Origin: an uncultured Candidatus Saccharibacteria bacterium | GTDB lineage: Bacteria; Patescibacteriota; Saccharimonadia; Saccharimonadales; Saccharimonadaceae | Length of the DNA: 64,000 nucleotides | Direction of reading: 5' to 3' | NCBI GenBank assembly: GCA_964608555.1 | Contig: CAZSPU010000002.1 | Location: 1,395 to 65,394 of the forward strand | The notes under the pieces: generated by a model | What the model was told of the DNA's origin: nothing | The model's database searches: none | Seen by the model: only the letters and a program-made list of their open reading frames with translations | Program-made: the position numbers and the translations under genes | In this document: one piece after another, positions 1-64,000 of the stretch | Layout: the number at the start of each line of letters is the position of its first letter | Numbering within the stretch: position 1 is the stretch's first letter

Positions 1-391
1 AATTTTAGCCAAATTTTGCTCCACAAAGAGCATGTCAGGCATAGACAAAACAGGTACCGCCGCAGCGATACCAGACGCTCTTTCTACACCTAGGCAGATG
101 AGACTAACTACATTATAGCACGGTTTTTTAATTTTTACAACATTTTTATCTAAAAATATCAATGTCGCCCCTTTTGTTTGTGGAAAACTTCTCGAAAAAA
201 GTCCTTGACAGGGGTATCGAAAACGATATCCGGATATAATGGTTTATCCCTGCACTAAATCGTTCTTCTTAATATAATTAAATCAGTACTCCAAACAACG
301 ACCGGTCGTACACGAGATGGACGAATCTACCTTCTAGTAGATCGATTACTTAAACATCTACCAACAGCTGCTTTCATCTCTCAGCCCTATA

Positions 392-599
392 TCCATTACC
401 ATTATCCTTACCGTACTAGGCAACGGAGAGGAATGCCGTACCAAGCATTTTCATACCAACTAGGATTTACTAAGTTAGGGTTAGAACCAAAATGGTAAAC
501 AAAACCAGGACGCGAACCCGTACTAGACGACCAATCGCCAGTCCACCACCCAGCACTGACAATGGCACCATTTGCATGTATGACATCACTACGCACGAA
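392..599 (-). repeat. Variable cassette copy 1 (FVRS...PLRCLVR* family)
   Basis: Reverse complement starts TTCGTGCGTAGTG (587-599) and ends CCTCTCCGTTGCCTAGTACGGTAAGGATAATGGTAATGGA. 64 open codons: FVRSDVIHANG...WSSS...GIPLRCLVR*. Confidence 0.9.
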
Positions 600-603
600 A
601 TAA

Positions 604-815
604 CATTACCATTATCTCTATCGTACTGGGCAGCGGAGAGGCATACCACACCAGTGGGGATGACTGTAAGAGCTATATACTGAGCCCATTCTATAGTTGA
701 TATCATAAACTTTGTTGGATGCGTTCTGAGGGTCAGACCGATTAGACCATAGAGACCCGTTAATTCCTACCCATTCAGCGAAGCCTGACGAGCGTATACT
801 TTCACTACGCACGAA
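604..815 (-). repeat. Variable cassette copy 2 (tandem with copy 1)
   Basis: 5' arm at 803-815. Slightly degenerate 3' arm CCTCTCCGCTGCCCAGTACGATAGAGATAATGGTAATG. 66 open codons: FVRSESIR...GMPLRCPVR*. Confidence 0.9.
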
Positions 816-869
816 ATAACTCAAGAAATTATTACGCAGCGAGAAATTTATGCTACAATGAGAGGAGTT

Positions 870-2180
870 ATGGGAAAGTTGGAAGATATAGTTAGTTTAT
901 GCAAGCGCCGGGGTTTTATTTTTCCGGGGTCAGATGTTTATGGCGGAATGGCGGGGACTTGGGATTTTGGTCCGCTCGGGGTTGCGCTGAAGAACAAATT
1001 ATTGCAAATTTGGTGGAATTATTGGGTGGATAAGCGTGACGATATGTACGGAGTGGACGCGGCGATTCTGATGAATCCAAAGACGTGGGTGGCCTCTGGG
1101 CACGTGGCGACGTTTGCAGATCCTTTGATTGAGTGCAAGGAGTGTCACGGTCGTTTTCGTGCTGATAAGCTGGTTGACGGCGCGAGCGAAAGTATCACAA
1201 CAGAGGAATTTCTGCAGGCTGATGTCAAATGTCCGACTTGCGGCAAGAAAAATTGGGGCGAGATTAAGAAGTTTAATATGATGTTCCAGACGCACGTTGG
1301 CGCCGTGACGGATGATACCAGTATCGCTTATTTGCGTCCAGAGACAGCGCAGGGGATTTTTACAAATTTCCGCAACGTGGTCGATACGATTTATCCTGAT
1401 ATTCCCTTTGGGATTGCCCAACAAGGCAAGGCTTTTCGCAACGAGATTTCGCCGCGCGATTTTATCCTGCGCGATCGCGAATGTAGCCAGATGGAAATTG
1501 AATATTTCGTGCATCCTGGCAACTGGCAGGAGAGTTTTGAGAAGTTATTGCAGGAGTATCATGTTTTCCTAGAAGAAGTTTTGGCCTTGCCAAAAGATTT
1601 AATTCATGAATATGAAGTTCCGGCCGAGGATCGGGCACATTATTCGCAGCGCACGGTCGATATTGAATTTGATTATCCGAATGGTCGCGAAGAGCTCATG
1701 GGTATTGCTTATCGTACAGATTTTGACCTAAAAAATATCGAGCGCGAGTCGGGCAAAAGTATGCTCTACCGAGATAAAAATACCGGCGAGGCGTTTGTGC
1801 CGCATGTAATCGAGCCTAGTATCGGCGTAGAGCGCTTGATCCTGGCGATTTTGAGTGCGGCCTATAGCGAAGAAGAAGGTCGAGTTGTCTTAAAGTTGCC
1901 AGAGAAGTTGGCGCCATATCAATTCTGCGTGAGCCCACTCCTGAAAAATAAGCCGGAGTTAGTAGCAAAAGCCAAAGAAGTTTATCAGCTTCTGAAGGAT
2001 AAATATACTTTTGTGACCTGGGATGATTCGGGCAATATCGGCAAACGCTACAAAAAACAAGATGAAATCGGTACGCCGAAATGTGTCGTGGTTGATTTTG
2101 ATAGTCTAGAAGACAATTCCGTAACCGTGCGCGATCGCGATACTACCGAGCAGGTTCGAGTAGAAATCAGTGAACTGTAA
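870..2180 (+). CDS. glyQS: Glycine--tRNA ligase (homodimeric GlyQS type)
   Basis: N-terminus 'IVSLCKRRGFIFPGS', motifs LRPETAQGIF, GKAFRNEI, PHVIEPSIGVERL, and a C-terminal anticodon domain. Start chosen at ATG 870 because the ATG at 858 overlaps a TGCTACAAT -10 box. Confidence 0.95.
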   Translation: MGKLEDIVSLCKRRGFIFPGSDVYGGMAGTWDFGPLGVALKNKLLQIWWNYWVDKRDDMYGVDAAILMNPKTWVASGHVATFADPLIECKECHGRFRADKLVDGASESITTEEFLQADVKCPTCGKKNWGEIKKFNMMFQTHVGAVTDDTSIAYLRPETAQGIFTNFRNVVDTIYPDIPFGIAQQGKAFRNEISPRDFILRDRECSQMEIEYFVHPGNWQESFEKLLQEYHVFLEEVLALPKDLIHEYEVPAEDRAHYSQRTVDIEFDYPNGREELMGIAYRTDFDLKNIERESGKSMLYRDKNTGEAFVPHVIEPSIGVERLILAILSAAYSEEEGRVVLKLPEKLAPYQFCVSPLLKNKPELVAKAKEVYQLLKDKYTFVTWDDSGNIGKRYKKQDEIGTPKCVVVDFDSLEDNSVTVRDRDTTEQVRVEISEL

Positions 2181-2451
2181 TCCTAAGTCTGGAAGAGCTG
2201 GCCTTGGGAGAATGCGGCTACAGTTTATTGCGGTTAGTTATGACTTGAGAGTACGGTAGGTTAGTGCGGCTGATTAGTGCTTGGCTTGCGATAAGCCCAC
2301 GAAAAGGCTGATGCTGGTGATGCAGCCCCCTATCTTCTTATATTAGCACAGATTACTTGTTTTGTCAAGTTTGAGGCCGCTCATGAATCATTTTGTGGGT
2401 AGACTTTACGAGTTGTTGCACGAGGGGAACTTTTAAGCTATAATGGGAATC

Positions 2452-4257
2452 ATGCCTGAAGTCGATGCAAAAGAAGTAAAACAGCCTAGTACCGTCCGGC
2501 GGACGCTGCATTATTATTGGCGCGAACTTGTCAAGTATAAGTGGTATGCGCTGGGGTGTTTGATTTTGACGCCGGTTGTGGTTTTTATTCGGGGCGTGTT
2601 GGCGCCGATGATTTTCGCGGATTTGATTGAGAAGGCCTCGCTTGATTTGCCGATTGAGGAATTAGTAGCCACGGCCCTAACGGAAGTTATTATCTTTGTA
2701 TTATTATATATTCTGAATAAGGTCGTCTTCGAAGAACTGCGCTTATACTTGTGCTGGAAAATGGAAATGAAGGCGATGTATGATCTGGCGCTGCTCTGTT
2801 TTGATACGGTCTCGGAGCAATCGATGCAGTTTCACAACGATCGGTTCTCCGGTTCCCTGGTGACGCAGTCGAATAAATTCGTCGGGGCGTTTGAGCGAAT
2901 GTGCGATACGATAATATGGAACATCTTGCCTACGATTTCGTTTGTGATTATGATTGTGGTGATTCTGTTGCCGCAAGTGCCTTGGTTTGCGGTAGGTCTG
3001 GTAGTTTTGACGATAATTTATGCGGTTATTTGTTCGCTCTCCTTCCGCAAAATTGCCGATCTTAATGAAGAGTGGTCGGCGGCTGAGTCTAAACAAACCG
3101 GCCAACTATCTGATTCGATTTCGAATATTATTTCGGTAAAATCTTATGCGCGCGAAGATCATGAGCGCAAGCGTTATGCGCAATTCTCGAAAAAATCTTT
3201 TGATGCCGGGATTAAGTCAATGCGCGCCACGATCAGTCGCGATGTCCTATTTAATTGCGTCCAGATTGGAATTACTTGCTTGATTTTGGCGTTTCTGCTT
3301 TATGGGCGGACTTGGCTAGGAATTTCGGTGGCGACGCTTGTCCTCATTGTCAATTATGCGCAAACCGTGCAGGGTGAGCTTTGGGAAATCAATGCTATCC
3401 TCAAAAATCTCAATCGTATGTTTGGCGATGCGCGAGAAATGACGTTGATTTTGGATATGAAAGATGATGTGGTTGATGCTCCAGATGCTCAGCCGCTGGT
3501 GATGGGACGGGCGGAGGTAGATTTTAACCACGTCTCCTTCCAGCATGTTGACGCAAAGAATGCAATTTTTAGGGATTTTAATCTGAGAATTAAGGACGGT
3601 GAGCGCGTCGGTTTGGTGGGCGTATCCGGATCGGGGAAGACTACTTTGACAAAATTACTGCTGCGGTTTGCCGATGTGAATGAAGGTGCGATTACGATTT
3701 CTGGCCAAGATATCCGGAAAATCACCCAACAGTCTTTACGCGAGAATATTGCTTATGTGCCACAAGAAACTTCCCTGTTTCATCGCTCGATCGCCGAGAA
3801 TATCGCCTATGGTAAGCCCGATGCGACACCTGAAGAAATCAAACGTGCGGCGATGCTTGCAAATGCCGATGAATTTATTATGGAATTACCAGATGGATAT
3901 GATACTCTGGTAGGTGAGCGAGGCGTCAAATTGTCGGGCGGTCAGCGTCAGCGTGTAGCAATTGCCCGTGCGATTTTGAAGGATGCGCCCATTCTGGTCC
4001 TAGACGAAGCGACTTCGGCACTAGACTCCGAGTCGGAAGCTCTGATTCAGGAAGCTTTGGAGAAATTGATGGCGAATCGCACTAGTATTGTGATTGCGCA
4101 CCGACTTTCTACGGTGGCGAGCATGGATCGTATTATCGTGATGCAAGATGGGCAGATTGCCGAACAAGGTTCACACCAAAAATTGCTCGAGCGCCCCGAA
4201 GGTGTTTATCACCATCTTTGGGATCGCCAAAGTGGCGCTTTTATGGAAGATCAGTAG
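2452..4257 (+). CDS. ABC transporter fused permease/ATP-binding protein (MdlB/MsbA-like exporter)
   Basis: N-terminal multi-TM domain, Walker A GVSGSGKT, signature LSGGQRQR, Walker B ILVLDEATSALD, H-loop IAHRLST. ORF track starts at 2443; 2452 fits the spacing from the -10 box. Confidence 0.9.
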   Translation: MPEVDAKEVKQPSTVRRTLHYYWRELVKYKWYALGCLILTPVVVFIRGVLAPMIFADLIEKASLDLPIEELVATALTEVIIFVLLYILNKVVFEELRLYLCWKMEMKAMYDLALLCFDTVSEQSMQFHNDRFSGSLVTQSNKFVGAFERMCDTIIWNILPTISFVIMIVVILLPQVPWFAVGLVVLTIIYAVICSLSFRKIADLNEEWSAAESKQTGQLSDSISNIISVKSYAREDHERKRYAQFSKKSFDAGIKSMRATISRDVLFNCVQIGITCLILAFLLYGRTWLGISVATLVLIVNYAQTVQGELWEINAILKNLNRMFGDAREMTLILDMKDDVVDAPDAQPLVMGRAEVDFNHVSFQHVDAKNAIFRDFNLRIKDGERVGLVGVSGSGKTTLTKLLLRFADVNEGAITISGQDIRKITQQSLRENIAYVPQETSLFHRSIAENIAYGKPDATPEEIKRAAMLANADEFIMELPDGYDTLVGERGVKLSGGQRQRVAIARAILKDAPILVLDEATSALDSESEALIQEALEKLMANRTSIVIAHRLSTVASMDRIIVMQDGQIAEQGSHQKLLERPEGVYHHLWDRQSGAFMEDQ

Positions 4258-4308
4258 CTTCAGCGTTCGGAGGACGATATTTTGAAAAGCTGTCGGTAGA
4301 TTTGAGAC

Positions 4309-4596
4309 CAACCGCATATATTATGCATACATTGCCAGGAAGCAATATGGGTACGTTCAGTACAAAAACCATGCCGGCCACACCTGTTATGCATACGTTA
4401 CTCGGAAGAGAGTACTATAGAAAGCCGCGGTAGATTTAGGGCCGTCAGCTTCTGCTATGTGAACGTCGCCAGAATGAAGTTCAGTGGACGAACACCCACA
4501 CAAAACAGTCGTCAGCTTCTGTTATGTGAACGTCGCCAAAATGGTACTTTTACCGAAAGGCTTGTAAAGCCAGCTCCTATTATGCGCATAGTACTC
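4309..4596. repeat. Degenerate ~29-bp direct repeat series, period 58-68 bp (5 units)
   Basis: CGTCAGCTTCTG(C/T)TATGTGAACGTCGCCA at 4443-4471 and 4510-4538 (28/29 identical). Weaker copies share the TTATG core at 4321, 4387 and 4580. Confidence 0.55.
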
Positions 4597-4625
4597 GAGT
4601 GACAGCCTTACAGAAGATTGATAAA

Positions 4626-4671
4626 CTTAGTAGGCTTAGTAGACCTGGTAGACTTGGTAGACCTGGTAGAC
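4626..4671. repeat. 9-bp tandem microsatellite (~5 copies)
   Basis: cttagtag-g-cttagtag-a-cctggtag-a-cttggtag-a-cctggtag-ac. Confidence 0.7.
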
Positions 4672-4700
4672 AAAACCGCCCTATTTCTGAGAGCGGTTTT
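4672..4700. terminator. Bidirectional intrinsic terminator downstream of ppa
   Basis: AAAACCGC...GCGGTTTT inverted repeat just past the ppa stop. Confidence 0.65.
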
Positions 4701-4718
4701 GATTGTAATAGGAAGTCT

Positions 4719-5249
4719 TTACTTATTGTTCCAGCGATCGATGGAATCTTTAATGACCTGTTTGGCTTCGTCAAGACCGGCAAATTCTTTGACTTCGGTG
4801 GTGTTAGGCTTTTTGAGGTCTTTGTAATGATTGAAATGGAATTTAATTTGCTCGATGAGACGTTTTGGTAGGTCTTCGAGCTTTTCGATAGCATCACCAT
4901 TGTCGCGATTGTCGGCTACGACGGCAATGATTTTGTCATCGACTTCACCGTCATCGACAAATTTCATTACGCCAAGCACGCGCGCCTTGGTATAAATACC
5001 CGTAGTCAAAGGCTGATCGGTAATCAACAATACGTCGAGCTCGTCGCCGTCTTCGTCTAGAGTCTGCGGAATAAAGCCATAGTTGCAAGGCTTGACGAAG
5101 GCCATTGGCTCAATGCGATCGAGCATAAAGCATGCGTTTTCGCGGTCCCATTCGATTTTTTGGTTGGAACCAGTCGGAATCTCGACCACGACATTAATCT
5201 CGCCGTTCTCATAATCGCCAGGATTCAAGATTTTATTAAAATCTGCCAT
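4719..5249 (-). CDS. ppa: Family I inorganic pyrophosphatase
   Basis: VVEIP, NYGFIPQTLDEDGDELDVL (DxDxLD motif), DDGEVDDKIIAV, FNHYKDL. Confidence 0.95.
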   Translation of the reverse strand: MADFNKILNPGDYENGEINVVVEIPTGSNQKIEWDRENACFMLDRIEPMAFVKPCNYGFIPQTLDEDGDELDVLLITDQPLTTGIYTKARVLGVMKFVDDGEVDDKIIAVVADNRDNGDAIEKLEDLPKRLIEQIKFHFNHYKDLKKPNTTEVKEFAGLDEAKQVIKDSIDRWNNK

Positions 5250-5285
5250 AAAAACTCCTTATATTATAAGGATATTATAGCATAG

Positions 5286-5315
5286 AAAAACCCCGCCGGT
5301 AAAATTGGCGGGGTT
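5286..5315 (-). terminator. Intrinsic terminator of the 5383-5997 orphan gene
   Basis: CCCCGCC/GGCGGGG stem with an A-run (U-tract on the minus strand). Confidence 0.7.
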
Positions 5316-5382
5316 GATCTCTGTAAACTGATTCATTCTGAGGCAGTACTCCGAAAAATGAGATCTAAGCGACGGCTCAAGA

Positions 5383-5997
5383 CTATTCAATGAGTTTCTC
5401 GGCTGATTGCTCGGTGGCGCCGCTCTGGGAAAGCTCTGCTTCCAGCTCTGTAATGCACTCTTCCTCCTGGCGGATGATTTTCATTAACTCACCGATCTTA
5501 CATTGAGCACCTCGAATTCGAGAACGCGCGTATCTGATCTGTGCGCGCAATTCTTCTGCTCGCGCTTCTTCAGGAGTGAGCTTTTCCCCAGGAACTTGTG
5601 TCAGCAAATTGGCTACAAAAAAGTGAAAAGTGCAGCATACAAATATAGCTATCAAGTTAGACGCAAAATAAGCATCTTCCCGTGTCGCAGTCTTAATTAT
5701 AATGGCGATCGTAGCAATAATCTCGATAGTTATCATGATAAATATTGCGCGGCGTATTCGCGGACGATAGCGTTCACGCCGTGGTTCGCGCCAAAAATCT
5801 TTTACCCAATTTTCGGCCTTTACCGGGAAGATACCCAGTCCTATTGCCGCTATAAAATAGGGCATATCACCTAGATGCTCGCCTGCAATCAAAAGCCCCC
5901 ACGGGAGAATCGTGGCGCTCACGATTGCATACGCAAACACCAGAATCACCACACCGTTCTTGAAACCTTCGCTAAAGTTCTTCTTCATTTTTAACAT
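5383..5997 (-). CDS. Hypothetical membrane protein (about 4 TM segments plus C-terminal coiled coil)
   Basis: Hydrophobic segments, heptad-like EEARAEELRAQIRYARSRIR tail, own TTGACA-17-TACAAT promoter (6050-6078), AGGAGG SD and terminator. Confidence 0.7.
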   Translation of the reverse strand: MLKMKKNFSEGFKNGVVILVFAYAIVSATILPWGLLIAGEHLGDMPYFIAAIGLGIFPVKAENWVKDFWREPRRERYRPRIRRAIFIMITIEIIATIAIIIKTATREDAYFASNLIAIFVCCTFHFFVANLLTQVPGEKLTPEEARAEELRAQIRYARSRIRGAQCKIGELMKIIRQEEECITELEAELSQSGATEQSAEKLIE

Positions 5998-6049
5998 GCT
6001 TACCCCTCCTTAGGCATAAAATTTGGGTAGAAGATGGCCCCATACTTTG

Positions 6050-6115
6050 ATTGTATCACAGATTTTAATTTTTGTCAATGCTTATATTGACTTTTTACGC
6101 AAACTGTGCTATAAT
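6050..6115. promoter_or_regulatory. Back-to-back consensus sigma70-type promoters
   Basis: Minus strand TTGACA (6073-6078)-17-TACAAT (6050-6055); plus strand TTGACT (6087-6092)-17-TATAAT (6110-6115). Confidence 0.75.
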
Positions 6116-6163
6116 GGAAGGATATAGGGTCTTTGGACCTAGAATATAGGGAGGTGTTCTTTA

Positions 6164-6847
6164 ATGCAACTGTTAGGTTTAGCAAACTTTTTGGCCAAAT
6201 ATTCCTGTCCAAAATGGAATAAGTTACGAGTTTTGCGTAGAATTTGCCGGATGGGTTACCATGGCTTGGGGCAGTTTTGGATCTGGTGGCAACGGTGGAG
6301 TCGTCACATAAACCCTTCGGACGAACGACGTAATATTCGAGAAATCGAATCGACGCTTAGTGAATTGAACTGCGAAGTCCAAAATACCTACCCCTGGCCG
6401 TATCGCGATCTGCGCTTTGCAGACTGGAAGGAAGATGGCAGTCCTGAGGGTTATAATCTAATTTCCGATCCAGCTGGATTCGTGATTAGGCGCAGCACCA
6501 GCTATTGCGCGTGGAAAATCTACGAAGCGACTGGGCGCTGGCCGAAGAATCGCGCTCAGGGCTGGCAGAGATTCGACGCAAGGGACTGGGAAAGATTCCT
6601 GACGATGAACGATTTTCGCCGTGTCTCCGCAGACGAGCTGAAATCGAGCTCCCTCCGTTGCTGCATCGGAATTTTGCCGGAGCAAGGCGAGTTTGGGCAG
6701 GTGGTCTGGTTAGAGAAAATTTTCCCGACATTTCACGAACGAATGCGACAGGTCAGTTATCAAGTATCGACCTACGAAAATTTTCAGTACAAGAATTACC
6801 GGCTGACAAATGAAGATGCTCATGATGTAGTCTGGATGGGAAAATGA
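6164..6847 (+). CDS. CHAP-domain-like protein with substituted catalytic residues
   Basis: SDPAGFVIRRSTSYCAWK and FGQVVWLE...VSTY align by eye with CHAP motifs DPxG...RxCxSYxAWK and GHVAxVE...VSxY; GGGAGG SD. Confidence 0.6.
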   Translation: MQLLGLANFLAKYSCPKWNKLRVLRRICRMGYHGLGQFWIWWQRWSRHINPSDERRNIREIESTLSELNCEVQNTYPWPYRDLRFADWKEDGSPEGYNLISDPAGFVIRRSTSYCAWKIYEATGRWPKNRAQGWQRFDARDWERFLTMNDFRRVSADELKSSSLRCCIGILPEQGEFGQVVWLEKIFPTFHERMRQVSYQVSTYENFQYKNYRLTNEDAHDVVWMGK

Positions 6848-6939
6848 CAGGAGCCCCTGAGCCATTAACTGGCAGCCACAACCTAACTAAAGCTGGTCGT
6901 GAGGCCAGCTTTTTTATTAGTTCCATAAAAATGAGGTCT

Positions 6940-7767
6940 TCACACAGAAGACCTCTCGGCTTTGAGTCGTGCGACAACCTCGTTATACTCCGCAAAAGTC
7001 GGCGGGAGTTGTTGGAGGTCAACATAGAGCCGCCCCATATATTTAGAATAGGTAGCGAGAGCCTGAAAATGCAGCGAATCTGCGTAGGATTTACGAACTA
7101 TCGATAATTCGCGGCGTAGAAAAGTACATCGTGCATGCGTGCTCTTAGGGCCACAGTCCAGGTTGATGCCGGACAAAACATATCGAGCCTCTTGGTCGCA
7201 TCCGTCAAAGATTAACTCAAAGAGAGTATTGCGTAGCGTCCCCAGTTCACGCGTTAAGGCACTACAAGTATTCCAAGCTGCTCCCTGTGCAGTGCGATAT
7301 TTTCTGACGGCGGAATAATAGCGCTGTTCGTCTACGGGGCTAGAAAGAGCAGATAGATTAAACCCGAGAACTCGGCGAGGCTGCTCAAAATCAGCTAGAT
7401 GGACATAGTCGTACAGGAAAGCACCGCTTAGAGCGTTGACCTCTTGCATGAGACTAAGAATGAGAACCATGTCGTCAGCCAGATTAAGTCGACGAACGAC
7501 GTCAAGGCTGTCAAGATGGTAGCTACCCAGAATACGAGAATAGCACCATTCTTGCCAACGATTGCGCATCCGCAGAATATCATCTGTCAAAACGTCGATC
7601 CAGACTCTATCTTGAAATTGCGGGTGGTCTAGGAGTGCGTTATCCTTCGGAAACTGAAACGCCCTACTAACGAATACGAGATTGCTCAAGTACTCAAGAC
7701 TAGCCGCCGAATGACGATCGGCTTCCGTCTGCACAGGCTCTTTGTGTATGGATAAAAAAGTGCTCAT
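6940..7767 (-). CDS. Hypothetical protein
   Basis: 275-aa ORF with AGGAGG SD and TTGACA-17-TACAAT promoter (7810-7838); no recognised motif. Confidence 0.65.
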   Translation of the reverse strand: MSTFLSIHKEPVQTEADRHSAASLEYLSNLVFVSRAFQFPKDNALLDHPQFQDRVWIDVLTDDILRMRNRWQEWCYSRILGSYHLDSLDVVRRLNLADDMVLILSLMQEVNALSGAFLYDYVHLADFEQPRRVLGFNLSALSSPVDEQRYYSAVRKYRTAQGAAWNTCSALTRELGTLRNTLFELIFDGCDQEARYVLSGINLDCGPKSTHARCTFLRRELSIVRKSYADSLHFQALATYSKYMGRLYVDLQQLPPTFAEYNEVVARLKAERSSV

Positions 7768-7875
7768 AGAAAATCCTCCTATGTTGGTTTGGATAGGTAT
7801 CCTCTTCTTATTGTATCACGGATTATCATTCTTGTCAAGAGAACTAATTGCTTAGTTCCTTTTGAGAAGAGACTT

Positions 7876-9081
7876 TTATTTCTCGTTATGATTATAATCG
7901 GAGGGCTGGCCGAAGATTTTTTCGTGCTGAACCGCATCGGGCAGATAGGACTTGTCGAGATGAAAGCCGGCCGTCCACTGCTGACCTTCGCCAAAGCCGA
8001 GATCTTTCATGAGACGAGTCGGGGCGTTACGCAGCCAAGTCGGCACTGGCGCACCCATGGACTTATCCGCAACTGACATCGCGCGCGCCCAAGCGTCGTA
8101 AGATTCGCGAGATTTTTTAGCTTTAGCAAGTACAACGGCAACGTGACTGAGAATAATACCGCTCTCTGGCATCCCGACGCGCTCAACCGCTTCGAAACAG
8201 CTCACGGCTAGATTGAGCGCACCATTACCGGCTAGACCAATATCCTCCGAAGCAAAAATTACCATCCGACGCGCAATAAATTTCGGATCTTCGCCGCCTT
8301 TGACCATGCGCGCCAAATAATAGAGGGTCGCATCCACATCCGAACCACGCATCGACTTAATGAAAGCGGAAATATTATCGTAATGGTAATCACCGGTCTT
8401 GTCGTAAGGCATCATTTTTTGACCAACGGCGGTCTCGACGACTTGCTGATCAACCTTTTCGGCAAGATTTAGCGACAATTCCAAATCCCCGAGCGCCGAA
8501 CGCGCGTCGCCGGCCGAAAGCTCGGCAATATAATCAAGCGCTTCCGGCGTGACGCGATCTTCGGCGTTTTCGGCTTTGACGGCACGCTTGAGCACTTCCA
8601 AAATGTCGGATTTTTTCAGGGCCGACACGATCACTACTCGCGAGCGCGACAAGAGCGGCGAAATGACTTCGAAGCTCGGGTTTTCGGTAGTGGCGCCAAT
8701 CAGGATAATCAGGCCGGATTCGACATGCGGCAAAAAGGCGTCTTGCTGAGCCTTGTTAAAACGGTGGATTTCGTCCACGAAAAGTACGGTGCGAATTTTG
8801 AGATTCCAGTTGACCTTGGCGCGCTCCACAACTGCTTCAATGTCGGCCTTTTTGGAAGTAACAGCAGATAACTCCACAAAGTCAGCCTGATATTCGTGCG
8901 CCAAAATCCGCGCGAGCGTCGTCTTACCCGTACCGGGCGGGCCCCAAAAAATCAAGTTGACCGGCTCAGCTTTCTTGACAATCTCGGTCAGGATTTTCCC
9001 TTCCCCGATGATCGCATCTTGACCGATCACTTCGTCCAAGCTCTGCGGACGCATGCGCTCCGCCAACGGCACTCTATTCAT
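7876..9081 (-). CDS. rarA: Replication-associated recombination protein A (AAA+ ATPase, MgsA/RarA)
   Basis: PLAERMRPQSLDEVIGQ, WGPPGTGKTT, DEIHRFNKAQQDAFLP, GATTENPSF, SAFIKSMRGSD. Confidence 0.95.
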   Translation of the reverse strand: MNRVPLAERMRPQSLDEVIGQDAIIGEGKILTEIVKKAEPVNLIFWGPPGTGKTTLARILAHEYQADFVELSAVTSKKADIEAVVERAKVNWNLKIRTVLFVDEIHRFNKAQQDAFLPHVESGLIILIGATTENPSFEVISPLLSRSRVVIVSALKKSDILEVLKRAVKAENAEDRVTPEALDYIAELSAGDARSALGDLELSLNLAEKVDQQVVETAVGQKMMPYDKTGDYHYDNISAFIKSMRGSDVDATLYYLARMVKGGEDPKFIARRMVIFASEDIGLAGNGALNLAVSCFEAVERVGMPESGIILSHVAVVLAKAKKSRESYDAWARAMSVADKSMGAPVPTWLRNAPTRLMKDLGFGEGQQWTAGFHLDKSYLPDAVQHEKIFGQPSDYNHNEK

Positions 9082-9199
9082 AACAATATTATATCATAAA
9101 ACTTCGGCTTAAGAAATAATGCGAACGGCATCGGCTCAGGGATCGCCGCTTCCATCGCTGCGCGCCAGAAATAGCTGCGTATTCTCGGACGTCTTTAGC

Positions 9200-9419
9200 T
9201 TCGTGCGTAGTGGAACTGTAAGTTATGGCGATTTTATCTTCGGAGCTGGCATTTATGGTTATGTTTGGACTTTGCATACCCTCTTGGATTCCGAATTTCA
9301 TGATACCTACTATTTAGGTTTCGATCCAAGTCAAACTTTTCTGCACGGTAACAGCTTTAAAAGGCGTTATCATGGCCATTCTCTCCGCTGCTTAGTACGG
9401 TAAGGATAATGGTAATGGA
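9200..9419 (+). repeat. Variable cassette copy 3
   Basis: TTCGTGCGTAGTG...TCTCTCCGCTGCTTAGTACGGTAAGGATAATGGTAATGGA; 68 open codons FVRSGTVSYG...HGHSLRCLVR*. Confidence 0.9.
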
Positions 9420-9456
9420 TTGATACGCCTCACCAAAAGATTAAAGATTCTTGCTT

Positions 9457-9530
9457 ATTACAATCAAAAACCCGCACGAGGCTAACTCGCATGATATGTA
9501 CATGATAGCACAGTTGAGCTATTTTGTCAA
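9457..9530 (-). ncRNA. Promoter plus ~40-nt hairpin motif, candidate sRNA (copy A)
   Basis: TTGACA-17-TATCAT followed by ATATCATGCGAGTTAGCCTCGTGCGGGTTTTTGATTGTAAT; nearly identical to 23167-23206. Confidence 0.45.
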
Positions 9531-9533
9531 GTC

Positions 9534-9744
9534 TTCGTGCGTAGTGCAGATATTTTTGTGGAAGGTATGACTGGAGATACTATAATTGGCTATTTTTGGA
9601 CTGCTAATGCTGAATTTAGCTCCGAGTTTAATAATTCTGATAGAGTGTTTTGGAATCAGAATACAAGTTATGTAAGTGCTACATGGCAACGTTACGTTGG
9701 TTATCCTCTCCGCTGCCTAGTACGGTAGGGATAATGGTAATGGA
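9534..9744 (+). repeat. Variable cassette copy 4
   Basis: Both arms match consensus; 65 open codons FVRSADIF...[10 protein letters not shown]. Confidence 0.9.
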
Positions 9745-9843
9745 GCTATGAAAGCTGAATGACAGTTTTTCTTCATGCGCAATAGTTTTAATATATACGA
9801 TAAAACTGTATTATCGTTTGAAGATTATTTATTAATATTTCTA

Positions 9844-9950
9844 GGTAGGTATACTTTTTGGAGATGATTCGGAGTTACGACGAGAAGTAGCGCACAATAC
9901 CCGTAACGACGGGCTATTGTGACGCGCATCTCCAAAAAGCTATACCTACC
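9844..9950. repeat. 107-bp fold-back element with 23-bp terminal inverted repeats and an internal hairpin
   Basis: GGTAGGTATACTTTTTGGAGATG (9844-9866) pairs with CATCTCCAAAAAG-C-TATACCTACC (9927-9950). Inner stem CACAATA-CCCGT/ACGGG-C-TATTGTG. Confidence 0.75.
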
Positions 9951-9955
9951 GCCTT

Positions 9956-9987
9956 CTGCCTAGTACGGTAGGGATAATGGTAATGAA
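9956..9987 (+). repeat. Cassette 3' arm only (5'-truncated copy 5)
   Basis: CTGCCTAGTACGGTAGGGATAATGGTAATGAA, with no 5' arm or core upstream; abuts the recO stop codon. Confidence 0.85.
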
Positions 9988-10653
9988 TTATCCGTGTTGA
10001 CAAATTGGTAAGAGGTTTGGTAGGAGCGACTCAATTTGAGAGATCTTGGCAACTGATTGTAATTTATTATTTAATAAAAGTCGTGCTAGTTTGATTTCGG
10101 CGGCGCCGATATTACCGCGAACGTCGGCGCGTAAGGCTTTTTCGAGCGGATCCCAAAAATAGTGTAAATTAGGCGATAGTTCCTCGCTATTCGCATCACG
10201 ATAAAGATTAATTTCCTCGCCAGTGGCACGCAAAAAATTAAAATTAAACCACGTTGAGACGATGGGCTCCGCAATCCCGGCGTTAAGCCCCGCCAATGAC
10301 TGCTGAAGTAAACTAAAATACTCTGGGTTGTCGGTTTGTTCGGCGGCGCGTTCGAGCTTCTTCAGAAAACTTGACGCAAGCTCAAGTTTAGTGATATTAC
10401 TAAGAATATTTCCATAAAAAGTCAACATCCGCGCACTAGTGAGTATGGCGAGAGACGAGCGGCCATTATGTACTACGATATCTGCTACAGAAAAAAGTTC
10501 GATTCCACCTGCGAGGCGAGATTTTTCTTTACGAGCTCCGCGGGCGAGGGCGGAAATTTTGCCTTCGGGCGTGAGAAAATTGAGAATGCGGTCCGATTCG
10601 CCGTAGTTGGTGCGGCGCAAAACAATACCTTGTGTATGAACGTCGGATGACAT
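9988..10653 (-). CDS. recO: DNA repair protein RecO
   Basis: TQGIVLRRTNYGESDRILNFLT..GKISALARGARKEKSRLAGGIELF N-terminal OB-fold pattern. Confidence 0.92.
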   Translation of the reverse strand: MSSDVHTQGIVLRRTNYGESDRILNFLTPEGKISALARGARKEKSRLAGGIELFSVADIVVHNGRSSLAILTSARMLTFYGNILSNITKLELASSFLKKLERAAEQTDNPEYFSLLQQSLAGLNAGIAEPIVSTWFNFNFLRATGEEINLYRDANSEELSPNLHYFWDPLEKALRADVRGNIGAAEIKLARLLLNNKLQSVAKISQIESLLPNLLPICQHG

Positions 10654-11040
10654 TTAGATTAGCTCCTGTACGATGGTCTGAATTTCTCGCGGCTTCATGG
10701 TTTCTTTGTTGAGAATCCTGCAGACTCCATAGGGCTTGAGCGCCTCGAGCGAAAAATCTAAGGACGAAATGACGACGATTGGAATATTGGCAGTATCCTG
10801 ATAAGTTGCAAGTTCGTTGAGAAGCGTGAAGCCGTTGGGGCCGCTCAGCAAAATGTCGAGCAGAATTAAATCTGGTAGACAGTCGGCGATGGCCGCCATA
10901 GCACTAATTGCATCTGGGAAAGTTTTAATTTGAAAAATATGTTCATGCGCTGAATCGACCTTGATGGCGCGCTCAATACATTCTGCCATCATAGCATCGT
11001 CTTCAATAATAAAAACCAGCTTTTGTGCGCTTGTCACCAT
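10654..11040 (-). CDS. Single-domain response regulator (receiver only)
   Basis: FIIEDD, PDLILLDILL (phospho-Asp), GPNGF, IPIVVISS...K. Confidence 0.85.
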   Translation of the reverse strand: MVTSAQKLVFIIEDDAMMAECIERAIKVDSAHEHIFQIKTFPDAISAMAAIADCLPDLILLDILLSGPNGFTLLNELATYQDTANIPIVVISSLDFSLEALKPYGVCRILNKETMKPREIQTIVQELI

Positions 11041-11052
11041 ATATTATATATC

Positions 11053-11739
11053 CTAAAATAAAGTCGCCTGCTGAGAAATCGGAAGATCAACGAAAAAACT
11101 CGTACCGTCATGATGTCGAACGGCGCCAATTTGAGCACGCATATGTTTGGCGAATTGAGATGCAATATATAACCCGAGCCCAGAACTACCTGGCCGCATC
11201 GCAATTGCCGTGGGCTGATTGAGACTGCCATTATTAAGAATGCGCCAAATCTGAGTCGGCAGAGCGGGGCCAAAGTCGCGCACACCAATTCGAACATGAT
11301 TATGCACATCTGCAATCGTCAACAGACTCGTAGTTTCGCAGGTGGAGTAATGCATGGCATTTGTGCAAAAGTTGTAAACTACGCTATGTAATAATTCGCG
11401 ATTGGCGATGGCAAGGCGCGAACGGTTAGAATAATTAATTTTGAGTTGGCGTGATTCGAACTTAAAGAGCGGCTTCAACTCACGATAGATTTCGTCGCAA
11501 ACGCCGCGCACGCTGACCGGCTCCATCTCAAACATACCGTCTTCAAGGCGGGCAATTTTAGAAAGATCATTGACCTGGCGCATTGCACGCTCGGAAACGT
11601 CGACAATTTGAGTCTGGATACGTTCTCGCATCGCTAAATCTGTCGCTAATTCCAACGACAGGGCTAATTGTCGCAAAAGACTGAGCGGCGCCTTAAGATC
11701 ATGCGCTGCTGCCAAAATACCATTTACCTCACTCCCCAT
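11053..11739 (-). CDS. Sensorless cytoplasmic histidine kinase (HisKA + HATPase_c)
   Basis: H-box AHDLKAPL at the very N-terminus, N-box NFCTNAMHYS, VRDFGP, G2 GSSGLGLYIA. Confidence 0.85.
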   Translation of the reverse strand: MGSEVNGILAAAHDLKAPLSLLRQLALSLELATDLAMRERIQTQIVDVSERAMRQVNDLSKIARLEDGMFEMEPVSVRGVCDEIYRELKPLFKFESRQLKINYSNRSRLAIANRELLHSVVYNFCTNAMHYSTCETTSLLTIADVHNHVRIGVRDFGPALPTQIWRILNNGSLNQPTAIAMRPGSSGLGLYIASQFAKHMRAQIGAVRHHDGTSFFVDLPISQQATLF

Positions 11740-11796
11740 GCCATTATTATAGCACAGGAAGAGCGCGAGATGCGGACGTTATGATAATATTGGCAA

Positions 11797-12570
11797 TTAT
11801 TGATTCATTGTGACGGTATCAAGAATCGTATAGAATTGGCTAATGTGGATTTCGGCGTCGGTCTGAAGCATGACCGTCTTGTCGCGAAGCTTAAAGACTA
11901 CTAATGCGCCGTAGATCCGATTCGGGAGCTGACCGACGTATAAGTTAGCAGAAACGCCGCCGACTTTGCGGACCTCAAACTGTAATTTACCATTTTTGAC
12001 GCTGCTTTCGTAAGCACGCACTACACGGTCGAATGCTTCGTCGCGAATCGTAACCCGCAGAGCATTAATCGTCTCGGAGCTAACCGGCTCAACTTCGTTA
12101 GGGTTTAAGTAAGCCTTGAAATCGCCACCGTTACTCGCGTCGCGTTCAACATAAACGCTCCAGGTTTTTGGATATTTAAATGATAAGCTACCGTAGTCAG
12201 ATGGACCGAGGAATTCTTTATAAGGATTTTTTTCGCGCTCAAAGAAAACTTCTTCCATCTTGGTGGTGTTTTCGGCTACGGCCATCGCTACGGCGGCATC
12301 GATCTGGCCGTCAACATCGGTAGTTGCCGTCTCGTAGTCGACGGATTTCTGCACAAAAAGCCAGATAAAGACAATCGCCACTACGGTAGCTACAAGCAAG
12401 AGTAAAGTCTCGATAATATTATGACTCTTCTTCTCGGCCACCGGCAGATGCTGGGAGCTAAGTGAGTTGCCCGTCTGATAGGGAGCCTTACCCGGCGCGG
12501 CAGGGCCAAAAGGAGTTTTGGGCGCTGGGGCGATCATGCTTCCACTGGGCATCGGCGATTGATTTTGCAT
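11797..12570 (-). CDS. Hypothetical single-pass membrane protein
   Basis: Pro-rich N-terminus, one TM segment (LLLLVATVVAIVFIWLFV), soluble C-terminal domain. Confidence 0.7.
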   Translation of the reverse strand: MQNQSPMPSGSMIAPAPKTPFGPAAPGKAPYQTGNSLSSQHLPVAEKKSHNIIETLLLLVATVVAIVFIWLFVQKSVDYETATTDVDGQIDAAVAMAVAENTTKMEEVFFEREKNPYKEFLGPSDYGSLSFKYPKTWSVYVERDASNGGDFKAYLNPNEVEPVSSETINALRVTIRDEAFDRVVRAYESSVKNGKLQFEVRKVGGVSANLYVGQLPNRIYGALVVFKLRDKTVMLQTDAEIHISQFYTILDTVTMNQ

Positions 12571-12593
12571 GGTTTTATTATACTCAAGGTTTG

Positions 12594-12806
12594 TTACTTT
12601 GTAAAGTCTTCCAGAACTTCAACTTCATTCTTTAATTCAACTAGGTCTTGCTCGATTTCCTGAGCGATTTTATGGGCGGCTTGGTACTTTTGTACGGCCT
12701 CATCAAGGGTAAAATCATCACTATAAAACCATTCCACAGCTTCGTCGAGTTCACTAATTTTCTTAGTAATAGTTTTATTAGTTTGATCGGATGCGGTTTT
12801 GGGCAT
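12594..12806 (-). CDS. xseB: Exodeoxyribonuclease VII small subunit
   Basis: 70 aa, ELDEAVEWF...LDEAVQKYQAA, directly downstream of xseA. Confidence 0.85.
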   Translation of the reverse strand: MPKTASDQTNKTITKKISELDEAVEWFYSDDFTLDEAVQKYQAAHKIAQEIEQDLVELKNEVEVLEDFTK

Positions 12807-13893
12807 TTTGAACCTCCATTGTTAATTCTTGAGTAAATGTTGTAATTTTTACAACATCTCCAACACTGTAATTGACGTTTTTGGCGCCACCAAGAATCGC
12901 GTAGCCACGTTTTAAGACCATTTCAGGATTCAGACTAGCTAAAGTTTTGTTGGTTTCCTGAATACGATAAAGCTGGGTATCAATTTGTCGTAAAATCACA
13001 TCTTTGACGTCTTGAAGTTTGGCGGCATTTTCTTGACGCGCTTGAGCCAATTTATCGAGTAAAAACCTCTGCACGTCCGCCAGGCGGAGCGAGATTTGCT
13101 GTTTTATAGCTTGACGATCGGGCACTAAACGTTCGGCAGCATTGGACGGAGTTGACGCGCGCACGTCTGCTGCCAAATCGGCCAGAGTTTCGTCGATTTC
13201 GTGGCCAACTCCAGTAATAACAATGATCTTACTGGCAGCAATAGCGCGGGCAAGCTGCTCGTCGTTGAATGCCGCCAAGTCGTCGGCGCTACCACCGCCG
13301 CGCAAAATTGCGATGACGTCAAAATCACCTCGCTCGTTGAAATACTGCAAAGCACGAATTATTTGCGCGGGCGCAGCCATGCCCTGCACTTGAGTATTAA
13401 CGGTTTTGATCTGGAGTCCACCCCAGCGATTTTCGAGAATTTTGAGAAAATCAATATACCCAGCCGCGTTAACGGAAGAGATGACGGCAATCTTAGTAAT
13501 TTGCGCCGGCAAGGTGCGTTTACGGTTGGGATCAAACAGCCCTTCCGCTGTCAATTTCTTTTTCAGAAGTTCGAAGCTCTTTTTAATGCTACCTTCGCCG
13601 ACTGGCATAAATTGTTGCACGGTTAAGGAAAACTTACCCCACCGAGTAACTTTAGGAATGGCACACACGCGAATTTTCATACCATCAACCAGAGGTGTTG
13701 ACAGTTGTCGCACCGTCATAAAACAATTGACGCTAGCGTCGCCTTCCTTCAAATCAAAGAAAACCCATTTGCCTTGATTAACTTTAAAACTGGCAACTTC
13801 ACCTTCGACGAATACTCCAGCAAAAGAATATTCTAAAGACTGATTGCAAACTTCAATGAACTCGCTGACAGTAAAATTAACTTCATTCGACAT
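12778..13893 (-). CDS. xseA: Exodeoxyribonuclease VII large subunit
   Basis: FTVSEF...VEGEVASFK...FFDLKE OB fold, RGGGSADDLAAFNDE, TGVGHEIDETLADLAADVRASTPSNAAE; start taken at MSNEV. Confidence 0.93.
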   Translation of the reverse strand: MSNEVNFTVSEFIEVCNQSLEYSFAGVFVEGEVASFKVNQGKWVFFDLKEGDASVNCFMTVRQLSTPLVDGMKIRVCAIPKVTRWGKFSLTVQQFMPVGEGSIKKSFELLKKKLTAEGLFDPNRKRTLPAQITKIAVISSVNAAGYIDFLKILENRWGGLQIKTVNTQVQGMAAPAQIIRALQYFNERGDFDVIAILRGGGSADDLAAFNDEQLARAIAASKIIVITGVGHEIDETLADLAADVRASTPSNAAERLVPDRQAIKQQISLRLADVQRFLLDKLAQARQENAAKLQDVKDVILRQIDTQLYRIQETNKTLASLNPEMVLKRGYAILGGAKNVNYSVGDVVKITTFTQELTMEVQNAQNRIRSN

Positions 13894-14971
13894 GGTCTTT
13901 GGGGGCTTTTTCTTGACGGCCAATGCGCGAAATGGAATGCTGATAAAAACCGTAGCCGCTGACAACTGTGCTAGCAAGAACAATGACGCGTGTCAACAAA
14001 ACCACCGTAGTAGCTAGATAAATTGGCACTCCTAGAGTCACCATGACCCCTGCCATACCAAGTTCGTAGAGACCATACGGAACAATCGAGCCCATGACTG
14101 AACCAATCGCTTCACCAATCATGATTTGCGGTAAAATTTCGGGATGACCCAAGCTTGCGGCAACAATCCAGTAAGTAGCAATTTCGAGAAAGCTATATAG
14201 CACTCCCCAGCCGATTGGATGTAGTAGGATTTTCTTGTTTTTGCGCGCTTGCATTAAATCGTCATGGATATCGTACAAATATTTGTCAACAGTGGCACGC
14301 TTCAGAATTTCGGGATGCTTGCCAAAAGTAACCTTACCAACAATATAATTACAGAACTTCGTAGCGTGTTTGGCGAACCACTTAATACGATTCTTACCGC
14401 TTGCGATGACAACAAGCAGAGCGATCGCCGCAATCACACCCGTACTAATCAGTGCGGTCAAAAGAACAATCCAAAAGCCAGATTCGGGAATGGAGCTAAA
14501 GATCAGTAATGCCAAAATTGCGATAATCGTCTGGACTTGATTGGCACAAATCGTGATTGCATAGCGCAAGGCATACATAAAGCTAGCCTGACCGGCCGTA
14601 GCGCCGAAAGGCTTGAGCCGCCAAGTAATATAGCCAAGACCGCCCAGACCGCCGGCTGGCACAGCATGATTGACAAAGTTGAGCTCTAGAGAAACTCGCA
14701 TTAAAGTCCAAGAAGAGACTGGCTTAGTGTCTTTTTTGGCGGCCATATAGGAGAAAAACATTTGTCCACAACAGTAATACATAAAAAGTTGCTCCGGAAT
14801 TAGCAGTATCAGGATCAAAATATTAGTCTCACCGAGATGATTAATCGCTTCGAGGATATCATTCCAGTTTTGATAAATAACAAACAGGAGCAAAATTAAA
14901 GTCAAAACCGTCAAAACTGTGCGCAGAGTAAACTTGCGCGGCTGCTTAGGTGTAGCTTTTTCGTTAGACAT
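13883..14971 (-). CDS. Lysylphosphatidylglycerol synthase TM-domain / flippase-like membrane protein
   Basis: Multi-TM protein with NHAVPAGGLGG and a C-terminal G-rich helix (GLYELGMAGVM); start 6 nt after TGCTATAAT. Confidence 0.65.
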   Translation of the reverse strand: MSNEKATPKQPRKFTLRTVLTVLTLILLLFVIYQNWNDILEAINHLGETNILILILLIPEQLFMYYCCGQMFFSYMAAKKDTKPVSSWTLMRVSLELNFVNHAVPAGGLGGLGYITWRLKPFGATAGQASFMYALRYAITICANQVQTIIAILALLIFSSIPESGFWIVLLTALISTGVIAAIALLVVIASGKNRIKWFAKHATKFCNYIVGKVTFGKHPEILKRATVDKYLYDIHDDLMQARKNKKILLHPIGWGVLYSFLEIATYWIVAASLGHPEILPQIMIGEAIGSVMGSIVPYGLYELGMAGVMVTLGVPIYLATTVVLLTRVIVLASTVVSGYGFYQHSISRIGRQEKAPKDHVE

Positions 14972-15238
14972 GAGTTCATTATAGCATATATTTTTAGAAT
15001 GCAAGATGTAACTTTATGAAGTACAATTATTATGTATGGCCCTACGATAATCGTTTTGCTTACATCATTTATGATTATAGAATACGCCTAAATTGAGATT
15101 TTTCTGAGACGGCGCAATACTTTTGATGATGAGCTCTTATAATACTAATTAGAAATCCGAGTGAAGAAATGTTATTTGATGTTTCTTCCGAGGCGACGCC
15201 ATTATACAACCAGACCGAAGGTATGGTATAATTAAAAA

Positions 15239-16447
15239 ATGAGAAAATATGTTGCGGTGCTAGGGAGACAACCGTTGATTTCAGTGGCGGAGTTGGAGTG
15301 TTTATTTTCTAATGTTAAGTTGATTGCGCCAGAGTTGGCTGAGTTTACTAGTGAGACAGAGCCAAATATTGCAAGACTAGGCGGCACACAGAAAATTGCT
15401 GAGCCGATTAATGAATCTTGGACAGATTTTTTTACAAAATTGCCGCAAACGGGCAAAATTACTATCGGCGTATCGGATTTTTCGCGTAGCGCTTCGGCTT
15501 TTGGTGCGCAAAAAGAGGCTTTGCATATCAAAAAACAGCTCGTCAAAAATGGACATAGCGTGCGCGTAGTGCCAAATAAAACTCCGGTGCTTTCAAGTGC
15601 CACAAGCCTGCATAATCACCTTTTTTCCGAGACCAAAATTGAATTTCTGAAACTAGGCAAGCAATTTTATCGCGTCGTTCAATTACAAAATATCGAGAAT
15701 TACGTTAAGCGAGACCGTGAACGTCCAGCACGCGACGCTAAAGTTGGGATGTTGCCGCCTAAGCTAGCGCAGATTTTGATTAATCTATGTGGTGATTTGC
15801 CTGCTGGCTCGAGGCTGCTCGATCCGTTTTGCGGTACAGGGGTAGTTTTACAAGAAGCGGCTTTGATGGGTTATGTTCCCTATGGCACAGATTTGAGTGA
15901 ACGTATGGTTGAATATTCCCTAAAGAACCTCCAGTGGCTAAGTAATCAAAAGCGCTATCAGACCAAGGTTCCGGCAAAAGATGCGCCAGAGAGGCCGCAA
16001 ATGCCCAAAAAACAGCATTTTTCAAGCAATAATGTTGTAGATTTTACAACAGTTCTAGAGAAGGCCGTAGTAGAGACTGGAGATGCGCAAACTTTTCAAT
16101 GGCAAGCGCCCATAGACGCCGTCGCGTGCGAGGGTTACCTCGGCCCGCCAATGTCGCTCCCGCCAGCCGACATTAAGTTAAAACAGGCGAAACAGGAGTG
16201 TCGGAGTATAATTTTGCATTTCTTGAAGAACTTGAGTGCGCAAATTGAATCAGGTACGCCAGTTGTAATTGCGGTACCAGCTTGGCTCAGGCCGGACGGT
16301 CATTATGAGCGCTTGAATATTCTTGACGAAATAACTGATCTGCGCTATAATGTATATAGTTTTAAGAACTTGGGTCAAGATAAGCTCCTGTATCATCGGG
16401 AAGGTCAGGTTGTTACCCGAGAAATAATAGTTTTAAGGAAGAAATGA
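15239..16447 (+). CDS. SAM-dependent RNA methyltransferase (Trm11-like)
   Basis: GMLPPKLAQILINL, LLDPFCGTGVVLQEA (motif I), ACEGYLGP. Confidence 0.7.
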   Translation: MRKYVAVLGRQPLISVAELECLFSNVKLIAPELAEFTSETEPNIARLGGTQKIAEPINESWTDFFTKLPQTGKITIGVSDFSRSASAFGAQKEALHIKKQLVKNGHSVRVVPNKTPVLSSATSLHNHLFSETKIEFLKLGKQFYRVVQLQNIENYVKRDRERPARDAKVGMLPPKLAQILINLCGDLPAGSRLLDPFCGTGVVLQEAALMGYVPYGTDLSERMVEYSLKNLQWLSNQKRYQTKVPAKDAPERPQMPKKQHFSSNNVVDFTTVLEKAVVETGDAQTFQWQAPIDAVACEGYLGPPMSLPPADIKLKQAKQECRSIILHFLKNLSAQIESGTPVVIAVPAWLRPDGHYERLNILDEITDLRYNVYSFKNLGQDKLLYHREGQVVTREIIVLRKK

Positions 16448-16448
16448 T

Positions 16449-16721
16449 ATGTCACATGTGAAAGCTGGCGGTACCGCCAAAAATATCCACAACAATGCTG
16501 GTCAGCGTCTTGGTGTGAAGCGCTTTGGTGGCCAAAAAGTGCGCAATGGCGAAGTTTTAGTACGCCAAACCGGCAGCACGAAAATCGCTGGCGAAGGCAC
16601 ATACATGAGTCGCAATTTTACCATTCATGCCGCCAAAGACGGAGTGGTTACTTTTGTTAAAACCAAGAAGTCTCATTTTTCTGGCAAAAACGTACCTCGC
16701 GTTCGCGTCGAAGTTCGTTAG
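16449..16721 (+). CDS. rpmA: 50S ribosomal protein L27
   Basis: MSHVKAGG...GQRLGVKRFGGQKV..GEVLVRQTG...NFTIHA. Confidence 0.95.
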   Translation: MSHVKAGGTAKNIHNNAGQRLGVKRFGGQKVRNGEVLVRQTGSTKIAGEGTYMSRNFTIHAAKDGVVTFVKTKKSHFSGKNVPRVRVEVR

Positions 16722-16741
16722 TACCATTAATTTTGTTTTCT

Positions 16742-16763
16742 GCCGCTTCTTAGCGGCTTTTTT
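16742..16763 (+). terminator. Intrinsic terminator after rpmA
   Basis: GCCGC-loop-GCGGC followed by T6. Confidence 0.7.
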
Positions 16764-16907
16764 GATGATATAATATTCCCGTTATGTCAAATTGAAAATG
16801 ACTACAAGCTTCACTGGATATATAATCTTCTGCCGCTTCGCGTCAGAAATGCCTGCTCATTCTCGGAAAAGAGAACAAGATTCTCTTTTCTCTCAGATAT
16901 TTGCCAC

Positions 16908-17118
16908 TTCGTGCGTAGTGGCGAAGTTTGGTATGCTGCTTATGTAGGGTGGAATAACTGTGCAAATATTTGGTCGTCAAGTGCTGAAAATGGCAACGCT
17001 TTCTTAAATAGTTTCTTTTTAAGTTTTGATGAGTTAAATATTAAGCCGTCCAACGTTCTCGTTCGTCTTGATGGTCGTCCTCTCCGCTGCCTAGTACGGT
17101 AGGGATAATGGTAATGGA
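16908..17118 (+). repeat. Variable cassette copy 6
   Basis: Both arms match consensus; 65 open codons FVRSGEVW...DGRPLRCLVR*; preceded by a perfect 10-bp hairpin (16866-16890). Confidence 0.9.
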
Positions 17119-17134
17119 ATGGTCGAGTAAGGCT

Positions 17135-17193
17135 TTCGACTTTTTTGCATGCTTATGCTTGTGTTTTTGAAAGAAATGGTGTTAGTCTCTATA
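17135..17193 (+). promoter_or_regulatory. 59-bp block identical to reverse complement of 23538-23596; contains putative promoter of small ORF A
   Basis: TTCGACTTTTTTGCATGCTTATGCTTGTGTTTTTGAAAGAAATGGTGTTAGTCTCTATA, including TTGAAA-17-TATA. Confidence 0.8.
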
Positions 17194-17293
17194 GTATAGA
17201 GTAAAAATGGGCGTTTGTATCAATACTAAGATACTAGAGGCCTTGCATATTAACATTAATGCTGGGTGGGAGCGGGAAAAGGAGAAATAGTTT

Positions 17294-17386
17294 ATGAGTT
17301 TCAGTTTTAAGATTCTAGTATTCTTTATTAGCATCAGTGTTCACTGGTGTGAAATAAAAATTACCGTCGCTTTGAAGCGCCGGTAA
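17294..17386 (+). CDS. Small hydrophobic peptide, putative type I toxin (module A)
   Basis: MSFSFKILVFFISISVHWCEIKITVALKRR*; AGGAG SD; 3' end lies in a hairpin; convergent TTGACC-17-TAAGCT promoter downstream; paralog at 23349-23444. Confidence 0.55.
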   Translation: MSFSFKILVFFISISVHWCEIKITVALKRR

Positions 17387-17519
17387 TTTAAAACCTTCTT
17401 AATTCCAGCTTACCAAGCTTTCTTGGCGAGGTCAAGTCCTTTTTACTCTATATGAAGAAATTTATTATCATTTGGAATTATACCGTTTTTCTACTTTCGA
17501 TATTCTCAACTTACTTACT

Positions 17520-18869
17520 TTATGACAGCTGATCCGAGGTTTGAGCGGACAACCTTTTACGATTGACCGCCACGCAAAGCAGCGACATGATTAACATTAG
17601 CCCGATAGTTATGATAATTTCTGGATTAATGCCGTACCAGATAATTTGTTGGTAAGTTGCTTGGTTGAAACCGAGCATTGCTTGGATGCCTAATAGTTCT
17701 TGGTTAATGATGCTAAATGACAAAACGATTATACTAGCTAAGCCAAAAGCAAAAATTACAGCGCCCAGCATCAGCTCAAAAAAGTAACATAAATAAATTA
17801 AACCGACCTGCAGTCTGGTAGCGCCCAAACTATAATATAGGCTAATATTGCGTTGGTCTTGATCGACAAGTCTGATGCTCGTAAAAATAACAACGATCAT
17901 CGCAATTACACCTAGAAAGATTGAAGTCAAATTGATTACGAATTGCATAGCGTTAAAAATATATAAAATATCTAGCGGCATGCCTGCAATATGAGTGACG
18001 AAATATGTGCGATTAGGTAAATCTATGTTGATAAATTTGCCTTTACCGTGCCGAAAATAATTATAGGCACTTTGAAGATTTTCAAACATCACCAAAAGCG
18101 ACTCGCGATCATTGTCGATAGCACCTAGATTTTGAGAATCATCTACTTCGGCGACTTGCCAATGCACGGACTGGCCATTGTCTATGATAATTGACGAAGC
18201 GCCAAGTGTCGGAATTAACTCGAGAATAGGATTAAGTAGATTGTGGTTATTACGTTCAAGTTGTTGTAAAGATAAATTACTAATGTGAAAACTGCCTGGC
18301 GTTAAGCCAACAACAAAATATTTTGCGCCATAAGAATCGGTAAAAGTTTGGCCAATCACGCTGTCGCGATATTCTTCGTAGGTTTTCTGTTTGCTGACGG
18401 CATTACCAGCGAGAGCGGGAAAATGTTGATAAAGCAATATTTCGCTTAAAGAAGTTGAGACTAGCACTGGCGCGGCGTCGGTGGGCACTTTTGATAAGTC
18501 AACTTGAATCGCATTGCTAACGAGATTTTCTGGCACAATAACGCCGCCAAACACGCTAAACCGTTCCACATCGCCTAGTATGCGCCCACTATGAGCGGTA
18601 ATATCGTCGATCATAGCTTCGCGAGTAACGCTTGGTGTAGTTTCGTCGGCAATTATACCATTAGTATTATTAGTCGCTTCCAGAATAACCTTGCCATCAG
18701 TCGCAGCGCTGGCTAGTTTAATATAAGAATTTTCTAAACCCTGCAACCATAAGTTCATTGCAAAGATGAGTCCGAAAATAATCCCCATAACCATCACAAT
18801 CATCAAATTACGGCGGAAGTAAACCCTAATATTGCTCAGGCTAATACGCAGTACGTCTTTAATTTTCAT
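17520..18869 (-). CDS. ABC transporter permease (FtsX/MacB-like)
   Basis: N-terminal TM, large extracellular loop, C-terminal TMs with 'ISLYYSLGAT'. Confidence 0.8.
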   Translation of the reverse strand: MKIKDVLRISLSNIRVYFRRNLMIVMVMGIIFGLIFAMNLWLQGLENSYIKLASAATDGKVILEATNNTNGIIADETTPSVTREAMIDDITAHSGRILGDVERFSVFGGVIVPENLVSNAIQVDLSKVPTDAAPVLVSTSLSEILLYQHFPALAGNAVSKQKTYEEYRDSVIGQTFTDSYGAKYFVVGLTPGSFHISNLSLQQLERNNHNLLNPILELIPTLGASSIIIDNGQSVHWQVAEVDDSQNLGAIDNDRESLLVMFENLQSAYNYFRHGKGKFINIDLPNRTYFVTHIAGMPLDILYIFNAMQFVINLTSIFLGVIAMIVVIFTSIRLVDQDQRNISLYYSLGATRLQVGLIYLCYFFELMLGAVIFAFGLASIIVLSFSIINQELLGIQAMLGFNQATYQQIIWYGINPEIIITIGLMLIMSLLCVAVNRKRLSAQTSDQLS

Positions 18870-18872
18870 CGG

Positions 18873-19775
18873 TTAATCTCCTTTCAGCCTTTGAGCAATG
18901 CGTTTATCGCTAAATTGGTCGATGCAAAGCACAAACGAGATGGGCGCCGCGAGAAAAATACAGCAGAGCACCGCGAGACATTGCCAGTTGACGCCGATTA
19001 AGACAGGCCAAAACGTTGGCACGCCAGGATATTCCGAGCTGAGTTGCGCAGATAAGTAATTCCAGCCGATCAAGGTCGCAAGGCTGGCAAGAATAATGGC
19101 GAGCGCAATTGCAAAAAGCGCCGCTCGCGCACACAACTCCAGCAGATAAGTAAAATATATAGCGGCGAGTTGCAGTTTTGAAGCACCCAGCGATCGATAG
19201 AGAACAAAAGTTTTGACATTACTTGCCAAAAGATGCGCCATTGTGAAAGCCAAAATAAAAGCTGAGATCAGCACCAAGACAATACTAGCTGGCCCGATTA
19301 AGTCATGGTTGAGTTTGCGAAAATAACCATACGCCGAGATTTGGTTCGAAAAAAGTTCGGTAATCATATAATGATTAGGGCTATAGTGCAATGCAGTGGC
19401 ATCTTTTTTACTATAATAATTATATGCGTCAGGCAAGCTTGAGAATTTAGCAATAGTAGCTGAAGTTGGCAGTTCCTCACTAATTTGTTCTTTCTGCGTG
19501 TCTGTGAGAGTTATGATTTCCCCGCCATAAGTTTGCACGCGGTCGAGAATTAACTCATCGTCTTGGGCGTTTTCGTAACTACTTGCTAAGTATATTTCCC
19601 CGTTGGTTGCATGGCCGGCATATTTTATAACAACATTTTCTAAGCCTTGTATAATTAATAGTATTGCTAACAAAAAACCGAACAATACTCCAATTGTGAT
19701 AATAGTCGCGCGGCTGCGCGTGCGGTAGGCAATAAGTTCGCGACGGGAAAGCTTAAAGGTTTCCTTCAACTTCAT
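18873..19775 (-). CDS. ABC transporter permease (FtsX/MacB-like)
   Basis: Same architecture, 'FVLYRSLGASK'. Confidence 0.8.
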   Translation of the reverse strand: MKLKETFKLSRRELIAYRTRSRATIITIGVLFGFLLAILLIIQGLENVVIKYAGHATNGEIYLASSYENAQDDELILDRVQTYGGEIITLTDTQKEQISEELPTSATIAKFSSLPDAYNYYSKKDATALHYSPNHYMITELFSNQISAYGYFRKLNHDLIGPASIVLVLISAFILAFTMAHLLASNVKTFVLYRSLGASKLQLAAIYFTYLLELCARAALFAIALAIILASLATLIGWNYLSAQLSSEYPGVPTFWPVLIGVNWQCLAVLCCIFLAAPISFVLCIDQFSDKRIAQRLKGD

Positions 19776-20538
19776 GCGTGATTCCTTGGCTGGAAGTAGA
19801 AGTTTGAGCTGGATTCAGGAGCTGGCTTGCCTGACTCGGCGTTTCGTCATGCAAATCTGGTTGTGCAGCTTGCGTTGTCGTAACTTTGATCACGCCGCCT
19901 GCGACTTCGACGATTTGAGTAGCAAATTCTAAAACATCACGACTATGACTGGCGATAATAACTGTGACACCCATTTGCTGACGGATGGAATTGAGAATTT
20001 CGAGAACGGTCTTGGCGTTGGCTTCGTCGAGATTACTAGTGGGCTCATCGGCCAGGATAATTTTTGGACTCAAAAGTAGCGCTCTCGCAATGCAAGCGCG
20101 TTCTGCCTGGCCGCCAGAAACTTCTTTTGGTAAGAATTTCAAATTTTCAGAAATTCCGAGGGTTTGAGCGAGAGATTCGGCCTTGGTCTTGCGGTCGGCT
20201 TCGGCCATGCCGGCAAATACTCCAGGCAGTGTGATATTTTCCATCAGTGTAAACTGCGGCTGCAAATATGATCCCTGAAAAATGATTCCAATCTCGTGAC
20301 GATAAAAATCCGTGCGTTCTTGCCTTGATAATTTACTGACATTTTTGTGATCGACGATGATTTCTCCGCTAGTAGGGGCTTCGAGACCGCCGATGAGATT
20401 GAGCAAGGTCGACTTGCCAGCGCCGCTTTCACCGCGTAGCACCGTAAAAGCGCCGGCCGGAATGGTCAGATTGACATCTTGGAAGATAATTTTGTCGCCA
20501 TATTGTTTTTTGATATTTTGCAGTTGTATGATGTCCAT
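19753..20538 (-). CDS. ABC transporter ATP-binding protein (LolD/MacB-like)
   Basis: GESGAGKST, VSGGQAER, ILADEPTSNLD. Confidence 0.9.
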   Translation of the reverse strand: MDIIQLQNIKKQYGDKIIFQDVNLTIPAGAFTVLRGESGAGKSTLLNLIGGLEAPTSGEIIVDHKNVSKLSRQERTDFYRHEIGIIFQGSYLQPQFTLMENITLPGVFAGMAEADRKTKAESLAQTLGISENLKFLPKEVSGGQAERACIARALLLSPKIILADEPTSNLDEANAKTVLEILNSIRQQMGVTVIIASHSRDVLEFATQIVEVAGGVIKVTTTQAAQPDLHDETPSQASQLLNPAQTSTSSQGITHEVEGNL

Positions 20539-20548
20539 TCTAAGTGCC

Positions 20549-22387
20549 TCATGCTAATGCAGCAGTGTCGTCTTGGAGATAACGACGCAAGGCGGCCTGA
20601 GCAGATTTAATATTATCTGGGTTTCCCTTCCAGGTTTTCATTAACGGATCTTGCAGGGCGCGGCTAAAGGCAAACGTTACCAGCCAAGGATATGGACCGT
20701 TTTTGCAGATGGCTTCAAGATTCTTGGTGGCGGTTTTAGGCTCCTGCCCGCCGCTTAGTAACAGAACACCGGCCAGATGTCTCGGCACGGAATGTGTCAA
20801 AACTGCCGCTGTAGCAATGGCAACTTCGCTCGGAGTGGACTGCGCGATAGATTGCTTGCCAGCAGAAATCATACTAGTTTTCAAAAGGCAGCCCGATAAA
20901 TCGACGTGTCTCTGGGCGAGTTTGTCAAAAATAGTTGTCAAGATGCGATGCGAAACTTCTACGCACTTATCAATCGTATAGTCGCCGTCGTATTCAATGT
21001 CAGATTCGAGCATCGGTACCAAGCCAGCTAATTGACATTCTTTAGCAAAGTTAGCTAAAAGCTCGGCGTTTTTCTCGATCACGACGAAACTAGGTGTATC
21101 TGGGCCAATATAGAATTTGGCGTGCCATTTAGCGAAGCGAAAACCAGTATTATAATAATCATCCAGCCGCACCGCTAGATCCTGTGCGCCCAAGGTGTAA
21201 GTTTCGTTAGTGTCGGCGTATTTGGCCTGACCTTGATCGGCTTTGATGCCGGGAATAATGCCGCGGTTCGTAAGTAGCTCGATATAATTTTGGTTCTGGC
21301 TGGTTTTGTGATCGATCAGCTCTTCGGGTAAGATGACGCCGCTGAGATAATTTGAGAGCTCGGGCGTCGTAAGTAATAAATCACGATAGGCCTGACGCGT
21401 ACGCGCAGATGCTGAAATCCCAAAATCGACCAGGCGTTTGGTCAGACTATGCTCAGACTCATCAGCCGCCAGGACGCCGCGTTTTGGTGCGACTAGGGAC
21501 TTAGCTATGAGCTTGAGGCTGGCGCGTTTTTCGAGTTCGGCTTCGGCTAACTGCTTGAGTTTGCGTGCCGAGAGGGAGCTTTCGAGAGTGGCCTGCTCAG
21601 CGTTGATCCGAGCCCACAAAATCGCATCGGCAGCACTACCGCCGACCGAAATCACACCCAGGACCGTAGCGACGATCGTAGAATAAACTGTGAGATGTGT
21701 CAACATATCCGTACGGCTCAAATGCCAACTCTCTTCTTCTTCGCCCATGGAAATGCGACGCGGACTAATATGGCAAACCAGTTGCGTATTCGGCTTTTCG
21801 ATTTCGATTTTATCAACGATTTTTTCGGCTTTGTGAATCGGCGGCTCATCTTCTACGAATAAAACATCCGCCATATCCGCTAAGCGACGCCCAGACGGGG
21901 AGAGATTTTTCTTGACGTGGACGGCTAATTTCGTAGTGGGCGAGAATTTGAGAAAGTTTTTGATTTCGTCGACGAGCTTCGCAGAGACAAAAGTCGAACG
22001 ATCGACCAAGATCCATTCGGGAGTGCCAGCCGGCGTCGTCCAATCGGTCTGTTTGCGACTACTCGGGACAAAATAGGTAATTTCGCCTTCGTGACATAAT
22101 ATATAGCGATAATTATCAGGCTCGGCCTGCCATAGGATGTCGCCGTTTTGGACTTCGGTCTTCGAGCCGAGGATTTTGGCGTCGATCCCCAGATGACTCA
22201 ACACTGACAGTGAAACGGCAGCGCCACCATAAACGCTGGTGCGTCGAAAAAACTGATGCGCAGCACCGTTAAAACCGAGCTCCAGCCAGCTAATGTTGTT
22301 TTCGTCTTTTTCAAAATCATTGTTACGCTCATCAAGTTTCAGATAAACATCCTTCAGGACATTCCCAATAATCAAAATCTTGCTCAT
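20549..22387 (-). CDS. Class I fructose-bisphosphate aldolase fused to an N-terminal PfkB-like domain
   Basis: C-terminal half: GVLAADES, IPGIKADQG, FAKW, LLKTSM (Schiff-base Lys), LLSGGQ, TFAFSRALQ. N-terminal half: ILIIGNVLKDVY and YGGAAVSLSVLSHLG (PfkB-like). Confidence 0.8.
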   Translation of the reverse strand: MSKILIIGNVLKDVYLKLDERNNDFEKDENNISWLELGFNGAAHQFFRRTSVYGGAAVSLSVLSHLGIDAKILGSKTEVQNGDILWQAEPDNYRYILCHEGEITYFVPSSRKQTDWTTPAGTPEWILVDRSTFVSAKLVDEIKNFLKFSPTTKLAVHVKKNLSPSGRRLADMADVLFVEDEPPIHKAEKIVDKIEIEKPNTQLVCHISPRRISMGEEEESWHLSRTDMLTHLTVYSTIVATVLGVISVGGSAADAILWARINAEQATLESSLSARKLKQLAEAELEKRASLKLIAKSLVAPKRGVLAADESEHSLTKRLVDFGISASARTRQAYRDLLLTTPELSNYLSGVILPEELIDHKTSQNQNYIELLTNRGIIPGIKADQGQAKYADTNETYTLGAQDLAVRLDDYYNTGFRFAKWHAKFYIGPDTPSFVVIEKNAELLANFAKECQLAGLVPMLESDIEYDGDYTIDKCVEVSHRILTTIFDKLAQRHVDLSGCLLKTSMISAGKQSIAQSTPSEVAIATAAVLTHSVPRHLAGVLLLSGGQEPKTATKNLEAICKNGPYPWLVTFAFSRALQDPLMKTWKGNPDNIKSAQAALRRYLQDDTAALA

Positions 22388-22574
22388 GCTTCCATTATAG
22401 CACAGATATGATACAATAGAAGTGCTAAACCAAACAGTCTAATTACTCTTACCAATCGTGGTAGTAATGCGGCTATTTACGCAGCGTCCATGATTGGTAA
22501 AGCTGTTTGGTTTAGCGACTAGTAAATAGTCGCATTTTTCATGGACACAGAATGCGGCGTTAAAGGAGGTATTT

Positions 22575-23030
22575 ATGAATACTAAGAAAATCAAAGCTGC
22601 ATGTTTGACAATTGCAATGATTGGACTAAATATTTTATGCTTAGTGCCGGCAGTTTCCGCTACCGGCGTAATTGTAGCAGACGAGACCGGCGCGGGAGGA
22701 ATTACGGGTCTTCCAACGGGTGATGCTAGTACGACAGGCTCAGACAGTTACAACTATGTCGGGCAAATACAAGGCACGGGAGCTAAAACTGATTTGCTCG
22801 GCACCGTCCAGACGATCATTAATGTAGTAATTGGATTAGTAGGCGTGATTGCAGTCGTAGTGATGATCATAGGTGGCATCAACTTTATTACTTCGCAGGG
22901 CGACACTAATAAAGTTACGAAAGCCCGCAATACAATCCTGTATGGTGTCGTCGGTCTCATCGTGGCGCTACTCGCCTTTGCAATCGTCAACTTTGTCATG
23001 GATGAGATGTTAGGTATTCAAAATAGTTAA
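22575..23030 (+). CDS. CPR-type pilin / VirB2-TrbC-like small membrane protein
   Basis: Signal-like N-terminus, two long hydrophobic helices flanking 'GGINFITSQGDTNKVTKARNTILYGVVGL'. Confidence 0.75.
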   Translation: MNTKKIKAACLTIAMIGLNILCLVPAVSATGVIVADETGAGGITGLPTGDASTTGSDSYNYVGQIQGTGAKTDLLGTVQTIINVVIGLVGVIAVVVMIIGGINFITSQGDTNKVTKARNTILYGVVGLIVALLAFAIVNFVMDEMLGIQNS

Positions 23031-23133
23031 ATCTAGGATCCATAAAACTACAGCGTTTAGATAATTCCCTGCGAGTAATCGCGGGGACTTTTTCTTCTAC
23101 ATGGGATGATTCGATGAAAATATTACGTAGCTA

Positions 23134-23206
23134 TTGACATTTTAGCATAAGTGTGATAGGATGAGAATATCATGCGAGTTAGCCTCGCGCGGGTTTTGAT
23201 TGTAAT
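23134..23206 (+). ncRNA. Promoter plus ~40-nt hairpin motif, candidate sRNA (copy B)
   Basis: TTGACA-17-TAGGAT, then ATATCATGCGAGTTAGCCTCGCGCGGGTTTTGATTGTAAT, at the same spacing as copy A. Confidence 0.45.
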
Positions 23207-23348
23207 ATGCGGTTTAGTATACAGTACATCGTGCTTATTGATTTGATGAAATGGTATTAGTAGAGAATGCGGGGCTTGATCTCTATAGAGCAAATTAGAC
23301 TTGACCAGATTAAAAAGTTTTGATAGAGTAAGTATTATATGGTTGTAG

Positions 23349-23444
23349 TTAGCGTCGCTTCTTTGAAGTGACGCTAATTTTTATACCAAACCAAAACAGT
23401 TCAATACAAAACACTAAGGATTTAATCCGAAAACTAATACTCAT
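23349..23444 (-). CDS. Small hydrophobic peptide, putative type I toxin (module B)
   Basis: MSISFRIKSLVFCIELFWFGIKISVTSKKRR*; GGAGG SD; convergent TTGACC-17-TAGAGT promoter near 23301-23329; 3' hairpin. Confidence 0.55.
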   Translation of the reverse strand: MSISFRIKSLVFCIELFWFGIKISVTSKKRR

Positions 23445-23537
23445 AGCGACAACCTCCTTCCTCCCCACCTCGATCTTTGGTAAAGTACCCAGCCTATGAT
23501 ATTTTGTTCAAATACCTACGCCCAATTTGCCCTATGT

Positions 23538-23596
23538 TATAGAGACTAACACCATTTCTTTCAAAAACACAAGCATAAGCATGCAAAAAAGTCGAA
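23538..23596 (-). promoter_or_regulatory. 59-bp block identical to 17135-17193
   Basis: Exact reverse-complement match, upstream of small ORF B. Confidence 0.8.
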
Positions 23597-23687
23597 GAAC
23601 ACACATGTAGATATTTCTGGCACAAAACACCAGAAGAACGCCCCGAAAGGCAAGGGGCGTTCTGGAAAGTAATTATATTTGCGTGTA

Positions 23688-24338
23688 TTACGCGGCTGCA
23701 GCTGTATCGGCACCGGCGTCGGATGCTGATTCAGTGGAACCGTCAGCCTCGGACTCGGCTTCGCGAGCAGCAGCTTCGGCGGCTGAGTCGTAAACGTTCG
23801 CAACGACGGTATTTTGCGCCATTTCTTTGTCTGCAACTTCGACACGATCCGGCATCTGCAAATCTGCTACAGTTAATTTGTCGTCAACATCGGCAAGATT
23901 AGCAGCATTGACGATGATCTCTTGCGGCAAATCGGACGGACGAGCCTTGATTTCGATATCTTCCATAACCTGCAAGATAACCAAATGCTTTTTAGCAGCT
24001 TCGGACTGATCAAAATCAACTACACGAATCGGAGTGACTGCTTCTACGACTTCGTCGGCCGAAATTGCCTGAAACTCAACGTTGATAATACGGCGACTCA
24101 CTGGGTCGATTGCGATATTTTTTACTAAGGCGAGCTGCGTCTGGCCTTGAACGGTCAGCTCAACTGGAGAATGATAACCAACTTCATTCAATACTTTTTC
24201 GGTAAGATTGTAGCTGGAAGTAGTCATAATTGGATTTTCAAGACCATAAACCACTGACGGAATCATTCCTTCAGCACGCAAAGCTTTGAGTTTTTTACCA
24301 GTAGCGACGCGCTTTTCCAGCGATAATTGATTCGACAT
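23688..24338 (-). CDS. rplY: 50S ribosomal protein L25 / general stress protein Ctc
   Basis: KKLKALRAEGMIPSVVYG, NVEFQAI, IEIKARPSDLPQEIIVN, LTVADL; acidic Ala-rich tail; AAGGAG SD. Confidence 0.9.
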   Translation of the reverse strand: MSNQLSLEKRVATGKKLKALRAEGMIPSVVYGLENPIMTTSSYNLTEKVLNEVGYHSPVELTVQGQTQLALVKNIAIDPVSRRIINVEFQAISADEVVEAVTPIRVVDFDQSEAAKKHLVILQVMEDIEIKARPSDLPQEIIVNAANLADVDDKLTVADLQMPDRVEVADKEMAQNTVVANVYDSAAEAAAREAESEADGSTESASDAGADTAAAA

Positions 24339-24446
24339 AAAAAATAACTCCTTTGTTTGTACTATTTTACTACATTTTTCTTTCTCTAGCAAGCTTGGTT
24401 TTGATAGCGTAAAATCGTGCAAAATAAATATTTTACTGCTACCGTC

Positions 24447-24660
24447 TTCGTGCGTAGTGATGTAGTAAATCCAGGCGGCTTAATTTATAATGTTGGATTA
24501 TGGAGCAACTTATGGTCGTCGCGCGCCAATACTTGGGCTGGACTTCAACACGCCCTCATTTTATCATTTAATACTTTAAATGTTGACTCCTCTGCCAATG
24601 GCGAACGCCATCACGGCCGTCCTCTCCACTGTCTAGTACGGTAGGGATAATGATAATGGA
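24447..24660 (+). repeat. Variable cassette copy 7 (first of tandem triplet)
   Basis: 5' arm perfect; 3' arm CCTCTCCACTGTCTAGTACGGTAGGGATAATGATAATGGA; 66 open codons. Confidence 0.9.
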
Positions 24661-24667
24661 TATATCC

Positions 24668-24887
24668 TTCGTGCGTAGTGGGCTTGTTCATGTCAACCAT
24701 TTCATTCATTGGCCTGGATCTAATGGTTTTTATTGGACATCTCGTGCTGACGATTCTGGATTTCAGCGAAGTTTTAATTTTACGTTTGCTATATCAGGTG
24801 TAGACCCATTCAATAGTTATGGTAATGGCGACCGTTCCTTCGGCTTTCCTCTTCGCTGCCTAGTACGGTAGGGATAATGGTAATGAA
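24668..24887 (+). repeat. Variable cassette copy 8 (second of triplet)
   Basis: 5' arm perfect; 68 open codons FVRSGLVH...FGFPLRCLVR*. Confidence 0.9.
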
Positions 24888-24907
24888 TGATGCAGAACAA
24901 ACAACTC

Positions 24908-25124
24908 TTCGTGCGTAGTGATGTTGTTAATGCGAGCGGGCAAGTTAGTTCATACGCGGGCAACAATGGCTTAGTGTGGTCGTCGCGCGCTGGAACTAGT
25001 AGTGCCTTTCAAACTAGTTTTGATTTACCTTTTAACGCTACGGATGCTTATCCATCTAACAGTGGTGATCGTTGGCATGGCATGTCTCTCCGCTGCCTAG
25101 TACGGTAGGGATAATGGTAATGGA
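24908..25124 (+). repeat. Variable cassette copy 9 (third of triplet)
   Basis: 5' arm perfect; 67 open codons FVRSDVVN...HGMSLRCLVR*. Confidence 0.9.
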
Positions 25125-25155
25125 TAAGGTTAAATGTGCAGGCAAAAATATAAAC

Positions 25156-25189
25156 AAAAGTCCTAAGCGGAAATTGCCTAGGACTTTTT
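25156..25189. terminator. Bidirectional terminator between the cassette array and the surface-protein gene
   Basis: AAAAGTCCTA...TAGGACTTTT inverted repeat. Confidence 0.65.
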
Positions 25190-25206
25190 GTAAACAGAAC
25201 GTGCGT

Positions 25207-26142
25207 TTAGCCTTGTTTGCGTTTAAGCACGCGGCTCACAATCCAGAACACTGCGACAGCGACAAAGACGATAACTATAACCAGGAACCAGATTGGACAG
25301 AGGAAGACGGTTTTTTCGACTGTAGATGTTTCGTCAAAAATTGTAATGGTCTGCTTGACTTTGAAGATGCCGAGCTGCGGCGCATCGTCCCAAGAAACTT
25401 CATTGTAGCGTTCGGTTTCAGGGAAAATTACCTGCTGTTGTTTTTCTTCGGGAGTAGTATAGACGTTTTTACCACCGAAGAATGAGGAAACTTCCAGCTT
25501 ATAAGTAGCGGCTGTATAAACGTTGCCTGTATTCTTAACGGTAGATGTGGCAGTGACTGGCGGCTCAAACAGGAATCCAGGAATCTTATTATCAAGGATT
25601 TCTGCGGTTTCGCGAGTCTCACCAGCAATGTTGGAAAAGATAACGAACGCGACTTGCTGAATAGTTTTCACGCCTGTATCAGTGGGCGATTCATCGTCCG
25701 TCATTGATACTGTGATAGCTGCGTTTTGGTTACCGGCAGGGGCGTCATTCGGAACCTTGATATGGTATTTCACTTCCACCTGCGCGCCAGGTTCAACCGT
25801 ACCGGTACCACCCTCAACTGTGACCCACTCTTGCATGATGCTGTATTTATTTTCCTCCGAAAAGCTTGGCGTGTAATCACCACTCTTAACCGAGTATGGT
25901 TTGATATCCGTTTCAAAAGCATAAGCCTTCTGTCCTGAATTTTGCACCTTGAATGAGCCATGATATGTGCGCCCTGGCTGCAATTCTCCGACGTTGGCTT
26001 GCGTTGGCGAAATTTGTAAACGGTAGTCTGGAACATCTGCAGCAAGAGCTATCCCTGAATAATTATTTACGTTAAATATCATCGATAGACATGCAACGAG
26101 CGTAATCACCAGTGCACGCTTCAAAGTTTTTATCTTATTCAT
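25207..26142 (-). CDS. Cell-surface protein (signal peptide, Ig-like/DUF916-like domains, C-terminal TM anchor)
   Basis: LQISPT..., GSFKVQN, VKNTGNVY, C-terminal hydrophobic helix plus KRKQG tail; resembles WxL-interacting proteins. Confidence 0.55.
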   Translation of the reverse strand: MNKIKTLKRALVITLVACLSMIFNVNNYSGIALAADVPDYRLQISPTQANVGELQPGRTYHGSFKVQNSGQKAYAFETDIKPYSVKSGDYTPSFSEENKYSIMQEWVTVEGGTGTVEPGAQVEVKYHIKVPNDAPAGNQNAAITVSMTDDESPTDTGVKTIQQVAFVIFSNIAGETRETAEILDNKIPGFLFEPPVTATSTVKNTGNVYTAATYKLEVSSFFGGKNVYTTPEEKQQQVIFPETERYNEVSWDDAPQLGIFKVKQTITIFDETSTVEKTVFLCPIWFLVIVIVFVAVAVFWIVSRVLKRKQG

Positions 26143-26214
26143 TAACCTCCTTATTTATGTCTATTATATATGATTGCGATGGTTTATCAATAAGAAAAGT
26201 AAAAGTCACACTCC

Positions 26215-26240
26215 AAAACCGCCTCAAACGAGGCGGTTTT
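26215..26240. terminator. Intrinsic terminator
   Basis: Perfect 11-bp stem AAAACCGCCTC/GAGGCGGTTTT. Confidence 0.75.
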
Positions 26241-26274
26241 AAAACTATTCTATTAAAAGCTTACAGAATTAAGT

Positions 26275-26901
26275 CTAGCCTTCGGTTGGAGTAGAAGGAA
26301 GTTCTACTACATCTGTAGTGGCAGCGGTTGTAGCGGTGAGCAAAACAGTAGTCGAGTATTCGTCGGCTGCCTGAGATGCACTGACGCTAGCACCAAACTC
26401 AATAGTAATGGTATCGCCAGCATCAGCTGGTTTAGCAGTAGTCTTAGTTAATTCTGCTTCAGCAGTCAAGCCTTGATACGCGTCAGCAGTTCCACCTTCA
26501 GCGGCTGCTAGGCGATAGCCCCACTTAGATTCACCAACCTTTGGAACACCAGCGGCGATAGTTTCGGTATTACTAGCAGTCTTACCGACCATGCCAGTCT
26601 TAGTGCCGTCTTTAGGAGAAATCTTTACGACGTAGCCGCCAGCGTTGTTAGTCTTGACGTTAATCGTACCGGTACCAGAAACAATTGGACCGTTGTTGAT
26701 AACATTACCGAGGCTAACGGTTTTATTAGCTTGAGTAGTTTCAAGAGAGATGAAATCATTAACATTAAGATTAACAGTCATTTCATCTTGATTATAATAA
26801 TGTTGACCTTCAGTAGCAGCATACGAACTCAATGGTAAAGCAGCGACGCCAAGACCAGCGACTACGCCCAAAATGGCCAGGGCTTTTGTTGATTTAGACA
26901 T
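26275..26901 (-). CDS. Secreted Thr/Ala-rich beta-strand surface protein (WxL-like)
   Basis: Signal peptide, 'INVKTNNAGGY', 'SKWGYRL', 'DEYSTTVLLTAT'; paired with the DUF916-like gene. Confidence 0.55.
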   Translation of the reverse strand: MSKSTKALAILGVVAGLGVAALPLSSYAATEGQHYYNQDEMTVNLNVNDFISLETTQANKTVSLGNVINNGPIVSGTGTINVKTNNAGGYVVKISPKDGTKTGMVGKTASNTETIAAGVPKVGESKWGYRLAAAEGGTADAYQGLTAEAELTKTTAKPADAGDTITIEFGASVSASQAADEYSTTVLLTATTAATTDVVELPSTPTEG

Positions 26902-27096
26902 AAAAGTTTTCTCCTTTTTATGTATTTTGGTTTGATATTTTTATGTGATCTTTTCCTGCTTTTAGTATACCGCCTTAAAAAATAAAACGCAAGCGGAATT
27001 TTCGGAAAGTTTCGGGCGTTTTCCACACAAAGTTTTCGGTTACTATAGGTAATGATATGGTATAATTGATGGGAAAGACGTGGACAGAGACCTTTA

Positions 27097-27330
27097 ATGG
27101 AAATTTTATTCAGTGCTACGGAACAGCGTTTTTCATCGGAGTATTATCATGCCGATTTCGACCATGACGGAAATCGATTTTTCCAAATTGCAGATTTGAT
27201 GACTTATGTTGCGCGTCTTGTATTCAAGCAACGCGAAGGCATAGCTCACAGTAGTAGCGATCAAATATTCTTCACCAAGGATAATCTCAGACTGCTAACT
27301 AAAGATATTTTCCTAAAAGCCGCCCCTTAA
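27097..27330 (+). pseudogene. Probable gene fragment (DUF3800-like C-terminus)
   Basis: 77 aa with 'FFQIADLMTY', resembling the DUF3800 QxAD motif; too short for a full domain. Confidence 0.35.
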
Positions 27331-27432
27331 AGAGACGGCTTGTCTAGGATTATCCCTAGTACTGGTCAGAGCCTGTATAGAAATAAATCTATACTCAGCC
27401 CCTAGGTAGCAACATTAAGTTGCCCATAATTC
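27315..27432 (-). ncRNA. Structured non-coding RNA candidate (~115 nt)
   Basis: TTGATT-17-TATAAT promoter upstream, three hairpins (GCAAC/GTTGC, GTATAGA/TCTATAC, CTAGG/CCTAG), GC-rich terminator with U-tract; only a 10-codon ORF. Confidence 0.4.
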
Positions 27433-27579
27433 CATTATACCATACTTTCATAAAATAATCAATAGTTTTTGTCAATTTTCAACTGTTTTTCTGTTTTGTT
27501 GTAAATTTTACAACAATGAGTACTATTAGAAGATGTTTAACTGTACACAAGATTACTAAGTATGATCCTAAGGCATATC

Positions 27580-30462
27580 TCACAACCCCAAAACCTGTTT
27601 CAAGTATTTGCCGGTTGGGGTATTGGAGTCCTTGGCGAGTTGCTCGGGCGTGCCCTGTGCCATGACGCGACCGCCTTTTTGACCGCCCTCTGGGCCCATA
27701 TCAATCACCCAGTCAGCGCTCTTAATGACGTGTAAATTATGCTCAATAATAATCATCGAATTGCCACCGTCGACGAGACGGCCGAGAATTTCGAGCAACC
27801 TTCTGACGTCGTCAGTATGCAAGCCGGTGGTCGGCTCATCGAGAATATAGAGAGTCTTGCCGGTACTGCGGCGCGCGAGCTCGGTGGCCAATTTGATGCG
27901 TTGCGCTTCGCCGCCAGAGAAGGTAGTAGCCGGCTGGCCAAGTTTAACATAACCGAGTCCAACTTCTTGGATAGTCTTGAGCTTGGGCGCGATCGAAGGA
28001 ATGCTAGCAAAAAACTCTACCGCTTCGTCGATCGTCATATTGAGAACTTCGGAAATATCCTTACCCTTATATTTCACCTCGAGAGCTTCGTGATTATAGC
28101 GTTTGCCGTGACAAGTCGGACAGGTCACATAAACATCTGGCAAGAAGTGCATTTCGATTTTGTTGACGCCGTCGCCTTGACAAGCTTCGCAGCGGCCGCC
28201 TTTGATATTAAAACTAAAACGCCCAGCCTTATACCCGCGTAGCTCGGCTTCGGGCTGCTTCGCAAAAAGTTCGCGGATTTGATTAAAAACGCCGGTATAA
28301 GTGGCCGCATTACTACGAGGCGTGCGCCCGATCGGTGACTGATCGATGACGATGGCCTTATCGAGAAATTCGATGCCATCAATCCGCTCGTGCAGACCAG
28401 CGACTGTCTGAGCCCGATGCAAACGTGCCAGTAATTCATTGGCCAGAATCTCATTCACCAAAGTCGACTTACCGCTACCAGAAACGCCAGAAACTACCGT
28501 CATGACACCCAGCGGGAAATGCACATCGATATTTTTAAGATTATTTTCGCGCGCACCCACAACTACTAATTCTTGGTCTTTTTTGGGCTTGCGGCGTTTC
28601 GCCGGCACCGGAATCGTCTTGCGACCAGAAAGATACTGCCCGGTAATAGAATCAGGATCGTTTGCTACTTCTTCGGGCGTACCTGCCGCCACTAAACGCC
28701 CACCGTTTTTACCGGCGCCTGGCCCGATATCCACGATAAAATCAGCCTCACACATCGTATCTTCGTCGTGCTCAACCACCAGCACGGTATTTTTGAGATC
28801 GCGCAAATGCTTGAGCGTAGCAATTAACTTATCGTTATCGCGTTGATGCAAACCGATTGACGGCTCATCCAAGACATAGAGTACACCTTGCAAGCCCGAA
28901 CCAATCTGCGTCGCCAGCCGAATTCGCTGCGCTTCGCCGCCCGACAAAGTATTAGCGGCGCGCCCCAGCTCGAGATAACCAAGCCCTACATCTTGCATGA
29001 ATTTGACGCGCTCACGAATTTCTTTGATAATTGGCTCGGCAATCAGAGCTTCGTTGTCGTTAAACTGGAGATCTTGATTGAGCACATCCAGAGTGGCATC
29101 GACGTCGAGATTACACATATCCATGATATTGAAACCGTGCACCGTCACCGCCAAGACCGCCGGCTGCAAACGTGCGCCGTGACAAGTCTGACACTCATGC
29201 ACCCGCATGAAACGCTCGATATCTTTGCGCACAAAATCGGAATCTGTCTCTTTATGGCGGCGCTCAAGCGTCGGAATGACACCTTCGTAAGTCGATTGAT
29301 AAGTCGCGCCATTACCCCATTTGCCATGTCCGCCAACCTTGACTTCGTACTTCTCTTTGCCGGTACCGTATAATAATATCTGCAGATTTTCTTCGGAAAG
29401 CTGCCCGATCGGCGTATGCACCGAAAATCCATGCCGCGTCGCGACAGCGTCGAGCCGTTTCAGCCACCAGGATTCTTGAGTAACGCGATTAAACGGCCGG
29501 ATGCCGCCTTCGGCAATGGTCAGATTGGGGTTCAAAATTAGATCTGGATCAATTTCCAGGCGCGTGCCTAGCCCTGTACAAGTCGGACAGGCTCCCTGCG
29601 GCGCATTAAAACTAAACAGCCGCGGCTCTAACTCTGGAATCAGCTCGTCGGGATGCAATTCACAGGCATAACGCTGAGAAAAAGTAAAAATTTCGGTCTG
29701 GTTTTCGCCGATATTCTTCTCGCCAACTGAGGTCGAATTGTCATTAATTCTCAATAATTTAATAATGCCCTGCCCCAGTTCCAAGGCTTGTTCGATCGAT
29801 CCGGAAATGCGACTCAATAAATCTGGCGACAATACAAACCGATCCACAACAATCTCGATGTCGTGACGATCATTTTTGTTGAGGTCGGGAAATTCATCGA
29901 GCGCATAGACAATTCCATCGATGCGGACACGCGAAAAGCCTTTTGCTTGATATTGCTCGGAAACGTGCTGAAAACTTCCCTTTTTCTGGGAGACAATCGG
30001 CGCCAGCAGCATTAATTTGCTTCCGAGTGGCAATTTCATTACTTCGTTAATAATGTCTTCAACACTGCGACGCTGCACTTCACGATGACAAATCGGACAA
30101 TGCGGAACGCCAATGCGCGCAAACAGTAAGCGCAAATAATCATAAACTTCGGTCACAGTCGCAACGGTCGAACGCGGATTGCGACTAGTCGACTTCTGAT
30201 CAATTGAAATCGCCGGGCTCAAACCAGTAATACTATCGACGTCTGGCTTATCCATCACTCCCAAAAACATGCGCGCGTAACTTGACAAACTCTCGACATA
30301 GCGGCGCTGCCCTTCGGCGTAAATCGTATCGAAAGCCAAGCTCGACTTACCCGAGCCCGATAAACCAGTAATCACAACCAGTTTATCTCGCGGAATATCG
30401 ACGCTAAGATCTTTGAGATTATGTTGCCGCGCACCGCGGATTCGGAGAAAATTGTCATTCAT
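27580..30462 (-). CDS. uvrA: Excinuclease ABC subunit A
   Basis: [38 protein letters not shown], two ABC cassettes ([18 protein letters not shown]), Zn fingers. Confidence 0.98.
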
Positions 30463-30502
30463 TGCCGTATATTATACAGGTTTATGTTCGTTTAATCAAC
30501 CC

Positions 30503-30731
30503 TTCGTGCGTAGTGATAGGACTGAGAATATCGGTTTTCTTTATTCTGGACACACAGCTCACCTTTGGAGCAGTTATGCTAATTATGGTACACATTTTCA
30601 GGACAGTTTCAGTCTTAGCTTCAATCTTACTATCAGCACTTCAGACGTCTACCCCTCCAACAACTTCTACAACTACCGTTACTTCGGTTATCCTCTCCGC
30701 TGCCTAGTACGGTGGGGATAATGGTAATGGA
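30503..30731 (+). repeat. Variable cassette copy 10 (stop codon TAG changed to TGG)
   Basis: 5' arm perfect; 3' arm CCTCTCCGCTGCCTAGTACGGTGGGGATAATGGTAATGGA; FVRSDRTE...[13 protein letters not shown]. Confidence 0.9.
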
Positions 30732-30821
30732 TTATCTCATGAAATATCCCCCAGCGAAATGCTGGGGGTGGTAATAAAAGGAGGTGAAAAAATGATGTTG
30801 GCAAAAAAATAATAATAAGAC

Positions 30822-31253
30822 TTAGCTGTTGTCTACGCAAACGTAGGCGACCGGCTGCTCTTCGGCAGGGGAGGCCTCAACAGGTTTGTCTTCGGTGTTT
30901 CCGAACTCATCGGAATCGATAGTCTGGTCTTCGGACGGCTCTTCAATAACCAAATACCCATGGCGGGTGTGAGCATTGTAATACCCGTGGAACTTCTCCG
31001 GGAGATTCCCGGGACACTTGTAGCGCATAAACTTTCCGCTTTTAGCAGAGCGCTCCAAACGCCCCTTGATGTTGAAAGAGTATCCGTTGCCATCTTCGTG
31101 ACTAATCTCCGTGACCGCGGTCTGGAAAATGTCGCCGCTTGCGTCTTGCATCTTGACGCAGAAAAAATGGTTGGCGTCGTAGGCGTAGGCAAGAGCAACA
31201 AACAAGTCCATCCGGCTGGGGCCATTCACGATTTCGTAATTTTTAGTAAGCAT
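30822..31253 (-). CDS. Hypothetical protein with acidic tail
   Basis: GGAGG SD before MLTKNYEIVNGPS; own TTGACA promoter (31320-31348) and hairpin terminator near 30746-30768. Confidence 0.65.
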   Translation of the reverse strand: MLTKNYEIVNGPSRMDLFVALAYAYDANHFFCVKMQDASGDIFQTAVTEISHEDGNGYSFNIKGRLERSAKSGKFMRYKCPGNLPEKFHGYYNAHTRHGYLVIEEPSEDQTIDSDEFGNTEDKPVEASPAEEQPVAYVCVDNS

Positions 31254-31378
31254 ACACTTACCTCCCTTCTTCAATGTACACCGCCGAAGCAGAGTATATC
31301 GCATACACGATATACTTCTATATTATCACAGATTGTAGTTTTTGTCAATAGTTTTTGATTATTTTCTTATTTTGTGGC

Positions 31379-32830
31379 TTAATAATCGCTATTTTGCAAG
31401 TTTTGATACCACAACATCAATTCTTCAGCCAGATAACGGCATTCATCAACACTTTTACCGTTAAAACCTTGGTTTTGCGCCAGCTGTATCTGAATATCTT
31501 GAAGCTCCTTGAGGAATTTGGGACCTTGGCGGTCGAGGCGCTTAGTCCGATAGGTCTCCCATTGCTCAGTTTCCAACTCACTCAATGCCGCGGGGAAATT
31601 TTTGGCCTTATAATGCAACAACAATTCCGGCAAGCGTTCATCTTGAAATTCTGGATGAAAATCCGCCAGTTCATCCGCTCCGTTACGACGCACCACGGCA
31701 CAGAGGCGCTGATCGCTATGCTGAAGAAAGCCATCATACAGCATCGACTCAACATCATCAGCGCGCCCATACTCGGGACGCGGCAGCGCAGCCATCCGCT
31801 CAATAAACTCTGGATGCGCCCGCAGGCTCTCAAGATTTTGCTGCACCGTAGTTTCATTTAAACTAACCTTATCCCAGCCGTTCTCTTTGCCAAGGACTCC
31901 GATGGGCGCTACCGCCGGGCAATGATTAAACTGAAGTTTTTTGACAACCGGGAAATAATCTCGCTCCCAAATCTCGCGTTCGCGGTAAGGCTTCTTCTTG
32001 TCGAAAGTGCCGTTCTCGCGCGCAGCGGCTTCACCCTGCAAAAGCTCGTCGAGATTGTGTCGCAAATCATAGACTAGGAGTGAATTATTAGCGGCCGGAG
32101 CAATAGGATACGCAACCGTCGTAAAGGCCGTCTTAGAGGGATAGCGGCCGCTAGCATAAACAAAAGGCTGCGGATTGTCAAGATTGATCAGGCGCATGAC
32201 GTCGCGTTTCTTGCGTAACCCATAGAGAAAATCGAATAACTGCGGCTGTTTTTCTTTGATTAGTTTTGTCACGCTAATCAAAGCTTCCACGTCCGAAAGC
32301 GCATCGTGAGCATGAGTATGCTCAATGCCGTTGCACTTCGTGATCAACTCGAGGCGATTAGTCGGCTTACCTTCGGGGGTCAGGGGCCACTCAATCCCTT
32401 CGGGGCGCAGCGCCCGCGTCATGCGCACAACATCCAACAGATCCCAGCTACTACGGCCGTCTTGCCATTGCCATTCGTAGGGATCATAAAAATTACGCCA
32501 CAAGGTATGGCGCATAAACTCATCATCAAACCGAATCGAATTATATCCGGTCATCGTAGTGTGTGGCGTGGCAATTTGATCAATAAAGTACTGACAAAAT
32601 TCACGCTCGGTCATACCATCAGTACGAGTAGAATTGGGTGTAATACCGGTCACCATAATCGCTCCAGGATTTGGCAAGGTATCTTCGGCCAAGGCAATCA
32701 GGAGATTAGTCGGCTCGCCGATGGGCTGGAAATTGAGGTCGGTACGCTGCCCGGCAAACTGCATGATCCGATCGGTCCGCGAATTGAGACCGGAAGTTTC
32801 CAGATCGTAAAAATAAAATGTCTCCTGCAT
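31379..32830 (-). CDS. sbcB: Exodeoxyribonuclease I
   Basis: FYFYDLETSG, GYNSIRFDDEF, HAHDALSDV (DEDDh exonuclease), C-terminal YKAKNFP. Confidence 0.92.
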   Translation of the reverse strand: MQETFYFYDLETSGLNSRTDRIMQFAGQRTDLNFQPIGEPTNLLIALAEDTLPNPGAIMVTGITPNSTRTDGMTEREFCQYFIDQIATPHTTMTGYNSIRFDDEFMRHTLWRNFYDPYEWQWQDGRSSWDLLDVVRMTRALRPEGIEWPLTPEGKPTNRLELITKCNGIEHTHAHDALSDVEALISVTKLIKEKQPQLFDFLYGLRKKRDVMRLINLDNPQPFVYASGRYPSKTAFTTVAYPIAPAANNSLLVYDLRHNLDELLQGEAAARENGTFDKKKPYREREIWERDYFPVVKKLQFNHCPAVAPIGVLGKENGWDKVSLNETTVQQNLESLRAHPEFIERMAALPRPEYGRADDVESMLYDGFLQHSDQRLCAVVRRNGADELADFHPEFQDERLPELLLHYKAKNFPAALSELETEQWETYRTKRLDRQGPKFLKELQDIQIQLAQNQGFNGKSVDECRYLAEELMLWYQNLQNSDY

Positions 32831-32896
32831 AGATTTATTATAGCAGAATCATTCCTAACGCAGGCGAAAATGAAGTATATTTTAAGCAATGATTAA

Positions 32897-33036
32897 CCTC
32901 AGATACTTGGTACGGAGGTTTTGGGTTTCGCGGAGCTAATAATCTGCCTCCAGGTACTCAATACGGAGGGTTTAGATTTCACAGAACTAACAACTCCTCT
33001 TCAACTGCTCGGTCTGGAGGTTTTGGGTTTATGAGG
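32897..33036. repeat. Three degenerate ~51-bp tandem units, each with a CCTC...GGAGG hairpin
   Basis: GGAGG(T/G)TT at 32914, 32965 and 33016 (51-bp period); CCTC at 32897, 32947 and 32996. Confidence 0.55.
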
Positions 33037-33087
33037 TCAAGGAGAAGGCCCGCCGAAATTGGCGGGCCGAAGTAGTGCTAAAAAGGC

Positions 33088-33762
33088 TTAACTGACGCGA
33101 TCAATGCTGCGGCCTTTTTCACTCGAAGTCATAACCTGAGTAACTTGGTGCGCAGGCACGCGAACAGTCATTTTGCATCCCCTAAAGGGACATCTGTGTC
33201 TCTGCAATGCCGTAACCACGTCGTGGATGTGCAGCACGTACCGAGTTGCGAAATAGATCACTTCTCCGTAGGATTCGTCCGGAACGGGCGCCTTTTTCAC
33301 GGTAGAGATAATCTTAGCTTGGTCGCTGCGACGCAGGTTGGCTTTGCGCCGGAGATGATGTTGCATACTCTGAGCGCAATTCGTGAGCCAGCTTACTTCC
33401 AAATCCGCAATCGCGTCATCAGTGAGTTCTTCATCGATGTCAGCCAAAACGCTACGACGGCGCCAATAGGCGACAAACATGAAGGCACTGAAGGTGACTG
33501 GCACCATGCCGGATACGACAACCGCACCCAAGACATAGGCGCCAATGACCATAATGACATTGGGGTCAGTCCCCAAGCAGTTCACGGCAACCAGCTTGCC
33601 AACACCCAAGCTAATCACGAGCGACAAAATAGCGCCGAGAATAACACAGGAGCGACCGCTGATAGCCTTCACATGTCCGCGCTCATCGCGGAGAGATGTG
33701 CACATTGCAGTCAGTATCATGAAAACGATACCGATGACGATAATAAACCCGATGTTGCTCAT
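33088..33762 (-). CDS. Hypothetical membrane protein
   Basis: Three hydrophobic segments; AAGGAGG SD; TTGACA-17-TACAAT promoter (33833-33861); GCCCGCC/GGCGGGC terminator near 33048-33070. Confidence 0.7.
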   Translation of the reverse strand: MSNIGFIIVIGIVFMILTAMCTSLRDERGHVKAISGRSCVILGAILSLVISLGVGKLVAVNCLGTDPNVIMVIGAYVLGAVVVSGMVPVTFSAFMFVAYWRRRSVLADIDEELTDDAIADLEVSWLTNCAQSMQHHLRRKANLRRSDQAKIISTVKKAPVPDESYGEVIYFATRYVLHIHDVVTALQRHRCPFRGCKMTVRVPAHQVTQVMTSSEKGRSIDRVS

Positions 33763-34054
33763 AATTTACCTCCTTATTACCAAACGAGTACATCGTACTT
33801 GAGCCGGCCTTCTTCAAACGACTCATGCTTTCATTGTAGCACACATTGTTAAATTTGTCAATAGTTATTACAATCTTTTTTGTAATTTGCCAAGCTTAAG
33901 CTCGATTTAAGGGGTGGTTGTGGACTCAGGAAGCGCAAAGGACACCTAGATACGCATGAACTGCTCCGCCGTGCGCACGCAGAGGCGCGACAGTCCACTC
34001 TCAGTGCAGTCAGATACATATGCGAGCCGAAGCTCTGAGTGGGCTAGTTGAGCG

Positions 34055-34996
34055 CTAGGCGCTGCGGTGTTTGAGGTAAGAGATTGCTTCGATCGCAGCA
34101 GCTGCACCGTCAGCGGCGGCAGTGACGACTTGATGGATGGAGCCGGCGCGAACATCGCCAGCTGCGAATAAGCCGGGGACGATGGTTTCGTGAGTGAGGA
34201 TGTTACTAGTATGATCTTGAGTATGATTATCCTGAGCATTAGGTAACAAATTCTGCTTGGTTAAGACGTAGCCTTGGCCGTCGAGCAATTTATCACCTTC
34301 GAGGAGCTGGCCAGCGAGCGAGTGCAGGCAGGTGCTGGCGGGAGTTTGACCAATGTAGACAAAAATATGGTCAAATTGCTTAAGTAGGTGCGAGGTCGGC
34401 TCGGTATTTTCGACGATTTTGACATTAGCGAGCGAGCGCAAGATATCTTGTAGAGCTTGGTCGGCCTTGAGCTGAGAATGCGTGATAAGCGTAACAGAGG
34501 CGGCGAGGCCAGCCAGATAAATTGCTTCTTGGACGGCGGAGTTAGCACCGCCGATGACCGCCACTTGCTTCCCTTGTGCTAGATGACCGTCACACAAAGC
34601 GCAATAGGAGACGGGCGGAGTTGGCGTAAAATTGAGGGAGCGGGGCAGCGAGCCGGTGGCGATAATGACAGCGCGGGAATTGATGATGTCGTCGTCGATC
34701 GTGAGAGCGAAATGATCATGATAATGCGTAATGTCGGTGCATTCCCCATACTCTACCGGCACATCAAGTGCAGCGATTTGATCAAGCATGTGCTTAGTAA
34801 GATCAGAGCCGGTGCCGACAAAGCCTGGATAATTCTGAATCTCGGGAATAATTGCAAGTAAACCGCCAGGAGTGGAACGCTCGTAGATCGTGACCGAAAG
34901 TCCGGCACGCGCCACATAAAGGGCAGCCGACAGAGCCGCCGGACCACCGCCGACAATAGCGATATCAGTGAGTGGTTGCGTAGAATCTTGATACAC
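34055..34996 (-). CDS. trxB: Thioredoxin reductase-like FAD/NAD(P)H oxidoreductase
   Basis: IVGGGPAALSAALY, VIIATGS, SYCALCDG (CxxC), VIGGANSA, GLFAAGDVR..QVVTAAADGA. Confidence 0.88.
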   Translation of the reverse strand: MYQDSTQPLTDIAIVGGGPAALSAALYVARAGLSVTIYERSTPGGLLAIIPEIQNYPGFVGTGSDLTKHMLDQIAALDVPVEYGECTDITHYHDHFALTIDDDIINSRAVIIATGSLPRSLNFTPTPPVSYCALCDGHLAQGKQVAVIGGANSAVQEAIYLAGLAASVTLITHSQLKADQALQDILRSLANVKIVENTEPTSHLLKQFDHIFVYIGQTPASTCLHSLAGQLLEGDKLLDGQGYVLTKQNLLPNAQDNHTQDHTSNILTHETIVPGLFAAGDVRAGSIHQVVTAAADGAAAAIEAISYLKHRSA

Positions 34997-35004
34997 GTCT
35001 GGCC

Positions 35005-35739
35005 TTATTTACTGCTGTCGCCGCTCAGAGAATAATATGACATATAGAGCTGGAGATAGATATCTTGGAGTTCTTCGCGAAGCTTGACTAAGTTTGCATC
35101 TGGCTCGATGGCCATAACGATGAACTTCAGAGGCTTGTTCAGACCGCCACAAATCGAGCGCGTGTCGCCGTAGGCCAGATCGCCAGAAATCGTCAGCTCG
35201 CGAACGCCGCCGATTTTCATACCAATAACGCCTTGGTTCCAGCCTTCGATGAGGCCGCTAGAAGGGTCGATCGGCGGGTTTAAGCTAGTGGCATCGTTGG
35301 GATGGGAATTTTCTTGACCTTGAGTATTAAAGGAGGAATCGAAGATGCTACCATCTGCACACCAGCCAACATAATAGGCCAAGTAATCAGTATCGCCTTC
35401 GGTCAATTCTTTGCCAGTACCGACTTTGAGATCTTCGTGCTTGAGGACGGCATTGTTGGCGTTGGCTTCGTTGTAAGCCTTAATCTTGGAAATATATTTC
35501 TTAAACTCAGGGAAATATTTGTCTGATAAGGGCTGGGCGGCGGCGGTAATTTCGGCATTTTTGGCGTCATATTCAGCCATAAGCTCTTCGGCGCGAGCCT
35601 CTTTGCCAGAAACGGCGGTTTCGCTATTATTCATAAACACAAACATGTAGGTCAAAATCGTCGACCCGAGCAGTAAAATTGCAATCACCACAATCACTAC
35701 GCGCTGCCAAATACCAGTTTTTAAATCTTTTTTATCCAT
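35005..35739 (-). CDS. FKBP-type peptidyl-prolyl isomerase, membrane anchored
   Basis: N-terminal TM, DLKVGTG, YVGWCADGSIFDSS, LIEGWNQGVIGMKIGGVRELTI...LAYG. Confidence 0.9.
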   Translation of the reverse strand: MDKKDLKTGIWQRVVIVVIAILLLGSTILTYMFVFMNNSETAVSGKEARAEELMAEYDAKNAEITAAAQPLSDKYFPEFKKYISKIKAYNEANANNAVLKHEDLKVGTGKELTEGDTDYLAYYVGWCADGSIFDSSFNTQGQENSHPNDATSLNPPIDPSSGLIEGWNQGVIGMKIGGVRELTISGDLAYGDTRSICGGLNKPLKFIVMAIEPDANLVKLREELQDIYLQLYMSYYSLSGDSSK

Positions 35740-35763
35740 GCTTTCCCTTTCACAATAAATTAG

Positions 35764-38319
35764 CTAGACAATTGTCGCACCAAGCTGCACCACCTCCACG
35801 TTGATGCTATTCATTATAGCAGAAATTTCTTCTTGACCAAGAGTTTTGTCGGGATTAGAAAATTTGAGATGGAAAGAGATGTTTTTGGTAGCGTCATCGG
35901 TAGCGGCTTGGTAAATTGAAACGGGAGTGGTTTCATAAATTAAGCCGTTTCCGGCCAAAACCTCATCAATACGACTATAAAAACGCCCAAAAGCAGCATC
36001 GGCCGCCACACGCAAAGTCAAATCTCGCTCCACAAACGGGAATTTGGAAATTTTGAGGTCGACGTTGATTTGGCGCGGCAAGTCTACTAAGGCATCTAGA
36101 TTGAGCTCAGCGGCGGAAACGGTGTGTTCGATCTTCAGGCGGCGCAGGACGGCAGCCCTAATCTCGCCAAAAGCGCCAATAATCTCGCCGCCCAGCGTCA
36201 CGACGGCGCTACGGACGGGCTCGAGATAAGGGTAGAGTGCGGCGGCCTTGGAATTGGCGGTCATTTGCACATATTCAATCTGCAATTTGAGACCTTTGCT
36301 GGTGAGAGCGAGCAACTGAGACTTCAGATGGTAAAAATCGCCAAGCGTCACGATACTCAAATCGGTCTTCATGACAGGAGTAGATTCGGCATTGAGACCC
36401 CAAGCTTTACTGGTGACTTGATTCATTTCGTAGAGGGTGAAATCTTGATGGCCGGACTTGATATTTTCGCGCACTTTGTCGAGCAGGCTAGGGACGATCT
36501 GCTGACGGAAACATTGCAATTCTGGAGAAATCGAATTGACGATTTCGTAACTGAGTTCGGGATCTTGACCGACCTTTTCGAGCAAACTGCGGCTGACAAA
36601 AGAATAAGTCAGAAGTTCGTTCATCTGTAAATTATCAGATAAGAGCTCGCGTAATTCACGTTTGAATTTGAACATCGGGGCGATTTCGCTGCCGATGAAA
36701 GGTTTTTCGGGCAAAGATAAGGTAATATTATCATAACCCAGAAGGCGGCCTACTTCTTCGATTACGTCTTCGGCAATATGGATGTCGGTGCGCCAAATTG
36801 GCACAGTGACCTCTAGGAGGGCCTCAGATGCCGCTAGCTTAGCGCCAGATGGCGTCTCAGTATCAGACCTTGCTGATACCGCACTTTTAGCATAACCGGC
36901 CTGAGAAGACTTAGAATTGGCCTTTGATGGCATTTTGGAAGAAGTTTGCACTGCGAAACCGACATTTTCGAGAGTGCGCACGATAGTTTCTGTATCATAA
37001 TTCGTGCCAAGCAGGTCATTGATGGCGGATGTTGTCAATTTTACAACATTCTGCTCTTGGTCGGCAACCCATTCATCGTCGACCGCCAGTATATTCAGAG
37101 AACTACCCAGCTTGGAGATGGTCTCAGCTAAAACCGGTAAAGTCATCGCGGCAGACTGCCCCTTGGTGAAACGGGTAATGGCTTCAGAGAAAATGCCATG
37201 GGCCATTTGTGTCTTGCGCAAATGATAAAGCGAGAAAGTAGCACTTTCGAGGACGACGCGCTGAGTTGAAGCGTCAATTTCGGTATTTTTGCCACCCATT
37301 GCGCCCGCGAGAGCGACTGGAATATCATTACTGGTGATTAAAATATCTTCGGGAACGCATTCGATCGTCTTGCCGTCTAATAATTGCAGCATCTCCCCGG
37401 TCTGAGCGGCACGGACGATGATTTTGGGCGTATCAGTACCGCCAACCTGGATTAATTTGTCGTAGTCAAAAGCGTGCAAAGGCTGACCAGTACGTAGCAT
37501 AATAATGTTCGTCAGATCGACCATTGGATCGATACTACGCATGCCGGCTTTGGCCAAGAAGACATCGGACGGAGAGAGATACTTCTTTTTGTCGTATTTT
37601 GGCAGATCGAAGACTGCGCAGGAATAGCGAGGGCAGAGCGATTTGTCGGTGATTTTGACGCTAAGAGGCAAATCATGAACCGGCGCCAGCTCAGGCCACT
37701 CTGGCTCTTGGAATTTGAGGCCCAAAATTCCCGAAACTTCCCTGGCAAAGCCGATCAGTCCGAAACAGTCGGGGCGATGCGTGAGAGATTTGTTTTCGAC
37801 ATCCAGAATAATATCATTAAGCTCAAAAATCGTCGCGAAACTGTCGCCGGGCTGGGCGATTTTGGGGTCGATTTCGGCAATACCTTCGTGATCTGTACCG
37901 AGATCAAGCTCGTCAACAGCCGCAAGCATACCGTTAGATTGATATCCACGCAATTTACGAGCACCGAGCTTAAAATCTTCGCCGCCATAAGTCTGCGGTA
38001 CAATGGCGCCTGGAGCCAACCAGACCGCCAGCATGCCTTCACGGACATTGGGCGCGCCACAAACCACCTGAATTAGGCCACCTTCGGCTAGCTCTTCGCG
38101 CGCCTCGCCGGCGTCAATCTTACATAATGTTAAGTGTGTGTCGGGGATTTTCTCGGCGCTGACGACTTTGACGATATAGGCTTCGCGGTACTTAGGCGCT
38201 AGGTCAATCACTTCTTCGACTTCGACTAGGCGCGAACCGATCAGCTCAATCAGTTCTTGGTCAGAAATCGCAAGCGGCTCCGACAGATAGTTTTTGATTT
38301 CAAGTAGCGAAATTAGCAT
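35764..38319 (-). CDS. pheT: Phenylalanine--tRNA ligase beta subunit
   Basis: VVCGAPNV, NRPD-like LTHRPDC, GQPLHAFDYDK, RTDIHIAEDVIEEVGRLLGYDNI, C-terminal FPFVERDL (FDX-ACB). Confidence 0.95.
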   Translation of the reverse strand: MLISLLEIKNYLSEPLAISDQELIELIGSRLVEVEEVIDLAPKYREAYIVKVVSAEKIPDTHLTLCKIDAGEAREELAEGGLIQVVCGAPNVREGMLAVWLAPGAIVPQTYGGEDFKLGARKLRGYQSNGMLAAVDELDLGTDHEGIAEIDPKIAQPGDSFATIFELNDIILDVENKSLTHRPDCFGLIGFAREVSGILGLKFQEPEWPELAPVHDLPLSVKITDKSLCPRYSCAVFDLPKYDKKKYLSPSDVFLAKAGMRSIDPMVDLTNIIMLRTGQPLHAFDYDKLIQVGGTDTPKIIVRAAQTGEMLQLLDGKTIECVPEDILITSNDIPVALAGAMGGKNTEIDASTQRVVLESATFSLYHLRKTQMAHGIFSEAITRFTKGQSAAMTLPVLAETISKLGSSLNILAVDDEWVADQEQNVVKLTTSAINDLLGTNYDTETIVRTLENVGFAVQTSSKMPSKANSKSSQAGYAKSAVSARSDTETPSGAKLAASEALLEVTVPIWRTDIHIAEDVIEEVGRLLGYDNITLSLPEKPFIGSEIAPMFKFKRELRELLSDNLQMNELLTYSFVSRSLLEKVGQDPELSYEIVNSISPELQCFRQQIVPSLLDKVRENIKSGHQDFTLYEMNQVTSKAWGLNAESTPVMKTDLSIVTLGDFYHLKSQLLALTSKGLKLQIEYVQMTANSKAAALYPYLEPVRSAVVTLGGEIIGAFGEIRAAVLRRLKIEHTVSAAELNLDALVDLPRQINVDLKISKFPFVERDLTLRVAADAAFGRFYSRIDEVLAGNGLIYETTPVSIYQAATDDATKNISFHLKFSNPDKTLGQEEISAIMNSINVEVVQLGATIV

Positions 38320-39267
38320 TTAAAATTCCTCCAAAAAGTCAAGTTTGCCTGATTCAAAGTAGCGTACGTCGCTTAAGTTGTACTTTAGCATCGCCAAGCG
38401 GTCGATACCGCCACCCCAGGCGAAACCGTGATATATAGTCGGATCGATGCCGGCCATCTTGAGGACGTTGGGATGGATCATGCCACAACCAAGCATTTCT
38501 AGCCAATCGCCACCTTTGCCACCCAAGCAGGCGGGCTTCTCGATCAAGAGCTCGGCAGAAGGCTCGGTGAACGGGAAATAGCCGGGCTGAGTCTTGATGT
38601 TGAGTTTTTGGCCATAATACGCCTCGAAGAACTGCTTGAGAACGCCAAACATCTGGCCCATCGTAGCATCTTTCGAAACAAAGACACCTTCGCATTGATA
38701 AAAAGTGTGTTCGTGCGTGACGTCGACGTCTTCATTACGGAAGACGCGACCAGGGACGACAACGGCGATCTGGCCACCTTGGGCAAGGCGAGATTTGTAT
38801 TTTTTGAGAGCGCGATGTTGCATCGTAGAAGTATGCGCAGGCGGAATAAAACCTTCGGCCGTCCGAAAAGTATCATAGCCGTCACGCGCTGGGTGACCCT
38901 GAGAGAAGTTGAGGCTATCAAACATATGAAATTCGTCGTCTAGCTGCTGAGGCTCCATCACGTCAAAACCCATGTCGGCGTATATATTAGCAACGCGGTT
39001 AAGCTCGACCATCAGAGGATGCTTGGTGCCAAATTTCGGCTGAAAAATCGGCGCGTTCGGAAAGCTAGGAGCAGAGACATCAATCGGCGACACCTCAGCG
39101 CTCTCCGCGGCTTCTTCAGCCTTGGCGATGGCAGTGAGGATTTTTTGCTTTTTCGCATTGATTTCTTTGCCAAACTTACCGCGCTCTTCGGGCGGCAAAG
39201 TCTTAATCTTAGCATACTCAGCGTTGATATTTTTTAATTCGGATTTCAACTTCTCTATATCTGACAT
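38320..39267 (-). CDS. pheS: Phenylalanine--tRNA ligase alpha subunit
   Basis: GTKHPL, HPARD, GRVFRNE, HTFYQCEG, PGYFPFTEPSAE, WLEMLGCGMIHPNVL, GFAWGGGIDRLAML. Confidence 0.95.
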   Translation of the reverse strand: MSDIEKLKSELKNINAEYAKIKTLPPEERGKFGKEINAKKQKILTAIAKAEEAAESAEVSPIDVSAPSFPNAPIFQPKFGTKHPLMVELNRVANIYADMGFDVMEPQQLDDEFHMFDSLNFSQGHPARDGYDTFRTAEGFIPPAHTSTMQHRALKKYKSRLAQGGQIAVVVPGRVFRNEDVDVTHEHTFYQCEGVFVSKDATMGQMFGVLKQFFEAYYGQKLNIKTQPGYFPFTEPSAELLIEKPACLGGKGGDWLEMLGCGMIHPNVLKMAGIDPTIYHGFAWGGGIDRLAMLKYNLSDVRYFESGKLDFLEEF

Positions 39268-39616
39268 AATATTATTATAGCACAGTTTAGGTTTTTGCCT
39301 GAGAATCAGCTGGAGACTGTGCTATTATATACAGATTGGCAGGAAGTGAAGTTAATCCTAGATCCGCCTCTTTTTATTTTGGCTATACTGTAGTGAAAAT
39401 GGAAATGACTCTTTGATCTCGGTTATGTTACACTTGGGGATAGAATTGAGCGGAAAAACGTGAACCCCCAGCTATTTTCTTCCTCCGGATATTTTACTCT
39501 ATAAAGCGATATTCTCAGATTAGCGGGGCGAGGGTTAGGGTTTTACGCGGAAAATAGTTGACAAAAAAGTAAATCTGTGCTATAATGGAAGGATAGGGTA
39601 TACCAAAATTATTTCT

Positions 39617-39847
39617 TTAGATAAAAACAATACAGATAATAGAGGCGATTGCCAAAACAATCAAAATAATCCAAACCCAGGTAAATTTGCCGGATTTTTT
39701 GGTATTTTCGATGTAGGCGGAGTCGTCAACGTAATCAGGATCGTCGTCTCTATCGCGACTATGTTGCGCGCGTGCTCGTAAATCTGCCGAAATGCGACGA
39801 TCTAATTCTGACCTTTCATCCATATCTCTTGAAACCATAATTCCCAT
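39617..39847 (-). CDS. Small membrane protein (acidic N-terminus, C-terminal TM)
   Basis: 76 aa ending WVWIILIVLAIASIICIVFI; upstream -10 box near 39890. Confidence 0.65.
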   Translation of the reverse strand: MGIMVSRDMDERSELDRRISADLRARAQHSRDRDDDPDYVDDSAYIENTKKSGKFTWVWIILIVLAIASIICIVFI

Positions 39848-39945
39848 GAAAATCCTTTGCGATTGTTATGCTTAACTTTGTACCTTCCCATTGTATCACA
39901 CGTGTGCTATAATTTAGTGAATATCAGTGTAAGGAGGTTTTAATA

Positions 39946-40929
39946 ATGGCAAATCAAAAGCCAAAGAAATCTGCTAAGAAACCAGCAGATAAGCCTGAAT
40001 CCAACAAAGATGCCAAGGACGCAAAAGTAGTGGACGAAGAAGTAATCGAGACCGAGACTATTTCTGTCAGCGAGGACGATAGTAAGAAGACTATTACTTC
40101 AAAATCTTGCGATAAGCCAATGAAGGGATTCTTTGCTCGTAAGTACAGTCAGAACGAAAATATTCTCACGATTTTCAAGACACCAAAGATTTGGGGCGCT
40201 TTAATCGGCGAAGCTCTCGGCATGATGATTATTACTATGTTCATGCTCATGGTCGGCATCGGTTCTTCGACGCCTTTGTACTGCGTGCTGGTCTTGGCAG
40301 GCGTTTATTTGATTGTGGTACGTCTTTCGGGCGCACATCTTAATCCACTTGTAACCGCCGGCATGATGGCGACTCGCCGCGTCTCTGCGATTCGTGGTAT
40401 TTTGTATATGCTAGCACAGTTACTTGGTGGCTGGATTGGCTTACTAATTCTCAACGGATTCCGTATCGCTAGTGAGACACAATCTGAATTACCGATGATG
40501 AATGCAATTGAAAACTTCGAGGGTTTCTTACCGCTTGCTCTGCTCGAGCTCTTTGGAGCAGTTTTGATTGCCTTTGGTTTCGCTCGTGCTTTGCGTTTTG
40601 CAAAGAAGAATCCGACTGCGTTCGCTCTTAGCGTTACTGCAGTGCTAGCCTTCGTCTTCCTGTTTGGTTGGCTGGTAGCCTACGGTTACTTCGGCGTTCA
40701 GAACGGCTGCACATTTAATCCAGTTGTAGCGTTGATGTATCGCGTTATCCCAACGGCCTTGGATACTGAGAGTAACGCTTTTGCAATTGCAGGTTTCGGT
40801 ATTCTTACCTACATTATCGTTCCGATCATCGGTGGCGTGATTGGCTTCTACCTGTCTGACATTGCAACACGTCTATCATGTGGTGGCTACTTCTGCGATT
40901 GCGATGACGACAAAGAGCTGGACGCTTAG
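39946..40929 (+). CDS. MIP/aquaporin-family channel
   Basis: SGAHLNPLVT and FNPVVA boxes, six TM helices; AAGGAGG SD. Confidence 0.85.
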   Translation: MANQKPKKSAKKPADKPESNKDAKDAKVVDEEVIETETISVSEDDSKKTITSKSCDKPMKGFFARKYSQNENILTIFKTPKIWGALIGEALGMMIITMFMLMVGIGSSTPLYCVLVLAGVYLIVVRLSGAHLNPLVTAGMMATRRVSAIRGILYMLAQLLGGWIGLLILNGFRIASETQSELPMMNAIENFEGFLPLALLELFGAVLIAFGFARALRFAKKNPTAFALSVTAVLAFVFLFGWLVAYGYFGVQNGCTFNPVVALMYRVIPTALDTESNAFAIAGFGILTYIIVPIIGGVIGFYLSDIATRLSCGGYFCDCDDDKELDA

Positions 40930-41144
40930 TTTAATATAAACTTAAGACTAACAAACTATAATCCCCTGGTTGAACTGGGGGATTTTAGTTAATGTAGGAG
41001 TCGCGCGAAATCGTGGCAATCATTTTGCGGCGAAAATTGGGTTGTTATGAAAATAATGCCTAGTATATGTTATATAGTAGATAGTATTATTCAGCCGACC
41101 GAGAATGTCTGTACGCAAAATATCAAAATCTTTGTGTTATAATA

Positions 41145-43994
41145 ATGATTAAGATGTCTCAAAAACGCAAAAATAAAGTTCCAGATTCTATTCTTAGCTT
41201 GTCTAAAGGTTTTCAGGCGAATTTTTCTGGTGCCAGGCCGCCAAAAAAGCAACATCGGATCGAAGTTCGTGACAGTCAGAGTTCTAACACGCAAGCTGAC
41301 GAGAAGAAATCGGAAATTTGGACCACTATGCGGCCAGAAAACCAACAGAACTGGGCAAAGCCTATGGAGGCTAAGAGTGAAAAAAGCGAAAAAGATGCGC
41401 CTCAGAAGAAGACTACCTTGGCAGCACGGGCCGAGTTGCGTCCTAAGCCAGTTTTAAAGCAAAATGATGCAGAAAAAACCGTCGATAAAGTTACGGCTCA
41501 GCAGAGTATATCCAAACCAGCCTCGTCAAAACCAGATTCGTCTAGGCAAGATACATCCAAGCAGAACTCCTCTCTACATATCGAAAAGAGTCAGCAAGAT
41601 CAACCGGCAAAAGCAAACGCACAAAAGCAGAATCAGTTGGTAAAGGTAGATGAGCCTAAACATGATCAATTAGCAAAAGCAGAAGATTCCAAGAAAGACT
41701 CATCGCTCAAATCTGAGACTATCAAGGTTGAGCTAAAGGATAAAAAAGCAAAAGATAGCACGTCACAAGCGCGGAAAAAGACCTCCGATTTCCCAGCGAC
41801 TCAAAAGGCTGACACTTCCCCAACGGCTCAAGAGGTTGGTGATTCTTCGGTAGCGCAAAAGACTAGCAGTTCCTTGGCAGCCCAAAAGAAAGTAGCTAAA
41901 ATAGTTCAGGCGTCGACGGGACGTAAATCTGCGAAGACCGTCAACGACATGAAATCGAAGAATGGCAAGTCGCCTTTTGCGACTGAGATCAAATTGGCGA
42001 ATTTACCAAATGATGATAGAGCTAACCTGAACCAAATTCGACGAGAAAACGAAGAAAAAGTTAAGCTGGCCAAATCTCGGAACGATCAGCGTCGGCGCCA
42101 TACGATGCCAATTTTTCTGCGAGTGCTATTTTCGGTCTTGCTATTAGTCGGTACTTCGGTTTTGTTTACTTGGTTTATTCTCTGGCGTCAGAATTTGTGT
42201 GAAGTTGAGCCAACCGAAAACTTTATTACTAACAAGCCGGCCCTGTTCACATATAGTTGTATCATTATCTTTTGCTTGATGGCAATTATTGCTTCGTTAA
42301 CTTGGCGCATTTTCTTTACGCTTGGGTTGTCTTTCTCGATTATAAGTGTAATTACTTTTATTAATATTCAGAAGTTTAAACTACGGGCGACACCGCTGGT
42401 GCCGGAAGATTTCTTAATGGCGGATCAAGCGGGAAATCTGACGCAGTTTGTCGATATGGGGAGTATCGTCAGATTGGTTATTGGCGTGATTTTCATTATG
42501 GTGGGAGCGATCTTTTTGGAGTATTGCGCGGGTAAAGTCATTGGGCGCGATAAACGCGGGCTGGCATGGTGGGATCGTTTCGCTTTAATACCACGCGCTT
42601 CTTTCTTGATGGCATCATTAGCAGCTTTTAGTCTCATAGCTCATCCGATTTTGACGCGCAATCCGCCGGAATGGCTTGAAGATATTGATTTAGTGGGCTG
42701 GAATCAGGCAGAAAACTATCTGAAAAACGGTTTCGTGATTGGGTTTTTGTATAATTTTGGTAAACTTTCAGTTGATCCACCGGAAGATTATAATGAAGAA
42801 ACTATGCAAGCTGTCGCTGAGAAATATCGTGCTAAGAAAAAGGCGGATGAGAATAGCCCCGAAAGTGAGCGCAAGCCGATTGATGAAATTGCCGAGAATA
42901 TCGTAGTAGTGCTGGATGAAACTTTTTATGATCCAGAACTGTTGACAAAATATTATAGTCATCGCGGTGGCGATCCGTTGCCAAATTTACGTCGGATTTT
43001 CCGAGATTATCCGAGCGGCTATATGTATTCACCAGAATATGGCGGCAATACGGCCAATGTAGAATTCGAAATCCAAACTGGCTTGTCAAATTATTGGGCT
43101 AATTCGATGCCTTATGTCAATTCAATCCCAAAAACACACGGAGTCTTGAGTGTCGCGAACTGGGCGAAAGAGTTAGGTTTTGAGACGACGGCGATTCATA
43201 CTTACGATGGCACGTTCTACAAGCGCAATTGGGTCTATCCATTGCTGGGGTATAATACCTTTATCGACGAGGATTTAATGACGCATACCGAAAAGGAGCA
43301 TTTGAGTCTTTATATTAACGATCGCTCAGTTTTTAATGAAGTTTTGGATACGTTGAGAGATAACGATGATCCGCAAATGATTGCCGCAGTGACGATGCAG
43401 AATCATTCTCCTTATAATATTGCGCAATATCCGGAGCTGAATTTCCCTTTGATTGAGGCTGACAATGTATTTCTAGAACACAGTTTTGAAAGTTTGTATC
43501 ATGCGGATGAATATGTGGGCGAGTTTCTTGATGCACTAGACCGGCTTGATGAGCCAACAGTCGTATTGTGGTTTGGTGATCATGCCGCAGGTTTGTTGGA
43601 TGCTTATACTCAGTCCGAAGAAAAGATTGACCGTGATTTCGCACATCTAACGCCGTATTTTATTTATGCTAATTTTGATATTGAAAGTATGTACACGCCA
43701 GCCGAAGTTGCGGAGATGAATGAAAAATTAGGTTTTGAGCTACCAGAATTGATTGCGCGGAATGTCGATTTGCCAATCGTATCGCCAAATTGCCTACAAA
43801 ATACAATGTATAATATTATCGGCGCCGAGAAGCCAGCACTCTTTTACCTTGTGGATGAAATTTGTCAGGAAGTGCCGGTTTTGACTTTGGCTTATCTAGG
43901 CAATACAATTCTAGAGCAGACAGAAGCACTTCATGACTACGAGTTAGTAAGTTATGACGTTTTGGGCGGCGGACAATACTGGGACGGAAAGTAA
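41145..43994 (+). CDS. LTA synthase (LtaS)/sulfatase-family membrane enzyme with long charged N-terminal extension
   Basis: Five TMs with 'RATPLVPEDF', LDETF, GGNTANVEFE (catalytic Thr), TMQNHSPY, VLWFGDH. Confidence 0.85.
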   Translation: MIKMSQKRKNKVPDSILSLSKGFQANFSGARPPKKQHRIEVRDSQSSNTQADEKKSEIWTTMRPENQQNWAKPMEAKSEKSEKDAPQKKTTLAARAELRPKPVLKQNDAEKTVDKVTAQQSISKPASSKPDSSRQDTSKQNSSLHIEKSQQDQPAKANAQKQNQLVKVDEPKHDQLAKAEDSKKDSSLKSETIKVELKDKKAKDSTSQARKKTSDFPATQKADTSPTAQEVGDSSVAQKTSSSLAAQKKVAKIVQASTGRKSAKTVNDMKSKNGKSPFATEIKLANLPNDDRANLNQIRRENEEKVKLAKSRNDQRRRHTMPIFLRVLFSVLLLVGTSVLFTWFILWRQNLCEVEPTENFITNKPALFTYSCIIIFCLMAIIASLTWRIFFTLGLSFSIISVITFINIQKFKLRATPLVPEDFLMADQAGNLTQFVDMGSIVRLVIGVIFIMVGAIFLEYCAGKVIGRDKRGLAWWDRFALIPRASFLMASLAAFSLIAHPILTRNPPEWLEDIDLVGWNQAENYLKNGFVIGFLYNFGKLSVDPPEDYNEETMQAVAEKYRAKKKADENSPESERKPIDEIAENIVVVLDETFYDPELLTKYYSHRGGDPLPNLRRIFRDYPSGYMYSPEYGGNTANVEFEIQTGLSNYWANSMPYVNSIPKTHGVLSVANWAKELGFETTAIHTYDGTFYKRNWVYPLLGYNTFIDEDLMTHTEKEHLSLYINDRSVFNEVLDTLRDNDDPQMIAAVTMQNHSPYNIAQYPELNFPLIEADNVFLEHSFESLYHADEYVGEFLDALDRLDEPTVVLWFGDHAAGLLDAYTQSEEKIDRDFAHLTPYFIYANFDIESMYTPAEVAEMNEKLGFELPELIARNVDLPIVSPNCLQNTMYNIIGAEKPALFYLVDEICQEVPVLTLAYLGNTILEQTEALHDYELVSYDVLGGGQYWDGK

Positions 43995-44023
43995 GTCCGT
44001 CCCAGATTAGCAAAGTTTGCCGA

Positions 44024-45439
44024 TTAGTGTTTTGGGAAAAGTGGTTGAGCGGGTGGCAGAATTTCGGTGCTACTGAAAATTTGCGTGATAGTTGCGGCGG
44101 TCTCGGGCAGAAAAGGCGTGAGCAGATAGGCAACATCAAGTATGCCTCGCACTAGTTCGTGCATAACTTTTTTAAGTGCTACAGTATTACCGGCTTTAGC
44201 AAGTGCCCAAGGTTTTTGCTCGTCAATTTGCTTGTTCAAGTTTTGGACTAACTGCCACACATAATCAAAAGCTTTCGCAAACTCAAAATGATCCATCAGC
44301 TCGACATACTGACTAGGCAAAGTTGTAGATGCGTCGAGGCCGCTGATGTGATTTTTGGAGCAAAGTGTAGCGAGGCGCTGAACTAGATTACCAAGATCAT
44401 TAGCAAGTTCATTGTTGTATGCTTCTTCGTACTTCTGCCAAGTGAAGTCGGAGTCGGCAAATGTATCAATATGACGAAGGAAGAAATAACGAAATGCAGT
44501 CAAGCCATATTTATCGACAACTTCAACGGGATCGATCACATTACCGATGCTTTTGCTCATTTTTTGACCATCAGCTAAGACATGGCCGTGGGCAATGATA
44601 TGCTGTGGCAACGGTAAGTCTAGGCCAAGCAAAATTGCCGACCAAGTAATGGCATGGAAGCGCAAAATATCTTTGCCAACGAATTGAGCCGTGGCTGGCC
44701 AATAAGCGGAAATATTTTGGTCAGGGTAGCCTAATACGGTAATGTAGTTCGACAAAGCGTCAATCCAAACGTACATCACTTGGTCTTCGTCTCCCGGCAC
44801 GGGGACACCCCAAGTCAGCTGCTTGCGCGGACGCGAAATAGAAATATCTGGTGCATCGGCAAGAAGCCGTAACATTTCGTGCTTGCGAAATTCTGGTAAA
44901 ATCAGCAGTTGATCAGATTCGATTTGTTGATGAATTTGGTCTTTGAAATCGCTTAAGCGGAGATAATAATTGCGTTCGGAGAGTTTTTGGTAAGGTTTTT
45001 GATGATCTGGACAAATGCCATGATTTTCGTCATATTCTTTCGATGTCACAAAACGCTCACAACCTTCGCAGTACCAACCATCATACTCGGCCGAGTAAAT
45101 ATGTGGCGACAATTTAGTCCAAATTTCTTGACAACGGCGAACATGATCGGGATCGGTGGTACGGATGAAATCGGTATAAGAAATATTAAGTTGATCGATA
45201 AAGTGGCGGAATTTGTCTGAATTCTGCTGAGCATATGCTTCGACGGTCAGATGATTCTTTTGAGCGGAACTAAAAACTTTGTTGCCATGTTCGTCTGTGC
45301 CAACTTGAAAGCGTACTTCATCTCCGCGAAGCCGACGATATCGTGCATAAGTATCAGCCAAAAGATAATCCATGGCATGACCAATATGGGGATTACCGTT
45401 GACATAAGGAATTGCTGTGCAGAGATATACTTTTGACAT
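44024..45439 (-). CDS. metG: Methionine--tRNA ligase
   Basis: TAIPYVNGNPHIGHA (HIGH), GTDEHG, YVWIDALSNY, GKDILRFH, KMSKS. Confidence 0.97.
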   Translation of the reverse strand: MSKVYLCTAIPYVNGNPHIGHAMDYLLADTYARYRRLRGDEVRFQVGTDEHGNKVFSSAQKNHLTVEAYAQQNSDKFRHFIDQLNISYTDFIRTTDPDHVRRCQEIWTKLSPHIYSAEYDGWYCEGCERFVTSKEYDENHGICPDHQKPYQKLSERNYYLRLSDFKDQIHQQIESDQLLILPEFRKHEMLRLLADAPDISISRPRKQLTWGVPVPGDEDQVMYVWIDALSNYITVLGYPDQNISAYWPATAQFVGKDILRFHAITWSAILLGLDLPLPQHIIAHGHVLADGQKMSKSIGNVIDPVEVVDKYGLTAFRYFFLRHIDTFADSDFTWQKYEEAYNNELANDLGNLVQRLATLCSKNHISGLDASTTLPSQYVELMDHFEFAKAFDYVWQLVQNLNKQIDEQKPWALAKAGNTVALKKVMHELVRGILDVAYLLTPFLPETAATITQIFSSTEILPPAQPLFPKH

Positions 45440-45675
45440 AATATATATTGTAACATATTTTCATAGAAATGGGTATTTTACCCATAAGAGATAGGTTGGT
45501 TCCATTTTTCTCAGAGAAATATGTTGTAAAAATTACAACAGTTTAAGACTATATAAGATTGGTATTATGGAACAATGCTCAAAAGAGCGACCACGCTAAC
45601 TCGTATCCCGGAATTACACCCAAAAAGAGACCCTTAGATATCACAAGAGTCTCCAGACGGAAATTTGATATTGAA

Positions 45676-46812
45676 TTATTCTTCGGTGATTTCGGCTTGC
45701 TTTTCTTCGCAAGTCATACCATTGCCTTGGTAGAGAGTACGTAAAGCGGACAGACTGGTGTCTGGTGGATTTTCTGGTGAGACGGTAGTCGGATCGTTAC
45801 TCTCAATGTCAGGATAGAGACCAAAAGCTACGCCGTAAGCTGGATTAGTGCGCAAATCATTACCATCTGCTGAAACAACTGAACTAACTGTATTGTTAAA
45901 CTGCTCAATACTCATAGCAACATTCAAACCGTATTGTTCGCGATAAGTTGCGGCTTGTTGCTCGAACTCGGTACGCATTGACTCAAGTGTGGCAGCTGCA
46001 GCTTCGTTGGTGGCGAAAGTCATCTCTGTGCCCATCGCCAGTGACTGTATTTCATCATTGCGATAACGCGCTTCAATAGAAATCCCCATAGCGGTCGGCA
46101 TCTCGCCTTCAGCGGTCATACCTTCACCGAGATTTGGTAGATCACCGCCTAGGCGACAAGATAGAATTGTTTCGGTCTTGGACTGATCACCGGATGGCTG
46201 ATTTTGATCATCATTGTTATCTTGGTCAGTAGAGTTGCCAGAATTGCCCGAATTACCTTGATTAGAATTATTATTCTTGGGGGCCTGCATCCACAAAATA
46301 CAAAAGATAATGGCAGCGACAGCAAATACTACTGTCAGCAAACCTAAGATGAGATTGAGAGTACGATGACCGCTGCCGGACTTTGGAGAAGTGCCGGGAG
46401 TTTGCTGGTCAAGGGTCGGATTAGTGTTGTTGAAAGGCGAAAACGGCTGTGCTGGAGCAGGGCTGGGGCTACTAGCGGACGACTGAGTCGGAGCTGCAGA
46501 AGTATTAGCCATATCATTGACGACGGGCGCGCCATTAATCCCTGGGGCAGCGTTCGCATCAGCCGGACCACCCGCAGTAGAGCTCGGATTGTCGGCTGGC
46601 GAGCTAGCAGGAGCCGTATTAAAAGCTGGCATGGAGTTGGGCGATGCTGGTGGAGTAGCTGGAGCGGCATTATAATTATTATTAGCTGCGCTGGCCATAA
46701 CTAATGGATCAGTTGATAAATTCTGCGACGGCATATTTGGTGCTGGATTTGGACCAGCTGGCGCCAAACCTGGCGTGAGCGGCGATGGTGAATAGTTATC
46801 TTGCGGATTCAT
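45676..46812 (-). CDS. Hypothetical single-pass membrane protein with Pro/Ala/Asn-rich N-terminus
   Basis: Low-complexity first ~150 aa, TM LILGLLTVVFAVAAIIFCILW, Asn/Gln linker, Cys-flanked extracellular domain. Confidence 0.7.
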   Translation of the reverse strand: MNPQDNYSPSPLTPGLAPAGPNPAPNMPSQNLSTDPLVMASAANNNYNAAPATPPASPNSMPAFNTAPASSPADNPSSTAGGPADANAAPGINGAPVVNDMANTSAAPTQSSASSPSPAPAQPFSPFNNTNPTLDQQTPGTSPKSGSGHRTLNLILGLLTVVFAVAAIIFCILWMQAPKNNNSNQGNSGNSGNSTDQDNNDDQNQPSGDQSKTETILSCRLGGDLPNLGEGMTAEGEMPTAMGISIEARYRNDEIQSLAMGTEMTFATNEAAAATLESMRTEFEQQAATYREQYGLNVAMSIEQFNNTVSSVVSADGNDLRTNPAYGVAFGLYPDIESNDPTTVSPENPPDTSLSALRTLYQGNGMTCEEKQAEITEE

Positions 46813-46887
46813 CTTTCCCCTTTTTATTTTAAAATCATTACCTTTATTTTAGCGCATTTCTAGTTTTTGTACAAGCTCCAAAGTTGC

Positions 46888-47643
46888 TCAATTCGGCAGG
46901 ATTTCTTCCCAATCCCATAGATCGAGATCTTCGGCACGTGCATCCGGATTGATTTTGTGTTGTTCGAGAATTTGACGCCAAGCAGTTTTGTCTAGTTGAG
47001 CATTAGCCAAATTCGCGACAAGCTTTTTGCGCGGGCTGGAAAATCCTTTTTTGATACCGGAAAAATATTTGGGATCAATCTGTGGCGCTGGTAATGGTGT
47101 GAGAATTATGACTTGACTGTCAACTTTGGGTGGCGGAGTAAATTCGCTGGCAGGCACGATAGGGCCAAGTGTGACTTCGGCGTAATTTTGTACAAAAAGC
47201 GAAAGCAAACTATGATTCCCCGGCTCGGCGGCAATGCGCTGAGCAACTTCTTTCTGAATAAGCAGCACGATTTTGGCCGGCTTAGCTTCTGCTTCGAGTA
47301 GTTTACGAATAATCGGCGAAGTAATATAGTAGGGGATATTTCCTGCTACGACATACAGGGCATGCGAAATTAAATCAGCAAGATTCACTTGTAGAAAATC
47401 TGCATTGATAACTTGCAAATTTTTGCCCGGAAAAGAACCGGGTAATTTGCGCGCTAGATCGGCGTCAAATTCGACGGCAATGACTTTACGAAAACGCCTC
47501 AACAGGCTCGAGGTCAGAGTACCTAGACCGGGACCAATCTCCAAACAATTCTCGATATCGGGTACGACCGCTAATTCGGCAATTTGTTCTAAAATCTCGC
47601 GATTCTTCAGCCAATGTTGTCCTAAGGATTTTTTGTTTTTCAT
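46888..47643 (-). CDS. rsmA: 16S rRNA adenine dimethyltransferase
   Basis: KKSLGQHWL, EIGPGLGTLT, VAGNIPYYITSPII, FTPPPKVDS. Confidence 0.95.
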   Translation of the reverse strand: MKNKKSLGQHWLKNREILEQIAELAVVPDIENCLEIGPGLGTLTSSLLRRFRKVIAVEFDADLARKLPGSFPGKNLQVINADFLQVNLADLISHALYVVAGNIPYYITSPIIRKLLEAEAKPAKIVLLIQKEVAQRIAAEPGNHSLLSLFVQNYAEVTLGPIVPASEFTPPPKVDSQVIILTPLPAPQIDPKYFSGIKKGFSSPRKKLVANLANAQLDKTAWRQILEQHKINPDARAEDLDLWDWEEILPN

Positions 47644-47646
47644 TGA

Positions 47647-48687
47647 CTAATACCAACCGCGCGATTGCTTGAACTGCAGTGCGCCTTGCCATCCACCATA
47701 ACGATTATTTACATAGTCAATCATCCAGCGAATTTGGGTAATAGGGTTGGTTTGCCAATCGTCACCCATTTTTTGCATTTTGTAACCAGGCAATGCCTGC
47801 GGAATACCGTAAGCGCCGGAGCTAGCATTTTCGGCATCAACTCGACAGCCCGACTCGTGATATATAATATATAGTGCCGCTTCGAGGTCGGCTTCTCCGA
47901 CACCGGCTTCGCGAAGCCAACCTAGGCAGGTTTCTTGGCCTGGCGCCACCGAAAGCTTCGCGCCTACTACCTTAATTTCCGCAACTGGCTCACGAACGGT
48001 CTCCTCGGAGACTAAATTGCGCTCCACTTCTACGTTATTAGCAAAACTGACTTCGTAAACTGTCTTGCGCTGGCCATCCTCGCCGGCACGTTCGAGATAA
48101 GTCTCGCCTTTAGCTAAATTATAATCGTATTTAATCTCGGTAGTATAAGGAATCGGCTCAGTCATAGTGAGCGAACGTCCGCCATTACGTTCTAGACGAT
48201 AAGTCGAAACCGCGCCTGCCTCAAGAAAGCTATTATTGAATTCTAGCTCAAAAGTGTCGCCATCATAAACCGTTAATCCGGCCTCTTGCGCAATCTGCTT
48301 AGGGTCGTAGCTCGCGGTCATGACGTAGCGTTTTTGCATGCCATCAATCACGATCGCCGGCCGAGCCCGATGAATGTTGATATTAAAATCATCATCAATC
48401 ACCGTATCTAAGCCTGGTTCAACGATATCCGTCTCAGCCAGAGTAATGTGAGCTCGGTCGATAACTTCCCGCACAGTCGCTTCGCCGGTCTTAACAGTCA
48501 AAAAATGGCCTTGATCATAAATCGACACAAAAAATTCGTCCGAAGTAGTACGAATTGGCGTACCATCATCAGCGTAAACAGCTTGCTCATTCTGTTGCAT
48601 CATAAACCGGACCGTCAAAAAGGCACTAGACAACATCAATAATGCTGCGCAAGCAATATTACGTAAACGGAAATGTAATTTCATCAT
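47647..48687 (-). CDS. G5-domain / lytic transglycosylase (RpfB/YabE-like) protein
   Basis: Signal/TM, DUF348-like repeats, G5 (AGEDG...EPVAEIKVVG), SLT motif IIYHESG...AYGIPQALP; upstream of rsmA. Confidence 0.8.
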   Translation of the reverse strand: MMKLHFRLRNIACAALLMLSSAFLTVRFMMQQNEQAVYADDGTPIRTTSDEFFVSIYDQGHFLTVKTGEATVREVIDRAHITLAETDIVEPGLDTVIDDDFNINIHRARPAIVIDGMQKRYVMTASYDPKQIAQEAGLTVYDGDTFELEFNNSFLEAGAVSTYRLERNGGRSLTMTEPIPYTTEIKYDYNLAKGETYLERAGEDGQRKTVYEVSFANNVEVERNLVSEETVREPVAEIKVVGAKLSVAPGQETCLGWLREAGVGEADLEAALYIIYHESGCRVDAENASSGAYGIPQALPGYKMQKMGDDWQTNPITQIRWMIDYVNNRYGGWQGALQFKQSRGWY

Positions 48688-48737
48688 ATCCTATGCTTTA
48701 TTATAGCAGAGATAGAGTCAAAAGACAAATTAATTGA

Positions 48738-51020
48738 TTATTCAAATACTGGGACGTCATCAGGAAAAGGATCAAAATCACTAAATTCCCCATCTGGATC
48801 TCCGCCCAGGATACCCAGACTGCCCTGATCGATACCAAAAACGCCCGACTCACCGAATTCTCCAGTTCCGTAAGGATTGTATCCTAGTTCCAGCAAAAAG
48901 CGGGACGGCATATTATAATTGCGACCACCAAAAGTATAGCGTGAACCAGCAAAAGTTAAGAATAAATCTTGCATGGCGCGAGTCATGCCGACGTAAGCCA
49001 AGCGGCGTTCTTCTTCGAGTTCGTCTTCAGAATTATCAGCGCGGCTACTCGGGAAAAGGCCATCTTCGAGCCCGACCATGAAAACGACCGGGAATTCCAG
49101 ACCTTTGGCGGCATGTAAAGTCATGAGTGAAACTACATCATCGCCCGCAGTGCCTTCGTCAGCCGAACTGAGCAAAGCTGCGTCCGCGAGGAATTCTTCT
49201 AGTGTATCATAAACACTGGCGTTGCTTGCTAAGACTTCGAGGTTTTGCATGCGCTCTTCACCATCAGGCGTATCGCTATGTAGTAAGGTGGCAAAATCAA
49301 AGAACCGCACGATTTTTTCGACAATTTCAGCAGCCGGAAAAGTTGTAACTGTGTCGGCACCATCCGCGCTCATTTCGCGCACTAATCCGTCCACGCCGTC
49401 ATTATTGGGTGCACTATTGCGCATGTCTTGGAGAAAATTCGCTAATCGTGCTAGGCTATTGCGAGCGCGGCCCGGTAAAATACTACTTTCGAGCAACTCC
49501 GCACAAGAGGCAATATTAGTACCAGGACGAGAGTCAAAGAATAGAAAAACTTTCTCTAAAGAAGCTGCCCCGACGCCAGAAAGCACGTTTTTGACGACGC
49601 GCTCTAAGCTGACCCGGTCGTGTGGATTGGGAATCAGTTTGAGGATTGCTAAGACATCCTTAACTTCTTTGCGATCATAAAACCGCACGCCACCAATAAT
49701 TTTATAAGGAATCCGTAAGGCCATGAACGCTTTTTCAAAAGCCGACGACTGTGCATTCGTACGATAAAGCACGGCAAAATCGCGATACTGACGCTCGGGA
49801 TGAGCGGTTTTGATCTGTAGAATCTGGTGCGCAACGTAGTTGGCTTCGGCGGTTTCGTCGGCCGTGCCTTCGATCGTAATTGGATCGCCCTGACCAGCTT
49901 CGGTAAAGAGGGTTTTCTCGGTACGAGTCTTGTTTTGGTTGATGATTTTTTGGGATGCGGCCAGAATATTACCAGTACTGCGGTAATTTTGCTCCAGTTT
50001 GATAACTTTGGCGCCCTTAAAGTCGCGCTCGAAATTGAGAATATTGGTAAAATCAGCTCCGCGCCAAGAATAAATTGATTGCCAATCATCACCGACTACA
50101 CAGATGTTTCGCTCCTCGTTGACCAGTAGCTTGATTAGTTTGTACTGTACGGCATTAGTATCCTGGTACTCATCAATCAAAATATGACGGAATTTTTGTT
50201 GCCATTTGGCGCGCACTTCGGCATTTTTAGCAAAAAGATCAGCGGTTTTTGTGAGAAGATCGTCAAAATCAAGGGCGGCAGCGGCGGTTTTTTCGCGCTC
50301 GTACTGCTCAAAAACTTCGGCAGCAATCTTTTGATTGGGGTAAAAGGCCTCCCGCCGAGCGTCAGCTGGTGTCATGCCGGCATTTTGGTAATTACTGATC
50401 AAACTTTGGATATTCTTGGGGGTGACGGATTTTTCGTTCATAAGGTTCATAGCGCGCATAATGCGCCGAATCAGCGTCAATTGATCTTCTGAGTCATAAA
50501 TAGTAAAATTACGGTCAATGCCAGCAGCTAGATATTCGATGTGCAAAATCCGCACGCAAATGCCGTGAAAAGTCCCCATATAAGGCATAAAATTTCGAGG
50601 CGGTTCGGCGCTAGGGCTACTTAGGGTCGCTCCTGAAGCGTTTAGCTGCGGAGCTTGGTATGAGGAAGGGTCGGATTTTGACGGGCCTTCTGAGGCTTCT
50701 GGTGATGCGCTAACGCTATTTTGAGTGGTGATCGGCGATTTTGCGGAAAAATCAAGGGTTTGCGGGGTATTTTCGGCCGTATTACGGCTTTTTTCCAGCA
50801 AATTCCAGAGGCGGACCCGCATTTCTTTGGCGGCTTTGTTGGTAAAAGTAACCGCGAGAATTTGGTCAGGGCGCGTACCGTGCATGATGAGATTCGCGAT
50901 CCGGTGCGTTAGGACTTTGGTTTTGCCAGAACCAGCACCAGCCAAAACCAAAACTGGACCCGACAGTGTTTTTACAGCTTCCTCCTGAGGAGGATTCAAA
51001 CCTCGCAGTATCAAATTCAT
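48738..51020 (-). CDS. uvrD: UvrD/PcrA ATP-dependent DNA helicase
   Basis: AGAGSGKT, VTFTNKAA, IDEYQDTN, VGDDWQSIYSWRGA, LEQNYRS, TLHAAKGLEF, EERRLAYVGMTRA; start 6 nt after TGCTATAAT. Confidence 0.95.
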   Translation of the reverse strand: MNLILRGLNPPQEEAVKTLSGPVLVLAGAGSGKTKVLTHRIANLIMHGTRPDQILAVTFTNKAAKEMRVRLWNLLEKSRNTAENTPQTLDFSAKSPITTQNSVSASPEASEGPSKSDPSSYQAPQLNASGATLSSPSAEPPRNFMPYMGTFHGICVRILHIEYLAAGIDRNFTIYDSEDQLTLIRRIMRAMNLMNEKSVTPKNIQSLISNYQNAGMTPADARREAFYPNQKIAAEVFEQYEREKTAAAALDFDDLLTKTADLFAKNAEVRAKWQQKFRHILIDEYQDTNAVQYKLIKLLVNEERNICVVGDDWQSIYSWRGADFTNILNFERDFKGAKVIKLEQNYRSTGNILAASQKIINQNKTRTEKTLFTEAGQGDPITIEGTADETAEANYVAHQILQIKTAHPERQYRDFAVLYRTNAQSSAFEKAFMALRIPYKIIGGVRFYDRKEVKDVLAILKLIPNPHDRVSLERVVKNVLSGVGAASLEKVFLFFDSRPGTNIASCAELLESSILPGRARNSLARLANFLQDMRNSAPNNDGVDGLVREMSADGADTVTTFPAAEIVEKIVRFFDFATLLHSDTPDGEERMQNLEVLASNASVYDTLEEFLADAALLSSADEGTAGDDVVSLMTLHAAKGLEFPVVFMVGLEDGLFPSSRADNSEDELEEERRLAYVGMTRAMQDLFLTFAGSRYTFGGRNYNMPSRFLLELGYNPYGTGEFGESGVFGIDQGSLGILGGDPDGEFSDFDPFPDDVPVFE

Positions 51021-51065
51021 TACTTCATTATAGCACAAGATATTGACGACAGGCTGATTCCGACG

Positions 51066-52439
51066 TCATCGTCGACTCAGCTTGCGCGAACGGCCTTGTT
51101 TTCTCCGTAGATAAATTAAGTAAAAGGCCAGAGAAATCTGCGGCACACAGATCAAGGCAGCGAGGCCAAATACATACTGCGCACCAAACTGCAGCATCTG
51201 CCCACAGAGGAAAATTCCAACGGCGTCGCCAAGATAGTTGACAACATGCTTAAAACTATTGTATTGCAATTGATGACGATTATCGATTGCGTTAATATAG
51301 TATCCATCGGTGATGTTTTCGTAGGCGGTGCTACTGAGTAATCCCCAAGTCAAGGCAAGGAAACACATGAAAATATTGCCAGTCGTAAAAGCAAAAGCAA
51401 AGGCAAGAGCGCGGACGCCGAATTTAATCCAGATTGTAGCATAATCATTTTTGGGCGTAAAATAGCGCAGAGCAAGGATTCCGACTAAATCCGATAAGAG
51501 TCCTAGCACCAACAGATAAGTTGTTGCCATGCTAGCCGAAAAATCAAAGTAGTCTGTCAGCATGAGCATTTTTAGGCCAGTAGCCGTACTCCATGCTGCA
51601 TTACTCAGAAAGGCAAAAATCATATAAATGCGTTGAATTTTGTTTTTGAGGATAAATTTGAGCATGGAGAATTTGCTCTCCGGCATTCGTTCGGTAATAA
51701 TGATTGGAATACGCACCATAATAATAGTAGCAACCACCGAGAAGATCAAGGCAATCATCAAGCAGACATTATAATCGATCAAGAAATTACCGATATACTG
51801 GCCGATAAAGATGCCGCCAATAAATACACCGACATCACGGAAGAGATATTCGACTAGTTTGCGCCGGCTGTAAGCTTGGTTGCTCTTCATCGCGGTGGTA
51901 ATTAAAGGATAGATGCCGGTAAAGACTAATGACGTAGCCAGAATGTCGAAAATAATACAGATATCAATCAGAACGCGCAGGCCGGTACTATTGAGGATAA
52001 ACATTAGCAACATGTTGACCGAACGAGCGATGAGCGCAATCGACATGAAACGTTTCATACGTGGAACATCGACGGTCTTGGCGACCACAATGACGCCAAT
52101 GACCGTAAAAATAGTACCGAGGCTGGTAATGTTACTGATAGCGGTGGTAGTAAAGTCATTTTTTTGTAGCCAGAGTTGCCGAAAGTTTTCCCAAAGGCCG
52201 ACCGAAACACTAAAACACGCGAGCATAATCAAGATGCGAAGCTCAGTTTGCGCCCGGCGCGAACGACGGCGCTTGGGGTGACGACGGGGGCGTTTTGATG
52301 CCCAATATTCCATCAAAGGGTTTTGCCAAACCGACCGCCGGAAAGATGAACGCTTGCGTTTTTTGCCACTAGCAGTAGCGGGAGCCGGAATTTGCACATC
52401 CGTCACAGTGCGTTTTCTGGGTTTTACCTCCTGAACCAT
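51066..52439 (-). CDS. MFS-like transporter with basic N-terminal extension
   Basis: About 12 hydrophobic helices after an Arg/Lys-rich leader. Confidence 0.7.
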   Translation of the reverse strand: MVQEVKPRKRTVTDVQIPAPATASGKKRKRSSFRRSVWQNPLMEYWASKRPRRHPKRRRSRRAQTELRILIMLACFSVSVGLWENFRQLWLQKNDFTTTAISNITSLGTIFTVIGVIVVAKTVDVPRMKRFMSIALIARSVNMLLMFILNSTGLRVLIDICIIFDILATSLVFTGIYPLITTAMKSNQAYSRRKLVEYLFRDVGVFIGGIFIGQYIGNFLIDYNVCLMIALIFSVVATIIMVRIPIIITERMPESKFSMLKFILKNKIQRIYMIFAFLSNAAWSTATGLKMLMLTDYFDFSASMATTYLLVLGLLSDLVGILALRYFTPKNDYATIWIKFGVRALAFAFAFTTGNIFMCFLALTWGLLSSTAYENITDGYYINAIDNRHQLQYNSFKHVVNYLGDAVGIFLCGQMLQFGAQYVFGLAALICVPQISLAFYLIYLRRKQGRSRKLSRR

Positions 52440-52541
52440 ATTTATGATTATACATAAACAGAACGGTAAAGTCTACCCCGCGCCTACACCTGCGCGTGCT
52501 CTGAAGCTCCGAATCGTTCAGGACTGATAAGACTAAGGACT

Positions 52542-54440
52542 TTATTCTAGGATAGCTTTAATGCGACGGACGCCGGCCGAGGATGATTCTTCTTTGGTAA
52601 TTTTAAATTTGCCCAACTCGCCAGTATGTGTGACGTGGGGGCCGCCACAAATTTCCATTGAAATTACTTCTTGTAAATCTTCTGGCGTCTCGCCGCTTCG
52701 ACCAATCGCGTAGACGGTCACGCGGTCGGGATAGCGATCGCGAAAACTACCATGAGCATGTAGATCGTCGAAAGCATAATCTTTGTCGTACTCAGCCGAG
52801 ACTACTGGATAATCAGCCGTAATCCAGGCGTTGACGCAATCTTCAACTTTTTGGAGTTCTTCGGGTGTCAACTTATGGTCGACATTGAAATCAAACCGCA
52901 AGCGCTCTGGGGTGAGATTGCTGCCTTTTTGGGAAATATTTGGATCGACTTCTTTTTGTAGAGCAGATAGGAGCAGATGGCAGGCAGTGTGATATTTGAC
53001 GGTTTGGTCGCTCGTATCAGAGAGGCCACCCTTAAACATACCCTTGGAAGCGGTCTTGCTGCGTTCGCGCTGCTGATCGAGAGCTTGCTGGAATTCGGTC
53101 TGATAATCGTCGGAGAGTTTCAGATTGAGCTTGTAAGCTTCTTCGACACTGAGCTCGAGCGGGAAGCCGTAGGTATCTTGCAATTTGAATAATTCGGCGC
53201 CCGTCAACAGCTGATCAGCCCCAAGCTTGCGTAATTCTTTGACACCTTTACTAATGGTCTTGCGGAAGGCGTTTTCTTCTTTAGTGAGAATTTCTAGGAC
53301 CTGGGCGCGGTTTGGCAAAATATCATCGGAGAGCTCAGCGTAATTTTCGGCAATAATTGGGATGATCTGCTCCAGAAAATCTTGGCCAATCCCAAGGTCC
53401 AGCGCGCGCAGGACGGCTCGTCGTACGAGCCGTCGCAGGGCGTAGCCCTGCGCCTTGTTCGAAGGAACAAGGCCCTGCGCCGCGAGCAAATATGCGCCAC
53501 GTAAGTGATCGGCGATAATACGCATTTCGTCAGTATTATTATCATACTTTTTGTGCGAGATTTCCTCAAGCTTTTGAATAATCGGCAACATTAATGAAAT
53601 TTTGAAAACATCAAAACTACCGATCGCCGCCGCCGCTAGGCGTTCCAAGCCACCACCGAAATCGACATTTTTGTGCTCCAATTCCGAAAAACTGCCATCT
53701 TCATTGCGCTTATATTCCATAAAGACTTGGTTGCCAATCTCCATGAAACGCGCGCCGTCGGAAGCTGGGTGACTTTTGCCGTATTTCGCAACATCTTGCT
53801 TGTCTTCGCCAAAATCGTAAAATACTTCGGAATCAGGCCCGCAGGGATCGCCCAAAGGCGTGGTATCAATGCCGCCACCACGGCTCCACCAGTTTTCTTT
53901 GTCGTCATAAAAGAAGATCCGCTCCCCAGGCTTGATACCGCGCTGATCGCCATTAGCAGCCGAGCCGATTTCGGCAATCTTAGCATCAATCCCAGCCTTT
54001 TTGAAGACGCGCTGCCAGATCTCGGCGGCTTCAGTATCCTTAGGAATGCCATGCTCCTTGCTGCCAATAAAACAAGTGACGTAGATTTTGTCGGGATCAA
54101 GGCCGATGTCCTGAGTCAGGAACTCAAAATAATTCTGAATCTGTTCCTCTTTGAAATAATCGCCCAGAGACCAGTTACCCAGCATTTCGAAAACGGTCGT
54201 ATGACGCGGATCGCCAACATCCTCAATATCTTGTAAACGCATAGAAGGCTGCGAATCAGTCAGGCGCGTCCCCTCAGGATGCGGCTGCCCCAATAAATAC
54301 GGCAAAAGCGGCTGCATGCCGGAGCCAGTAAACAGCGTGGTCGGGTCGTTTTCGAGGACTAAGGGCGCCGGCGGAATCACTTTATGCCCATGCTTAACTT
54401 GGAAATCTAAGAATTTTTGGCGAATTTCATTTGCGTTCAT
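52542..54440 (-). CDS. alaS: Alanine--tRNA ligase (short form without C-Ala domain)
   Basis: ANEIRQKFLDF, DPTTLFTGSGMQP, HTTVFEMLGNWSLGDYFKEE, VDFGGGLERL, HTACHLL, EICGGPH; ends at GVRRIKAILE. Confidence 0.95.
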   Translation of the reverse strand: MNANEIRQKFLDFQVKHGHKVIPPAPLVLENDPTTLFTGSGMQPLLPYLLGQPHPEGTRLTDSQPSMRLQDIEDVGDPRHTTVFEMLGNWSLGDYFKEEQIQNYFEFLTQDIGLDPDKIYVTCFIGSKEHGIPKDTEAAEIWQRVFKKAGIDAKIAEIGSAANGDQRGIKPGERIFFYDDKENWWSRGGGIDTTPLGDPCGPDSEVFYDFGEDKQDVAKYGKSHPASDGARFMEIGNQVFMEYKRNEDGSFSELEHKNVDFGGGLERLAAAAIGSFDVFKISLMLPIIQKLEEISHKKYDNNTDEMRIIADHLRGAYLLAAQGLVPSNKAQGYALRRLVRRAVLRALDLGIGQDFLEQIIPIIAENYAELSDDILPNRAQVLEILTKEENAFRKTISKGVKELRKLGADQLLTGAELFKLQDTYGFPLELSVEEAYKLNLKLSDDYQTEFQQALDQQRERSKTASKGMFKGGLSDTSDQTVKYHTACHLLLSALQKEVDPNISQKGSNLTPERLRFDFNVDHKLTPEELQKVEDCVNAWITADYPVVSAEYDKDYAFDDLHAHGSFRDRYPDRVTVYAIGRSGETPEDLQEVISMEICGGPHVTHTGELGKFKITKEESSSAGVRRIKAILE

Positions 54441-54674
54441 CAATTTTACCTTATTATGAACCAAAAATGGCGACGCAAGTCGGTATTCAGAAAAACCGGA
54501 ACTGCTAATTTGCGCTGGCGGAAATTAGCAGGTTTCAGTTTTGCTGAATGCTACTTTAGTAGTATTTTTGGTGAATCTTAATATTAAAATTTAACTAGCA
54601 AATGAGCTTTGTCACATAGCCGCAAATTTCTCCGAAGGCTAATCTAAGAATTTTTGGCGAATTTCATTTGCGTT
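54404..54674. repeat. 34-bp exact direct repeat (54404-54437 and 54641-54674) flanking a 203-bp structured segment
   Basis: AATCTAAGAATTTTTGGCGAATTTCATTTGCGTT occurs twice; nested inverted repeats lie between the copies. Confidence 0.85.
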
Positions 54675-54810
54675 AATAAGTGTTATTATAGCATAGGTAA
54701 CAGAGATGCGATACTATTGACATTTTCATCAATCTGTGCTACAATAGAAGGTGGAACCTATGTTCAGTACCTTGAAATAGAGAAAATAGGTCGAACAAAA
54801 TAAAGGGGGT

Positions 54811-55374
54811 ATGAGTATCTTGTTCAAAAGCACACTGCGTTCCGTTTACGGTATTTGGATTGAATTAGAACAGTCGATCAGCACTTTGCGCTTTAGCGCG
54901 GCGATTCTTTTGAAGCGCGCCTTAGTGCGGCTGATTATTGCGACCACGTGCGGTTATTTCAGCGCGAGCCTGCCGGCTTTACTGAGAGGAGAAATAATCA
55001 TCACCGATCTGAAGGCTCCGTTCGTGGTGACGGCCGTCGTTGGGATTGTAATGTTTCTGACTCTGATTTTTATCGACTGTTATTTGGCCTTTCTAGCAAA
55101 ATATTTCAATATCGCGTCAGATGATTTATTCTTCCTAGCGAATTTACCACACGGCTGCAATACGTTAGTGGCCGAGACTTATCCGCCACTGCTACGCACT
55201 ATCGTGCGGATTGCCGTTTTCGGCAGCTACGGGCTCTGTCTATGGAGTTTTTTGGTGGCACGCAAAGATCTTGATTTCTTTTATCTTACGATGGCGTTTT
55301 GCGGTGTGAGTCTGCTGCTGTTAATTGCATGGTTCTTGCGCGAAGCGGAACTGGTTAGCACTGAACACGCTTAA
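54811..55374 (+). CDS. Hypothetical multi-pass membrane protein
   Basis: Four hydrophobic segments; TTGACA-17-TACAAT promoter (54717-54745); AAAGGGGG SD. Confidence 0.65.
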   Translation: MSILFKSTLRSVYGIWIELEQSISTLRFSAAILLKRALVRLIIATTCGYFSASLPALLRGEIIITDLKAPFVVTAVVGIVMFLTLIFIDCYLAFLAKYFNIASDDLFFLANLPHGCNTLVAETYPPLLRTIVRIAVFGSYGLCLWSFLVARKDLDFFYLTMAFCGVSLLLLIAWFLREAELVSTEHA

Positions 55375-55687
55375 CTGTACTTAGGTACACTGAGGCGCTT
55401 TTTCTCTATTATGATTTACAGGCGTTGCGATGCGCCCATTTTTTTGATTTATGTAACAAAACTTCAATTAGTATGTTATAATTGTGGAGTAATTCCCCTT
55501 TTTTATTTCTTTGGGGCGTTTTCGCGTTCCACGATCTTTTCTCTTGCCTACCACTGGCCCTTGCGCTGGGGGATTTTTCAGCAACGTTTTGCTATCCGGG
55601 GCAATTTCGCTGTCGGGAATATTTTACGATCTGAGACATCTGCACTATCGGTAATATTCTAATATCCGGAGTATCTTTACCGCTCGG

Positions 55688-56746
55688 CTATGCCTCGGCA
55701 ATATAACCGCCACCCAAGCAGATATCGCCATGGTACAGTACCGCTGATTGGCCAGCGGCAGGACGTTTAATCGGCTCGGCAAACTTCAAAGTATCACCTG
55801 CCATCGTGACTGGCAGCAAGGCGGCGCGGTGGCGCAAGCGGACTTGCAAATCCGAGCGTTGGCTCGCCTGCTCGACGTCCCAATGATTGCGCCAATGCAG
55901 ATCTGTTAACTGCAGCGTCGTAGTCCAGAGCCGAGCGTGCTCCAAATTACGGGAAACATAAACAATATTTTGCGCGAGATCTTTTTCTACGACATAATAA
56001 GGCAGACCGCCTCCTAGATAGAGGCCGTGTCGTTGGCCAATTGTATAGTAAATAGCGCCATCATGATATCCTAAGACTTTGCCGGTTTCCTGTTCGCGGA
56101 TTTTGCCAGGTTGAGTGTCGAGAAATTCCTGCAGAAAATCTTTAATACCTACTTCTCCGACAAAGCAAATCCCCATAGACTCCTTCTTGTGAGCCACGTC
56201 CAAGCCGCGCTCTGCCGCTAACTTTTTGACTTCAGGCTTGGTGAGATTCCCGACCGGGAAGAGCGTCCGTGCGGTTGCTTGGTCACTCATACGATAGAGG
56301 AAATAAGTCTGATCTTTATTCTCATCCCGCGCCCGGCGTAACATCGTCTGCTCGCCTGCGCGCTCGGTGCGTGCATAATGCCCAGTAGCGATAAAATCCG
56401 CCCCGGACGCTAAGGCCCGCTCGTAGAAGAGCTTGAATTTGACCAGCTCATTACAAACTACATCGGGGTTCGGCGTGCGTCCTTTCTGAAATTCCGCCAA
56501 TATATAATCTACTACCCGACGCTTATACTCCGCTTCAAAATCCCAAACTTCAAAATCCAGATCAAGCTGGACCGCCACCCGCTTTGCATCGGCCAAATCC
56601 TCGGCCCAAGGGCACTTCATGCCTGGCAGGTCTTTGGACCAGTTTTTCATGTAGACGCCGGTGACATCGTAGCCCTGCTCTTGTAGCAGGATTGCCGAAA
56701 CCGACGAATCCACTCCGCCAGACATCCCGAGATAGACTTTAGGCAT
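55688..56746 (-). CDS. mnmA: tRNA-specific 2-thiouridylase
   Basis: GMSGGVDSSV, TPNPDVVCN, ATGHYAR, KDQTYFL, KKESMGICF, GQSAVLY. Confidence 0.96.
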   Translation of the reverse strand: MPKVYLGMSGGVDSSVSAILLQEQGYDVTGVYMKNWSKDLPGMKCPWAEDLADAKRVAVQLDLDFEVWDFEAEYKRRVVDYILAEFQKGRTPNPDVVCNELVKFKLFYERALASGADFIATGHYARTERAGEQTMLRRARDENKDQTYFLYRMSDQATARTLFPVGNLTKPEVKKLAAERGLDVAHKKESMGICFVGEVGIKDFLQEFLDTQPGKIREQETGKVLGYHDGAIYYTIGQRHGLYLGGGLPYYVVEKDLAQNIVYVSRNLEHARLWTTTLQLTDLHWRNHWDVEQASQRSDLQVRLRHRAALLPVTMAGDTLKFAEPIKRPAAGQSAVLYHGDICLGGGYIAEA

Positions 56747-57959
56747 GGCTACCACCTTTTGCGCTCGCGGTGGCGCGGTCTTGTAAACGTTGGTATTCGC
56801 GCTCCACTTCTTCGCGAATAATTTGCGCAGCTGCCTGAACGTTCTCGATTGTATTAGTACTACCCAAAGAGATGCGAACCGAGCCAGCAATTTCGGTCTC
56901 AGACAAGCCTAGCGCCGTTAAAACATGGGATTTAGAGCCCTTATTGGCGGCACAGGCAGCGCCAGTAGAGAGATAAACTTCTCTTTGCTCAAGACGATAA
57001 ATTAGGCGTTCAGCGTCGATTCCAGGGAAACAAGTCGGGATAAAATTAGCGAGCTGATGCTTGGGATGACCCAGAAAAAGCACCGGGCTCTTGACTTTTA
57101 CGTCATTCTGTGATACAATAGAGATATGTGCCAATTCTGTGCGCAGGATTGATGCCATTTCTTGGTATGTTTTGCGGTGGCTAGAAAGGTGTTTTTTGGC
57201 TTCAGTCAAGGCTGTAGCGAAACCAATCACCCCAGGGACGTTTTCGGTACCGCTGCGCAGTCCACGTTCTTGACCGCCGCCAAAACTCAGTGGCTGCACT
57301 GGAGTTTGGTGCGCCAGATAGAGCGCGCCGACGCCCTTGGGCCCACCACACTTTGCAGCATTGAGCGTCAGCAGGTCAATCCCGAGACGCGCGACATTGA
57401 GGTCGAGCAAGTTCAAAGCCTGCGAAGCGTCAGAATGTAAATAAAGTGGTGTTGTAATACTATCGCGATAGCGCTCCTGCCGAACTATCCGAATCAATTC
57501 AGCGATCTCGGCAATCGGCTGAATCGTACCAATCTCGTTATTAGCCAGCGAAATGGATACGAGGACGACCTCAGGAGTCAACTTGGCGCGAAGGTCGGCT
57601 AAATCAATCAGGCCTGCGCGGTCAACCTTGATCATCTCATAGTCAAACTGCTTGGCGGCTTCGATGACGGCAGCGTGTTCTGTCGCTAGAATCAAGACCT
57701 TGGGCCGCGCCACCGACCGACAAACCGTAAAAGCGAGATTGATGGATTCGGTGGCTCCACTCGTAATAATCAAATCTGTACCCTTGGCGCCGATGGCGTG
57801 AGCAATTTGGCTTTTGGCGGCTTCGTAAGCTTCGCGCACATGCTTGGCGGGTAAATAAGGTGCCGATGGATTAAAAAAATCTTCAGAAAAGTATGGCAGC
57901 ATGGCCGCAAGAGCGCGTGGATGGACTGGTGTCGCCGAAGCGTGATCAAGATAAATCAT
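56739..57959 (-). CDS. iscS: Cysteine desulfurase (IscS/NifS family)
   Basis: IYLDHASATP, NPSA, TSGATES, ANNEIGTIQ, HSDASQ, KCGGPKGVG, RSGTENV, STGAAC; coupled to mnmA. Confidence 0.9.
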   Translation of the reverse strand: MIYLDHASATPVHPRALAAMLPYFSEDFFNPSAPYLPAKHVREAYEAAKSQIAHAIGAKGTDLIITSGATESINLAFTVCRSVARPKVLILATEHAAVIEAAKQFDYEMIKVDRAGLIDLADLRAKLTPEVVLVSISLANNEIGTIQPIAEIAELIRIVRQERYRDSITTPLYLHSDASQALNLLDLNVARLGIDLLTLNAAKCGGPKGVGALYLAHQTPVQPLSFGGGQERGLRSGTENVPGVIGFATALTEAKKHLSSHRKTYQEMASILRTELAHISIVSQNDVKVKSPVLFLGHPKHQLANFIPTCFPGIDAERLIYRLEQREVYLSTGAACAANKGSKSHVLTALGLSETEIAGSVRISLGSTNTIENVQAAAQIIREEVEREYQRLQDRATASAKGGSHA

Positions 57960-58040
57960 GTTTAAATTATAGCATAATTCCCTAGATTTTACTAGGCGTA
58001 GGCATGCCGGCCCTGAATTCAGCCCTATAGATTCCTTACC

Positions 58041-59255
58041 TTATGGGCAGTAGACTTTACCATAAAGGAGCTCTTCGCAATCTTTGCTATCGTAGTCGTA
58101 ATGCTCTTCGTAACCTTTGGCGACGGCGTTATAAAGATCCGTAAAAGAAGTAAACATTTGTTGCATACCGTCAAGACCCAGATCAACGAAAGTGGTCAAA
58201 TTAGGAGCTTCGTTCATGAGAAAATCACTATATTCGTCGCGAGCAGTCTGGAGAGCATCCAACTCAGCGGCCCCAGCTTCAACATCGCCCCAGTAAGCGG
58301 CATTGGCATCGCGATAAGCTAGGGCGAGCTTCAGCCATTCGGTAGCATAGGAAGATAAAGTCTTGTCGCCAGTATTAATCAAGACGTCCGCGGCGGCCTG
58401 GAATTCTTCACGACTACTGTAAGCGGTAAGGTCTGTCAGAAGTAAAATATATTCGTGCCAGGCGCGATAGAGCTTGAGACGTTCATCCAGACCTTTGAGC
58501 TGCGGTAAGGCCGATTGGTAGGCAGAGCGGAAGGTCTCGAATTTTGCGGAGAGTTCAGAATTCTTGCGGATAGCAGAACTTTCACCAAGTACGGTAATGT
58601 ATTCGTTTTTGTCGCTAGCAAAGGCCAAACAATTCTCGATATAAGTATCATAAGTAGCATTAGTGATGCCGTTGTTATTGACGGTATCTACAACGTCTTG
58701 ACAGCTGTTGTTTTTGTAGACGTCGGAAAGTTTGCCGCGCAGATCACGCGCCACGCGATAGGATTCGCCGTAGTCGATATGCAGCAAGACATATGCCACT
58801 ACTCCGCCGATCGCCGCCAAGACAACCACTCCAGCCGTCACCCCGAGAGCAATCCGCAAAGTCTTGCGCTTCTTGGCCTTGCGTGCGAGCTCTTCGGGCG
58901 AAGGCGCGGTAGCGGAAGCGGCATGATTTGAATGCTCCGGAACGCTAATTTTGCCAGAAATTAGAATCTGATAGGCGTCGATTTGAGCCCAGATCACCGT
59001 GCAGCCTAGCACAAAAAAGGCCAAAATATAAACCACCTGCATTACTGCTAGCTCTCCGTACTGCTCGCGCCGGAAAGTGCCGAGCGTAGTAGTATCGATC
59101 ACGGCGGCCGCAATCAGGAGCGTCAGCCCAAGGCCAAAAACTAAAAGATGCGCAACGCCGCGCTTGTATCTACCAGTATAAAAATCGTGTGCACCCGTAA
59201 AGCCCAAGAAAATTCCCAACATACCAGCGACAATGGGGGTTTTTGGTTTTTTCAT
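58041..59255 (-). CDS. TM2-domain membrane protein with large extracellular helical region
   Basis: N-terminal 'GMLGIFLGFTGAHDFYTG' (TM2/NINE-like), a further TM at aa ~135-158. Confidence 0.7.
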   Translation of the reverse strand: MKKPKTPIVAGMLGIFLGFTGAHDFYTGRYKRGVAHLLVFGLGLTLLIAAAVIDTTTLGTFRREQYGELAVMQVVYILAFFVLGCTVIWAQIDAYQILISGKISVPEHSNHAASATAPSPEELARKAKKRKTLRIALGVTAGVVVLAAIGGVVAYVLLHIDYGESYRVARDLRGKLSDVYKNNSCQDVVDTVNNNGITNATYDTYIENCLAFASDKNEYITVLGESSAIRKNSELSAKFETFRSAYQSALPQLKGLDERLKLYRAWHEYILLLTDLTAYSSREEFQAAADVLINTGDKTLSSYATEWLKLALAYRDANAAYWGDVEAGAAELDALQTARDEYSDFLMNEAPNLTTFVDLGLDGMQQMFTSFTDLYNAVAKGYEEHYDYDSKDCEELLYGKVYCP

Positions 59256-59406
59256 GACTTTCTCCGCTTAGAATTGCTAATAACCCAGCTGCAGATTTGG
59301 GCATCGTGCTGGTAATGATTAAAAATATTATAGCATAGTTGCGTACGTTTGCGAAAAAACCCATGAAAAAAATGCCCCCGAAACGGGGGCGTGGCGGAAG
59401 GAGATC

Positions 59407-59919
59407 TTACGAACTCGGCTTGATGTAGCCGGGCGGTGGCGGTAAAACAAACGTTGTCTGCTCAGTCGGGGCAGTAGGCTCGGGAGTTGGCTGTGACTGC
59501 TTTTGGGCGGCCATTTTTCGTTTCTTGGCTTCTGTCTCGCGACGTTTTTGCTCTTTTGCGCAACCTTCACGGTTTGACTTCCAGATCACGCCATAGAGAT
59601 CATCGAGCCCGAGATGGAATATTGCCACACAAAGCAGAATTACTGTAAGTTGAATCAACCCCCCAAAAAAGTGAATTTGGCCAAACAGTACGTCAAGCAA
59701 CAGTTTCCAGATCAGGAAAATTCCCACTGGCAGAGCAGCTACAGCAAAAAGGATTGTCCAAAAAAGCTTATCCCGGCAACAGATACCCCAAAAGGTCTTC
59801 CTAAACTCCTCGTCATAGGCCTCAGAGTCGGATGACCGCTTCCAACAGAGCCGAAGCATTTTACAGAAATTGATCAGCTCTTGCGGACTAATGACCAATG
59901 TCCGCAGTAATTGTTTCAT
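59407..59919 (-). CDS. Hypothetical membrane protein
   Basis: Two TMs, charged and Pro-rich tail; AGGAGG SD; TTGACT-17-TATAAT promoter (59981-60009). Confidence 0.65.
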   Translation of the reverse strand: MKQLLRTLVISPQELINFCKMLRLCWKRSSDSEAYDEEFRKTFWGICCRDKLFWTILFAVAALPVGIFLIWKLLLDVLFGQIHFFGGLIQLTVILLCVAIFHLGLDDLYGVIWKSNREGCAKEQKRRETEAKKRKMAAQKQSQPTPEPTAPTEQTTFVLPPPPGYIKPSS

Positions 59920-60179
59920 GTGCTACACCTCCTAAAATACAAACTCCTGGCTTCCTTCCGATAGCAAGGGTTATACTTCCATTATAGCACAGTTTACATA
60001 AGAAGTCAATATTTAGGCCATTTCCAAGCCGGTAATGCTAGAAAATCCCCTGGATCTGCGGGATAGCGGACTGGCAAAATAGCTTACGAAAATGATCGAT
60101 AATACTGGGAATTCCCTGGATCTGATGCGATTTTGCTAATTATTTGACGTTCCGCTGAGCCAAAATACTCGGAAATTGT

Positions 60180-60902
60180 CTAAATTTGGGCTTTGGGGTG
60201 ATTATAGAGATAGGTTTTGATAATCTTTAGATAAGCGTGAGTCGCATTGCGGAAATTCTCGAGTTCAATGCCATCGAGCTTCAGATAGTTGCCGGCGGAA
60301 ATTTTCTTGTAAACTCCAGAGGTGCGAACCTCGTAGCGTACGGTTTGCTGGCGATGGTGAACGTTCTGATCGTACCAGCTTTCGTGCCAGATCCAGACGT
60401 TTTCGCGATCATGGAAAAATTCACGACGATGGCCCGCCGGAACTGGGCCAAACAAAATACTGCCCAAGCAAGATTCGGCGTTAATCAAATCGGCTCGCGT
60501 CAAGTGCTTGGATGCGTGAAAGGCGCGCACAACGTCGGCCGGATCGCGCATGACATAGGGCTCGATCGGCTCTAGAACTGCCGGAGCTGGGATGTGCGAA
60601 ACGTGATGCTTGGGTGTACGAGAGGATTTTTTGGACTTGGGGCGTAAGGTTTCATTCGAAAAGAAGGTAGTCTGATAAGAGGCCTTCGGGGTATGCGGGA
60701 TCTTAATAGAGGTTTCGGTAATTTTGGCCGAACGCAAATCGGCCGGCTTAGCAAGATGAGCGGACTGAGGATTAGAGGCAGAAGCACGAGTAGACGCTGC
60801 CCGAGAGGTTTTACTTGCGTTACGGAAAGATTTCTTGGACAGTTTATATGTTTTGTAGCTTGCTCTACTAGACCAAATATGTTTTACAGAGACGCACGGC
60901 AT
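60180..60902 (-). CDS. Hypothetical protein (basic low-complexity N-terminus, globular C-terminus)
   Basis: C-terminal 'REFFHDRENVWIWHESW...VRYEVRTSGVYK' looks folded; start uncertain. Confidence 0.6.
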   Translation of the reverse strand: MPCVSVKHIWSSRASYKTYKLSKKSFRNASKTSRAASTRASASNPQSAHLAKPADLRSAKITETSIKIPHTPKASYQTTFFSNETLRPKSKKSSRTPKHHVSHIPAPAVLEPIEPYVMRDPADVVRAFHASKHLTRADLINAESCLGSILFGPVPAGHRREFFHDRENVWIWHESWYDQNVHHRQQTVRYEVRTSGVYKKISAGNYLKLDGIELENFRNATHAYLKIIKTYLYNHPKAQI

Positions 60903-60998
60903 AGCTCGATCTCCCGTGATATATCAGATAATTCCCGATATAAAGCGAGCGACTCGCGTGTAGCCAGGTCTGAAGATCTAGTGTCGTTTAAGTCAAAA

Positions 60999-61781
60999 TT
61001 AGATATGAAATAGTCTGTGCGCATTATTTGTAGTTTGCTCCGCTATTATATTCTCTGCCACACCCATTTTGTCCGCAAGGTAGGCCGCAATATCGCGGAT
61101 ATACCCTGGCTTATTCATTGTACCACGATACGGTACTGGTGTCAAGAAGGGAGCATCTGTTTCTAATAACATCTTTTCTATTGGCGGTAAAGGGAGCGTA
61201 CTGTAAGTAGCTAGGCCGTTGACGCCAACATAAAAATCACGATCAAGGATCTTTTTGAGGATTTTCTTCGAAGCCGTGAAACTATGTACGACGCCAGTAA
61301 TCTTGGGAAAGTTGTCAAGCACTGCCAAGGCGTCATCAAAGGCTTCACGAATATGCAGCGAAACTGGTAATTGCAGATCTTGCGCGAGTTGGAGCATGGT
61401 TTCGAAAAGGTGAATTTGCTGGTCGCGACTGTACGGCTCATAATGATAATCGAGGCCGATCTCCCCAATCGCCACCAATCTCGAATCTGCCCGAGTAGTC
61501 TCCGTACGCAAATGGTCAAAATCGTCCGGTTTCATCGTATAACGCTCAGCGCCCTCGGGGTGAATGCCATAAGTCCAATAAATTCCCTCATGCTCTGCTG
61601 CAAAGTCGGCGGCATGCCAAGAATCATCCGGATCAGTGCCGATGCAAATAATCTTATCGACCCGATTAGCCGATGCGTGCTGCAAAATCTCCGGCACTTG
61701 CTCACGCGAAAACCACTCCTGATCGTGCAAATGGCAGTGTGAATCCACTAAATAACAACTTTCCTGACCTGTTTGACTCAT
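60999..61781 (-). CDS. tatD: TatD family DNase
   Basis: LVDSHCHL, GIHPE, AIGEIGLDY, LHIRE, VVHSF, LLETDAPFLTP; start 6 nt after TGCTATAAT. Confidence 0.93.
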   Translation of the reverse strand: MSQTGQESCYLVDSHCHLHDQEWFSREQVPEILQHASANRVDKIICIGTDPDDSWHAADFAAEHEGIYWTYGIHPEGAERYTMKPDDFDHLRTETTRADSRLVAIGEIGLDYHYEPYSRDQQIHLFETMLQLAQDLQLPVSLHIREAFDDALAVLDNFPKITGVVHSFTASKKILKKILDRDFYVGVNGLATYSTLPLPPIEKMLLETDAPFLTPVPYRGTMNKPGYIRDIAAYLADKMGVAENIIAEQTTNNAHRLFHI

Positions 61782-61939
61782 GAATGCATTATAGCACAAA
61801 AACAAAAGCGCGTCAGACTGACAGAGCTTCCTGAAAATACACGTAGCATGAAAAGCCCCGCCGAAAATCGACGGGGTTAGCTGGGATAAGAGGCGCGAAA
61901 ATCTTCAACGTATGCGAAAATTCAATGAAAAGCGAGAAT

Positions 61940-62602
61940 TCAGCGAAATGCCTTATTTTTACACTCGACATAATTCGCATAAACTTTTCGATAATCATAG
62001 GTCATATCCGCCGATTCCTCAAAGAAGCTGCGCATCAGGTCTTTTTTCTCACGAACTTGGATGTAATACGGGTATTCGTCATCTTCGCTGCGATCAACCC
62101 ACATTACCCAACGTTTGGGATCTTTGTCATTGGATTCGGAAAGATTCAAGGAGAATTCTAGCCAGATAAAGAAATCCGTCGGTTCATAATTGTTGGTTTC
62201 GCAGACCATACCAGATAAACAGCCACTGCATAGCTCGGCCTTAGCCTTTGGGTCGGCGCCGATCGCAAAGAAGCATTCCACTATTTGAGTGAGCGCTCGC
62301 CAGTGCGCATCAGGAATACGCGCGGCGGCATGCGTGGGGATCATAAACTGCTGACAAAGTAGTGCACGGACATCACTGAGATGGATTTCCTCACATTGGT
62401 TCCGCTTGCGGTAGTCCATCAGGTATCCGCGTATGTGTTGGGAGACCAATGCTACGTCGGTCTCGATATCCTTGTCAATTACCCAATGCACAAAATCGTG
62501 AATTGGAGAGAGTATTTTTGTGATACCCCAAATGATCACCACAGTCACACCTAGAGCTAAAACGTCTGGCTGTGTGTAAAAAGCCCATAGCTTTTCTGCC
62601 AT
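61940..62602 (-). CDS. Hypothetical protein with N-terminal TM
   Basis: ORF with own TTGACA promoter near 62692-62719 and terminator near 61855-61878; start uncertain (track gives 62677). Confidence 0.6.
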   Translation of the reverse strand: MAEKLWAFYTQPDVLALGVTVVIIWGITKILSPIHDFVHWVIDKDIETDVALVSQHIRGYLMDYRKRNQCEEIHLSDVRALLCQQFMIPTHAAARIPDAHWRALTQIVECFFAIGADPKAKAELCSGCLSGMVCETNNYEPTDFFIWLEFSLNLSESNDKDPKRWVMWVDRSEDDEYPYYIQVREKKDLMRSFFEESADMTYDYRKVYANYVECKNKAFR

Positions 62603-62786
62603 TTTATCACCATCTTTTCTACAATGTTCAAGCCTTGCCGCTGCTACATAATTCCCCCTTTCTGGTTGCAGCCACAAAACTCAGCTTTCTAATAATAGCA
62701 CAAAATTAAATAATGTCAACGAAGCCGAGGCACCTCGCGTAAGGCCATCTCGTCTTACTGTATGACGTAACTAGCTACCGAAGGGG

Positions 62787-64000
62787 CTAGTTGCGGTTTT
62801 CGCGTTTGCGCTTGATAGGGTCGAGCTGGCGCTTGCGGAGACGGAGAGATTTAGGGGTGACTTCGAGAAGCTCGTCGTCCAAGAGAAAATCAATACATTG
62901 CTCTAGTGAATATTGTGTATAAGGTGTAAGCTGAATGGCGCCGTCGGACGCATGCGTACGCATATTTGTAAGCTGTTTTTCTTTACAAATATTAATATCA
63001 AGATCGTCTTTTTTGTTGCTAAGACCAACGATCATTCCCTGATAGACTGGCACGCCCGGCGGAATGAAGAGAATCCCACGCGCCTGCGCCGCATCAAGGG
63101 CATAGGCAGTGCTCGTACCAGCTTCGAAAGAGATTAAGGCACCATTACGCTCAGGTCTGTAACGACCTTCTGCGACGCGATAGCCTGCTGGCAGAGATGA
63201 CATAATGACCGTACCTTTTGTGGCGGTGAGTAAATTGTTGCGTAAGCCAATCAAAGCGGCAGTAGTAATGTGATACTTAAAACGCGTGCTGCCACTAGAA
63301 GTTAGTTCTTGGCTGATCAAATCGGCGCGCCGGACACCCAGCTCCTGGCTGACCGCGCCAACAAATTCTGGCTCAACTTCAAGTGTAAGCTCTTCGACTG
63401 GTTCGCATTTTTGGCCGTCGATTTCCTTGTAGACGACCTCTGGACGGCCAGTTTCAAGCTCGTAACCTTCGCGACGCATCGTCTCAATCAACACCGATAG
63501 ATGTAATTCGCCGCGGCCAGAGACTTTATAGCCTAGGCCTTCGGGGGCGATTTTGAGGGCGATATTAGTCTCGAGCTCCTGTTTAAGTCGGTCGGCAATT
63601 TGACGCGAAGTGGTGAATTCGCCTTCCTGACCTTTAAGCGGAGAGGTATTGGGTCCAATATAAATACTTAAAGTCGGAGCTTCGAGCTCGATCGTAGGCA
63701 AAGGCTCAGGACTGTCGCCAGTCGCAATTGTATCGCCGATGCTAGCCTGAGCAACACCCGAAATTGCGACAATATCGCCGGCGCTAGCGGATTCGACTTC
63801 TTCGCGGCCAAGGCCTTTGTAAGTAAAAATGCGATCAATTTTCGCTGCGGATGACGTCAGTGGATCTGAAGCGTCCTCTGTAGAATTAGTATGTAAAACT
63901 GTCACGCGTTCGCCCTTTTTGAGGCTGCCGCGGAAAATTTTGCCAATAGCGTATTTGCCAAGATAGCTATCCGCCGCCAGCGCCGCCACTAGGAGCTGCG
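62787..64000 (-). CDS. typA: GTP-binding protein TypA/BipA (5' part outside the window)
   Basis: AGDIVAISG, NTSPLKGQEG..TTSRQI, VSGRGELHLSVLIETMRREGYE, YQGMIVG, KQLTNMR, LDDELLEVTPKSLRLRK. Confidence 0.95.
   Translation of the reverse strand, partial: QLLVAALAADSYLGKYAIGKIFRGSLKKGERVTVLHTNSTEDASDPLTSSAAKIDRIFTYKGLGREEVESASAGDIVAISGVAQASIGDTIATGDSPEPLPTIELEAPTLSIYIGPNTSPLKGQEGEFTTSRQIADRLKQELETNIALKIAPEGLGYKVSGRGELHLSVLIETMRREGYELETGRPEVVYKEIDGQKCEPVEELTLEVEPEFVGAVSQELGVRRADLISQELTSSGSTRFKYHITTAALIGLRNNLLTATKGTVIMSSLPAGYRVAEGRYRPERNGALISFEAGTSTAYALDAAQARGILFIPPGVPVYQGMIVGLSNKKDDLDINICKEKQLTNMRTHASDGAIQLTPYTQYSLEQCIDFLLDDELLEVTPKSLRLRKRQLDPIKRKRENRN

What the first reader, a model, noticed from the sequence alone, without database searches (positions are those of the whole stretch)
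392..30731. Dispersed library of silent hypervariable C-terminal-domain cassettes with fixed DNA arms (candidate new diversification system)
SEEN: nine complete ~210-bp intergenic units (392-599, 604-815, 9200-9419, 9534-9744, 16908-17118, 24447-24660, 24668-24887, 24908-25124, 30503-30731) and one 3'-only remnant (9956-9987). All nine start with exactly TTCGTGCGTAGTG and end in a ~40-bp arm, CCTCTCCGCTGCCTAGTACGGTAGGGATAATGGTAATGGA, that runs 16 nt past the stop codon. Flanking DNA is unrelated and the edges are sharp. Lengths from the first codon to the stop position are 192-213 nt, always a multiple of 3 and never containing an internal stop. The peptides share the pattern FVRS-x-W[ST]-x-[RAH]xxG-x-[PS]LRCLVR*. 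The arms are conserved at synonymous positions, whereas internal conserved codons vary (GGC/GGT, TCG/ACT/AGC). None has an upstream gene body. KNOWN: this pattern resembles the C-terminal ligand-binding part of FISUMP/C-type-lectin-fold domains, the fold diversified by DGRs, which are common in CPR. Silent-cassette gene conversion is the mechanism of vlsE, pilS/pilE and msp2 variation. INFERENCE: the units are a stored repertoire of interchangeable binding tips, swapped via the two arms into an expression locus outside this window, for example for host-attachment or immune-evasion switching in an episymbiont. I know of no described system with this architecture.
Basis: partly seen in the sequence, partly recalled or inferred. 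Interest (0 to 1): 0.95.

Follow-up and report, generated by a model that had tools for sequence, protein, structure and literature searches.

The report
Gene-less DGR variable-region cassette library
The nine repeats belong to about 274 start-less copies of the hypervariable tip of a surface-lectin gene, making up 6% of a tiny gut Saccharibacteria genome; a mutagenic reverse transcriptase elsewhere in the genome has rewritten some of them, and they also swap sequence with each other.

Summary
The nine window units belong to 274 units genome-wide (about 6% of a 0.99-Mb genome, 130 loci). 266 have lengths divisible by three and 255 have no internal stop. Both arms are fixed even at synonymous sites (pS 0.06), while interiors are saturated (pS 0.70).

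The units are homologous to the C-terminal third of FISUMP (PF09603) domains, and none has a gene body, start codon or ribosome-binding site. The arms, however, match the ends of the template/variable-repeat homology of a diversity-generating retroelement (DGR). The genome holds an intact DGR-type reverse transcriptase (contig C6) and an Asn-rich template repeat (C44). In 11 of 94 same-length units, tracts of at least 50 nt differ from that template only at its adenines. The same test with C, G or T gives 0.

Exact twins and mosaic pairs with unrelated flanks show copying between arms. In a congener, the variable region of a full-length gene is the twin of a gene-less cassette. Three congeners carry dozens of such cassettes with their own species-specific arms, often at the same positions, which implies concerted evolution.

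Whether the cassettes are a used reserve or a fossil record is unresolved. This scan has noted the same phenomenon in other Saccharibacteria genomes. I found no paper describing it.

The parts
392..599 (-). Cassette 1 (192 nt from F codon to stop, plus 16-nt tail). It has an exact 152-nt interior twin on contig C1, with unrelated flanks.
602..815 (-). Cassette 2 (198 nt), head-to-tail with cassette 1. Its 3' arm is the most degenerate in the window.
9200..9419 (+). Cassette 3 (204 nt). Its interior is unique.
9534..9744 (+). Cassette 4 (195 nt), with a perfect 40-nt 3' arm.
9950..9987 (+). 3'-arm-only remnant (the last ~32 nt of the arm), following a fold-back element.
16908..17118 (+). Cassette 5 (195 nt), preceded by the tail of the 81-86-nt hairpin-plus-T spacer family.
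24447..24660 (+). Cassette 6 (198 nt), first of a tandem triplet. It shares an exact 48-nt interior block with a cassette on contig C4 (mosaic).
24668..24887 (+). Cassette 7 (204 nt).
24908..25124 (+). Cassette 8 (201 nt).
30503..30731 (+). Cassette 9 (213 nt). The canonical stop TAG is mutated to TGG, and the unit lies antisense between two minus-strand genes.

Best explanation
The units are gene-less copies of the variable repeat (VR) of a diversity-generating retroelement, each with the VR's 3' target-site tail. The VR encodes the last ~65 residues of a FISUMP/C-type-lectin-like surface-protein domain.

Shown:
- The genome encodes an intact DGR-clade reverse transcriptase (C6:1246-2574).
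- It has one Asn-rich template repeat (C44:412-603). This shares the 5' arm from its third base and the 3' arm up to CTAGT.
- Some cassettes carry tracts that differ from this template only at its adenines, with different substitutions in each cassette. The retroelement has therefore written into gene-less cassettes.
- Cassettes are copied whole or in blocks between loci, with breakpoints at the arms.
- They have no start codon, Shine-Dalgarno site or gene body.
- Related species have the same kind of library at partly the same positions but with their own arms. The arms are therefore homogenised within each genome.

Inferred: the cassettes form a silent reserve. It is diversified by retrohoming and shuffled by arm-guided recombination. 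Its members are exchanged with the VR of the few full-length surface-protein genes. This would add scaffold and loop-length variants that adenine mutagenesis alone cannot reach. The direction and frequency of that exchange are unknown.
For: - Reverse transcriptase: 45-49% identical to congeners' DGR RTs over ~400 aa. Pfam RVT_1 scores above cut-off. The IGNLTSQ and YVDD motifs are present.
- Template: Asn-rich, with the arm-sharing described above. Its flanks are conserved in a congener.
- Relatives show classical TR/VR pairs whose homology starts at the same F codon. In L014, 22 of 24 mismatches lie at adenines.
- Adenine-only tracts: 11 of 94 units against 0 for C, G or T as the privileged base. 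The substitutions differ between units.
- Twins with unrelated flanks and mosaic pairs.
- No translation signals: 9 of 274 units have an SD-like motif before the arm GTG, against 38% of long ORFs and 5% of random positions.
- Codon-level constraint: pN/pS 0.59 with saturated pS 0.70 in interiors, against pS 0.06 in arms.
- Congeners: species-specific arms. A true orphan in G014 has 20 adenine-site and 2 internal non-adenine differences from its TR. In G010 the VR of a full-length gene equals an orphan, with 1 mismatch in ~195 nt.
- 11 of 15 flanking genes in G014 and G016 have a G000 cassette on the same side.
Against: - No G000 cassette differs from the template only at adenines over its whole length. 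The best has about 11% non-adenine mismatches and the median is 37%. Only 2 units have strictly 3'-anchored adenine-only tracts of 50 nt or more.
- Interior synonymous saturation cannot come from one template, and only one FISUMP-type template was found.
- The VR of the full-length gene in this genome is unassembled, so exchange with an expressed gene is shown only in a congener and without direction.
- No Avd-type accessory gene was found.
- No read data could be examined, so current activity is unknown.
Confidence: 0.7

Rival explanations
1. Fossil record or selfish by-product. The cassettes are non-functional copies of past variable regions, or of the DGR target site. They spread by duplication or recombination and are passively overwritten by the retroelement. 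They are never used as donors for an expressed gene.
For: - Copy number varies enormously between congeners, from 1 to 88 matches, against 274 units here.
- Cassettes avoid divergent promoter regions and favour gene 3' ends, as tolerated insertions would.
- They have no expression signals.
- Most cassettes are far from the present template.
Against: - Scaffold codons keep positions 1 and 2 while position 3 is saturated. This needs protein-level selection somewhere in their history.
- 255 of 274 cassettes keep an open frame, and 266 of 274 have a length divisible by three.
- The arms are homogenised within each species, although positions are shared between species. This implies continuing exchange.
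- A full-length gene shares its VR with a cassette in G010.
Confidence: 0.25
2. Pure silent-cassette gene conversion (pilS/vls-like) with no role for a retroelement.
For: Twins and mosaics bounded by the arms. Body-less, promoter-less copies. An expressed-gene/cassette twin in G010.
Against: The arms equal the DGR TR/VR homology ends. An RT and a TR are present. Adenine-only tracts are specific to the template. An orphan in G014 has the near-complete DGR signature.
Confidence: 0.04
3. Each unit is an independently translated mini-protein of ~65 aa, starting at the GTG inside the 5' arm or at an upstream ATG.
For: The frames are open. A GTG lies in the arm. In some tandem junctions an ATG in the preceding arm is in frame.
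Against: SD-like motifs occur before the GTG in only 3% of units, at or below background, and only 66 of 274 have any upstream in-frame ATG. Junction lengths show no phase preference. The peptide is only the last third of a domain. Many units lie antisense to their neighbours.
Confidence: 0.03
4. A MITE-like non-autonomous transposon family that happens to carry a coding fragment.
For: 130 dispersed loci, sharp edges, and copy number that differs between species.
Against: There are no target-site duplications (observed equals control) and no terminal inverted repeats. Interiors are hypervariable while the ends are fixed. The ends coincide with DGR homology boundaries.
Confidence: 0.03

Closest known systems
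Cellular DGRs with C-type-lectin-fold targets and several or remote variable repeats (Treponema denticola TvpA family, PMC4891356; the general DGR scheme in PMC8144416)
   Same: An RT with the DGR motifs, an Asn-rich non-coding template, adenine-specific differences, the VR at the very end of a lectin-like domain, homology running past the stop codon, and one template serving VRs far away in the genome.
   Different: Known remote VRs sit in complete target genes and number up to about a dozen. Here ~274 VRs have no gene, no start and no promoter, make up 6% of the genome, stand in tandem arrays, and mostly differ from the template at non-adenine sites too.
Silent-cassette antigenic variation systems (Neisseria pilS/pilE, Borrelia vls/vlsE, Anaplasma msp2, Mycoplasma genitalium MgPa repeats)
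   Same: Promoter-less partial gene copies kept in frame, conserved flanking segments that bound the transferred tract, mosaic (segmental) sharing between copies, and in M. genitalium a comparable share of a small genome (from my own knowledge).
   Different: Those systems have no reverse transcriptase or template. Their cassettes are usually clustered near one expression site and number 5-50. Switching is demonstrated experimentally for them but not here.
Orphan DGR cassette notes of this scan in other Saccharibacteria genomes (e1-5276126, e1-5200024, e1-5138341 and others)
   Same: The same kind of start-less FISUMP-type VR copies between housekeeping genes, with the RT and template elsewhere.
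   Different: Those are unpublished AI notes with 10 to ~110 copies. This genome has the largest set so far. It also adds the concerted evolution of arms across species and the expressed-gene/cassette twin in a congener.

Membership tests
Diversity-generating retroelement (DGR) | Reverse transcriptase of the DGR clade ([I/L/V]GxxxSQ motif and YxDD) | tested here: met
   The ORF at C6:1246-2574 is intact and has IGNLTSQ and YVDD. It is 45-49% identical to congeners' DGR RTs that lie next to TR/VR pairs. RVT_1 scores 32.6 bits against a cut-off of 29.6. That the motif marks DGR RTs is from my own knowledge.
Diversity-generating retroelement (DGR) | A template repeat whose differences from the variable repeats fall at template adenines | tested here: met
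   Met for parts of cassettes only. 11 of 94 units have tracts of 50-82 nt with 5-11 adenine-site mismatches and no others, while controls with C, G or T give 0. No G000 unit is adenine-only over its full length. A G014 orphan is nearly so, with 20 against 2 internal.
Diversity-generating retroelement (DGR) | Variable repeat lies at the 3' end of a protein-coding target gene | tested here: not met
   None of the 274 units has a gene body. The full-length candidate C41:3-1568(-) runs off its contig before the VR.
Diversity-generating retroelement (DGR) | IMH/IMH* asymmetry and a downstream hairpin at the VR | tested here: inconclusive
   TR and units diverge completely after CTAGT, and the 23-nt unit-specific tail is conserved. 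Only a 4-bp hairpin can be drawn by eye.
Diversity-generating retroelement (DGR) | Accessory protein (Avd or similar) | tested here: inconclusive
   PF05635 was not found in the genome. The same kind of search missed the RT, and the 315-aa ORF upstream of the RT has no Pfam match.
Silent-cassette gene conversion systems (pilS, vls, msp2 type) | Promoter-less partial copies sharing conserved flanks with an expression locus | tested here: inconclusive
   The partial copies are shown. In this genome the end of the expression locus is unassembled. In congener G010, a full-length gene of at least 566 aa has the same arms and an identical VR to an orphan.
Silent-cassette gene conversion systems (pilS, vls, msp2 type) | Segmental (mosaic) transfer between copies | tested here: met
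   29 pairs share exact blocks of 25-146 nt within otherwise divergent interiors, and 33 units have twins of 130 nt or more. A codon-shuffled control gives nothing above 20 nt.
Silent-cassette gene conversion systems (pilS, vls, msp2 type) | Observed switching of the expressed gene within a population | not testable with these tools
Exact-protein and arm look-ups in other collections found nothing.
FISUMP / Fib_succ_major (PF09603), C-type-lectin-like fold | Sequence match to the family profile | tested here: met
   The units alone give no Pfam or NCBIfam hit. A profile of the units finds 1157 representative proteins. In the long ones, PF09603 covers the matched stretch as its C-terminal third (P0100 341-517 against unit 460-520; P0135 530-765 against 716-766).
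FISUMP / Fib_succ_major (PF09603), C-type-lectin-like fold | Predicted fold is C-type-lectin-like | tested here: inconclusive
   AlphaFold2 on a 9-sequence alignment of full-length C-terminal domains gave mean pLDDT 31.6. PDB profile searches found nothing.
MITE / transposon | Terminal inverted repeats and target-site duplications | tested here: not met
   The longest shared flank word averages 3.84 nt against 3.97 nt in the shuffled control. The arms share at most 4 nt in inverted orientation.

The most novel reading that the evidence does not exclude
A two-tier diversification system. A DGR writes adenine-mutagenised cDNA into a genome-wide reserve of hundreds of silent variable-region cassettes. 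Arm-guided recombination then shuffles these and swaps them into the few expressed surface-lectin genes. This combines hypermutation with cassette switching. It also explains why the arms evolve in concert within each species while the interiors stay under protein-level constraint.
Probability: 0.35. Interest if true: 0.9.

Novelty: new variant of a known kind. Interest (0 to 1): 0.72.

Why it matters
DGRs are understood as one template rewriting one or a few complete genes. Here a reduced ~1-Mb epibiont genome spends 6% of its DNA on about 274 gene-less target repeats. The element has written into some of them, and they recombine with each other. If the cassettes feed expressed genes, this is a second bacterial route to combinatorial surface diversity. 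It would join retroelement hypermutation to cassette switching in organisms that depend on attaching to host cells. If the cassettes are fossils, they are a readable archive of past binding-site variants and of template evolution. Either way they break metagenome assemblies, since contigs here often end in units. They are also called as hundreds of short hypothetical proteins in public databases.

Tried and rejected
- Pfam and NCBIfam on the nine peptides gave only chance-level hits. PDB sequence-profile searches found nothing.
- Rfam found nothing in the window or at the TR, RT or body loci.
- The whole-genome search with PF00078 reported no RT. This was a false negative, and tblastn with relatives' RTs found the gene.
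- I looked for an in-frame gene body upstream of every unit and of every orphan 5' arm and found none. An HMM of the units found no copy inside a long ORF.
- I tested whether one template explains all cassettes and rejected it, because non-adenine mismatches have a median of 37%.
I found only one FISUMP-type TR and one paralogous scaffold with an unrelated middle on C40.
- Strictly 3'-anchored adenine-only tracts occur in only 2 units, so the 3'-anchored partial-retrohoming picture is weaker than it first looked.
- Tests for independent translation and for a transposon were both negative.
- AlphaFold2 on a shallow alignment gave an unusable model, so I ran no fold search.
Three exact-protein look-ups and one arm scan of metagenome contigs returned nothing.
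- Literature searches found no description of gene-less VR libraries.


Full report
OBSERVATION. The 13-nt 5' arm occurs nine times in the window, always exactly, against 1.5 expected by chance. The 40-nt 3' arm occurs eight times with at most 3 mismatches, against none expected. The ninth unit has a more degenerate arm. Read from the F codon, every unit gives 63-70 codons without an internal stop. In unit 30503-30731 the canonical TAG has become TGG. The 3'-only remnant near 9950-9987 is real.

The window is C2:1395-65394 of a 988,615-bp, 44-contig assembly rated 95.6% complete. Genome-wide I paired 274 units. Of these, 266 have lengths divisible by three and 255 have no internal stop. The median length is 198 nt, and together they make up 6.0% of the assembly. 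They lie in 130 arrays of 1-7 units on both strands.

Over 255 aligned units the arm codons are almost invariant, whereas conserved interior Gly and Ser use mixed codons. Between random same-length units, pS is 0.061 in the arms and 0.70 in the interior.

WHAT THE UNITS ENCODE. The peptides alone match no Pfam, NCBIfam or PDB entry. A profile of the nine finds 1157 representative proteins. Many are 60-150-aa calls on similar units. Others are long multi-domain proteins. In the long proteins PF09603 (Fib_succ_major) covers the matched stretch as its C-terminal third. The FISUMP guess is thus supported by homology. The fold itself could not be confirmed, because AlphaFold2 gave pLDDT 31.6 on a shallow alignment.

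NO GENE BODIES, NO TRANSLATION SIGNALS.
- The longest in-frame upstream stretch is 166 codons of non-protein-like sequence.
- No orphan 5' arm ends a long ORF.
- An HMM of the units finds no copy inside a long ORF.
- An SD-like motif precedes the arm's GTG in 9 of 274 units. The rate is 38% for long ORFs and 5% for random positions.
- Only 66 units have any upstream in-frame ATG.
- Tandem junction lengths show no phase preference.
- There are no target-site duplications or terminal inverted repeats.

THE LINK TO A DGR. The unit profile matches 23 of 24 congeneric species, with 1 to 88 matches each, and 1 of 16 other genera of the order. RT relatives are named gut Candidatus Saccharibacteria.

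In low-copy congeners the match is a classical DGR. A gene of about 395 aa or more ends in the unit-like segment. An Asn-rich non-coding copy lies beside it, with an RT next to it. At DNA level, 22 of 24 TR/VR mismatches in L014 are at template adenines. The homology begins exactly at the F codon where the G000 arm begins, and it runs past the stop.

The family search for PF00078 had reported no RT in G000. tblastn with the relatives' RTs nevertheless found an intact 443-codon ORF at C6:1246-2574, 45-49% identical to them. It scores above the RVT_1 cut-off. It also carries IGNLTSQ and YVDD.

An Asn-rich element at C44:412-603 shares the 5' arm from its third base and the 3' arm up to CTAGT, then diverges. 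Its flanks are conserved in congener G010. A paralogous scaffold with an unrelated middle lies on C40. The majority consensus of the cassettes reproduces this template's protein sequence.

HAS THE DGR WRITTEN INTO THE CASSETTES? No G000 cassette differs from the template only at adenines over its full length. The best has about 11% non-adenine mismatches and the median is 37%.

Within the 94 units of template length, however, 11 have tracts of 50-82 nt, all in the 3' half, with 5-11 mismatches at template adenines and none elsewhere. The same scan with C, G or T as the privileged base gives none. The replacing bases differ from unit to unit, so these are separate mutagenic events. Only two units have such tracts strictly anchored at the 3' arm.

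In congener G014, a true orphan with a 68-codon frame and an in-frame stop four codons upstream differs from its species' template at 20 adenine sites. Only 2 internal non-adenine sites differ. The apparently perfect VR beside that species' RT runs into a contig end, so it may belong to a full gene. Gene-less cassettes are therefore real DGR targets.

COPYING BETWEEN CASSETTES. Interior nearest-neighbour similarity is bimodal. Most units have no close relative, but 33 have a twin of 130 nt or more and about 40 share exact blocks of 25-130 nt. A codon-shuffled control gives nothing above 20 nt.

For twins, identity starts at the first base of the 5' arm and ends in the 3' tail, and the flanks are unrelated. 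In one case two adjacent units were copied together. Window cassette 392-599 has such a twin on C1. Intermediate pairs are mosaics sharing the 5' or the 3' block. Third-position conservation declines smoothly inward from the 3' arm and drops sharply after the 5' arm. Transfer tracts anchored in the arms would produce this pattern.

THE EXPRESSED GENE. C41:3-1568(-) encodes a 522-aa protein with a signal-peptide-like N-terminus. It aligns to the body of relatives' targets and runs off its contig about 50 codons before the VR. The first 55 nt of C41 and C6 are identical. A second copy of that segment therefore lies beside the RT locus, and the shared continuation is unassembled. C11:33858-35612 is a weak FISUMP-like paralogue without arms.

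In congener G010, a gene with at least 500 in-frame codons upstream of its VR carries the species' arms. Its VR has 1 mismatch in about 195 nt to an orphan on another contig. The identity is bounded by the arms and the flanks are unrelated. This is direct evidence of exchange between an expressed gene and a cassette. The direction is unknown.

ACROSS SPECIES. G010, G014 and G016 hold 46-70 matches each at E of 1e-5 or better, nearly all in short frames on many contigs. Each species has its own arms, and each species' template shares the arms up to CTAG. After that comes a motif conserved in all four species.

Of 15 curated flanking genes in the G014 and G016 loci that have a G000 orthologue, 11 have a G000 cassette on the same side. 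My rough estimate of the background is 13-20%. For G010 the count is 1 of 8 (antisense ORFs and the RT locus removed by hand). Arrays thus appear older than these species, while arms are uniform within each genome. That is concerted evolution, and it implies continuing exchange.

SELECTION. Scaffold codons such as Gly17, Trp23, Arg54 and Gly57 keep positions 1 and 2 in 82-97% of units, while position 3 is near random. For codons without adenine in the template, pN is 0.415 and pS is 0.70. One template plus adenine mutagenesis cannot produce this. Either the sequences have been selected as protein, or earlier templates had other codons. I found no second FISUMP-type template.

INTERPRETATION. 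With about 85% confidence, the units are DGR variable-repeat cassettes without genes that are or were retrohoming targets and that recombine at their arms. The idea that they serve as a reserve for expressed genes is an inference. It rests on the G010 twin, the open frames, the codon pattern and the homogenised arms. I put it at about 35-40%. The fossil or by-product reading is at about 25%.

The arms are too short for ordinary RecA-dependent exchange at the 5' side (13 nt; the length requirement is from my own knowledge). The copying mechanism is therefore open.

LITERATURE AND EARLIER NOTES. Searches found DGRs with several remote complete target genes (PMC4891356) and the general scheme (PMC8144416). 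They found no description of gene-less VR libraries. This scan has recorded the same phenomenon in other Saccharibacteria genomes. Those are unchecked AI notes. I reached the DGR reading before consulting them. I tested one of their leads, that there might be many templates, with a negative result here.

LIMITS. The genome is a fragmented metagenome assembly. Contigs often end in units, so counts are lower bounds and some twins could be assembly duplicates, although their flanks differ.

Noticed in passing
G000:C40:~1110-1561 (-), outside the window: A paralogue of the template scaffold. Its upstream (~175 nt, 78%) and downstream (~80 nt, 77%) flanks match those of the C44 template repeat. The ~200-nt middle is unrelated and is neither Asn-rich nor open. 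It could be a second template for another target family, or a decayed one.
   Followed up: partly
window 16878-16907; G000-wide, e.g. C13:23114, C9:24944: The spacers between and before cassettes are themselves repeat families: 20-22 nt, 37-39 nt, an 81-86-nt element with a hairpin plus T run ending ...TTTGCCAY, and a 141-nt element with long inverted repeats. The arrays are therefore modular, built of units plus typed spacers.
   Followed up: partly
G000:C1:73041-73077, C6:15395-15431, C6:21302-21338, C13:34753-34808: Cassettes often stand head-to-head with their 5' arms 11-30 nt apart, forming a large palindrome. The same arrangement recurs in G014 and G010 loci (L069, L087, L079, L086).
   Followed up: no
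L023 (G000:C6:1-4500): The whole-genome family search with PF00078 found no candidate in G000. The intact RT gene nevertheless scores above the Pfam cut-off when scanned directly. Negative results of that first-look search should be treated with care.
   Followed up: yes
L026:859-2613 (+) = G000:C11:33858-35612: A 585-aa protein with a weak FISUMP match ends in ...VVRCLVQSQ without the cassette arms. Two cassettes follow it directly. It may be a former target gene that lost its DGR-competent end.
   Followed up: no
L017 (G014:C40) and G014:C39: Congener G014 carries two ~560-aa RTs that match RVT_1 at E~1e-44, far stronger than the DGR RTs. They are probably group II intron proteins. None was found in G000.
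   Followed up: no
3' tails of cassettes in L008-L089 (G010, G014, G016): In the three congeners the unit-specific tail after the stop ends in a strong Shine-Dalgarno-like AGGAGG or GGGAGG. The G000 tail has only GGGAT. Whether this is a relic of the ribosome-binding site of the gene downstream of the original target, or part of the retrohoming signal, is open.
   Followed up: no
I did not study it.
   Followed up: no

Follow-up and report, generated by a model that had tools for sequence, protein, structure and literature searches.

The Saccharibacteria live as epibionts of ultra-small size, and their genomes stay below 1 Mb. We analyzed a 64,000-nt stretch (the window) from the genome of an uncultured Candidatus Saccharibacteria bacterium, whose assembly comprises 989 kb in 44 contigs and is 95.6% complete. 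A 107-nt fold-back element lies at positions 9844–9950 of the window, facing the recO gene (9988–10653, minus strand), which is convergent on it. The element is followed by a five-nt linker and the 3' arm of a gene cassette (together 9951–9987, plus strand); this arm lacks its first bases (CTGCCTAGTACGGTAGGGATAATGGTAATGAA), restarts at 9956 and stops at 9987, where the recO stop codon (9988–9990) abuts it. An earlier interpretation made from the letters of the window without database searches (the sequence-only reading) had already described an arm that begins mid-sequence five nucleotides after the hairpin and ends flush with recO, and these positions agree with it. The same reading took the cassette to be truncated at its 5' side, which is true of the first bases of the 3' arm but not of the unit: this keeps a degenerate 5' arm at 9775–9789 (CTTCATGCGCAATAG; consensus CTTCGTGCGTAGTG) and, at 9790–9843, an AT-rich leader of ~55 nt with stops in every frame, both on the plus strand. 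The leader is common to four element-bearing units of the window genome (C2, C14, C12 and C9:25360); its C2 and C14 versions differ at five of about 60 nt. Because the paralogous units on contigs C14 and C12 combine this leader with an intact 5' arm (TTCGTGCGTAGTAG) at the equivalent position, we regard 9775–9987 as a complete cassette-shaped unit with the leader and the hairpin as its payload.

Other cassettes of the window lie at 392–815, 9200–9744, 16908–17118, 24447–25124 and 30503–30731, and 281 cassette 3' arms are present genome-wide. The cassettes encode hypervariable C-terminal segments, and their interiors are unrelated in sequence and length. They may be akin to the C-terminal portion of a lectin-like domain of the Fibrobacter type (FISUMP); searches of seven cassette peptides against Pfam and NCBIfam returned no credible match. 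The open frame upstream of the 281 arms has a median length of 78 codons and a maximum of 233 codons, the longest one looking non-genic. A search upstream of these arms for an expression site, with a long N-terminal part, found none. Related species (G016 and G010) have cassettes with different 3' arms. Between two cassettes of the window, a near-consensus promoter (TTGACA-17-TGnTATCAT) and a terminator-like hairpin with a T-run follow each other at 9530–9475 on the minus strand, and could be predicted to yield a short minus-strand transcript.

Computed folding of positions 9835–9995 gave a minimum free energy of −71 kcal/mol for the plus strand, compared to −38.6 ± 3.8 kcal/mol for shuffled sequences (z −8.45); the minus strand reached a z of −7.12. 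In this fold, 9844–9866 pairs with 9927–9950 to form a closing stem (P1) of 23 pairs with a lone bulged base at 9940, recovering the 23-bp terminal inverted repeats with one bulge that the sequence-only reading had noticed. The outer part of P1 is specific to this copy, and the inner part of its 5' strand (CTTTTTGGAGATG) is the conserved inner stem of the family described below. The stem encloses two modules. The first, at 9867–9889, is a junction with a left mini-helix, in which TTC (9868–9870) pairs with GAA (9884–9886) around a conserved loop (GGAGTTACGACGA). The second is the right arm at 9890–9925, consisting of a GCG/CGC base and a hairpin B, whose stem covaries and whose loop region is conserved (CCCGTAACGACGGG). 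This inner hairpin, with its loop at 9905–9908, has 15 pairs and two bulges, so that the 12-bp hairpin proposed from the letters is its stem core and not the full stem. An alternative pairing of CCTACCG with CGGTAGG, likewise proposed, is present in the sequence but is unused by the minimum free energy fold.

A BLAST search with the 107 nt detected seven copies in the window genome, none of them inside a gene. One is identical, two share 82% identity with compensatory changes in both stems, and three are longer forms of 188–275 nt with extra hairpin modules inserted at two points. The C2 and C14 units show 100% identity across the roughly 150 nt that make up the element and the 3' arm. We built a covariance model (R1) from an alignment of eight copies from four genomes, in which 22 of 37 consensus pairs show a compensatory change. 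Applied to 151 genomes of the genus to which the window genome belongs (Candidatus Nanosyncoccus-type Saccharibacteria), the model yielded about 600 matches in 121 genomes, with 1–11 copies scored per genome. In an order-wide set of 151 genomes, only the window genome and one congener matched, and the remaining 149 gave no match; these represent 119 other genera, two of them from the same family. An exact 22-nt core motif occurred in 32 stretches of DNA of a public species genome collection, all from Candidatus Saccharibacteria or Candidatus Nanosyncoccus records of mouse, ruminant and human gut. When the window, the hairpin's region and, separately, the 275-nt long form were compared with Rfam, nothing reached the gathering score and only chance-level matches appeared at E up to 10, and a literature search found no description of such elements in Saccharibacteria. 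A unique, unconserved hairpin, which the sequence-only reading had named as a refutation of its own proposals, is contradicted by this multi-copy, genus-wide distribution.

The family elements measure 100–118 bp and share a Y-shaped fold. The inner part of the closing stem is conserved (about CUUUUYGAGRGG / CCYCGARAAAAG), and its outer 8–12 bp differ from copy to copy with complementarity kept. A three-pair left helix (helix 4) encloses the conserved loop GGAGYUACGRCGA and covaries, with UCC/GGA in the family and UUC/GAA in the window copy. The right hairpin combines a conserved loop with a freely covarying stem (helix 5), where both sides change in 9 of 12 pairs. Across 78 distinct copies, standard pairs fill 94.9% of 2842 cells, compared to 64% in column shuffles and 40–50% when partners are slid. 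Both-side changes were found at 32 of 37 pairs (shuffle mean 27, with none of 500 shuffles reaching 32), and the covariation score of 0.763 was likewise attained by none of 500 shuffles (0.19). Both the folding energy and the covariation thereby bear out the structure suspected from the letters. Nearly all pairs are Watson-Crick, and among the exceptions G-U (83) outnumbers A-C (41), a ratio that mildly favours a single-stranded form of the plus strand and is partly an ascertainment effect, because the covariance model itself favours G-U.

Five copies in one genome (G020) have identical cores and unrelated arms, and another genome (G010) contains the same arms with different cores as well as the same cores with different arms. 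In orthologous obg copies of several species, both stems are kept complementary through compensatory changes, and the element core is more conserved than the flanking DNA of this essential gene. Gene conversion among cores together with template-switch correction at palindromes would suffice to explain these core and arm patterns, and likewise the identity of the C2 and C14 elements beside a diverged leader, without any function; alternatively, selection on a single-stranded intermediate would explain them.

A second small hairpin module (about GUAGGA..CGAG-hairpin-YGAG.YGACG.CC) is nested in long forms of the element (L007:1540-1627, L007:1667-1750 and L003:1581-1662). It also stands alone (L020, L011 and L012; genomes G010 and G008), and in G023 it occupies a different insertion place, inside the hairpin B loop. 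Probably, this module is a separate small palindromic family.

Within the genus, 43 of the 78 distinct copies are located inside conserved genes (obg, queA, polA, tatD, alaS, leuS, der, pheT, xth, tgt, methyltransferase genes and others), with open reading frames of at least 50 codons on both sides. In every one of these 43 copies, the host frame continues stop-free through the element and then resumes the normal protein. Since the frame is kept in all of them, which excision would not need, we argue that the insert would be retained in the mRNA and be translated; judging by its frames, the ribosome would read through it and produce a hydrophilic loop of ~31–38 residues. Three sense frames recur, encoding the peptides FEGIRSYDEDERA.PVTTG.GDAPR (frame A), EDPELRRG.AR..RDGG (frame B) and KGSGATARTSATALQRQ (frame C), and the loop avoids those variants by which the frame in use would acquire a stop. 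The in-gene copies are oriented sense in 41 cases and antisense in two, a bias that stop codons do not explain, because the antisense frames are about as open. According to local GC skew, the plus strand of the element is on the C-rich strand in 50 of 57 copies, a correlation that yields no conclusion, since the sense orientation of in-gene copies is a confounder and the window genome has its seven copies in mixed orientation.

The obg, tatD, alaS, tgt and methyltransferase genes of the window genome show clean gaps of 23–38 residues relative to their occupied orthologues, and therefore the element is an insertion polymorphism and not an ancestral sequence. Two such empty alleles of sites occupied in congeners lie in the window itself, in tatD (~61302–61703, minus strand) and alaS (~53040–53393, minus strand). 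Among the 35 copies outside open reading frames, three are flanked by long open frames on each side: by their inspected flanks, one lies in the rplJ-rplL spacer and one at a gene 3' end, and L105 is the third. No frame-breaking split gene was demonstrated in this set of 35. A copy in the rplJ-rplL spacer occupies the same place in two species (L040 and L042, in G093 and G016). In four species, weaker second R1 matches occur ~800 nt downstream of the obg insert (L045:2310-2423, L055:2276-2387, L077:1554-1667 and L093:4246-4357), and L074:6444-6565 looks like an older, decayed copy within leuS (peptide ...EDEVPDTRDGGLAGHRPE...).

The window copy has stop codons in all three sense frames. Its family frame A reads EMIRSYDEK*RTIPVTTGYCDAHLQK..., closed by the TAG at 9887–9889 (frame 2 translation). 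The remnant of the cassette 3' arm is in phase with this frame (...AFCLVR*), which fits an original in-frame landing in a cassette, the chance of such a shared phase being one in three. The copy would have been inserted into, or carried within, a silent cassette. We regard it as an ordinary decayed member of the family, intergenic and untranslatable, with a stable hairpin beside the recO stop as its sole evident role.

In one genome, an identical 126-nt block is present in both der and leuS; as the arms are included, this is evidence that the whole unit moved recently. Each block is bounded by GCGAGC on both sides, which, for this single pair of copies, may point to a target duplication of 6 bp or else to a target motif. 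At the nucleotide level, an empty der site was sought in the der loci of 150 genomes, the closest of which shows only 76% protein identity and is uninformative. Searches for mobilising factors in the window genome returned no match for rve, none for RVT_1 at E ≤ 1, one for DDE_Tnp_1, two generic matches for tyrosine recombinases and one for Y1_Tnp (C43:241-603, an IS200/IS605-type open reading frame of 162 aa on a 2.2-kb low-GC contig). Across the genus, Y1_Tnp is found in 6 of 151 genomes (the window genome and 5 of 150 others) versus 121 of 151 for the element. Of the associations that the sequence-only reading had envisaged, that with an IS200/IS605 TnpA thus finds no counterpart across the genus and that with a reverse transcriptase none in the window genome, and among the families searched we identified no transposase or other mobilising partner. 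We propose that movement would proceed via a strand-specific, probably single-stranded intermediate and involve some further factor. Stem complementarity might be kept either by selection on this intermediate or by template-switch correction at palindromes. In the window genome, near-identical flanks in different relative orientation surround two element copies (C3:9959-15008 and C9:25360-30036), reflecting either a large repeat, an inversion, or strain heterogeneity in the assembly.

We consider it highly likely that the fold-back belongs to a family of palindromic insertion elements, as an intergenic copy that can no longer be translated, and that this family behaves like the Rickettsia palindromic elements (RPEs). 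The MITE- or REP-like option of the sequence-only reading takes this more specific form, a multi-copy, genus-wide palindromic insertion element that here lies within a cassette-shaped unit.

It is unlikely, though it would account for several observations, that the hairpin is a functional signal kept in place by selection, acting strand-specifically as a structured RNA or as single-stranded DNA. It could act as a recognition hairpin for processing, excision or homing, and the 3' position in the cassette array could indicate a role in the cassette system. The very strong covariation with conserved loops, the two-to-one excess of G-U over A-C on the plus strand and the sense bias are more in keeping with a single-stranded structure that has a function than with purely selfish DNA. 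Pointing the same way are the compensatory changes between orthologous obg copies, with a core more conserved than the surrounding gene, and the complete identity of element and 3' arm between the C2 and C14 units next to a leader that has diverged. The G-U excess is weakened by its ascertainment component, and the preservation of the frame in every in-gene copy would be needless for an excised RNA. As for the cassettes, all seven copies of the window genome lie 5–150 nt from, and just downstream of, a same-strand cassette 3' arm, and in G010, a cassette-rich relative, the same holds for five of its six copies. This association probably reflects the duplication of a composite unit, because cassettes fill much of the intergenic space and the copies of the window genome are leader-sharing paralogues and not independent events, although chance and duplication may not account for all of it. 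A structured RNA of the cassette system, as the sequence-only reading had suggested, is moreover hard to reconcile with seven elements for 281 cassette arms and with the position of most copies in other genomes, within housekeeping genes and with no cassette nearby.

A related proposal concerns the core alone: we think it rather improbable that the Y-shaped core is a selected, strand-specific single-stranded signal and a possible substrate of a new hairpin-directed activity of excision, homing or gene conversion. If it were, this activity would also keep the cores of a genome alike and restore complementary arms private to each copy, and in cassette-rich genomes it might help to copy silent C-terminal cassettes.

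It is very improbable that the hairpin serves both recO and the convergent cassette array as a transcription terminator. The hairpin is stable and directly follows the recO stop, as such a terminator would, but a T-run is absent after the stem on both strands, a terminator scan finds nothing at the hairpin, and members of the family interrupt coding sequences midway, at places where terminating transcription would be lethal. The sequence-only reading had allowed for a hairpin that merely terminates recO, an idea to which the missing T-run applies equally. Least plausible is a retron- or DGR-type template RNA whose truncated arm was left by 3'-primed reverse transcription: the long closing stem recalls the a1/a2 pairing of retrons and the cassettes do encode hypervariable C-terminal segments, but the 95.6%-complete genome gave no RVT_1 match at E ≤ 1, a remnant of the 5' arm is present, the cassettes vary in length and over their whole interior rather than at adenines of one template, and relatives carry this element in frame within obg, queA, alaS and further genes. 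For the window, the hairpin should hence not be taken as part of a retroelement or as an RNA of the cassette system, and, more generally, the inserts inflate and distort protein models in annotation.

Returning to the reading as a palindromic insertion element, the closest known parallel is the RPE. Both are hairpin-forming repeats of 100–150 bp scattered over a reduced genome, both are found between genes as well as within conserved protein genes, where they are in frame and leave the host open reading frame intact, and both vary in presence or absence between related species, neither having a known transposase (PMC2229807). For RPEs, translation has been shown experimentally, an RPE-containing guanylate kinase being translated and active (Ogata et al. 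2000, 2002, as summarised in PMC2229807), whereas here it is suggested by frame preservation. The present family further differs in belonging to another phylum, in sharing only a Y-shaped core of ~65–85 nt with an outer stem private to each copy, and in a covariation much stronger than expected of decaying selfish DNA. The likeness is one of behaviour; membership in the RPE sequence family is not claimed, because our family was found only in one genus of Saccharibacteria.

Coding MITEs (the 107-bp form of Correia/NEMIS, ERIC and YPAL) are similarly small, with terminal inverted repeats, stable stem-loop transcripts and open frames fused to host open reading frames (PMC2229807). Their termini are conserved for transposase binding, whereas in the present family the termini are variable and the interior is conserved, a possible target-site duplication is seen in one copy pair only, and no cognate IS was found. 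The attC sites of integrons are also imperfect palindromes that conserve structure over sequence, with bulged bases and a variable centre, and they too lie beside promoterless cassettes. However, an attC follows every cassette, as opposed to seven elements for 281 cassettes here, and the present family resides mostly inside housekeeping genes, in the case of the window in a genome with only the two generic tyrosine recombinase matches. Long inverted repeats with both arms translated are likewise found in protein genes of Nematomorpha mitochondria (PMC6649704); these are organellar and form no dispersed family with a shared core. Neither RPEs nor MITEs have been described as having outer arms private to each copy around a core that is conserved and strongly covarying, and, together with the identical cores within a genome, this architecture points to a mechanism of mobility or correction that is unexplained by the described bacterial repeat families.

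Follow-up and report, generated by a model that had tools for sequence, protein, structure and literature searches.

The window analysed here is a stretch of 64,000 nucleotides from an uncultured Candidatus Saccharibacteria bacterium, the genome of which (G000) is an assembly of 0.99 Mb in 44 contigs. An intergenic repeated unit of about 330 bases (17121-17453), here called module A, follows cassette 6 in the interval that is bounded by rpmA (16449-16721) on one side and, on the other, by an ABC permease gene of convergent orientation (17520-18869, minus strand). The original prediction had placed a putative type I toxin-antitoxin module at 17135-17450. A conserved block does start at 17135, with 94% identity to 23526-23596 on the opposite strand, and the left-hand similarity between copies ends abruptly at about this position; the right-hand similarity, however, ends at about 17453, and the unit must be extended to this point, which is also the end of the 3′ strand of an RNA-closing helix.

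The A-type copies of the unit, to which module A belongs, have in common an upstream terminator on the plus strand (17121-17147; hairpin at 17121-17141), in which a 7-pair stem is followed by TTTTTG and which forms part of the A-type unit. Genome-wide, the sole context of this terminator is that of four A-type copies following a cassette, and it is absent after all the other cassettes (of a total of 281). In our reading of the sequence, it is a shield of the module against read-through from rpmA and cassette 6. A paralogous unit, module B, is also present in the window (23275-23609, minus strand), with an ORF of 31 residues (23349-23444, minus strand) and an antisense promoter at 23301-23329 on the plus strand. 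Beside module B, there is a strong TTGACA-17-TAGGAT promoter preceded by TG and followed by a conserved hairpin of about 40 nt (23134-23206, plus strand), a second copy of which is found between cassettes (9457-9530, minus strand); this is a candidate small RNA outside the module.

A two-part promoter motif, which may be written for the whole family as TTATGCTTG / -35 TTGTGT, 18 nt, TGt-TAGTCT, precedes every copy of the unit. For module A, it occupies 17151-17188 of the plus strand and consists of a GCTTATGCTTG block, the -35 element TTGTGT (17159-17164), an 18-nt spacer, and TGt followed by the -10 element TAGTCT (17183-17188); in G083, a mouse-gut Saccharibacteria MAG that also carries modules, its form is TATGCTTG...TGCTACACT. 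A sense promoter block had been predicted, and the conserved block is indeed present from 17135, but the hexamers had to be corrected to those given here. An overlapping match, TTGAAA (17167-17172)-17-TATAGT (17190-17195), is not conserved in other species and was dropped as main promoter, as its use would also remove 7 bp of the conserved helix described below. Since this helix starts 5-8 nt past the TGnTAnnnT -10 element in every lineage, TTGTGT-18-TGt-TAGTCT (17159-17188) is singled out as the working promoter. The idea that the sense promoter was lost in the copies B_C3b and B_C12 proved to be wrong, as the family promoter is present in both and their 5′ helix strand covaries with its 3′ counterpart.

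Promoters of this class (TTATGCTTG, 15-19 nt, TGnTAnnnT) occur about 25 times in G000. They are found before all modules, in tandem upstream of several B-type copies, and also before comM (apparently leaderless) and the genes of two large secreted or membrane proteins; sites of the class are C10:22491, C10:3338, C4:40390-40531, C15:18710-18764, C24:532 and C8:31997. The class may be the marker of a shared regulon (competence or DNA damage?), or it may simply represent an extended -35 preference. The case for co-regulation with recA is weak, as the motif lies about 240 nt upstream of this gene, which has its own promoter. Additionally, in a locus of G083 (L016, on contig 23), a perfect 22-bp inverted repeat surrounds about 60 nt at a distance of about 60-150 nt upstream of the module promoter, and its right arm includes the TATGCTTG promoter motif; this repeat might act as a terminator or operator, or it might represent a small fold-back element.

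The predicted sense RNA (17195-17453, plus strand) would comprise about 259 nt, with a 99-nt leader (the original prediction gave about 100 nt), the ORF and a 67-nt 3′ UTR. We infer both of its ends, the start near 17195 from the -10 element together with the spacing of 5-8 nt to the helix, and the 3′ limit from the point at which both the helix and the repeated unit stop. Its minimum free energy is -71 kcal/mol (z -4.3). One element of the fold, unnoticed in the original prediction and recovered both by RNAalifold and by single-sequence folds, is a closing helix of 16-22 bp in which the first bases of the sense RNA pair with the last. Its 5′ strand (17194-17212, plus strand) pairs with 17436-17453 at -21.7 kcal/mol (z -4.6; 0 of 300 shuffles). 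The 3′ strand (plus strand) is also the A-rich stretch upstream of the antisense -35 element, and the repeated unit ends with it in all copies.

Across the copies of G000 and G083, the closing helix has z values from -2.6 to -6.2, and compensatory changes are observed in the B copies, in B_C3b, in G083 and in other species. For instance, the helix of the B copies is maintained by exchanges of A-U for U-A and of U-A for C-G and by G-U pairs, while B_C3b has a quite different 5′ strand with a matching 3′ strand (-27.3 kcal/mol). In G083, the helix is made of unrelated sequences, ACGGAACC... pairing with ...GGUUCCGG at -26 to -30 kcal/mol, and further species also have unrelated yet complementary ends at the same places, so that the sequence of the helix differs per lineage. 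Other parts of the RNA covary as well. A leader hairpin (GTATC...GATAC, 17217-17234, plus strand) is kept through double-sided changes (e.g. UA to CG, AU to GC) in alignment columns 16-20 with 29-33, and a second long-range helix joins 17239-17246 to 17426-17433. No U-tract follows the closing helix. The folds of several copies suggest that the ribosome-binding site pairs with the 3′ UTR, although not better than in shuffled controls; as the predicted anti-ribosome-binding-site stretch is inside the antisense target, binding of the antisense RNA could equally open the site.

Complementary segments of this kind could also be those of a small mobile element, the “helix” being its terminal inverted repeats, or the unit could be a part or by-product of the hypervariable cassette system; together, we hold these explanations to be very improbable. 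The reading as terminal inverted repeats fails on two points. The G-U pairs of the helix work on the sense strand alone and would turn into A-C mismatches in DNA or in an RNA of the opposite strand. Moreover, about 60 nt of the repeated unit lie to the left of the 5′ helix strand, which places the complementary segments inside the unit and not at its ends. Furthermore, neither a transposase gene nor a target-site duplication was seen. What speaks for a relationship with the cassettes is their proximity, which is considered below with the copies.

Within the predicted sense RNA, a ribosome-binding site (AAGGAG in a purine-rich block, 17279-17284, plus strand) is located 9 nt before the ATG at 17294, which opens an ORF (17294-17386, plus strand) for a 30-residue peptide with a hydrophobic core, a KRR tail and a net charge of +4. 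The Shine-Dalgarno sequence and the basic-tailed 30-residue peptide of the original prediction are, thus, where it had put them. A strong GGAGG-type site is found 5-9 nt before the ATG in 15 of the 16 species inspected. Moreover, among the six frames, this is the only one without a stop in all eight distinct variants (six from G000 and two from G083), and their peptides align over 30 columns without internal gaps although the DNA differs by about 40-60% and silent sites are close to saturation. The pN/pS ratio ranges from 0.33 to 0.97, with values of 0.33-0.68 in most pairs; the highest value is that of the module A peptide (A1) against its closest relative (G83a). There are also conservative replacements, such as K/R by AAG/CGG, for which two bases had to change. 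On the other hand, the pN/pS values lie only moderately under 1, and the C-terminal motif I-K-I-T...K-R-R is partly forced by the U-tail and stem of the antisense gene, so that peptide conservation at this end says little. Considering the sequence data as a whole, translation of the ORF is probable.

The peptide of module A is hydrophobic (GRAVY 0.93), as had been proposed, and AlphaFold2 predicts a single helix for it (residues 3-29, pLDDT 85), which is weak evidence for so short a chain. The description as a small hydrophobic peptide does not, however, extend to the family: the peptides of G000 are its most hydrophobic members, one variant of G083 has a GRAVY of -0.19, and the relatives are mostly basic and amphipathic (GRAVY from -0.5 to +0.4, net charge from +2 to +11). 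Consequently, a single transmembrane helix cannot be considered a family trait. No family in Pfam, NCBIfam, PADLOC, PHROG or the PDB sequences matches the peptide, and an Rfam search with the module gave nothing near gathering scores.

Upstream of the peptide ORF, a frame of 27 codons (17207-17290) starts with the ATG found at +12 of the sense RNA and stops 3 nt before the ATG of the peptide. In three other A-type copies, this frame is fused in frame with the peptide, giving a 58-residue product that is the only member of the family in the public protein collection, as a gene call. A role of this upstream ORF as a mok-like frame was considered and rejected, as it lacks a ribosome-binding site, falls within the closing helix and does not occur in the B-type and G083 copies.

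The convergent promoter of the original prediction, TTGACC-17-TAAGCT, was recovered on the minus strand (17407-17435), with TTGACC at 17435->17430, a spacer of 17 nt and TGg-TAAGCT, the hexamer at 17412->17407, which includes a TG at -15/-14. The hairpin that had been noticed over the last codons is likewise present, AAATTACCG...CGGTAATTT (17358-17389, minus strand), and it covers the last nine codons of the ORF and also its stop codon. Folded as minus-strand RNA, this hairpin reaches -17.1 kcal/mol (z -4.3) and is followed by AAUUUUUAUUU, whereas only AAAACC follows it on the plus strand, the U-tail being confined to the antisense strand. The hairpin and its tail would, therefore, form an intrinsic terminator for the convergent promoter. 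The predicted antisense RNA (17350-17400, minus strand), which promoter and terminator delimit, would have about 50 nt, made up of a 5′ tail of 10-15 nt, the hairpin and the U-rich tail. It would be fully complementary to the final 11 codons of the ORF plus the initial 14 nt of the 3′ UTR, lying wholly within the sense transcript; its 5′ tail is not complementary to the ribosome-binding site.

This antisense gene is well conserved. The promoter (TTGAC[CG], a 17-18 nt spacer of freely varying sequence, and TAnnnT, usually preceded by TG) is kept in 11 of 12 variants from three genomes and is also found in covariance model matches from 15 further species. In 11 of the 12 variants, again from three genomes, a hairpin of -14 to -25 kcal/mol with a U-rich tail is found 10-15 nt past the promoter. 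In an alignment of 11 sequences, 89.6% of the cells of the hairpin pair and 7 of its 14 pairs have changed on both sides, with a covariation score of 0.41 against 0.23 in shuffles (0 of 500 shuffles reach the observed value) and at most 0.16 in slid registers. Summed over these 11 variants, G-U pairs number 16 in the minus-strand fold and 2 in the plus-strand fold, and the minus-strand fold is the more stable in nine, which indicates that selection acts on the antisense strand or its transcript. The promoter is kept by 13 of 14 copies with an intact ORF, the exception being one copy in G083. In addition, two copies in G549, another Saccharibacteria MAG, have an ORF cut to 13 codons and an intact antisense gene. 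That intact ORFs keep the antisense promoter while copies with a broken ORF keep the antisense gene is the asymmetry to be expected of a toxin-antitoxin pair.

The G549 copies, which retain the RNA features despite their short ORF, may also be read differently, namely that the two RNAs alone are functional, as regulators: a closed sense RNA (about 260 nt) with an ORF that is incidental or only of use in cis, and the antisense RNA that pairs with it. The closing helix, the hairpin and both promoters are, in fact, the best conserved parts of the unit, and the peptide motif is, as discussed, partly dictated by the terminator. However, this explanation leaves a strong ribosome-binding site at the right distance from an open frame in 15 of 16 species, and it is difficult to reconcile with a single frame of six that is open in all variants, pN/pS values below 1 and two-base conservative replacements. 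As there is also no match to any Rfam family and no evident target gene, we regard the reading as regulatory RNAs alone as quite improbable. By contrast, we are highly confident in the anatomy itself, as deduced from the sequence: a closed mRNA with a small, translated ORF, accompanied by an antisense RNA in cis.

The genome contains ten copies of the unit, five of A type and five of B type (module B of the window being one of the latter), of which one is split over two contig ends, and the same anatomy is kept in all ten, a recurrence that goes far beyond chance. A diverged eleventh module is found on contig 4 (C4:26200-26640), with 50.6 bits against R1, a covariance model that represents the antisense gene. 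The module has a hydrophilic ORF of 60 codons that does not stop in the hairpin but continues across it, and it is kin to 30-residue peptides in the genomes G117 and G010, with which it makes up a third subfamily of the same RNA layout. Elsewhere in G000, the terminator hairpin of a gene (C8:36714-36744) has 87% identity over 31 nt to the hairpin of module A, which may mean that a module once stood there or that the two terminator sequences have converged.

The cassettes themselves are very abundant, with 281 copies of about 210 bp in 118 clusters, amounting to about 61 kb or about 6% of the genome. Their fixed arms are TTCGTGCGTAGTG ... CTAGTACGGTAGGGATAATGGTAATG, both in the window (392-30731) and in the whole genome, and their reading frame may resemble the C-terminal half of a FISUMP/DUF1566-type lectin domain. 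Nine of the ten modules lie within 200 nt of a cassette, compared with about 21% of the non-cassette, non-ORF DNA, although the link is overstated because the copies are not independent. Likewise, G083 has about 92 cassettes of its own arm type, CTACTAATAATGGATAATGATAA, which adjoin its modules. While these data speak for the unit as a part or by-product of the cassette system, module B and the diverged copy of contig 4 have no adjoining cassette, which speaks against it. The association may be functional, stabilising the arrays, or it may simply reflect a common preference for permissive intergenic sites.

With R1, 44 of 150 other genomes (species) of the same genus were matched at E<=0.01, and 31 at E<=0.001, with several copies in many of them and up to 13 in one. 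No match at E<=0.001 was obtained in about 150 genomes of 120 other genera of the order, a search that doubles as a specificity control. In 15 of the 16 species whose best match was read, the opposite strand has a ribosome-binding site and an ORF of 23-41 codons that stops in the hairpin. Other approaches found far less. BLAST of the module against 60 relatives gave nothing, and the peptide profiles reached only G083 because the peptides are too short and diverged; it was the covariance model that later showed the wide spread. An exact-pattern scan of species genomes added a single genome, G549, and one chance match. Pattern scans of JGI metagenome contigs and viral contigs yielded chance matches or none, there was no match in plasmid and phage collections, and a search for contigs encoding the peptide returned nothing. 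Among 1.84 billion representative proteins, only the 58-residue gene call of G000 itself and a junk repeat were found.

Taken together, the sequence evidence gives somewhat better than even chances that module A is one copy of a new, genus-wide, multi-copy family of the type I toxin-antitoxin kind. The originally predicted layout of a small ORF with a basic tail and a 3′-overlapping convergent antisense gene turned out to be conserved, covarying and multi-copy, and its description as an unannotated family in a CPR genome is in line with the lack of any library match and of any paper that we could find on type I systems in Saccharibacteria or Patescibacteria. As expected of the class, the sequence holds a protein of fewer than 60 residues with its own ribosome-binding site, a complementary antisense gene and a structured mRNA with its closing helix; the many copies in intergenic repeats, the narrow taxonomic range and the self-contained nature of the units are also those of the class. 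The T1TAdb paper lists, as key determinants of type I toxin mRNAs, long-distance interactions of the 5′ and 3′ ends as well as stem-loops that serve as 3′ terminators (PMC8594479), and the features of the module match the structural descriptors used to find type I loci (PMC8594479). Membrane-associated type I toxins commonly have fewer than 60 residues, a helical structure and a cationic C-terminus (PMC8309996), and the module A peptide fits these features with its 30 residues, predicted helix and KRR tail. The usual assumption of a membrane toxin is, however, weakened by the low hydrophobicity across the family. A leader-peptide attenuator was rejected, as no copy has a downstream gene on the same strand.

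In the model that we favour, a sigma-70-type promoter would give rise to a sense RNA of about 260 nt, the first 16-22 bases of which would pair with the last, enclosing the strong ribosome-binding site and the 30-codon ORF for the basic peptide in a closed fold. This full-length, closed mRNA would be stable and poorly translated. The convergent promoter in the 3′ UTR would produce the RNA of about 50 nt, with its short 5′ tail and terminator hairpin, which would pair with the sense mRNA, probably at first loop to loop at the two complementary hairpins. The duplex would then be cut by RNase III, which is encoded in the genome, and little peptide would be made as long as the short-lived antisense RNA persists. 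A drop in the level of the antisense RNA, or a trimming of the 3′ strand of the closing helix (the trimming being a conjecture), would allow the peptide to be made. With its helix and its basic tail at the C-terminus, the peptide would then harm the cell, the membrane being the most likely target.

The same anatomy could also serve a product that is not a self-poison. The peptide would then be a small basic one under antisense control with another role; for example, it could act on membranes or bind nucleic acids, either as part of the epibiotic lifestyle or as a weapon against the bacterial host. In favour of such a role, most peptides of the family are amphipathic, strongly cationic and not hydrophobic, like antimicrobial-type peptides, their N-terminal halves are highly variable between copies with identical flanks, and the promoter motif is common to secreted-protein genes and comM. 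Nevertheless, the peptides have no signal peptide, no export or processing gene adjoins any copy, and the units are self-contained and often located between convergent genes. Additionally, the presence of multiple, lineage-restricted copies in which each ORF has its own antisense gene is the pattern of selfish toxin-antitoxin loci. We consequently judge a different role of the peptide to be unlikely and retain the toxin-antitoxin interpretation.

As a type I system, the module would have a mixed design. With TxpA/RatA, BsrG/SR4, BsrE/SR5, YonT and SprG/SprF it shares converging promoters and an antisense RNA on the 3′ side, over the end of the ORF (PMC8594479). These Gram-positive systems with 3′ overlap are also similar in their small peptide with a basic C-terminus and in having RNase III at hand for the duplex. 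The antisense RNAs of TxpA/RatA-like systems have about 100-220 nt and extend past the end of the mRNA. The predicted antisense RNA of the module, by contrast, would have only about 50 nt and be wholly inside an mRNA that is closed by a 5′-3′ helix, and there is no similarity to the Gram-positive systems in sequence or Rfam. Specifically, Pfam and NCBIfam gave no match to TxpA at E<=10 and Rfam no match to RatA near the gathering score.

The closure of the full-length toxin mRNA by a 5′-3′ long-distance interaction is, in turn, as in the Gram-negative systems Hok/Sok and AapA1/IsoA1. AapA1 is an amphipathic helix of 30 residues whose basic end is needed for toxicity (PMC8309996), and the module A peptide also has 30 residues, a predicted helix and a basic end. 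In these two systems, however, the antisense RNA targets the 5′ leader or start region, while that of the module lies over the 3′ end of the ORF. Searches in Pfam and NCBIfam showed no homology of the peptide to Hok or AapA, and, of the defining features compared, the 5′-3′ interaction is the only one in common.

The convergence of two genes on one shared hairpin is also a property of Fst/RNAII (the par locus of Enterococcus). In par, this hairpin terminates both RNAs, and pairing takes place at 5′ repeats outside the overlap, whereas the hairpin of the module has a U-tail on the antisense strand only and would not act as a shared bidirectional terminator. The peptide matches no Pfam family at E<=0.1, and nothing places it in the Fst family within Fst/Ldr. 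The organisation as repeats has a parallel in the LDR and QUAD repeats of E. coli (ldr/rdl and ibs/sib), which are intergenic, several hundred base pairs long and repeated several times in the genome, with a small ORF and an antisense RNA concealed in every copy. The module likewise consists of multi-copy intergenic repeats with a small ORF and an antisense RNA, although the sequences, the peptides and the antisense positions are unrelated. As judged by its predicted features, the layout of the module resembles a hybrid, with the 3′ overlap of TxpA/RatA, BsrG/SR4 and SprG/SprF, and the closed mRNA and embedded antisense RNA of Hok/Sok and AapA1/IsoA1.

According to a review from 2021, Proteobacteria and Firmicutes were the only phyla from which type I toxins of the membrane-associated kind were known (PMC8309996), and our full-text literature searches found no paper linking type I systems to Saccharibacteria or Patescibacteria. 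In chromosomal super-integrons, moreover, toxin-antitoxin cassettes protect the array from deletion. A much bolder proposal may be built on this precedent, to which we give little probability: that the candidate phyla radiation has, in these modules, its first addiction systems with an RNA antitoxin, that they lie beside the hypervariable cassettes because they guard these recombination-prone arrays from deletion, and that their mostly non-hydrophobic, highly basic peptides are a new kind of type I toxin.

If our analysis is confirmed, obligate epibionts with genomes of about 1 Mb would be spending DNA on ten or more antisense-controlled small-peptide modules, and these would constitute the first covariation-supported family of regulatory RNA pairs defined in this group. 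The combination of a 3′ overlap like that of the Gram-positive systems with a closed mRNA and a fully embedded antisense RNA like those of Hok and AapA would also bear on the evolution of such systems. The R1 covariance model is ready for the annotation of these loci, which gene callers miss.

Follow-up and report, generated by a model that had tools for sequence, protein, structure and literature searches.

Diversity-generating retroelements (DGRs) diversify one to a handful of genes, and named examples include the brt/TR/mtd system of Bordetella phage BPP-1 and the chromosomal DGRs of Treponema denticola and Legionella. Antigenic variation by gene conversion from silent cassettes is known from Neisseria pilE/pilS, Borrelia vlsE/vls and the MgPa repeats of Mycoplasma genitalium, the last taking up several per cent of a small genome; such archives hold tens of copies and are made without a retroelement. 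In eukaryotes, avian and rabbit immunoglobulin genes undergo AID-driven gene conversion from pseudogene V segments, with the donors in a single upstream array. The largest DGR repertoires on record have 7 non-adjacent or 8 tandem targets, and within the candidate phyla radiation (CPR) a DGR usually serves just one target (PMC5758913). Here we describe a family of ~280 cassettes in a Saccharibacteria genome, far beyond any DGR repertoire that we found described, which is probably a DGR-derived archive of silent variable-region (VR) cassettes exchanging sequence with an expressed adhesin by arm-guided gene conversion.

The window is the whole 64-kb stretch of DNA that was analysed, and the locus under study is a tandem triplet of cassettes within it (Table 1). 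Unit starts at 24447, 24668 and 24908, as given in an initial annotation made from the sequence alone, are confirmed by exact arm words and by a repeat search of the window, which returned the same three-copy families as the word counts. The 13-nt word TTCGTGCGTAGTG is found exactly at all three starts and occurs 9 times in the window, where 1.5 occurrences are expected by chance; the 20-nt 3′ word CTAGTACGGTAGGGATAATG starts at 24633, 24860 and 25097 and occurs 10 times, with 0 expected. Each unit of the triplet is made up of a 15-nt 5′ arm, a unique core of ~145 nt and a 46-nt 3′ arm, which in the cassettes extends 17 nt beyond the stop codon and is invariant there. In unit 1 the 3′ arm is slightly degenerate, and the core is related to a unit elsewhere in this genome (C4:32703), the two having an exact 48-nt word in common and being 85% identical over 155 nt. 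Linkers of 7 and 20 nt had been reported; we find 6 and 19 nt, and the discrepancy comes only from how far the arm is taken to extend. Another stretch of the same genome, C5:53649-53757, is 87% identical to the junction that runs from the end of unit 2 through linker 2 into the start of unit 3.

Table 1. Cassettes and neighbouring features in the 64-kb window.
Feature	Position	Strand	Remarks
Two tandem cassettes, same family	400..815	-	
Two cassettes (9200-9419, 9534-9744) and a 3′-arm-only remnant (~9956-9987)	9200..9987	+	
Solitary cassette	16908..17118	+	~80-nt fold-back element just before
Ribosomal protein bL25/Ctc gene	23688..24338	-	Transcribed away from the array
Cassette unit 1	24447..24661	+	Frame FVRS...PLHCLVR, stop TAG 24642-24644
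Linker 1	24662..24667	+	6 nt
Cassette unit 2	24668..24888	+	Frame FVRS...PLRCLVR, stop TAG 24869-24871
Linker 2	24889..24907	+	19 nt
Cassette unit 3	24908..25125	+	Frame FVRS...SLRCLVR, stop TAG 25106-25108
Symmetric terminator-like hairpin, 13 pairs and T-run	25156..25188		Ends AAAAGTCC...GGACTTTT
311-aa signal-peptide surface protein	25207..26142	-	C-terminal membrane anchor, weak choice-of-anchor-D match
208-aa secreted protein	26275..26901	-	Weak sub-cut-off match to CPR Pam pilus pilin C-domain
Solitary cassette	30503..30731	+	Stop mutated from TAG to TGG

A terminator beside a pair of surface-protein genes had been noted at the end of the array, and both were found, each of the two downstream genes encoding a signal-peptide surface protein. 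The terminator scan scores the hairpin on the minus strand, that is, for the convergent gene at 25207-26142, and the same structure would also halt read-through out of the array. That gene flanks the array and lies outside the cassette family. On the other side, the gap of 109 nt ahead of unit 1 contains a single promoter match, the promoter-like site of the bL25/Ctc gene (24392-24364, minus strand).

Across the 0.99-Mb mouse-gut Saccharibacteria genome, a fragmented metagenome-assembled genome (MAG), the family amounts to about 274-286 units in 140 arrays and 6.0% of the DNA. The counts are 286 3′ arms and 277 5′ arms, with 0 matches to a reversed pattern used as control. Paired arms define 274 units, 266 of which have the same length modulo 3 and 255 of which have an open frame (93%); of the 140 arrays, 61 consist of a lone unit, and these are dispersed across the genome. 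Within one genus, copy number ranges from 1 to about 280. Arms are invariant within a genome and differ between species, and G014, G010 and G075 each have invariant arms of their own. The exact 25-nt arm was absent from species-representative genomes and JGI metagenome contigs, exact-protein look-ups with three flanking genes returned no match, and neither type of look-up found a further assembly of the same species. On the reading that we favour, the triplet would be three silent copies, outside any gene, of a surface adhesin's last ~65 codons, and the copied segment would be the VR of a pilin-like DGR target whose final domain is FISUMP/C-type-lectin-like.

The cassette family arose from DGR-diversified VRs. 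In the congeners G001, G007 and G022 the homologous piece is a VR, accompanied by an Asn-rich template repeat (TR) and a neighbouring reverse transcriptase; in congeners the homologous 65 residues lie at the C-terminal end of a pilin-like protein of the FISUMP (Fibrobacter succinogenes major paralogous domain) type. VR and TR of G007 differ at TR adenines only, and their homology begins at the FxRSG boundary of the cassettes. On TIGR02145 FISUMP (cut-off 41.65) the target in G007 reaches 68 bits, in a match that extends to position 175 of the 176 in the profile, and its VR spans the last third of that profile. Targets in the present genome score 30 bits on TIGR02145, under the cut-off, and cassette peptides have no match to FISUMP (TIGR02145 / PF09603) even at E 10; with the G007 target above the cut-off and the cassette peptide unmatched, the cassette is thus a fragment of the FISUMP domain. 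The arms, ~15 nt at the 5′ end and ~46 nt at the 3′ end, consist of the A-poor coding ends of the VR and, within the 3′ arm, of 17 nt from a putative recognition tail downstream. No significant hairpin was detected in the 3′ arm, where one is expected downstream of an initiation of mutagenic homing (IMH) element (z about 0).

Other searches with these proteins returned little. Cassette peptides matched nothing in Pfam and NCBIfam, one cassette peptide had no match among 5.8 billion protein clusters, and a PDB sequence search gave no match with either the target or the cassette profile. When the full-length target model was compared by Foldseek with PDB and viral libraries, no C-type-lectin match appeared and the only hits were weak pilin-like ones to the N-terminal domain, so the fold class of the C-terminal domain is taken solely from the FISUMP profile match.

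The present genome has one intact DGR-type reverse transcriptase, a 443-aa frame at C6:1246-2577 with a YVDD motif and an RVT_1 match, which is 49% identical to the enzyme beside the TR and VR of G007. No Asn-rich TR is present among the 282 HMM hits of this genome, and the usual TR site downstream of the reverse transcriptase is occupied by another gene; in this fragmented assembly a TR may be unassembled at the start of contig C6. A scheme with one hidden TR per length class was rejected because non-A columns vary by 26-50%. Contig C11 has a second target-like gene, but its arms have diverged and it can hardly be a recipient.

An adenine-specific footprint is present in the cassettes of this genome, in eroded form. 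Columns that are Asn in the TRs of six relatives are the most variable (3.51 vs 2.50 bits), consensus-A columns are 1.4 times more variable, and codons in the TR-Asn columns still mostly end in a pyrimidine (NNY; 78-91% at the third position). TR/VR differences confined to adenines are seen in the congeners G007 and G014, whereas cores in the present genome differ at all positions. In G014, free-standing cassettes depart from the current TR at 20 of 53 A sites and at 2 of 133 non-A sites, and are fresh products of adenine mutagenesis; orphan cassettes could therefore be mere DGR recipients with no downstream use. Duplicated VR ends would then keep their arms, be rewritten occasionally and drift, and their open frames would come from the stop-free chemistry of DGRs at AAY (Asn) codons, not from selection. 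The eroded footprint and the absence of expression signals are both consistent with such a course of events, which we nevertheless judge to be unlikely, given that no TR was found and that the cores, which differ in length (194-224 nt) and at non-A positions, show no recent rewriting. Differences between cassettes are spread equally over the three codon positions, a pattern that fits functionless recipients; it resembles neutral drift and counts against an archive.

The distribution of stop codons is also difficult to explain by DGR chemistry. The 13,723 core codons include 4 TAR and 0 TGA, where the other NA_ codons would predict 279 TAR (p about 1e-106), and 58 TAR are expected in the TR-Asn columns alone. 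CA_, GA_ and AA_ codons often have a purine at the third position (11-40%), but hardly any TAR occurs. TGG is strongly enriched at two columns that were formerly Asn (255 TGG vs 14 TGY), an outcome that cannot arise from AAY codons by adenine mutagenesis. Selection on the cassettes appears to be for the open frame only. A point against an archive is that, with ~280 donors, selection on each would be expected to be weak, so that purging of stops would require a presumed frequent turnover.

Cores are copied between cassettes, whole or in segments, with end points in the arms. About 25 pairs of units at unlinked loci have cores that are identical or nearly so, and the identity breaks off at the arms; the few differences between such twins are mostly transitions, often in the arms rather than the core. 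Mosaics are represented by 138 pairs that have exact words of 16-119 nt in common and are different elsewhere. Recent copies are faithful and not mutagenised, which also speaks against cassettes acting only as DGR recipients, and recently copied units show no polarity within arrays. The array had been described as expanding, and this was not borne out: the data show copying and exchange of cores between existing units and, in 11 other species, a triplet locus without a cassette.

Identity also extends to an expressed gene. In the congener G010, the core of a cassette is identical to the VR of a full-length expressed gene: the 562-aa target has the same arms as the free cassettes, and its 146-nt VR core is 100% identical (146/146) to a free-standing cassette on another contig. 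In the present genome, identity between cassette and expressed VR is supported only through an assembly-graph link. Unit C14(-)28272 carries 158 nt of the pre-VR sequence of the target gene along with family arms; it is tied to the body of the target, on contig C41, by a 100%-identical 55-mer contig overlap in the fragmented MAG, and has near-identical twins at C6:42237 and C24:9409, with 2 core mismatches.

If cassettes are a DGR-derived archive, exchange with the expressed gene could proceed by RecA-type homologous recombination (recA is present in this genome), from archive to gene, from gene to archive, or both. Use in the expressed gene, or copying from it, would purge nonsense codons and leave the amino-acid sequence free to vary, and the exchange would keep arms identical within a genome and different between species. 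Arm-bounded identity at unlinked loci might instead mark a selfish mobile element, MITE-like or retro-copied, that spreads from arm to arm, perhaps by means of the DGR reverse transcriptase, with tandem arrays as preferred landing sites. The empty locus in 11 congeners, the 6% share of the genome and the range of copy number within one genus would fit, but we hold this to be decidedly improbable. Target-site duplications around arrays are no more frequent than in a shuffled control, the arms are not inverted repeats by repeat search, and the cores are hypervariable, unlike those of a recently spread element. Several twin pairs differ in their arms but not in their cores, and gene conversion between existing units explains arm-bounded identity equally well. 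Furthermore, the 3′ tail in G014 is VR-specific and differs from the end of the TR, so the units are not cDNA copies of the TR.

The cassettes are not translated by the usual signals. Of 255 units, 3 combine an in-frame ATG upstream with a Shine-Dalgarno (SD) site and 6 have an SD for the GTG inside FVRS, while SD rates are 38% for long ORFs and 4.7% for random 15-mers. A promoter scan gave no plus-strand match upstream of the triplet, no long ORF in the assembly of this genome ends in a cassette, and no signal peptide is apparent in the triplet translations. In predicted structures the cassette peptide by itself reaches a pLDDT of 55; the same segment within the full-length protein reaches about 96 and forms the last four strands. 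Multiple partial copies with neither promoter, start codon nor N-terminal coding part are characteristic of silent loci of the pilE/pilS type. The proposal of an archive rather than an operon thus holds up, with frames that are open yet lack starts, SD and a plus-strand promoter.

In-frame ATGs are present as first described for unit 2 (24650, MIMDISFVRS) and unit 3 (24887, MMQNKQLFVRS), and unit 1 has only an upstream GTG. The ATG at 24650 belongs to the preceding arm and is brought into the unit 2 frame by chance through the length of linker 1; that at 24887, in the unit 3 frame, consists of the last two bases of the unit 2 arm and the start of linker 2. The arm ATG is in frame at 33% of 134 junctions, as expected by chance, and these would-be starts of mini-proteins are accidents of linker length. 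Ordinary small paralogous genes for secreted or cytoplasmic mini-proteins of 62-75 aa would account for open frames and avoided stops, and might draw on the two ATGs, but in our opinion are very improbable: no start codon or SD is conserved, purifying selection on residues is absent, the segment makes up the last four strands of a ~300-aa domain and would fold poorly alone, and nucleotide-invariant arms with 17 non-coding bases are unexplained by protein function. Repeats that alternate with unique segments and end at a terminator had suggested a CRISPR-like array, but acquisition of foreign or captured DNA in a CRISPR-like or integron-like manner can be dismissed as a practical matter, since the 'spacers' show homology among themselves and with a domain of a host protein, the supposed CRISPR repeats are the conserved coding ends of a VR with its putative recognition tail, no cas1, leader-end polarity or Rfam match (24200-25300) was found, and 61 of 140 arrays are scattered single units.

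An archive of silent VR cassettes in exchange with an adhesin could be one part of a machine with two tiers, a possibility that we put forward tentatively and would not yet favour. In the first tier, a DGR would write hypermutated binding-site variants into gene-less cassettes, as seen in G014; in the second, arm-guided gene conversion would shuffle hundreds of cassettes from across the genome into an expressed pilus-like adhesin at its tip domain, as G010 and the present genome suggest. If so, retroelement hypermutation combined with pseudogene-style gene conversion would be a bacterial counterpart of immunoglobulin diversification, and an ultrasmall, host-dependent episymbiont could retarget host-surface receptors without losing earlier solutions. 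A gene-poor episymbiont of 1 Mb devotes 6% of its DNA to ~280 silent copies of one 65-residue binding-site segment. Should the archive feed the adhesin, it would represent a new bacterial way to store and redeploy hypermutated ligand-binding sites and would be directly relevant to the way in which Saccharibacteria identify their bacterial hosts and change from one to another. In annotation, the units would be overlooked or misinterpreted by gene callers and DGR finders.

Compared with known systems, the cassettes have in common with CRISPR arrays only the alternation of conserved and unique segments; here the unique segments are coding and mutually homologous, and cas genes, polarity and foreign origin are lacking. 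The relationship to DGRs is much closer. Cassettes are homologous to the VR of a C-type-lectin-like (FISUMP) target, have the same 5′ boundary as TR/VR homology in a congener, and have A-poor arms on either side of the diversified stretch; an intact reverse transcriptase and a residual adenine/NNY footprint persist in this genome, and the free-standing cassettes of G014 are true adenine-mutagenesis products. They differ from DGRs in that ~280 VR-type units lie outside any gene, no TR was found, core variation extends to length and to non-A sites, recently made copies are faithful, and no hairpin follows the 3′ arm. As an analogy only, avian and rabbit immunoglobulin genes likewise have non-expressed variable segments that feed one expressed binding-site gene, and hypermutation and gene conversion act on the same target. 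With pilE/pilS-type systems the cassettes share their nature as promoter-less and start-less partial copies, often tandem, of the segment that varies in a surface or pilus protein. Also in common are short conserved flanks on silent copies and expression locus, open frames, mosaic copies, a silent copy identical to the expressed segment (in G010), and occupation of several per cent of a small genome. The present archive is larger by ten-fold or more, its copies of ~200 nt each are found in most intergenic regions rather than at a few loci, and its diversity was made first by a reverse transcriptase and not only by mutation and recombination.

An initial annotation had described a tandem triplet of cassettes at this site, and sequence reading together with a repeat finder confirmed three units arranged head-to-tail. 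Each begins with the exact word TTCGTGCGTAGTG (nine occurrences in the window versus 1.5 expected), closes with CTAGTACGGTAGGGATAATG at 24633, 24860 and 25097 (ten occurrences, none expected), and forms a single open frame, FVRS ... (P/S)L(R/H)CLVR-stop. The triplet is one of five cassette loci in the window. No cassette was found within ~1.5 kb to either side of the neighboring bL25 gene in 11 other congeneric species, two of which have a gap of only ~120-170 nt at this locus; the triplet was therefore gained in the lineage of the window's own genome, G000.

Cassette loci and associated features in the window, elsewhere in G000 (contigs C1 to C41) and in loci from relatives
Feature	Location	Strand	Remarks
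Cassette locus	window 400-815	-	
Cassette locus	window 9200-9987		
Fold-back element	window 16830-16907		
Cassette locus	window 16908-17118		
Protein gene	window 22575-23030	+	151 aa; Mbov_0395 pilin-like conjugal-transfer family, above cut-off (44.9 bits vs 40)
Cassette locus (triplet)	window 24447-25124		units start at 24447, 24668, 24908
Surface-protein genes adjoining triplet	window 25207-26142; 26275-26901	-; -	weak, below-cut-off choice-of-anchor D / Pam-pilin C-domain matches
Cassette locus	window 30503-30731		
Fold-back element	C1 near 45800-46010	-	
Promoter-like sequence plus pre-VR copy	C6:1-188		beside reverse-transcriptase operon
Reverse transcriptase	C6:1246-2577		one intact copy
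Promoter-like sequence plus pre-VR copy	C14:5151-5336		
55-mer	C41:1-55		connects both pre-VR copies to target body
Seven tandem cassettes	L023 (CANENS010000002.1) 2764-5701		directly downstream of reverse transcriptase
TR beside reverse transcriptase	L134 (G010 C7) 2830-3010		different cassette subtype (ends GFSVRCL, other arms)

Across the G000 assembly (44 contigs totaling 988,615 bases, completeness 95.6%), the 3′ and 5′ words occur 286 and 277 times and a reversed control pattern not at all. Pairing of these arms yields 274 units, which span 59.6 kb (6.0% of the assembly) and fall into 140 arrays, 61 of them solitary and the largest containing seven units. All but 14 lie outside long frames (260/274), and the genes flanking the arrays show all four orientation combinations. 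Unit lengths range from 194 to 224 nt in 3-nt steps, with modes of 206 and 209; 266 of the 274 are of equal length modulo 3, and in 255 an open frame extends from FVRS to the stop. According to a position profile, there is almost no variation in the first ~15 nt and the last 46 nt of the unit, synonymous sites and 17 post-stop nucleotides included, and the major-allele frequency in the core between them is ~50% at all codon positions. A fold-back element of ~80 nt, of the form ...cttcgcgtcagaaatgcctgc...gaaaagagaacaagattctcttttc...atatttgccac, lies directly 5′ of the 5′ arm in many units that are solitary or first in their array, in some cases as two copies; its 5′ end, CTTCGCGTCAGAAATG, is similar to the cassette arm CTTCGTGCGTAGTG.

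Cassette peptides matched no Pfam or NCBIfam model and no protein cluster. Within the genus, a profile of the nine window copies recovered the cassettes from 23 of 24 genomes (1 to ~90 matches per congener genome, versus at least 150 in G000); of 16 further families in the order, only one yielded matches. Named relatives are Candidatus Saccharibacteria of mouse, ruminant and human gut, Ca. Nanosyncoccus among them. Where relatives have few copies, the match is unmistakably to part of a diversity-generating retroelement (DGR): a variable region (VR) forms the end of a surface protein, an Asn-rich non-coding template repeat (TR) lies nearby, and a reverse transcriptase is adjacent. In the congener G007, all differences between VR and TR lie at TR adenines, and the homology of the two starts at FARSG, matching the boundary of the cassettes' 5′ arm. 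Its target is a Fibrobacter succinogenes major paralogous domain (FISUMP) protein (TIGR02145, 68 bits, cut-off 41.65), and since the match extends to position 175 of 176 in the profile, the cassette represents the last third of the FISUMP domain. In an AlphaFold model of P0008, a 519-aa homologue with a canonical C-terminus (55-row alignment, pLDDT 88), the cassette-equivalent residues are predicted to make up the final four strands of a ~300-residue C-terminal domain (pLDDT ~96); a lone cassette gave pLDDT 55, which is weak evidence as its alignment had only nine rows. Foldseek returned weak hits, to an N-terminal beta-sandwich similar to chaperone-usher pilins. The N-terminal domain of the DGR target gives a weak Pam-pilin hit, and the NCBIfam CPR Pam-pilin C-domain has below-cut-off hits to the G007 target and a 208-aa gene product next to the triplet. 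Pam pili, described recently (PMC13278184), are CPR-specific pili of the donor-strand-exchange type; the connection is a lead, not a finding.

Species with expanded families (G014, G010, G075) each have their own invariant arms, and the exact arm of G000 was absent from all other species representatives. The arms on the full-length 562-aa target of G010 are exactly those of its free cassettes. Over the 146 nt of its VR core, this target matches two other sequences at 100% identity: a free-standing cassette located on a different contig, and a truncated pre-VR copy. The TR of G014 adjoins the reverse transcriptase; compared with this TR, the putative target VR has changes at 20/53 adenines and 0/133 other bases. 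Two free-standing G014 cassettes differ at 20/53 versus 2/133 and 21/53 versus 8/133, respectively, and the remainder show progressively greater divergence; orphan cassettes thus originate by direct DGR writing or as copies of a freshly written VR, and then age. Direct writing is compatible with the main rival explanation, that the cassettes are non-functional orphan recipients of the DGR, which we consider unlikely in view of the protected frames described below. The 3′ tail of G014 cassettes is of VR type, not TR type, so the units derive from VR DNA, and an origin as stray TR cDNA is ruled out.

Copy number within the genus seems to follow genome size, with 50 to ~280 cassettes in genomes of 0.9-1.0 Mb and mostly fewer than 15 in those of 0.6-0.8 Mb. 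G075 (93% complete) is without a detectable DGR reverse transcriptase yet has dozens of cassettes, with conserved 3′ arms and unconserved 5′ ends. The ~90 free cassettes of G010 differ in subtype from its TR; this large family is also TR-less. The tandem cassettes of L023 occupy the position of the single TR in other relatives and look VR-like, not Asn-rich.

In closer relatives an Asn-rich TR lies 250-400 nt downstream of the reverse transcriptase; in G000 another gene occupies this site, and no Asn-rich TR was present among 282 profile hits. On the TR test, the G000 cassettes therefore fall outside the class of active DGR VRs. Two target-like proteins were found, one on C11 with diverged arms and one on C41 that runs off the contig end at a 55-mer. 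The same 55-mer begins C6, the reverse-transcriptase contig, and occurs within C14, where the remainder of the pre-VR coding sequence comes next, and then a cassette bearing the family arms. The real 3′ end of the target is therefore a collapsed or branching assembly repeat, at which a TR, if present, may be unassembled. Promoter-like TGTGTATAAT followed by 158 nt of target pre-VR coding sequence occurs in two copies (95% identical), which may represent either transcription units resembling a TR or branches in the assembly; the G010 counterpart is a truncated pre-VR plus cassette (L115). Columns that are Asn in the TRs of six relatives are the most variable cassette columns in G000 (3.51 versus 2.50 bits), with pyrimidine-ending codons in 78% of cases overall and a maximum of 91%. 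Consensus-A columns of the largest related cluster are 1.4x more variable than others, and non-A columns still vary at 26-50%. Differences among related cassettes are equal over the three codon positions, and transitions predominate. The DGR footprint in these cassettes appears old and eroded.

Signals for translation are scarce. An upstream in-frame ATG precedes 63 of the 255 open units, only three with a Shine-Dalgarno (SD) motif, and the GTG within FVRS has one in 6/255; baselines are 38% for first ATGs of long ORFs and 4.7% for random 15-mers. The initial annotation had raised possible translation from in-frame ATGs before units 2 and 3 of the triplet. Those ATGs are present, but a 3′-arm ATG is in frame with the next unit at 44/134 junctions, as expected by chance, and their framing is therefore accidental. 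No plus-strand promoter match was found upstream of the triplet; the sole match in the preceding 109-nt gap is that of the divergent bL25 gene. Core codons of the 266 in-frame units (n = 13,723) nonetheless include only 4 TAR and 0 TGA, versus 279 TAR expected if the third-position purine rate of TA_ equals that of CA_, AA_ and GA_ codons, and 58 within former Asn columns alone. Two former Asn columns are very rich in TGG, a codon out of reach of adenine mutagenesis acting on AAY (Asn). The near-absence of nonsense codons in silent units means that the frame is protected and the residues are free, a pattern expected if the units are donors or an archive for a binding site undergoing diversification, and matching neither drifting junk nor a conserved small protein.

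Cores also appear at more than one locus. In about 25 pairs, units from unlinked loci match completely or almost completely in their cores, with identity ending at the arms; the few differences are transitions, and several pairs have mismatches in the arms and none in the core, the trace to be expected of a conversion tract terminating within the arms. Another 138 pairs have exact words of 16-119 nt in common and are dissimilar elsewhere, so these units are mosaics. Unit 1 of the triplet is among them: a unit at C4:32703 shares an exact 48-nt word with it and is 85% identical over 155 nt. We found no target-site duplications around cassettes, no inverted termini (repeat finder) and no hairpin in the 3′ arm; recA is present in G000.

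Taken together, the cassette units are very probably silent and VR-derived, and a working archive that exchanges with the expressed adhesin is the reading we favor, with moderate assurance. The earlier proposal of an archive is thus supported by open frames that have no usual translation signals, and no promoter before the triplet; its "CRISPR-like" character failed every test made, and that the archive is expanding found no support.

The largest DGR repertoires surveyed comprise seven non-adjacent and eight tandem targets, and CPR DGRs usually have one (PMC5758913). In the literature searched we found no description of VR cassettes by the hundreds in Saccharibacteria. The closest functional analogues are the silent-cassette systems of the pilE/pilS, vlsE/vls and MgPa type.
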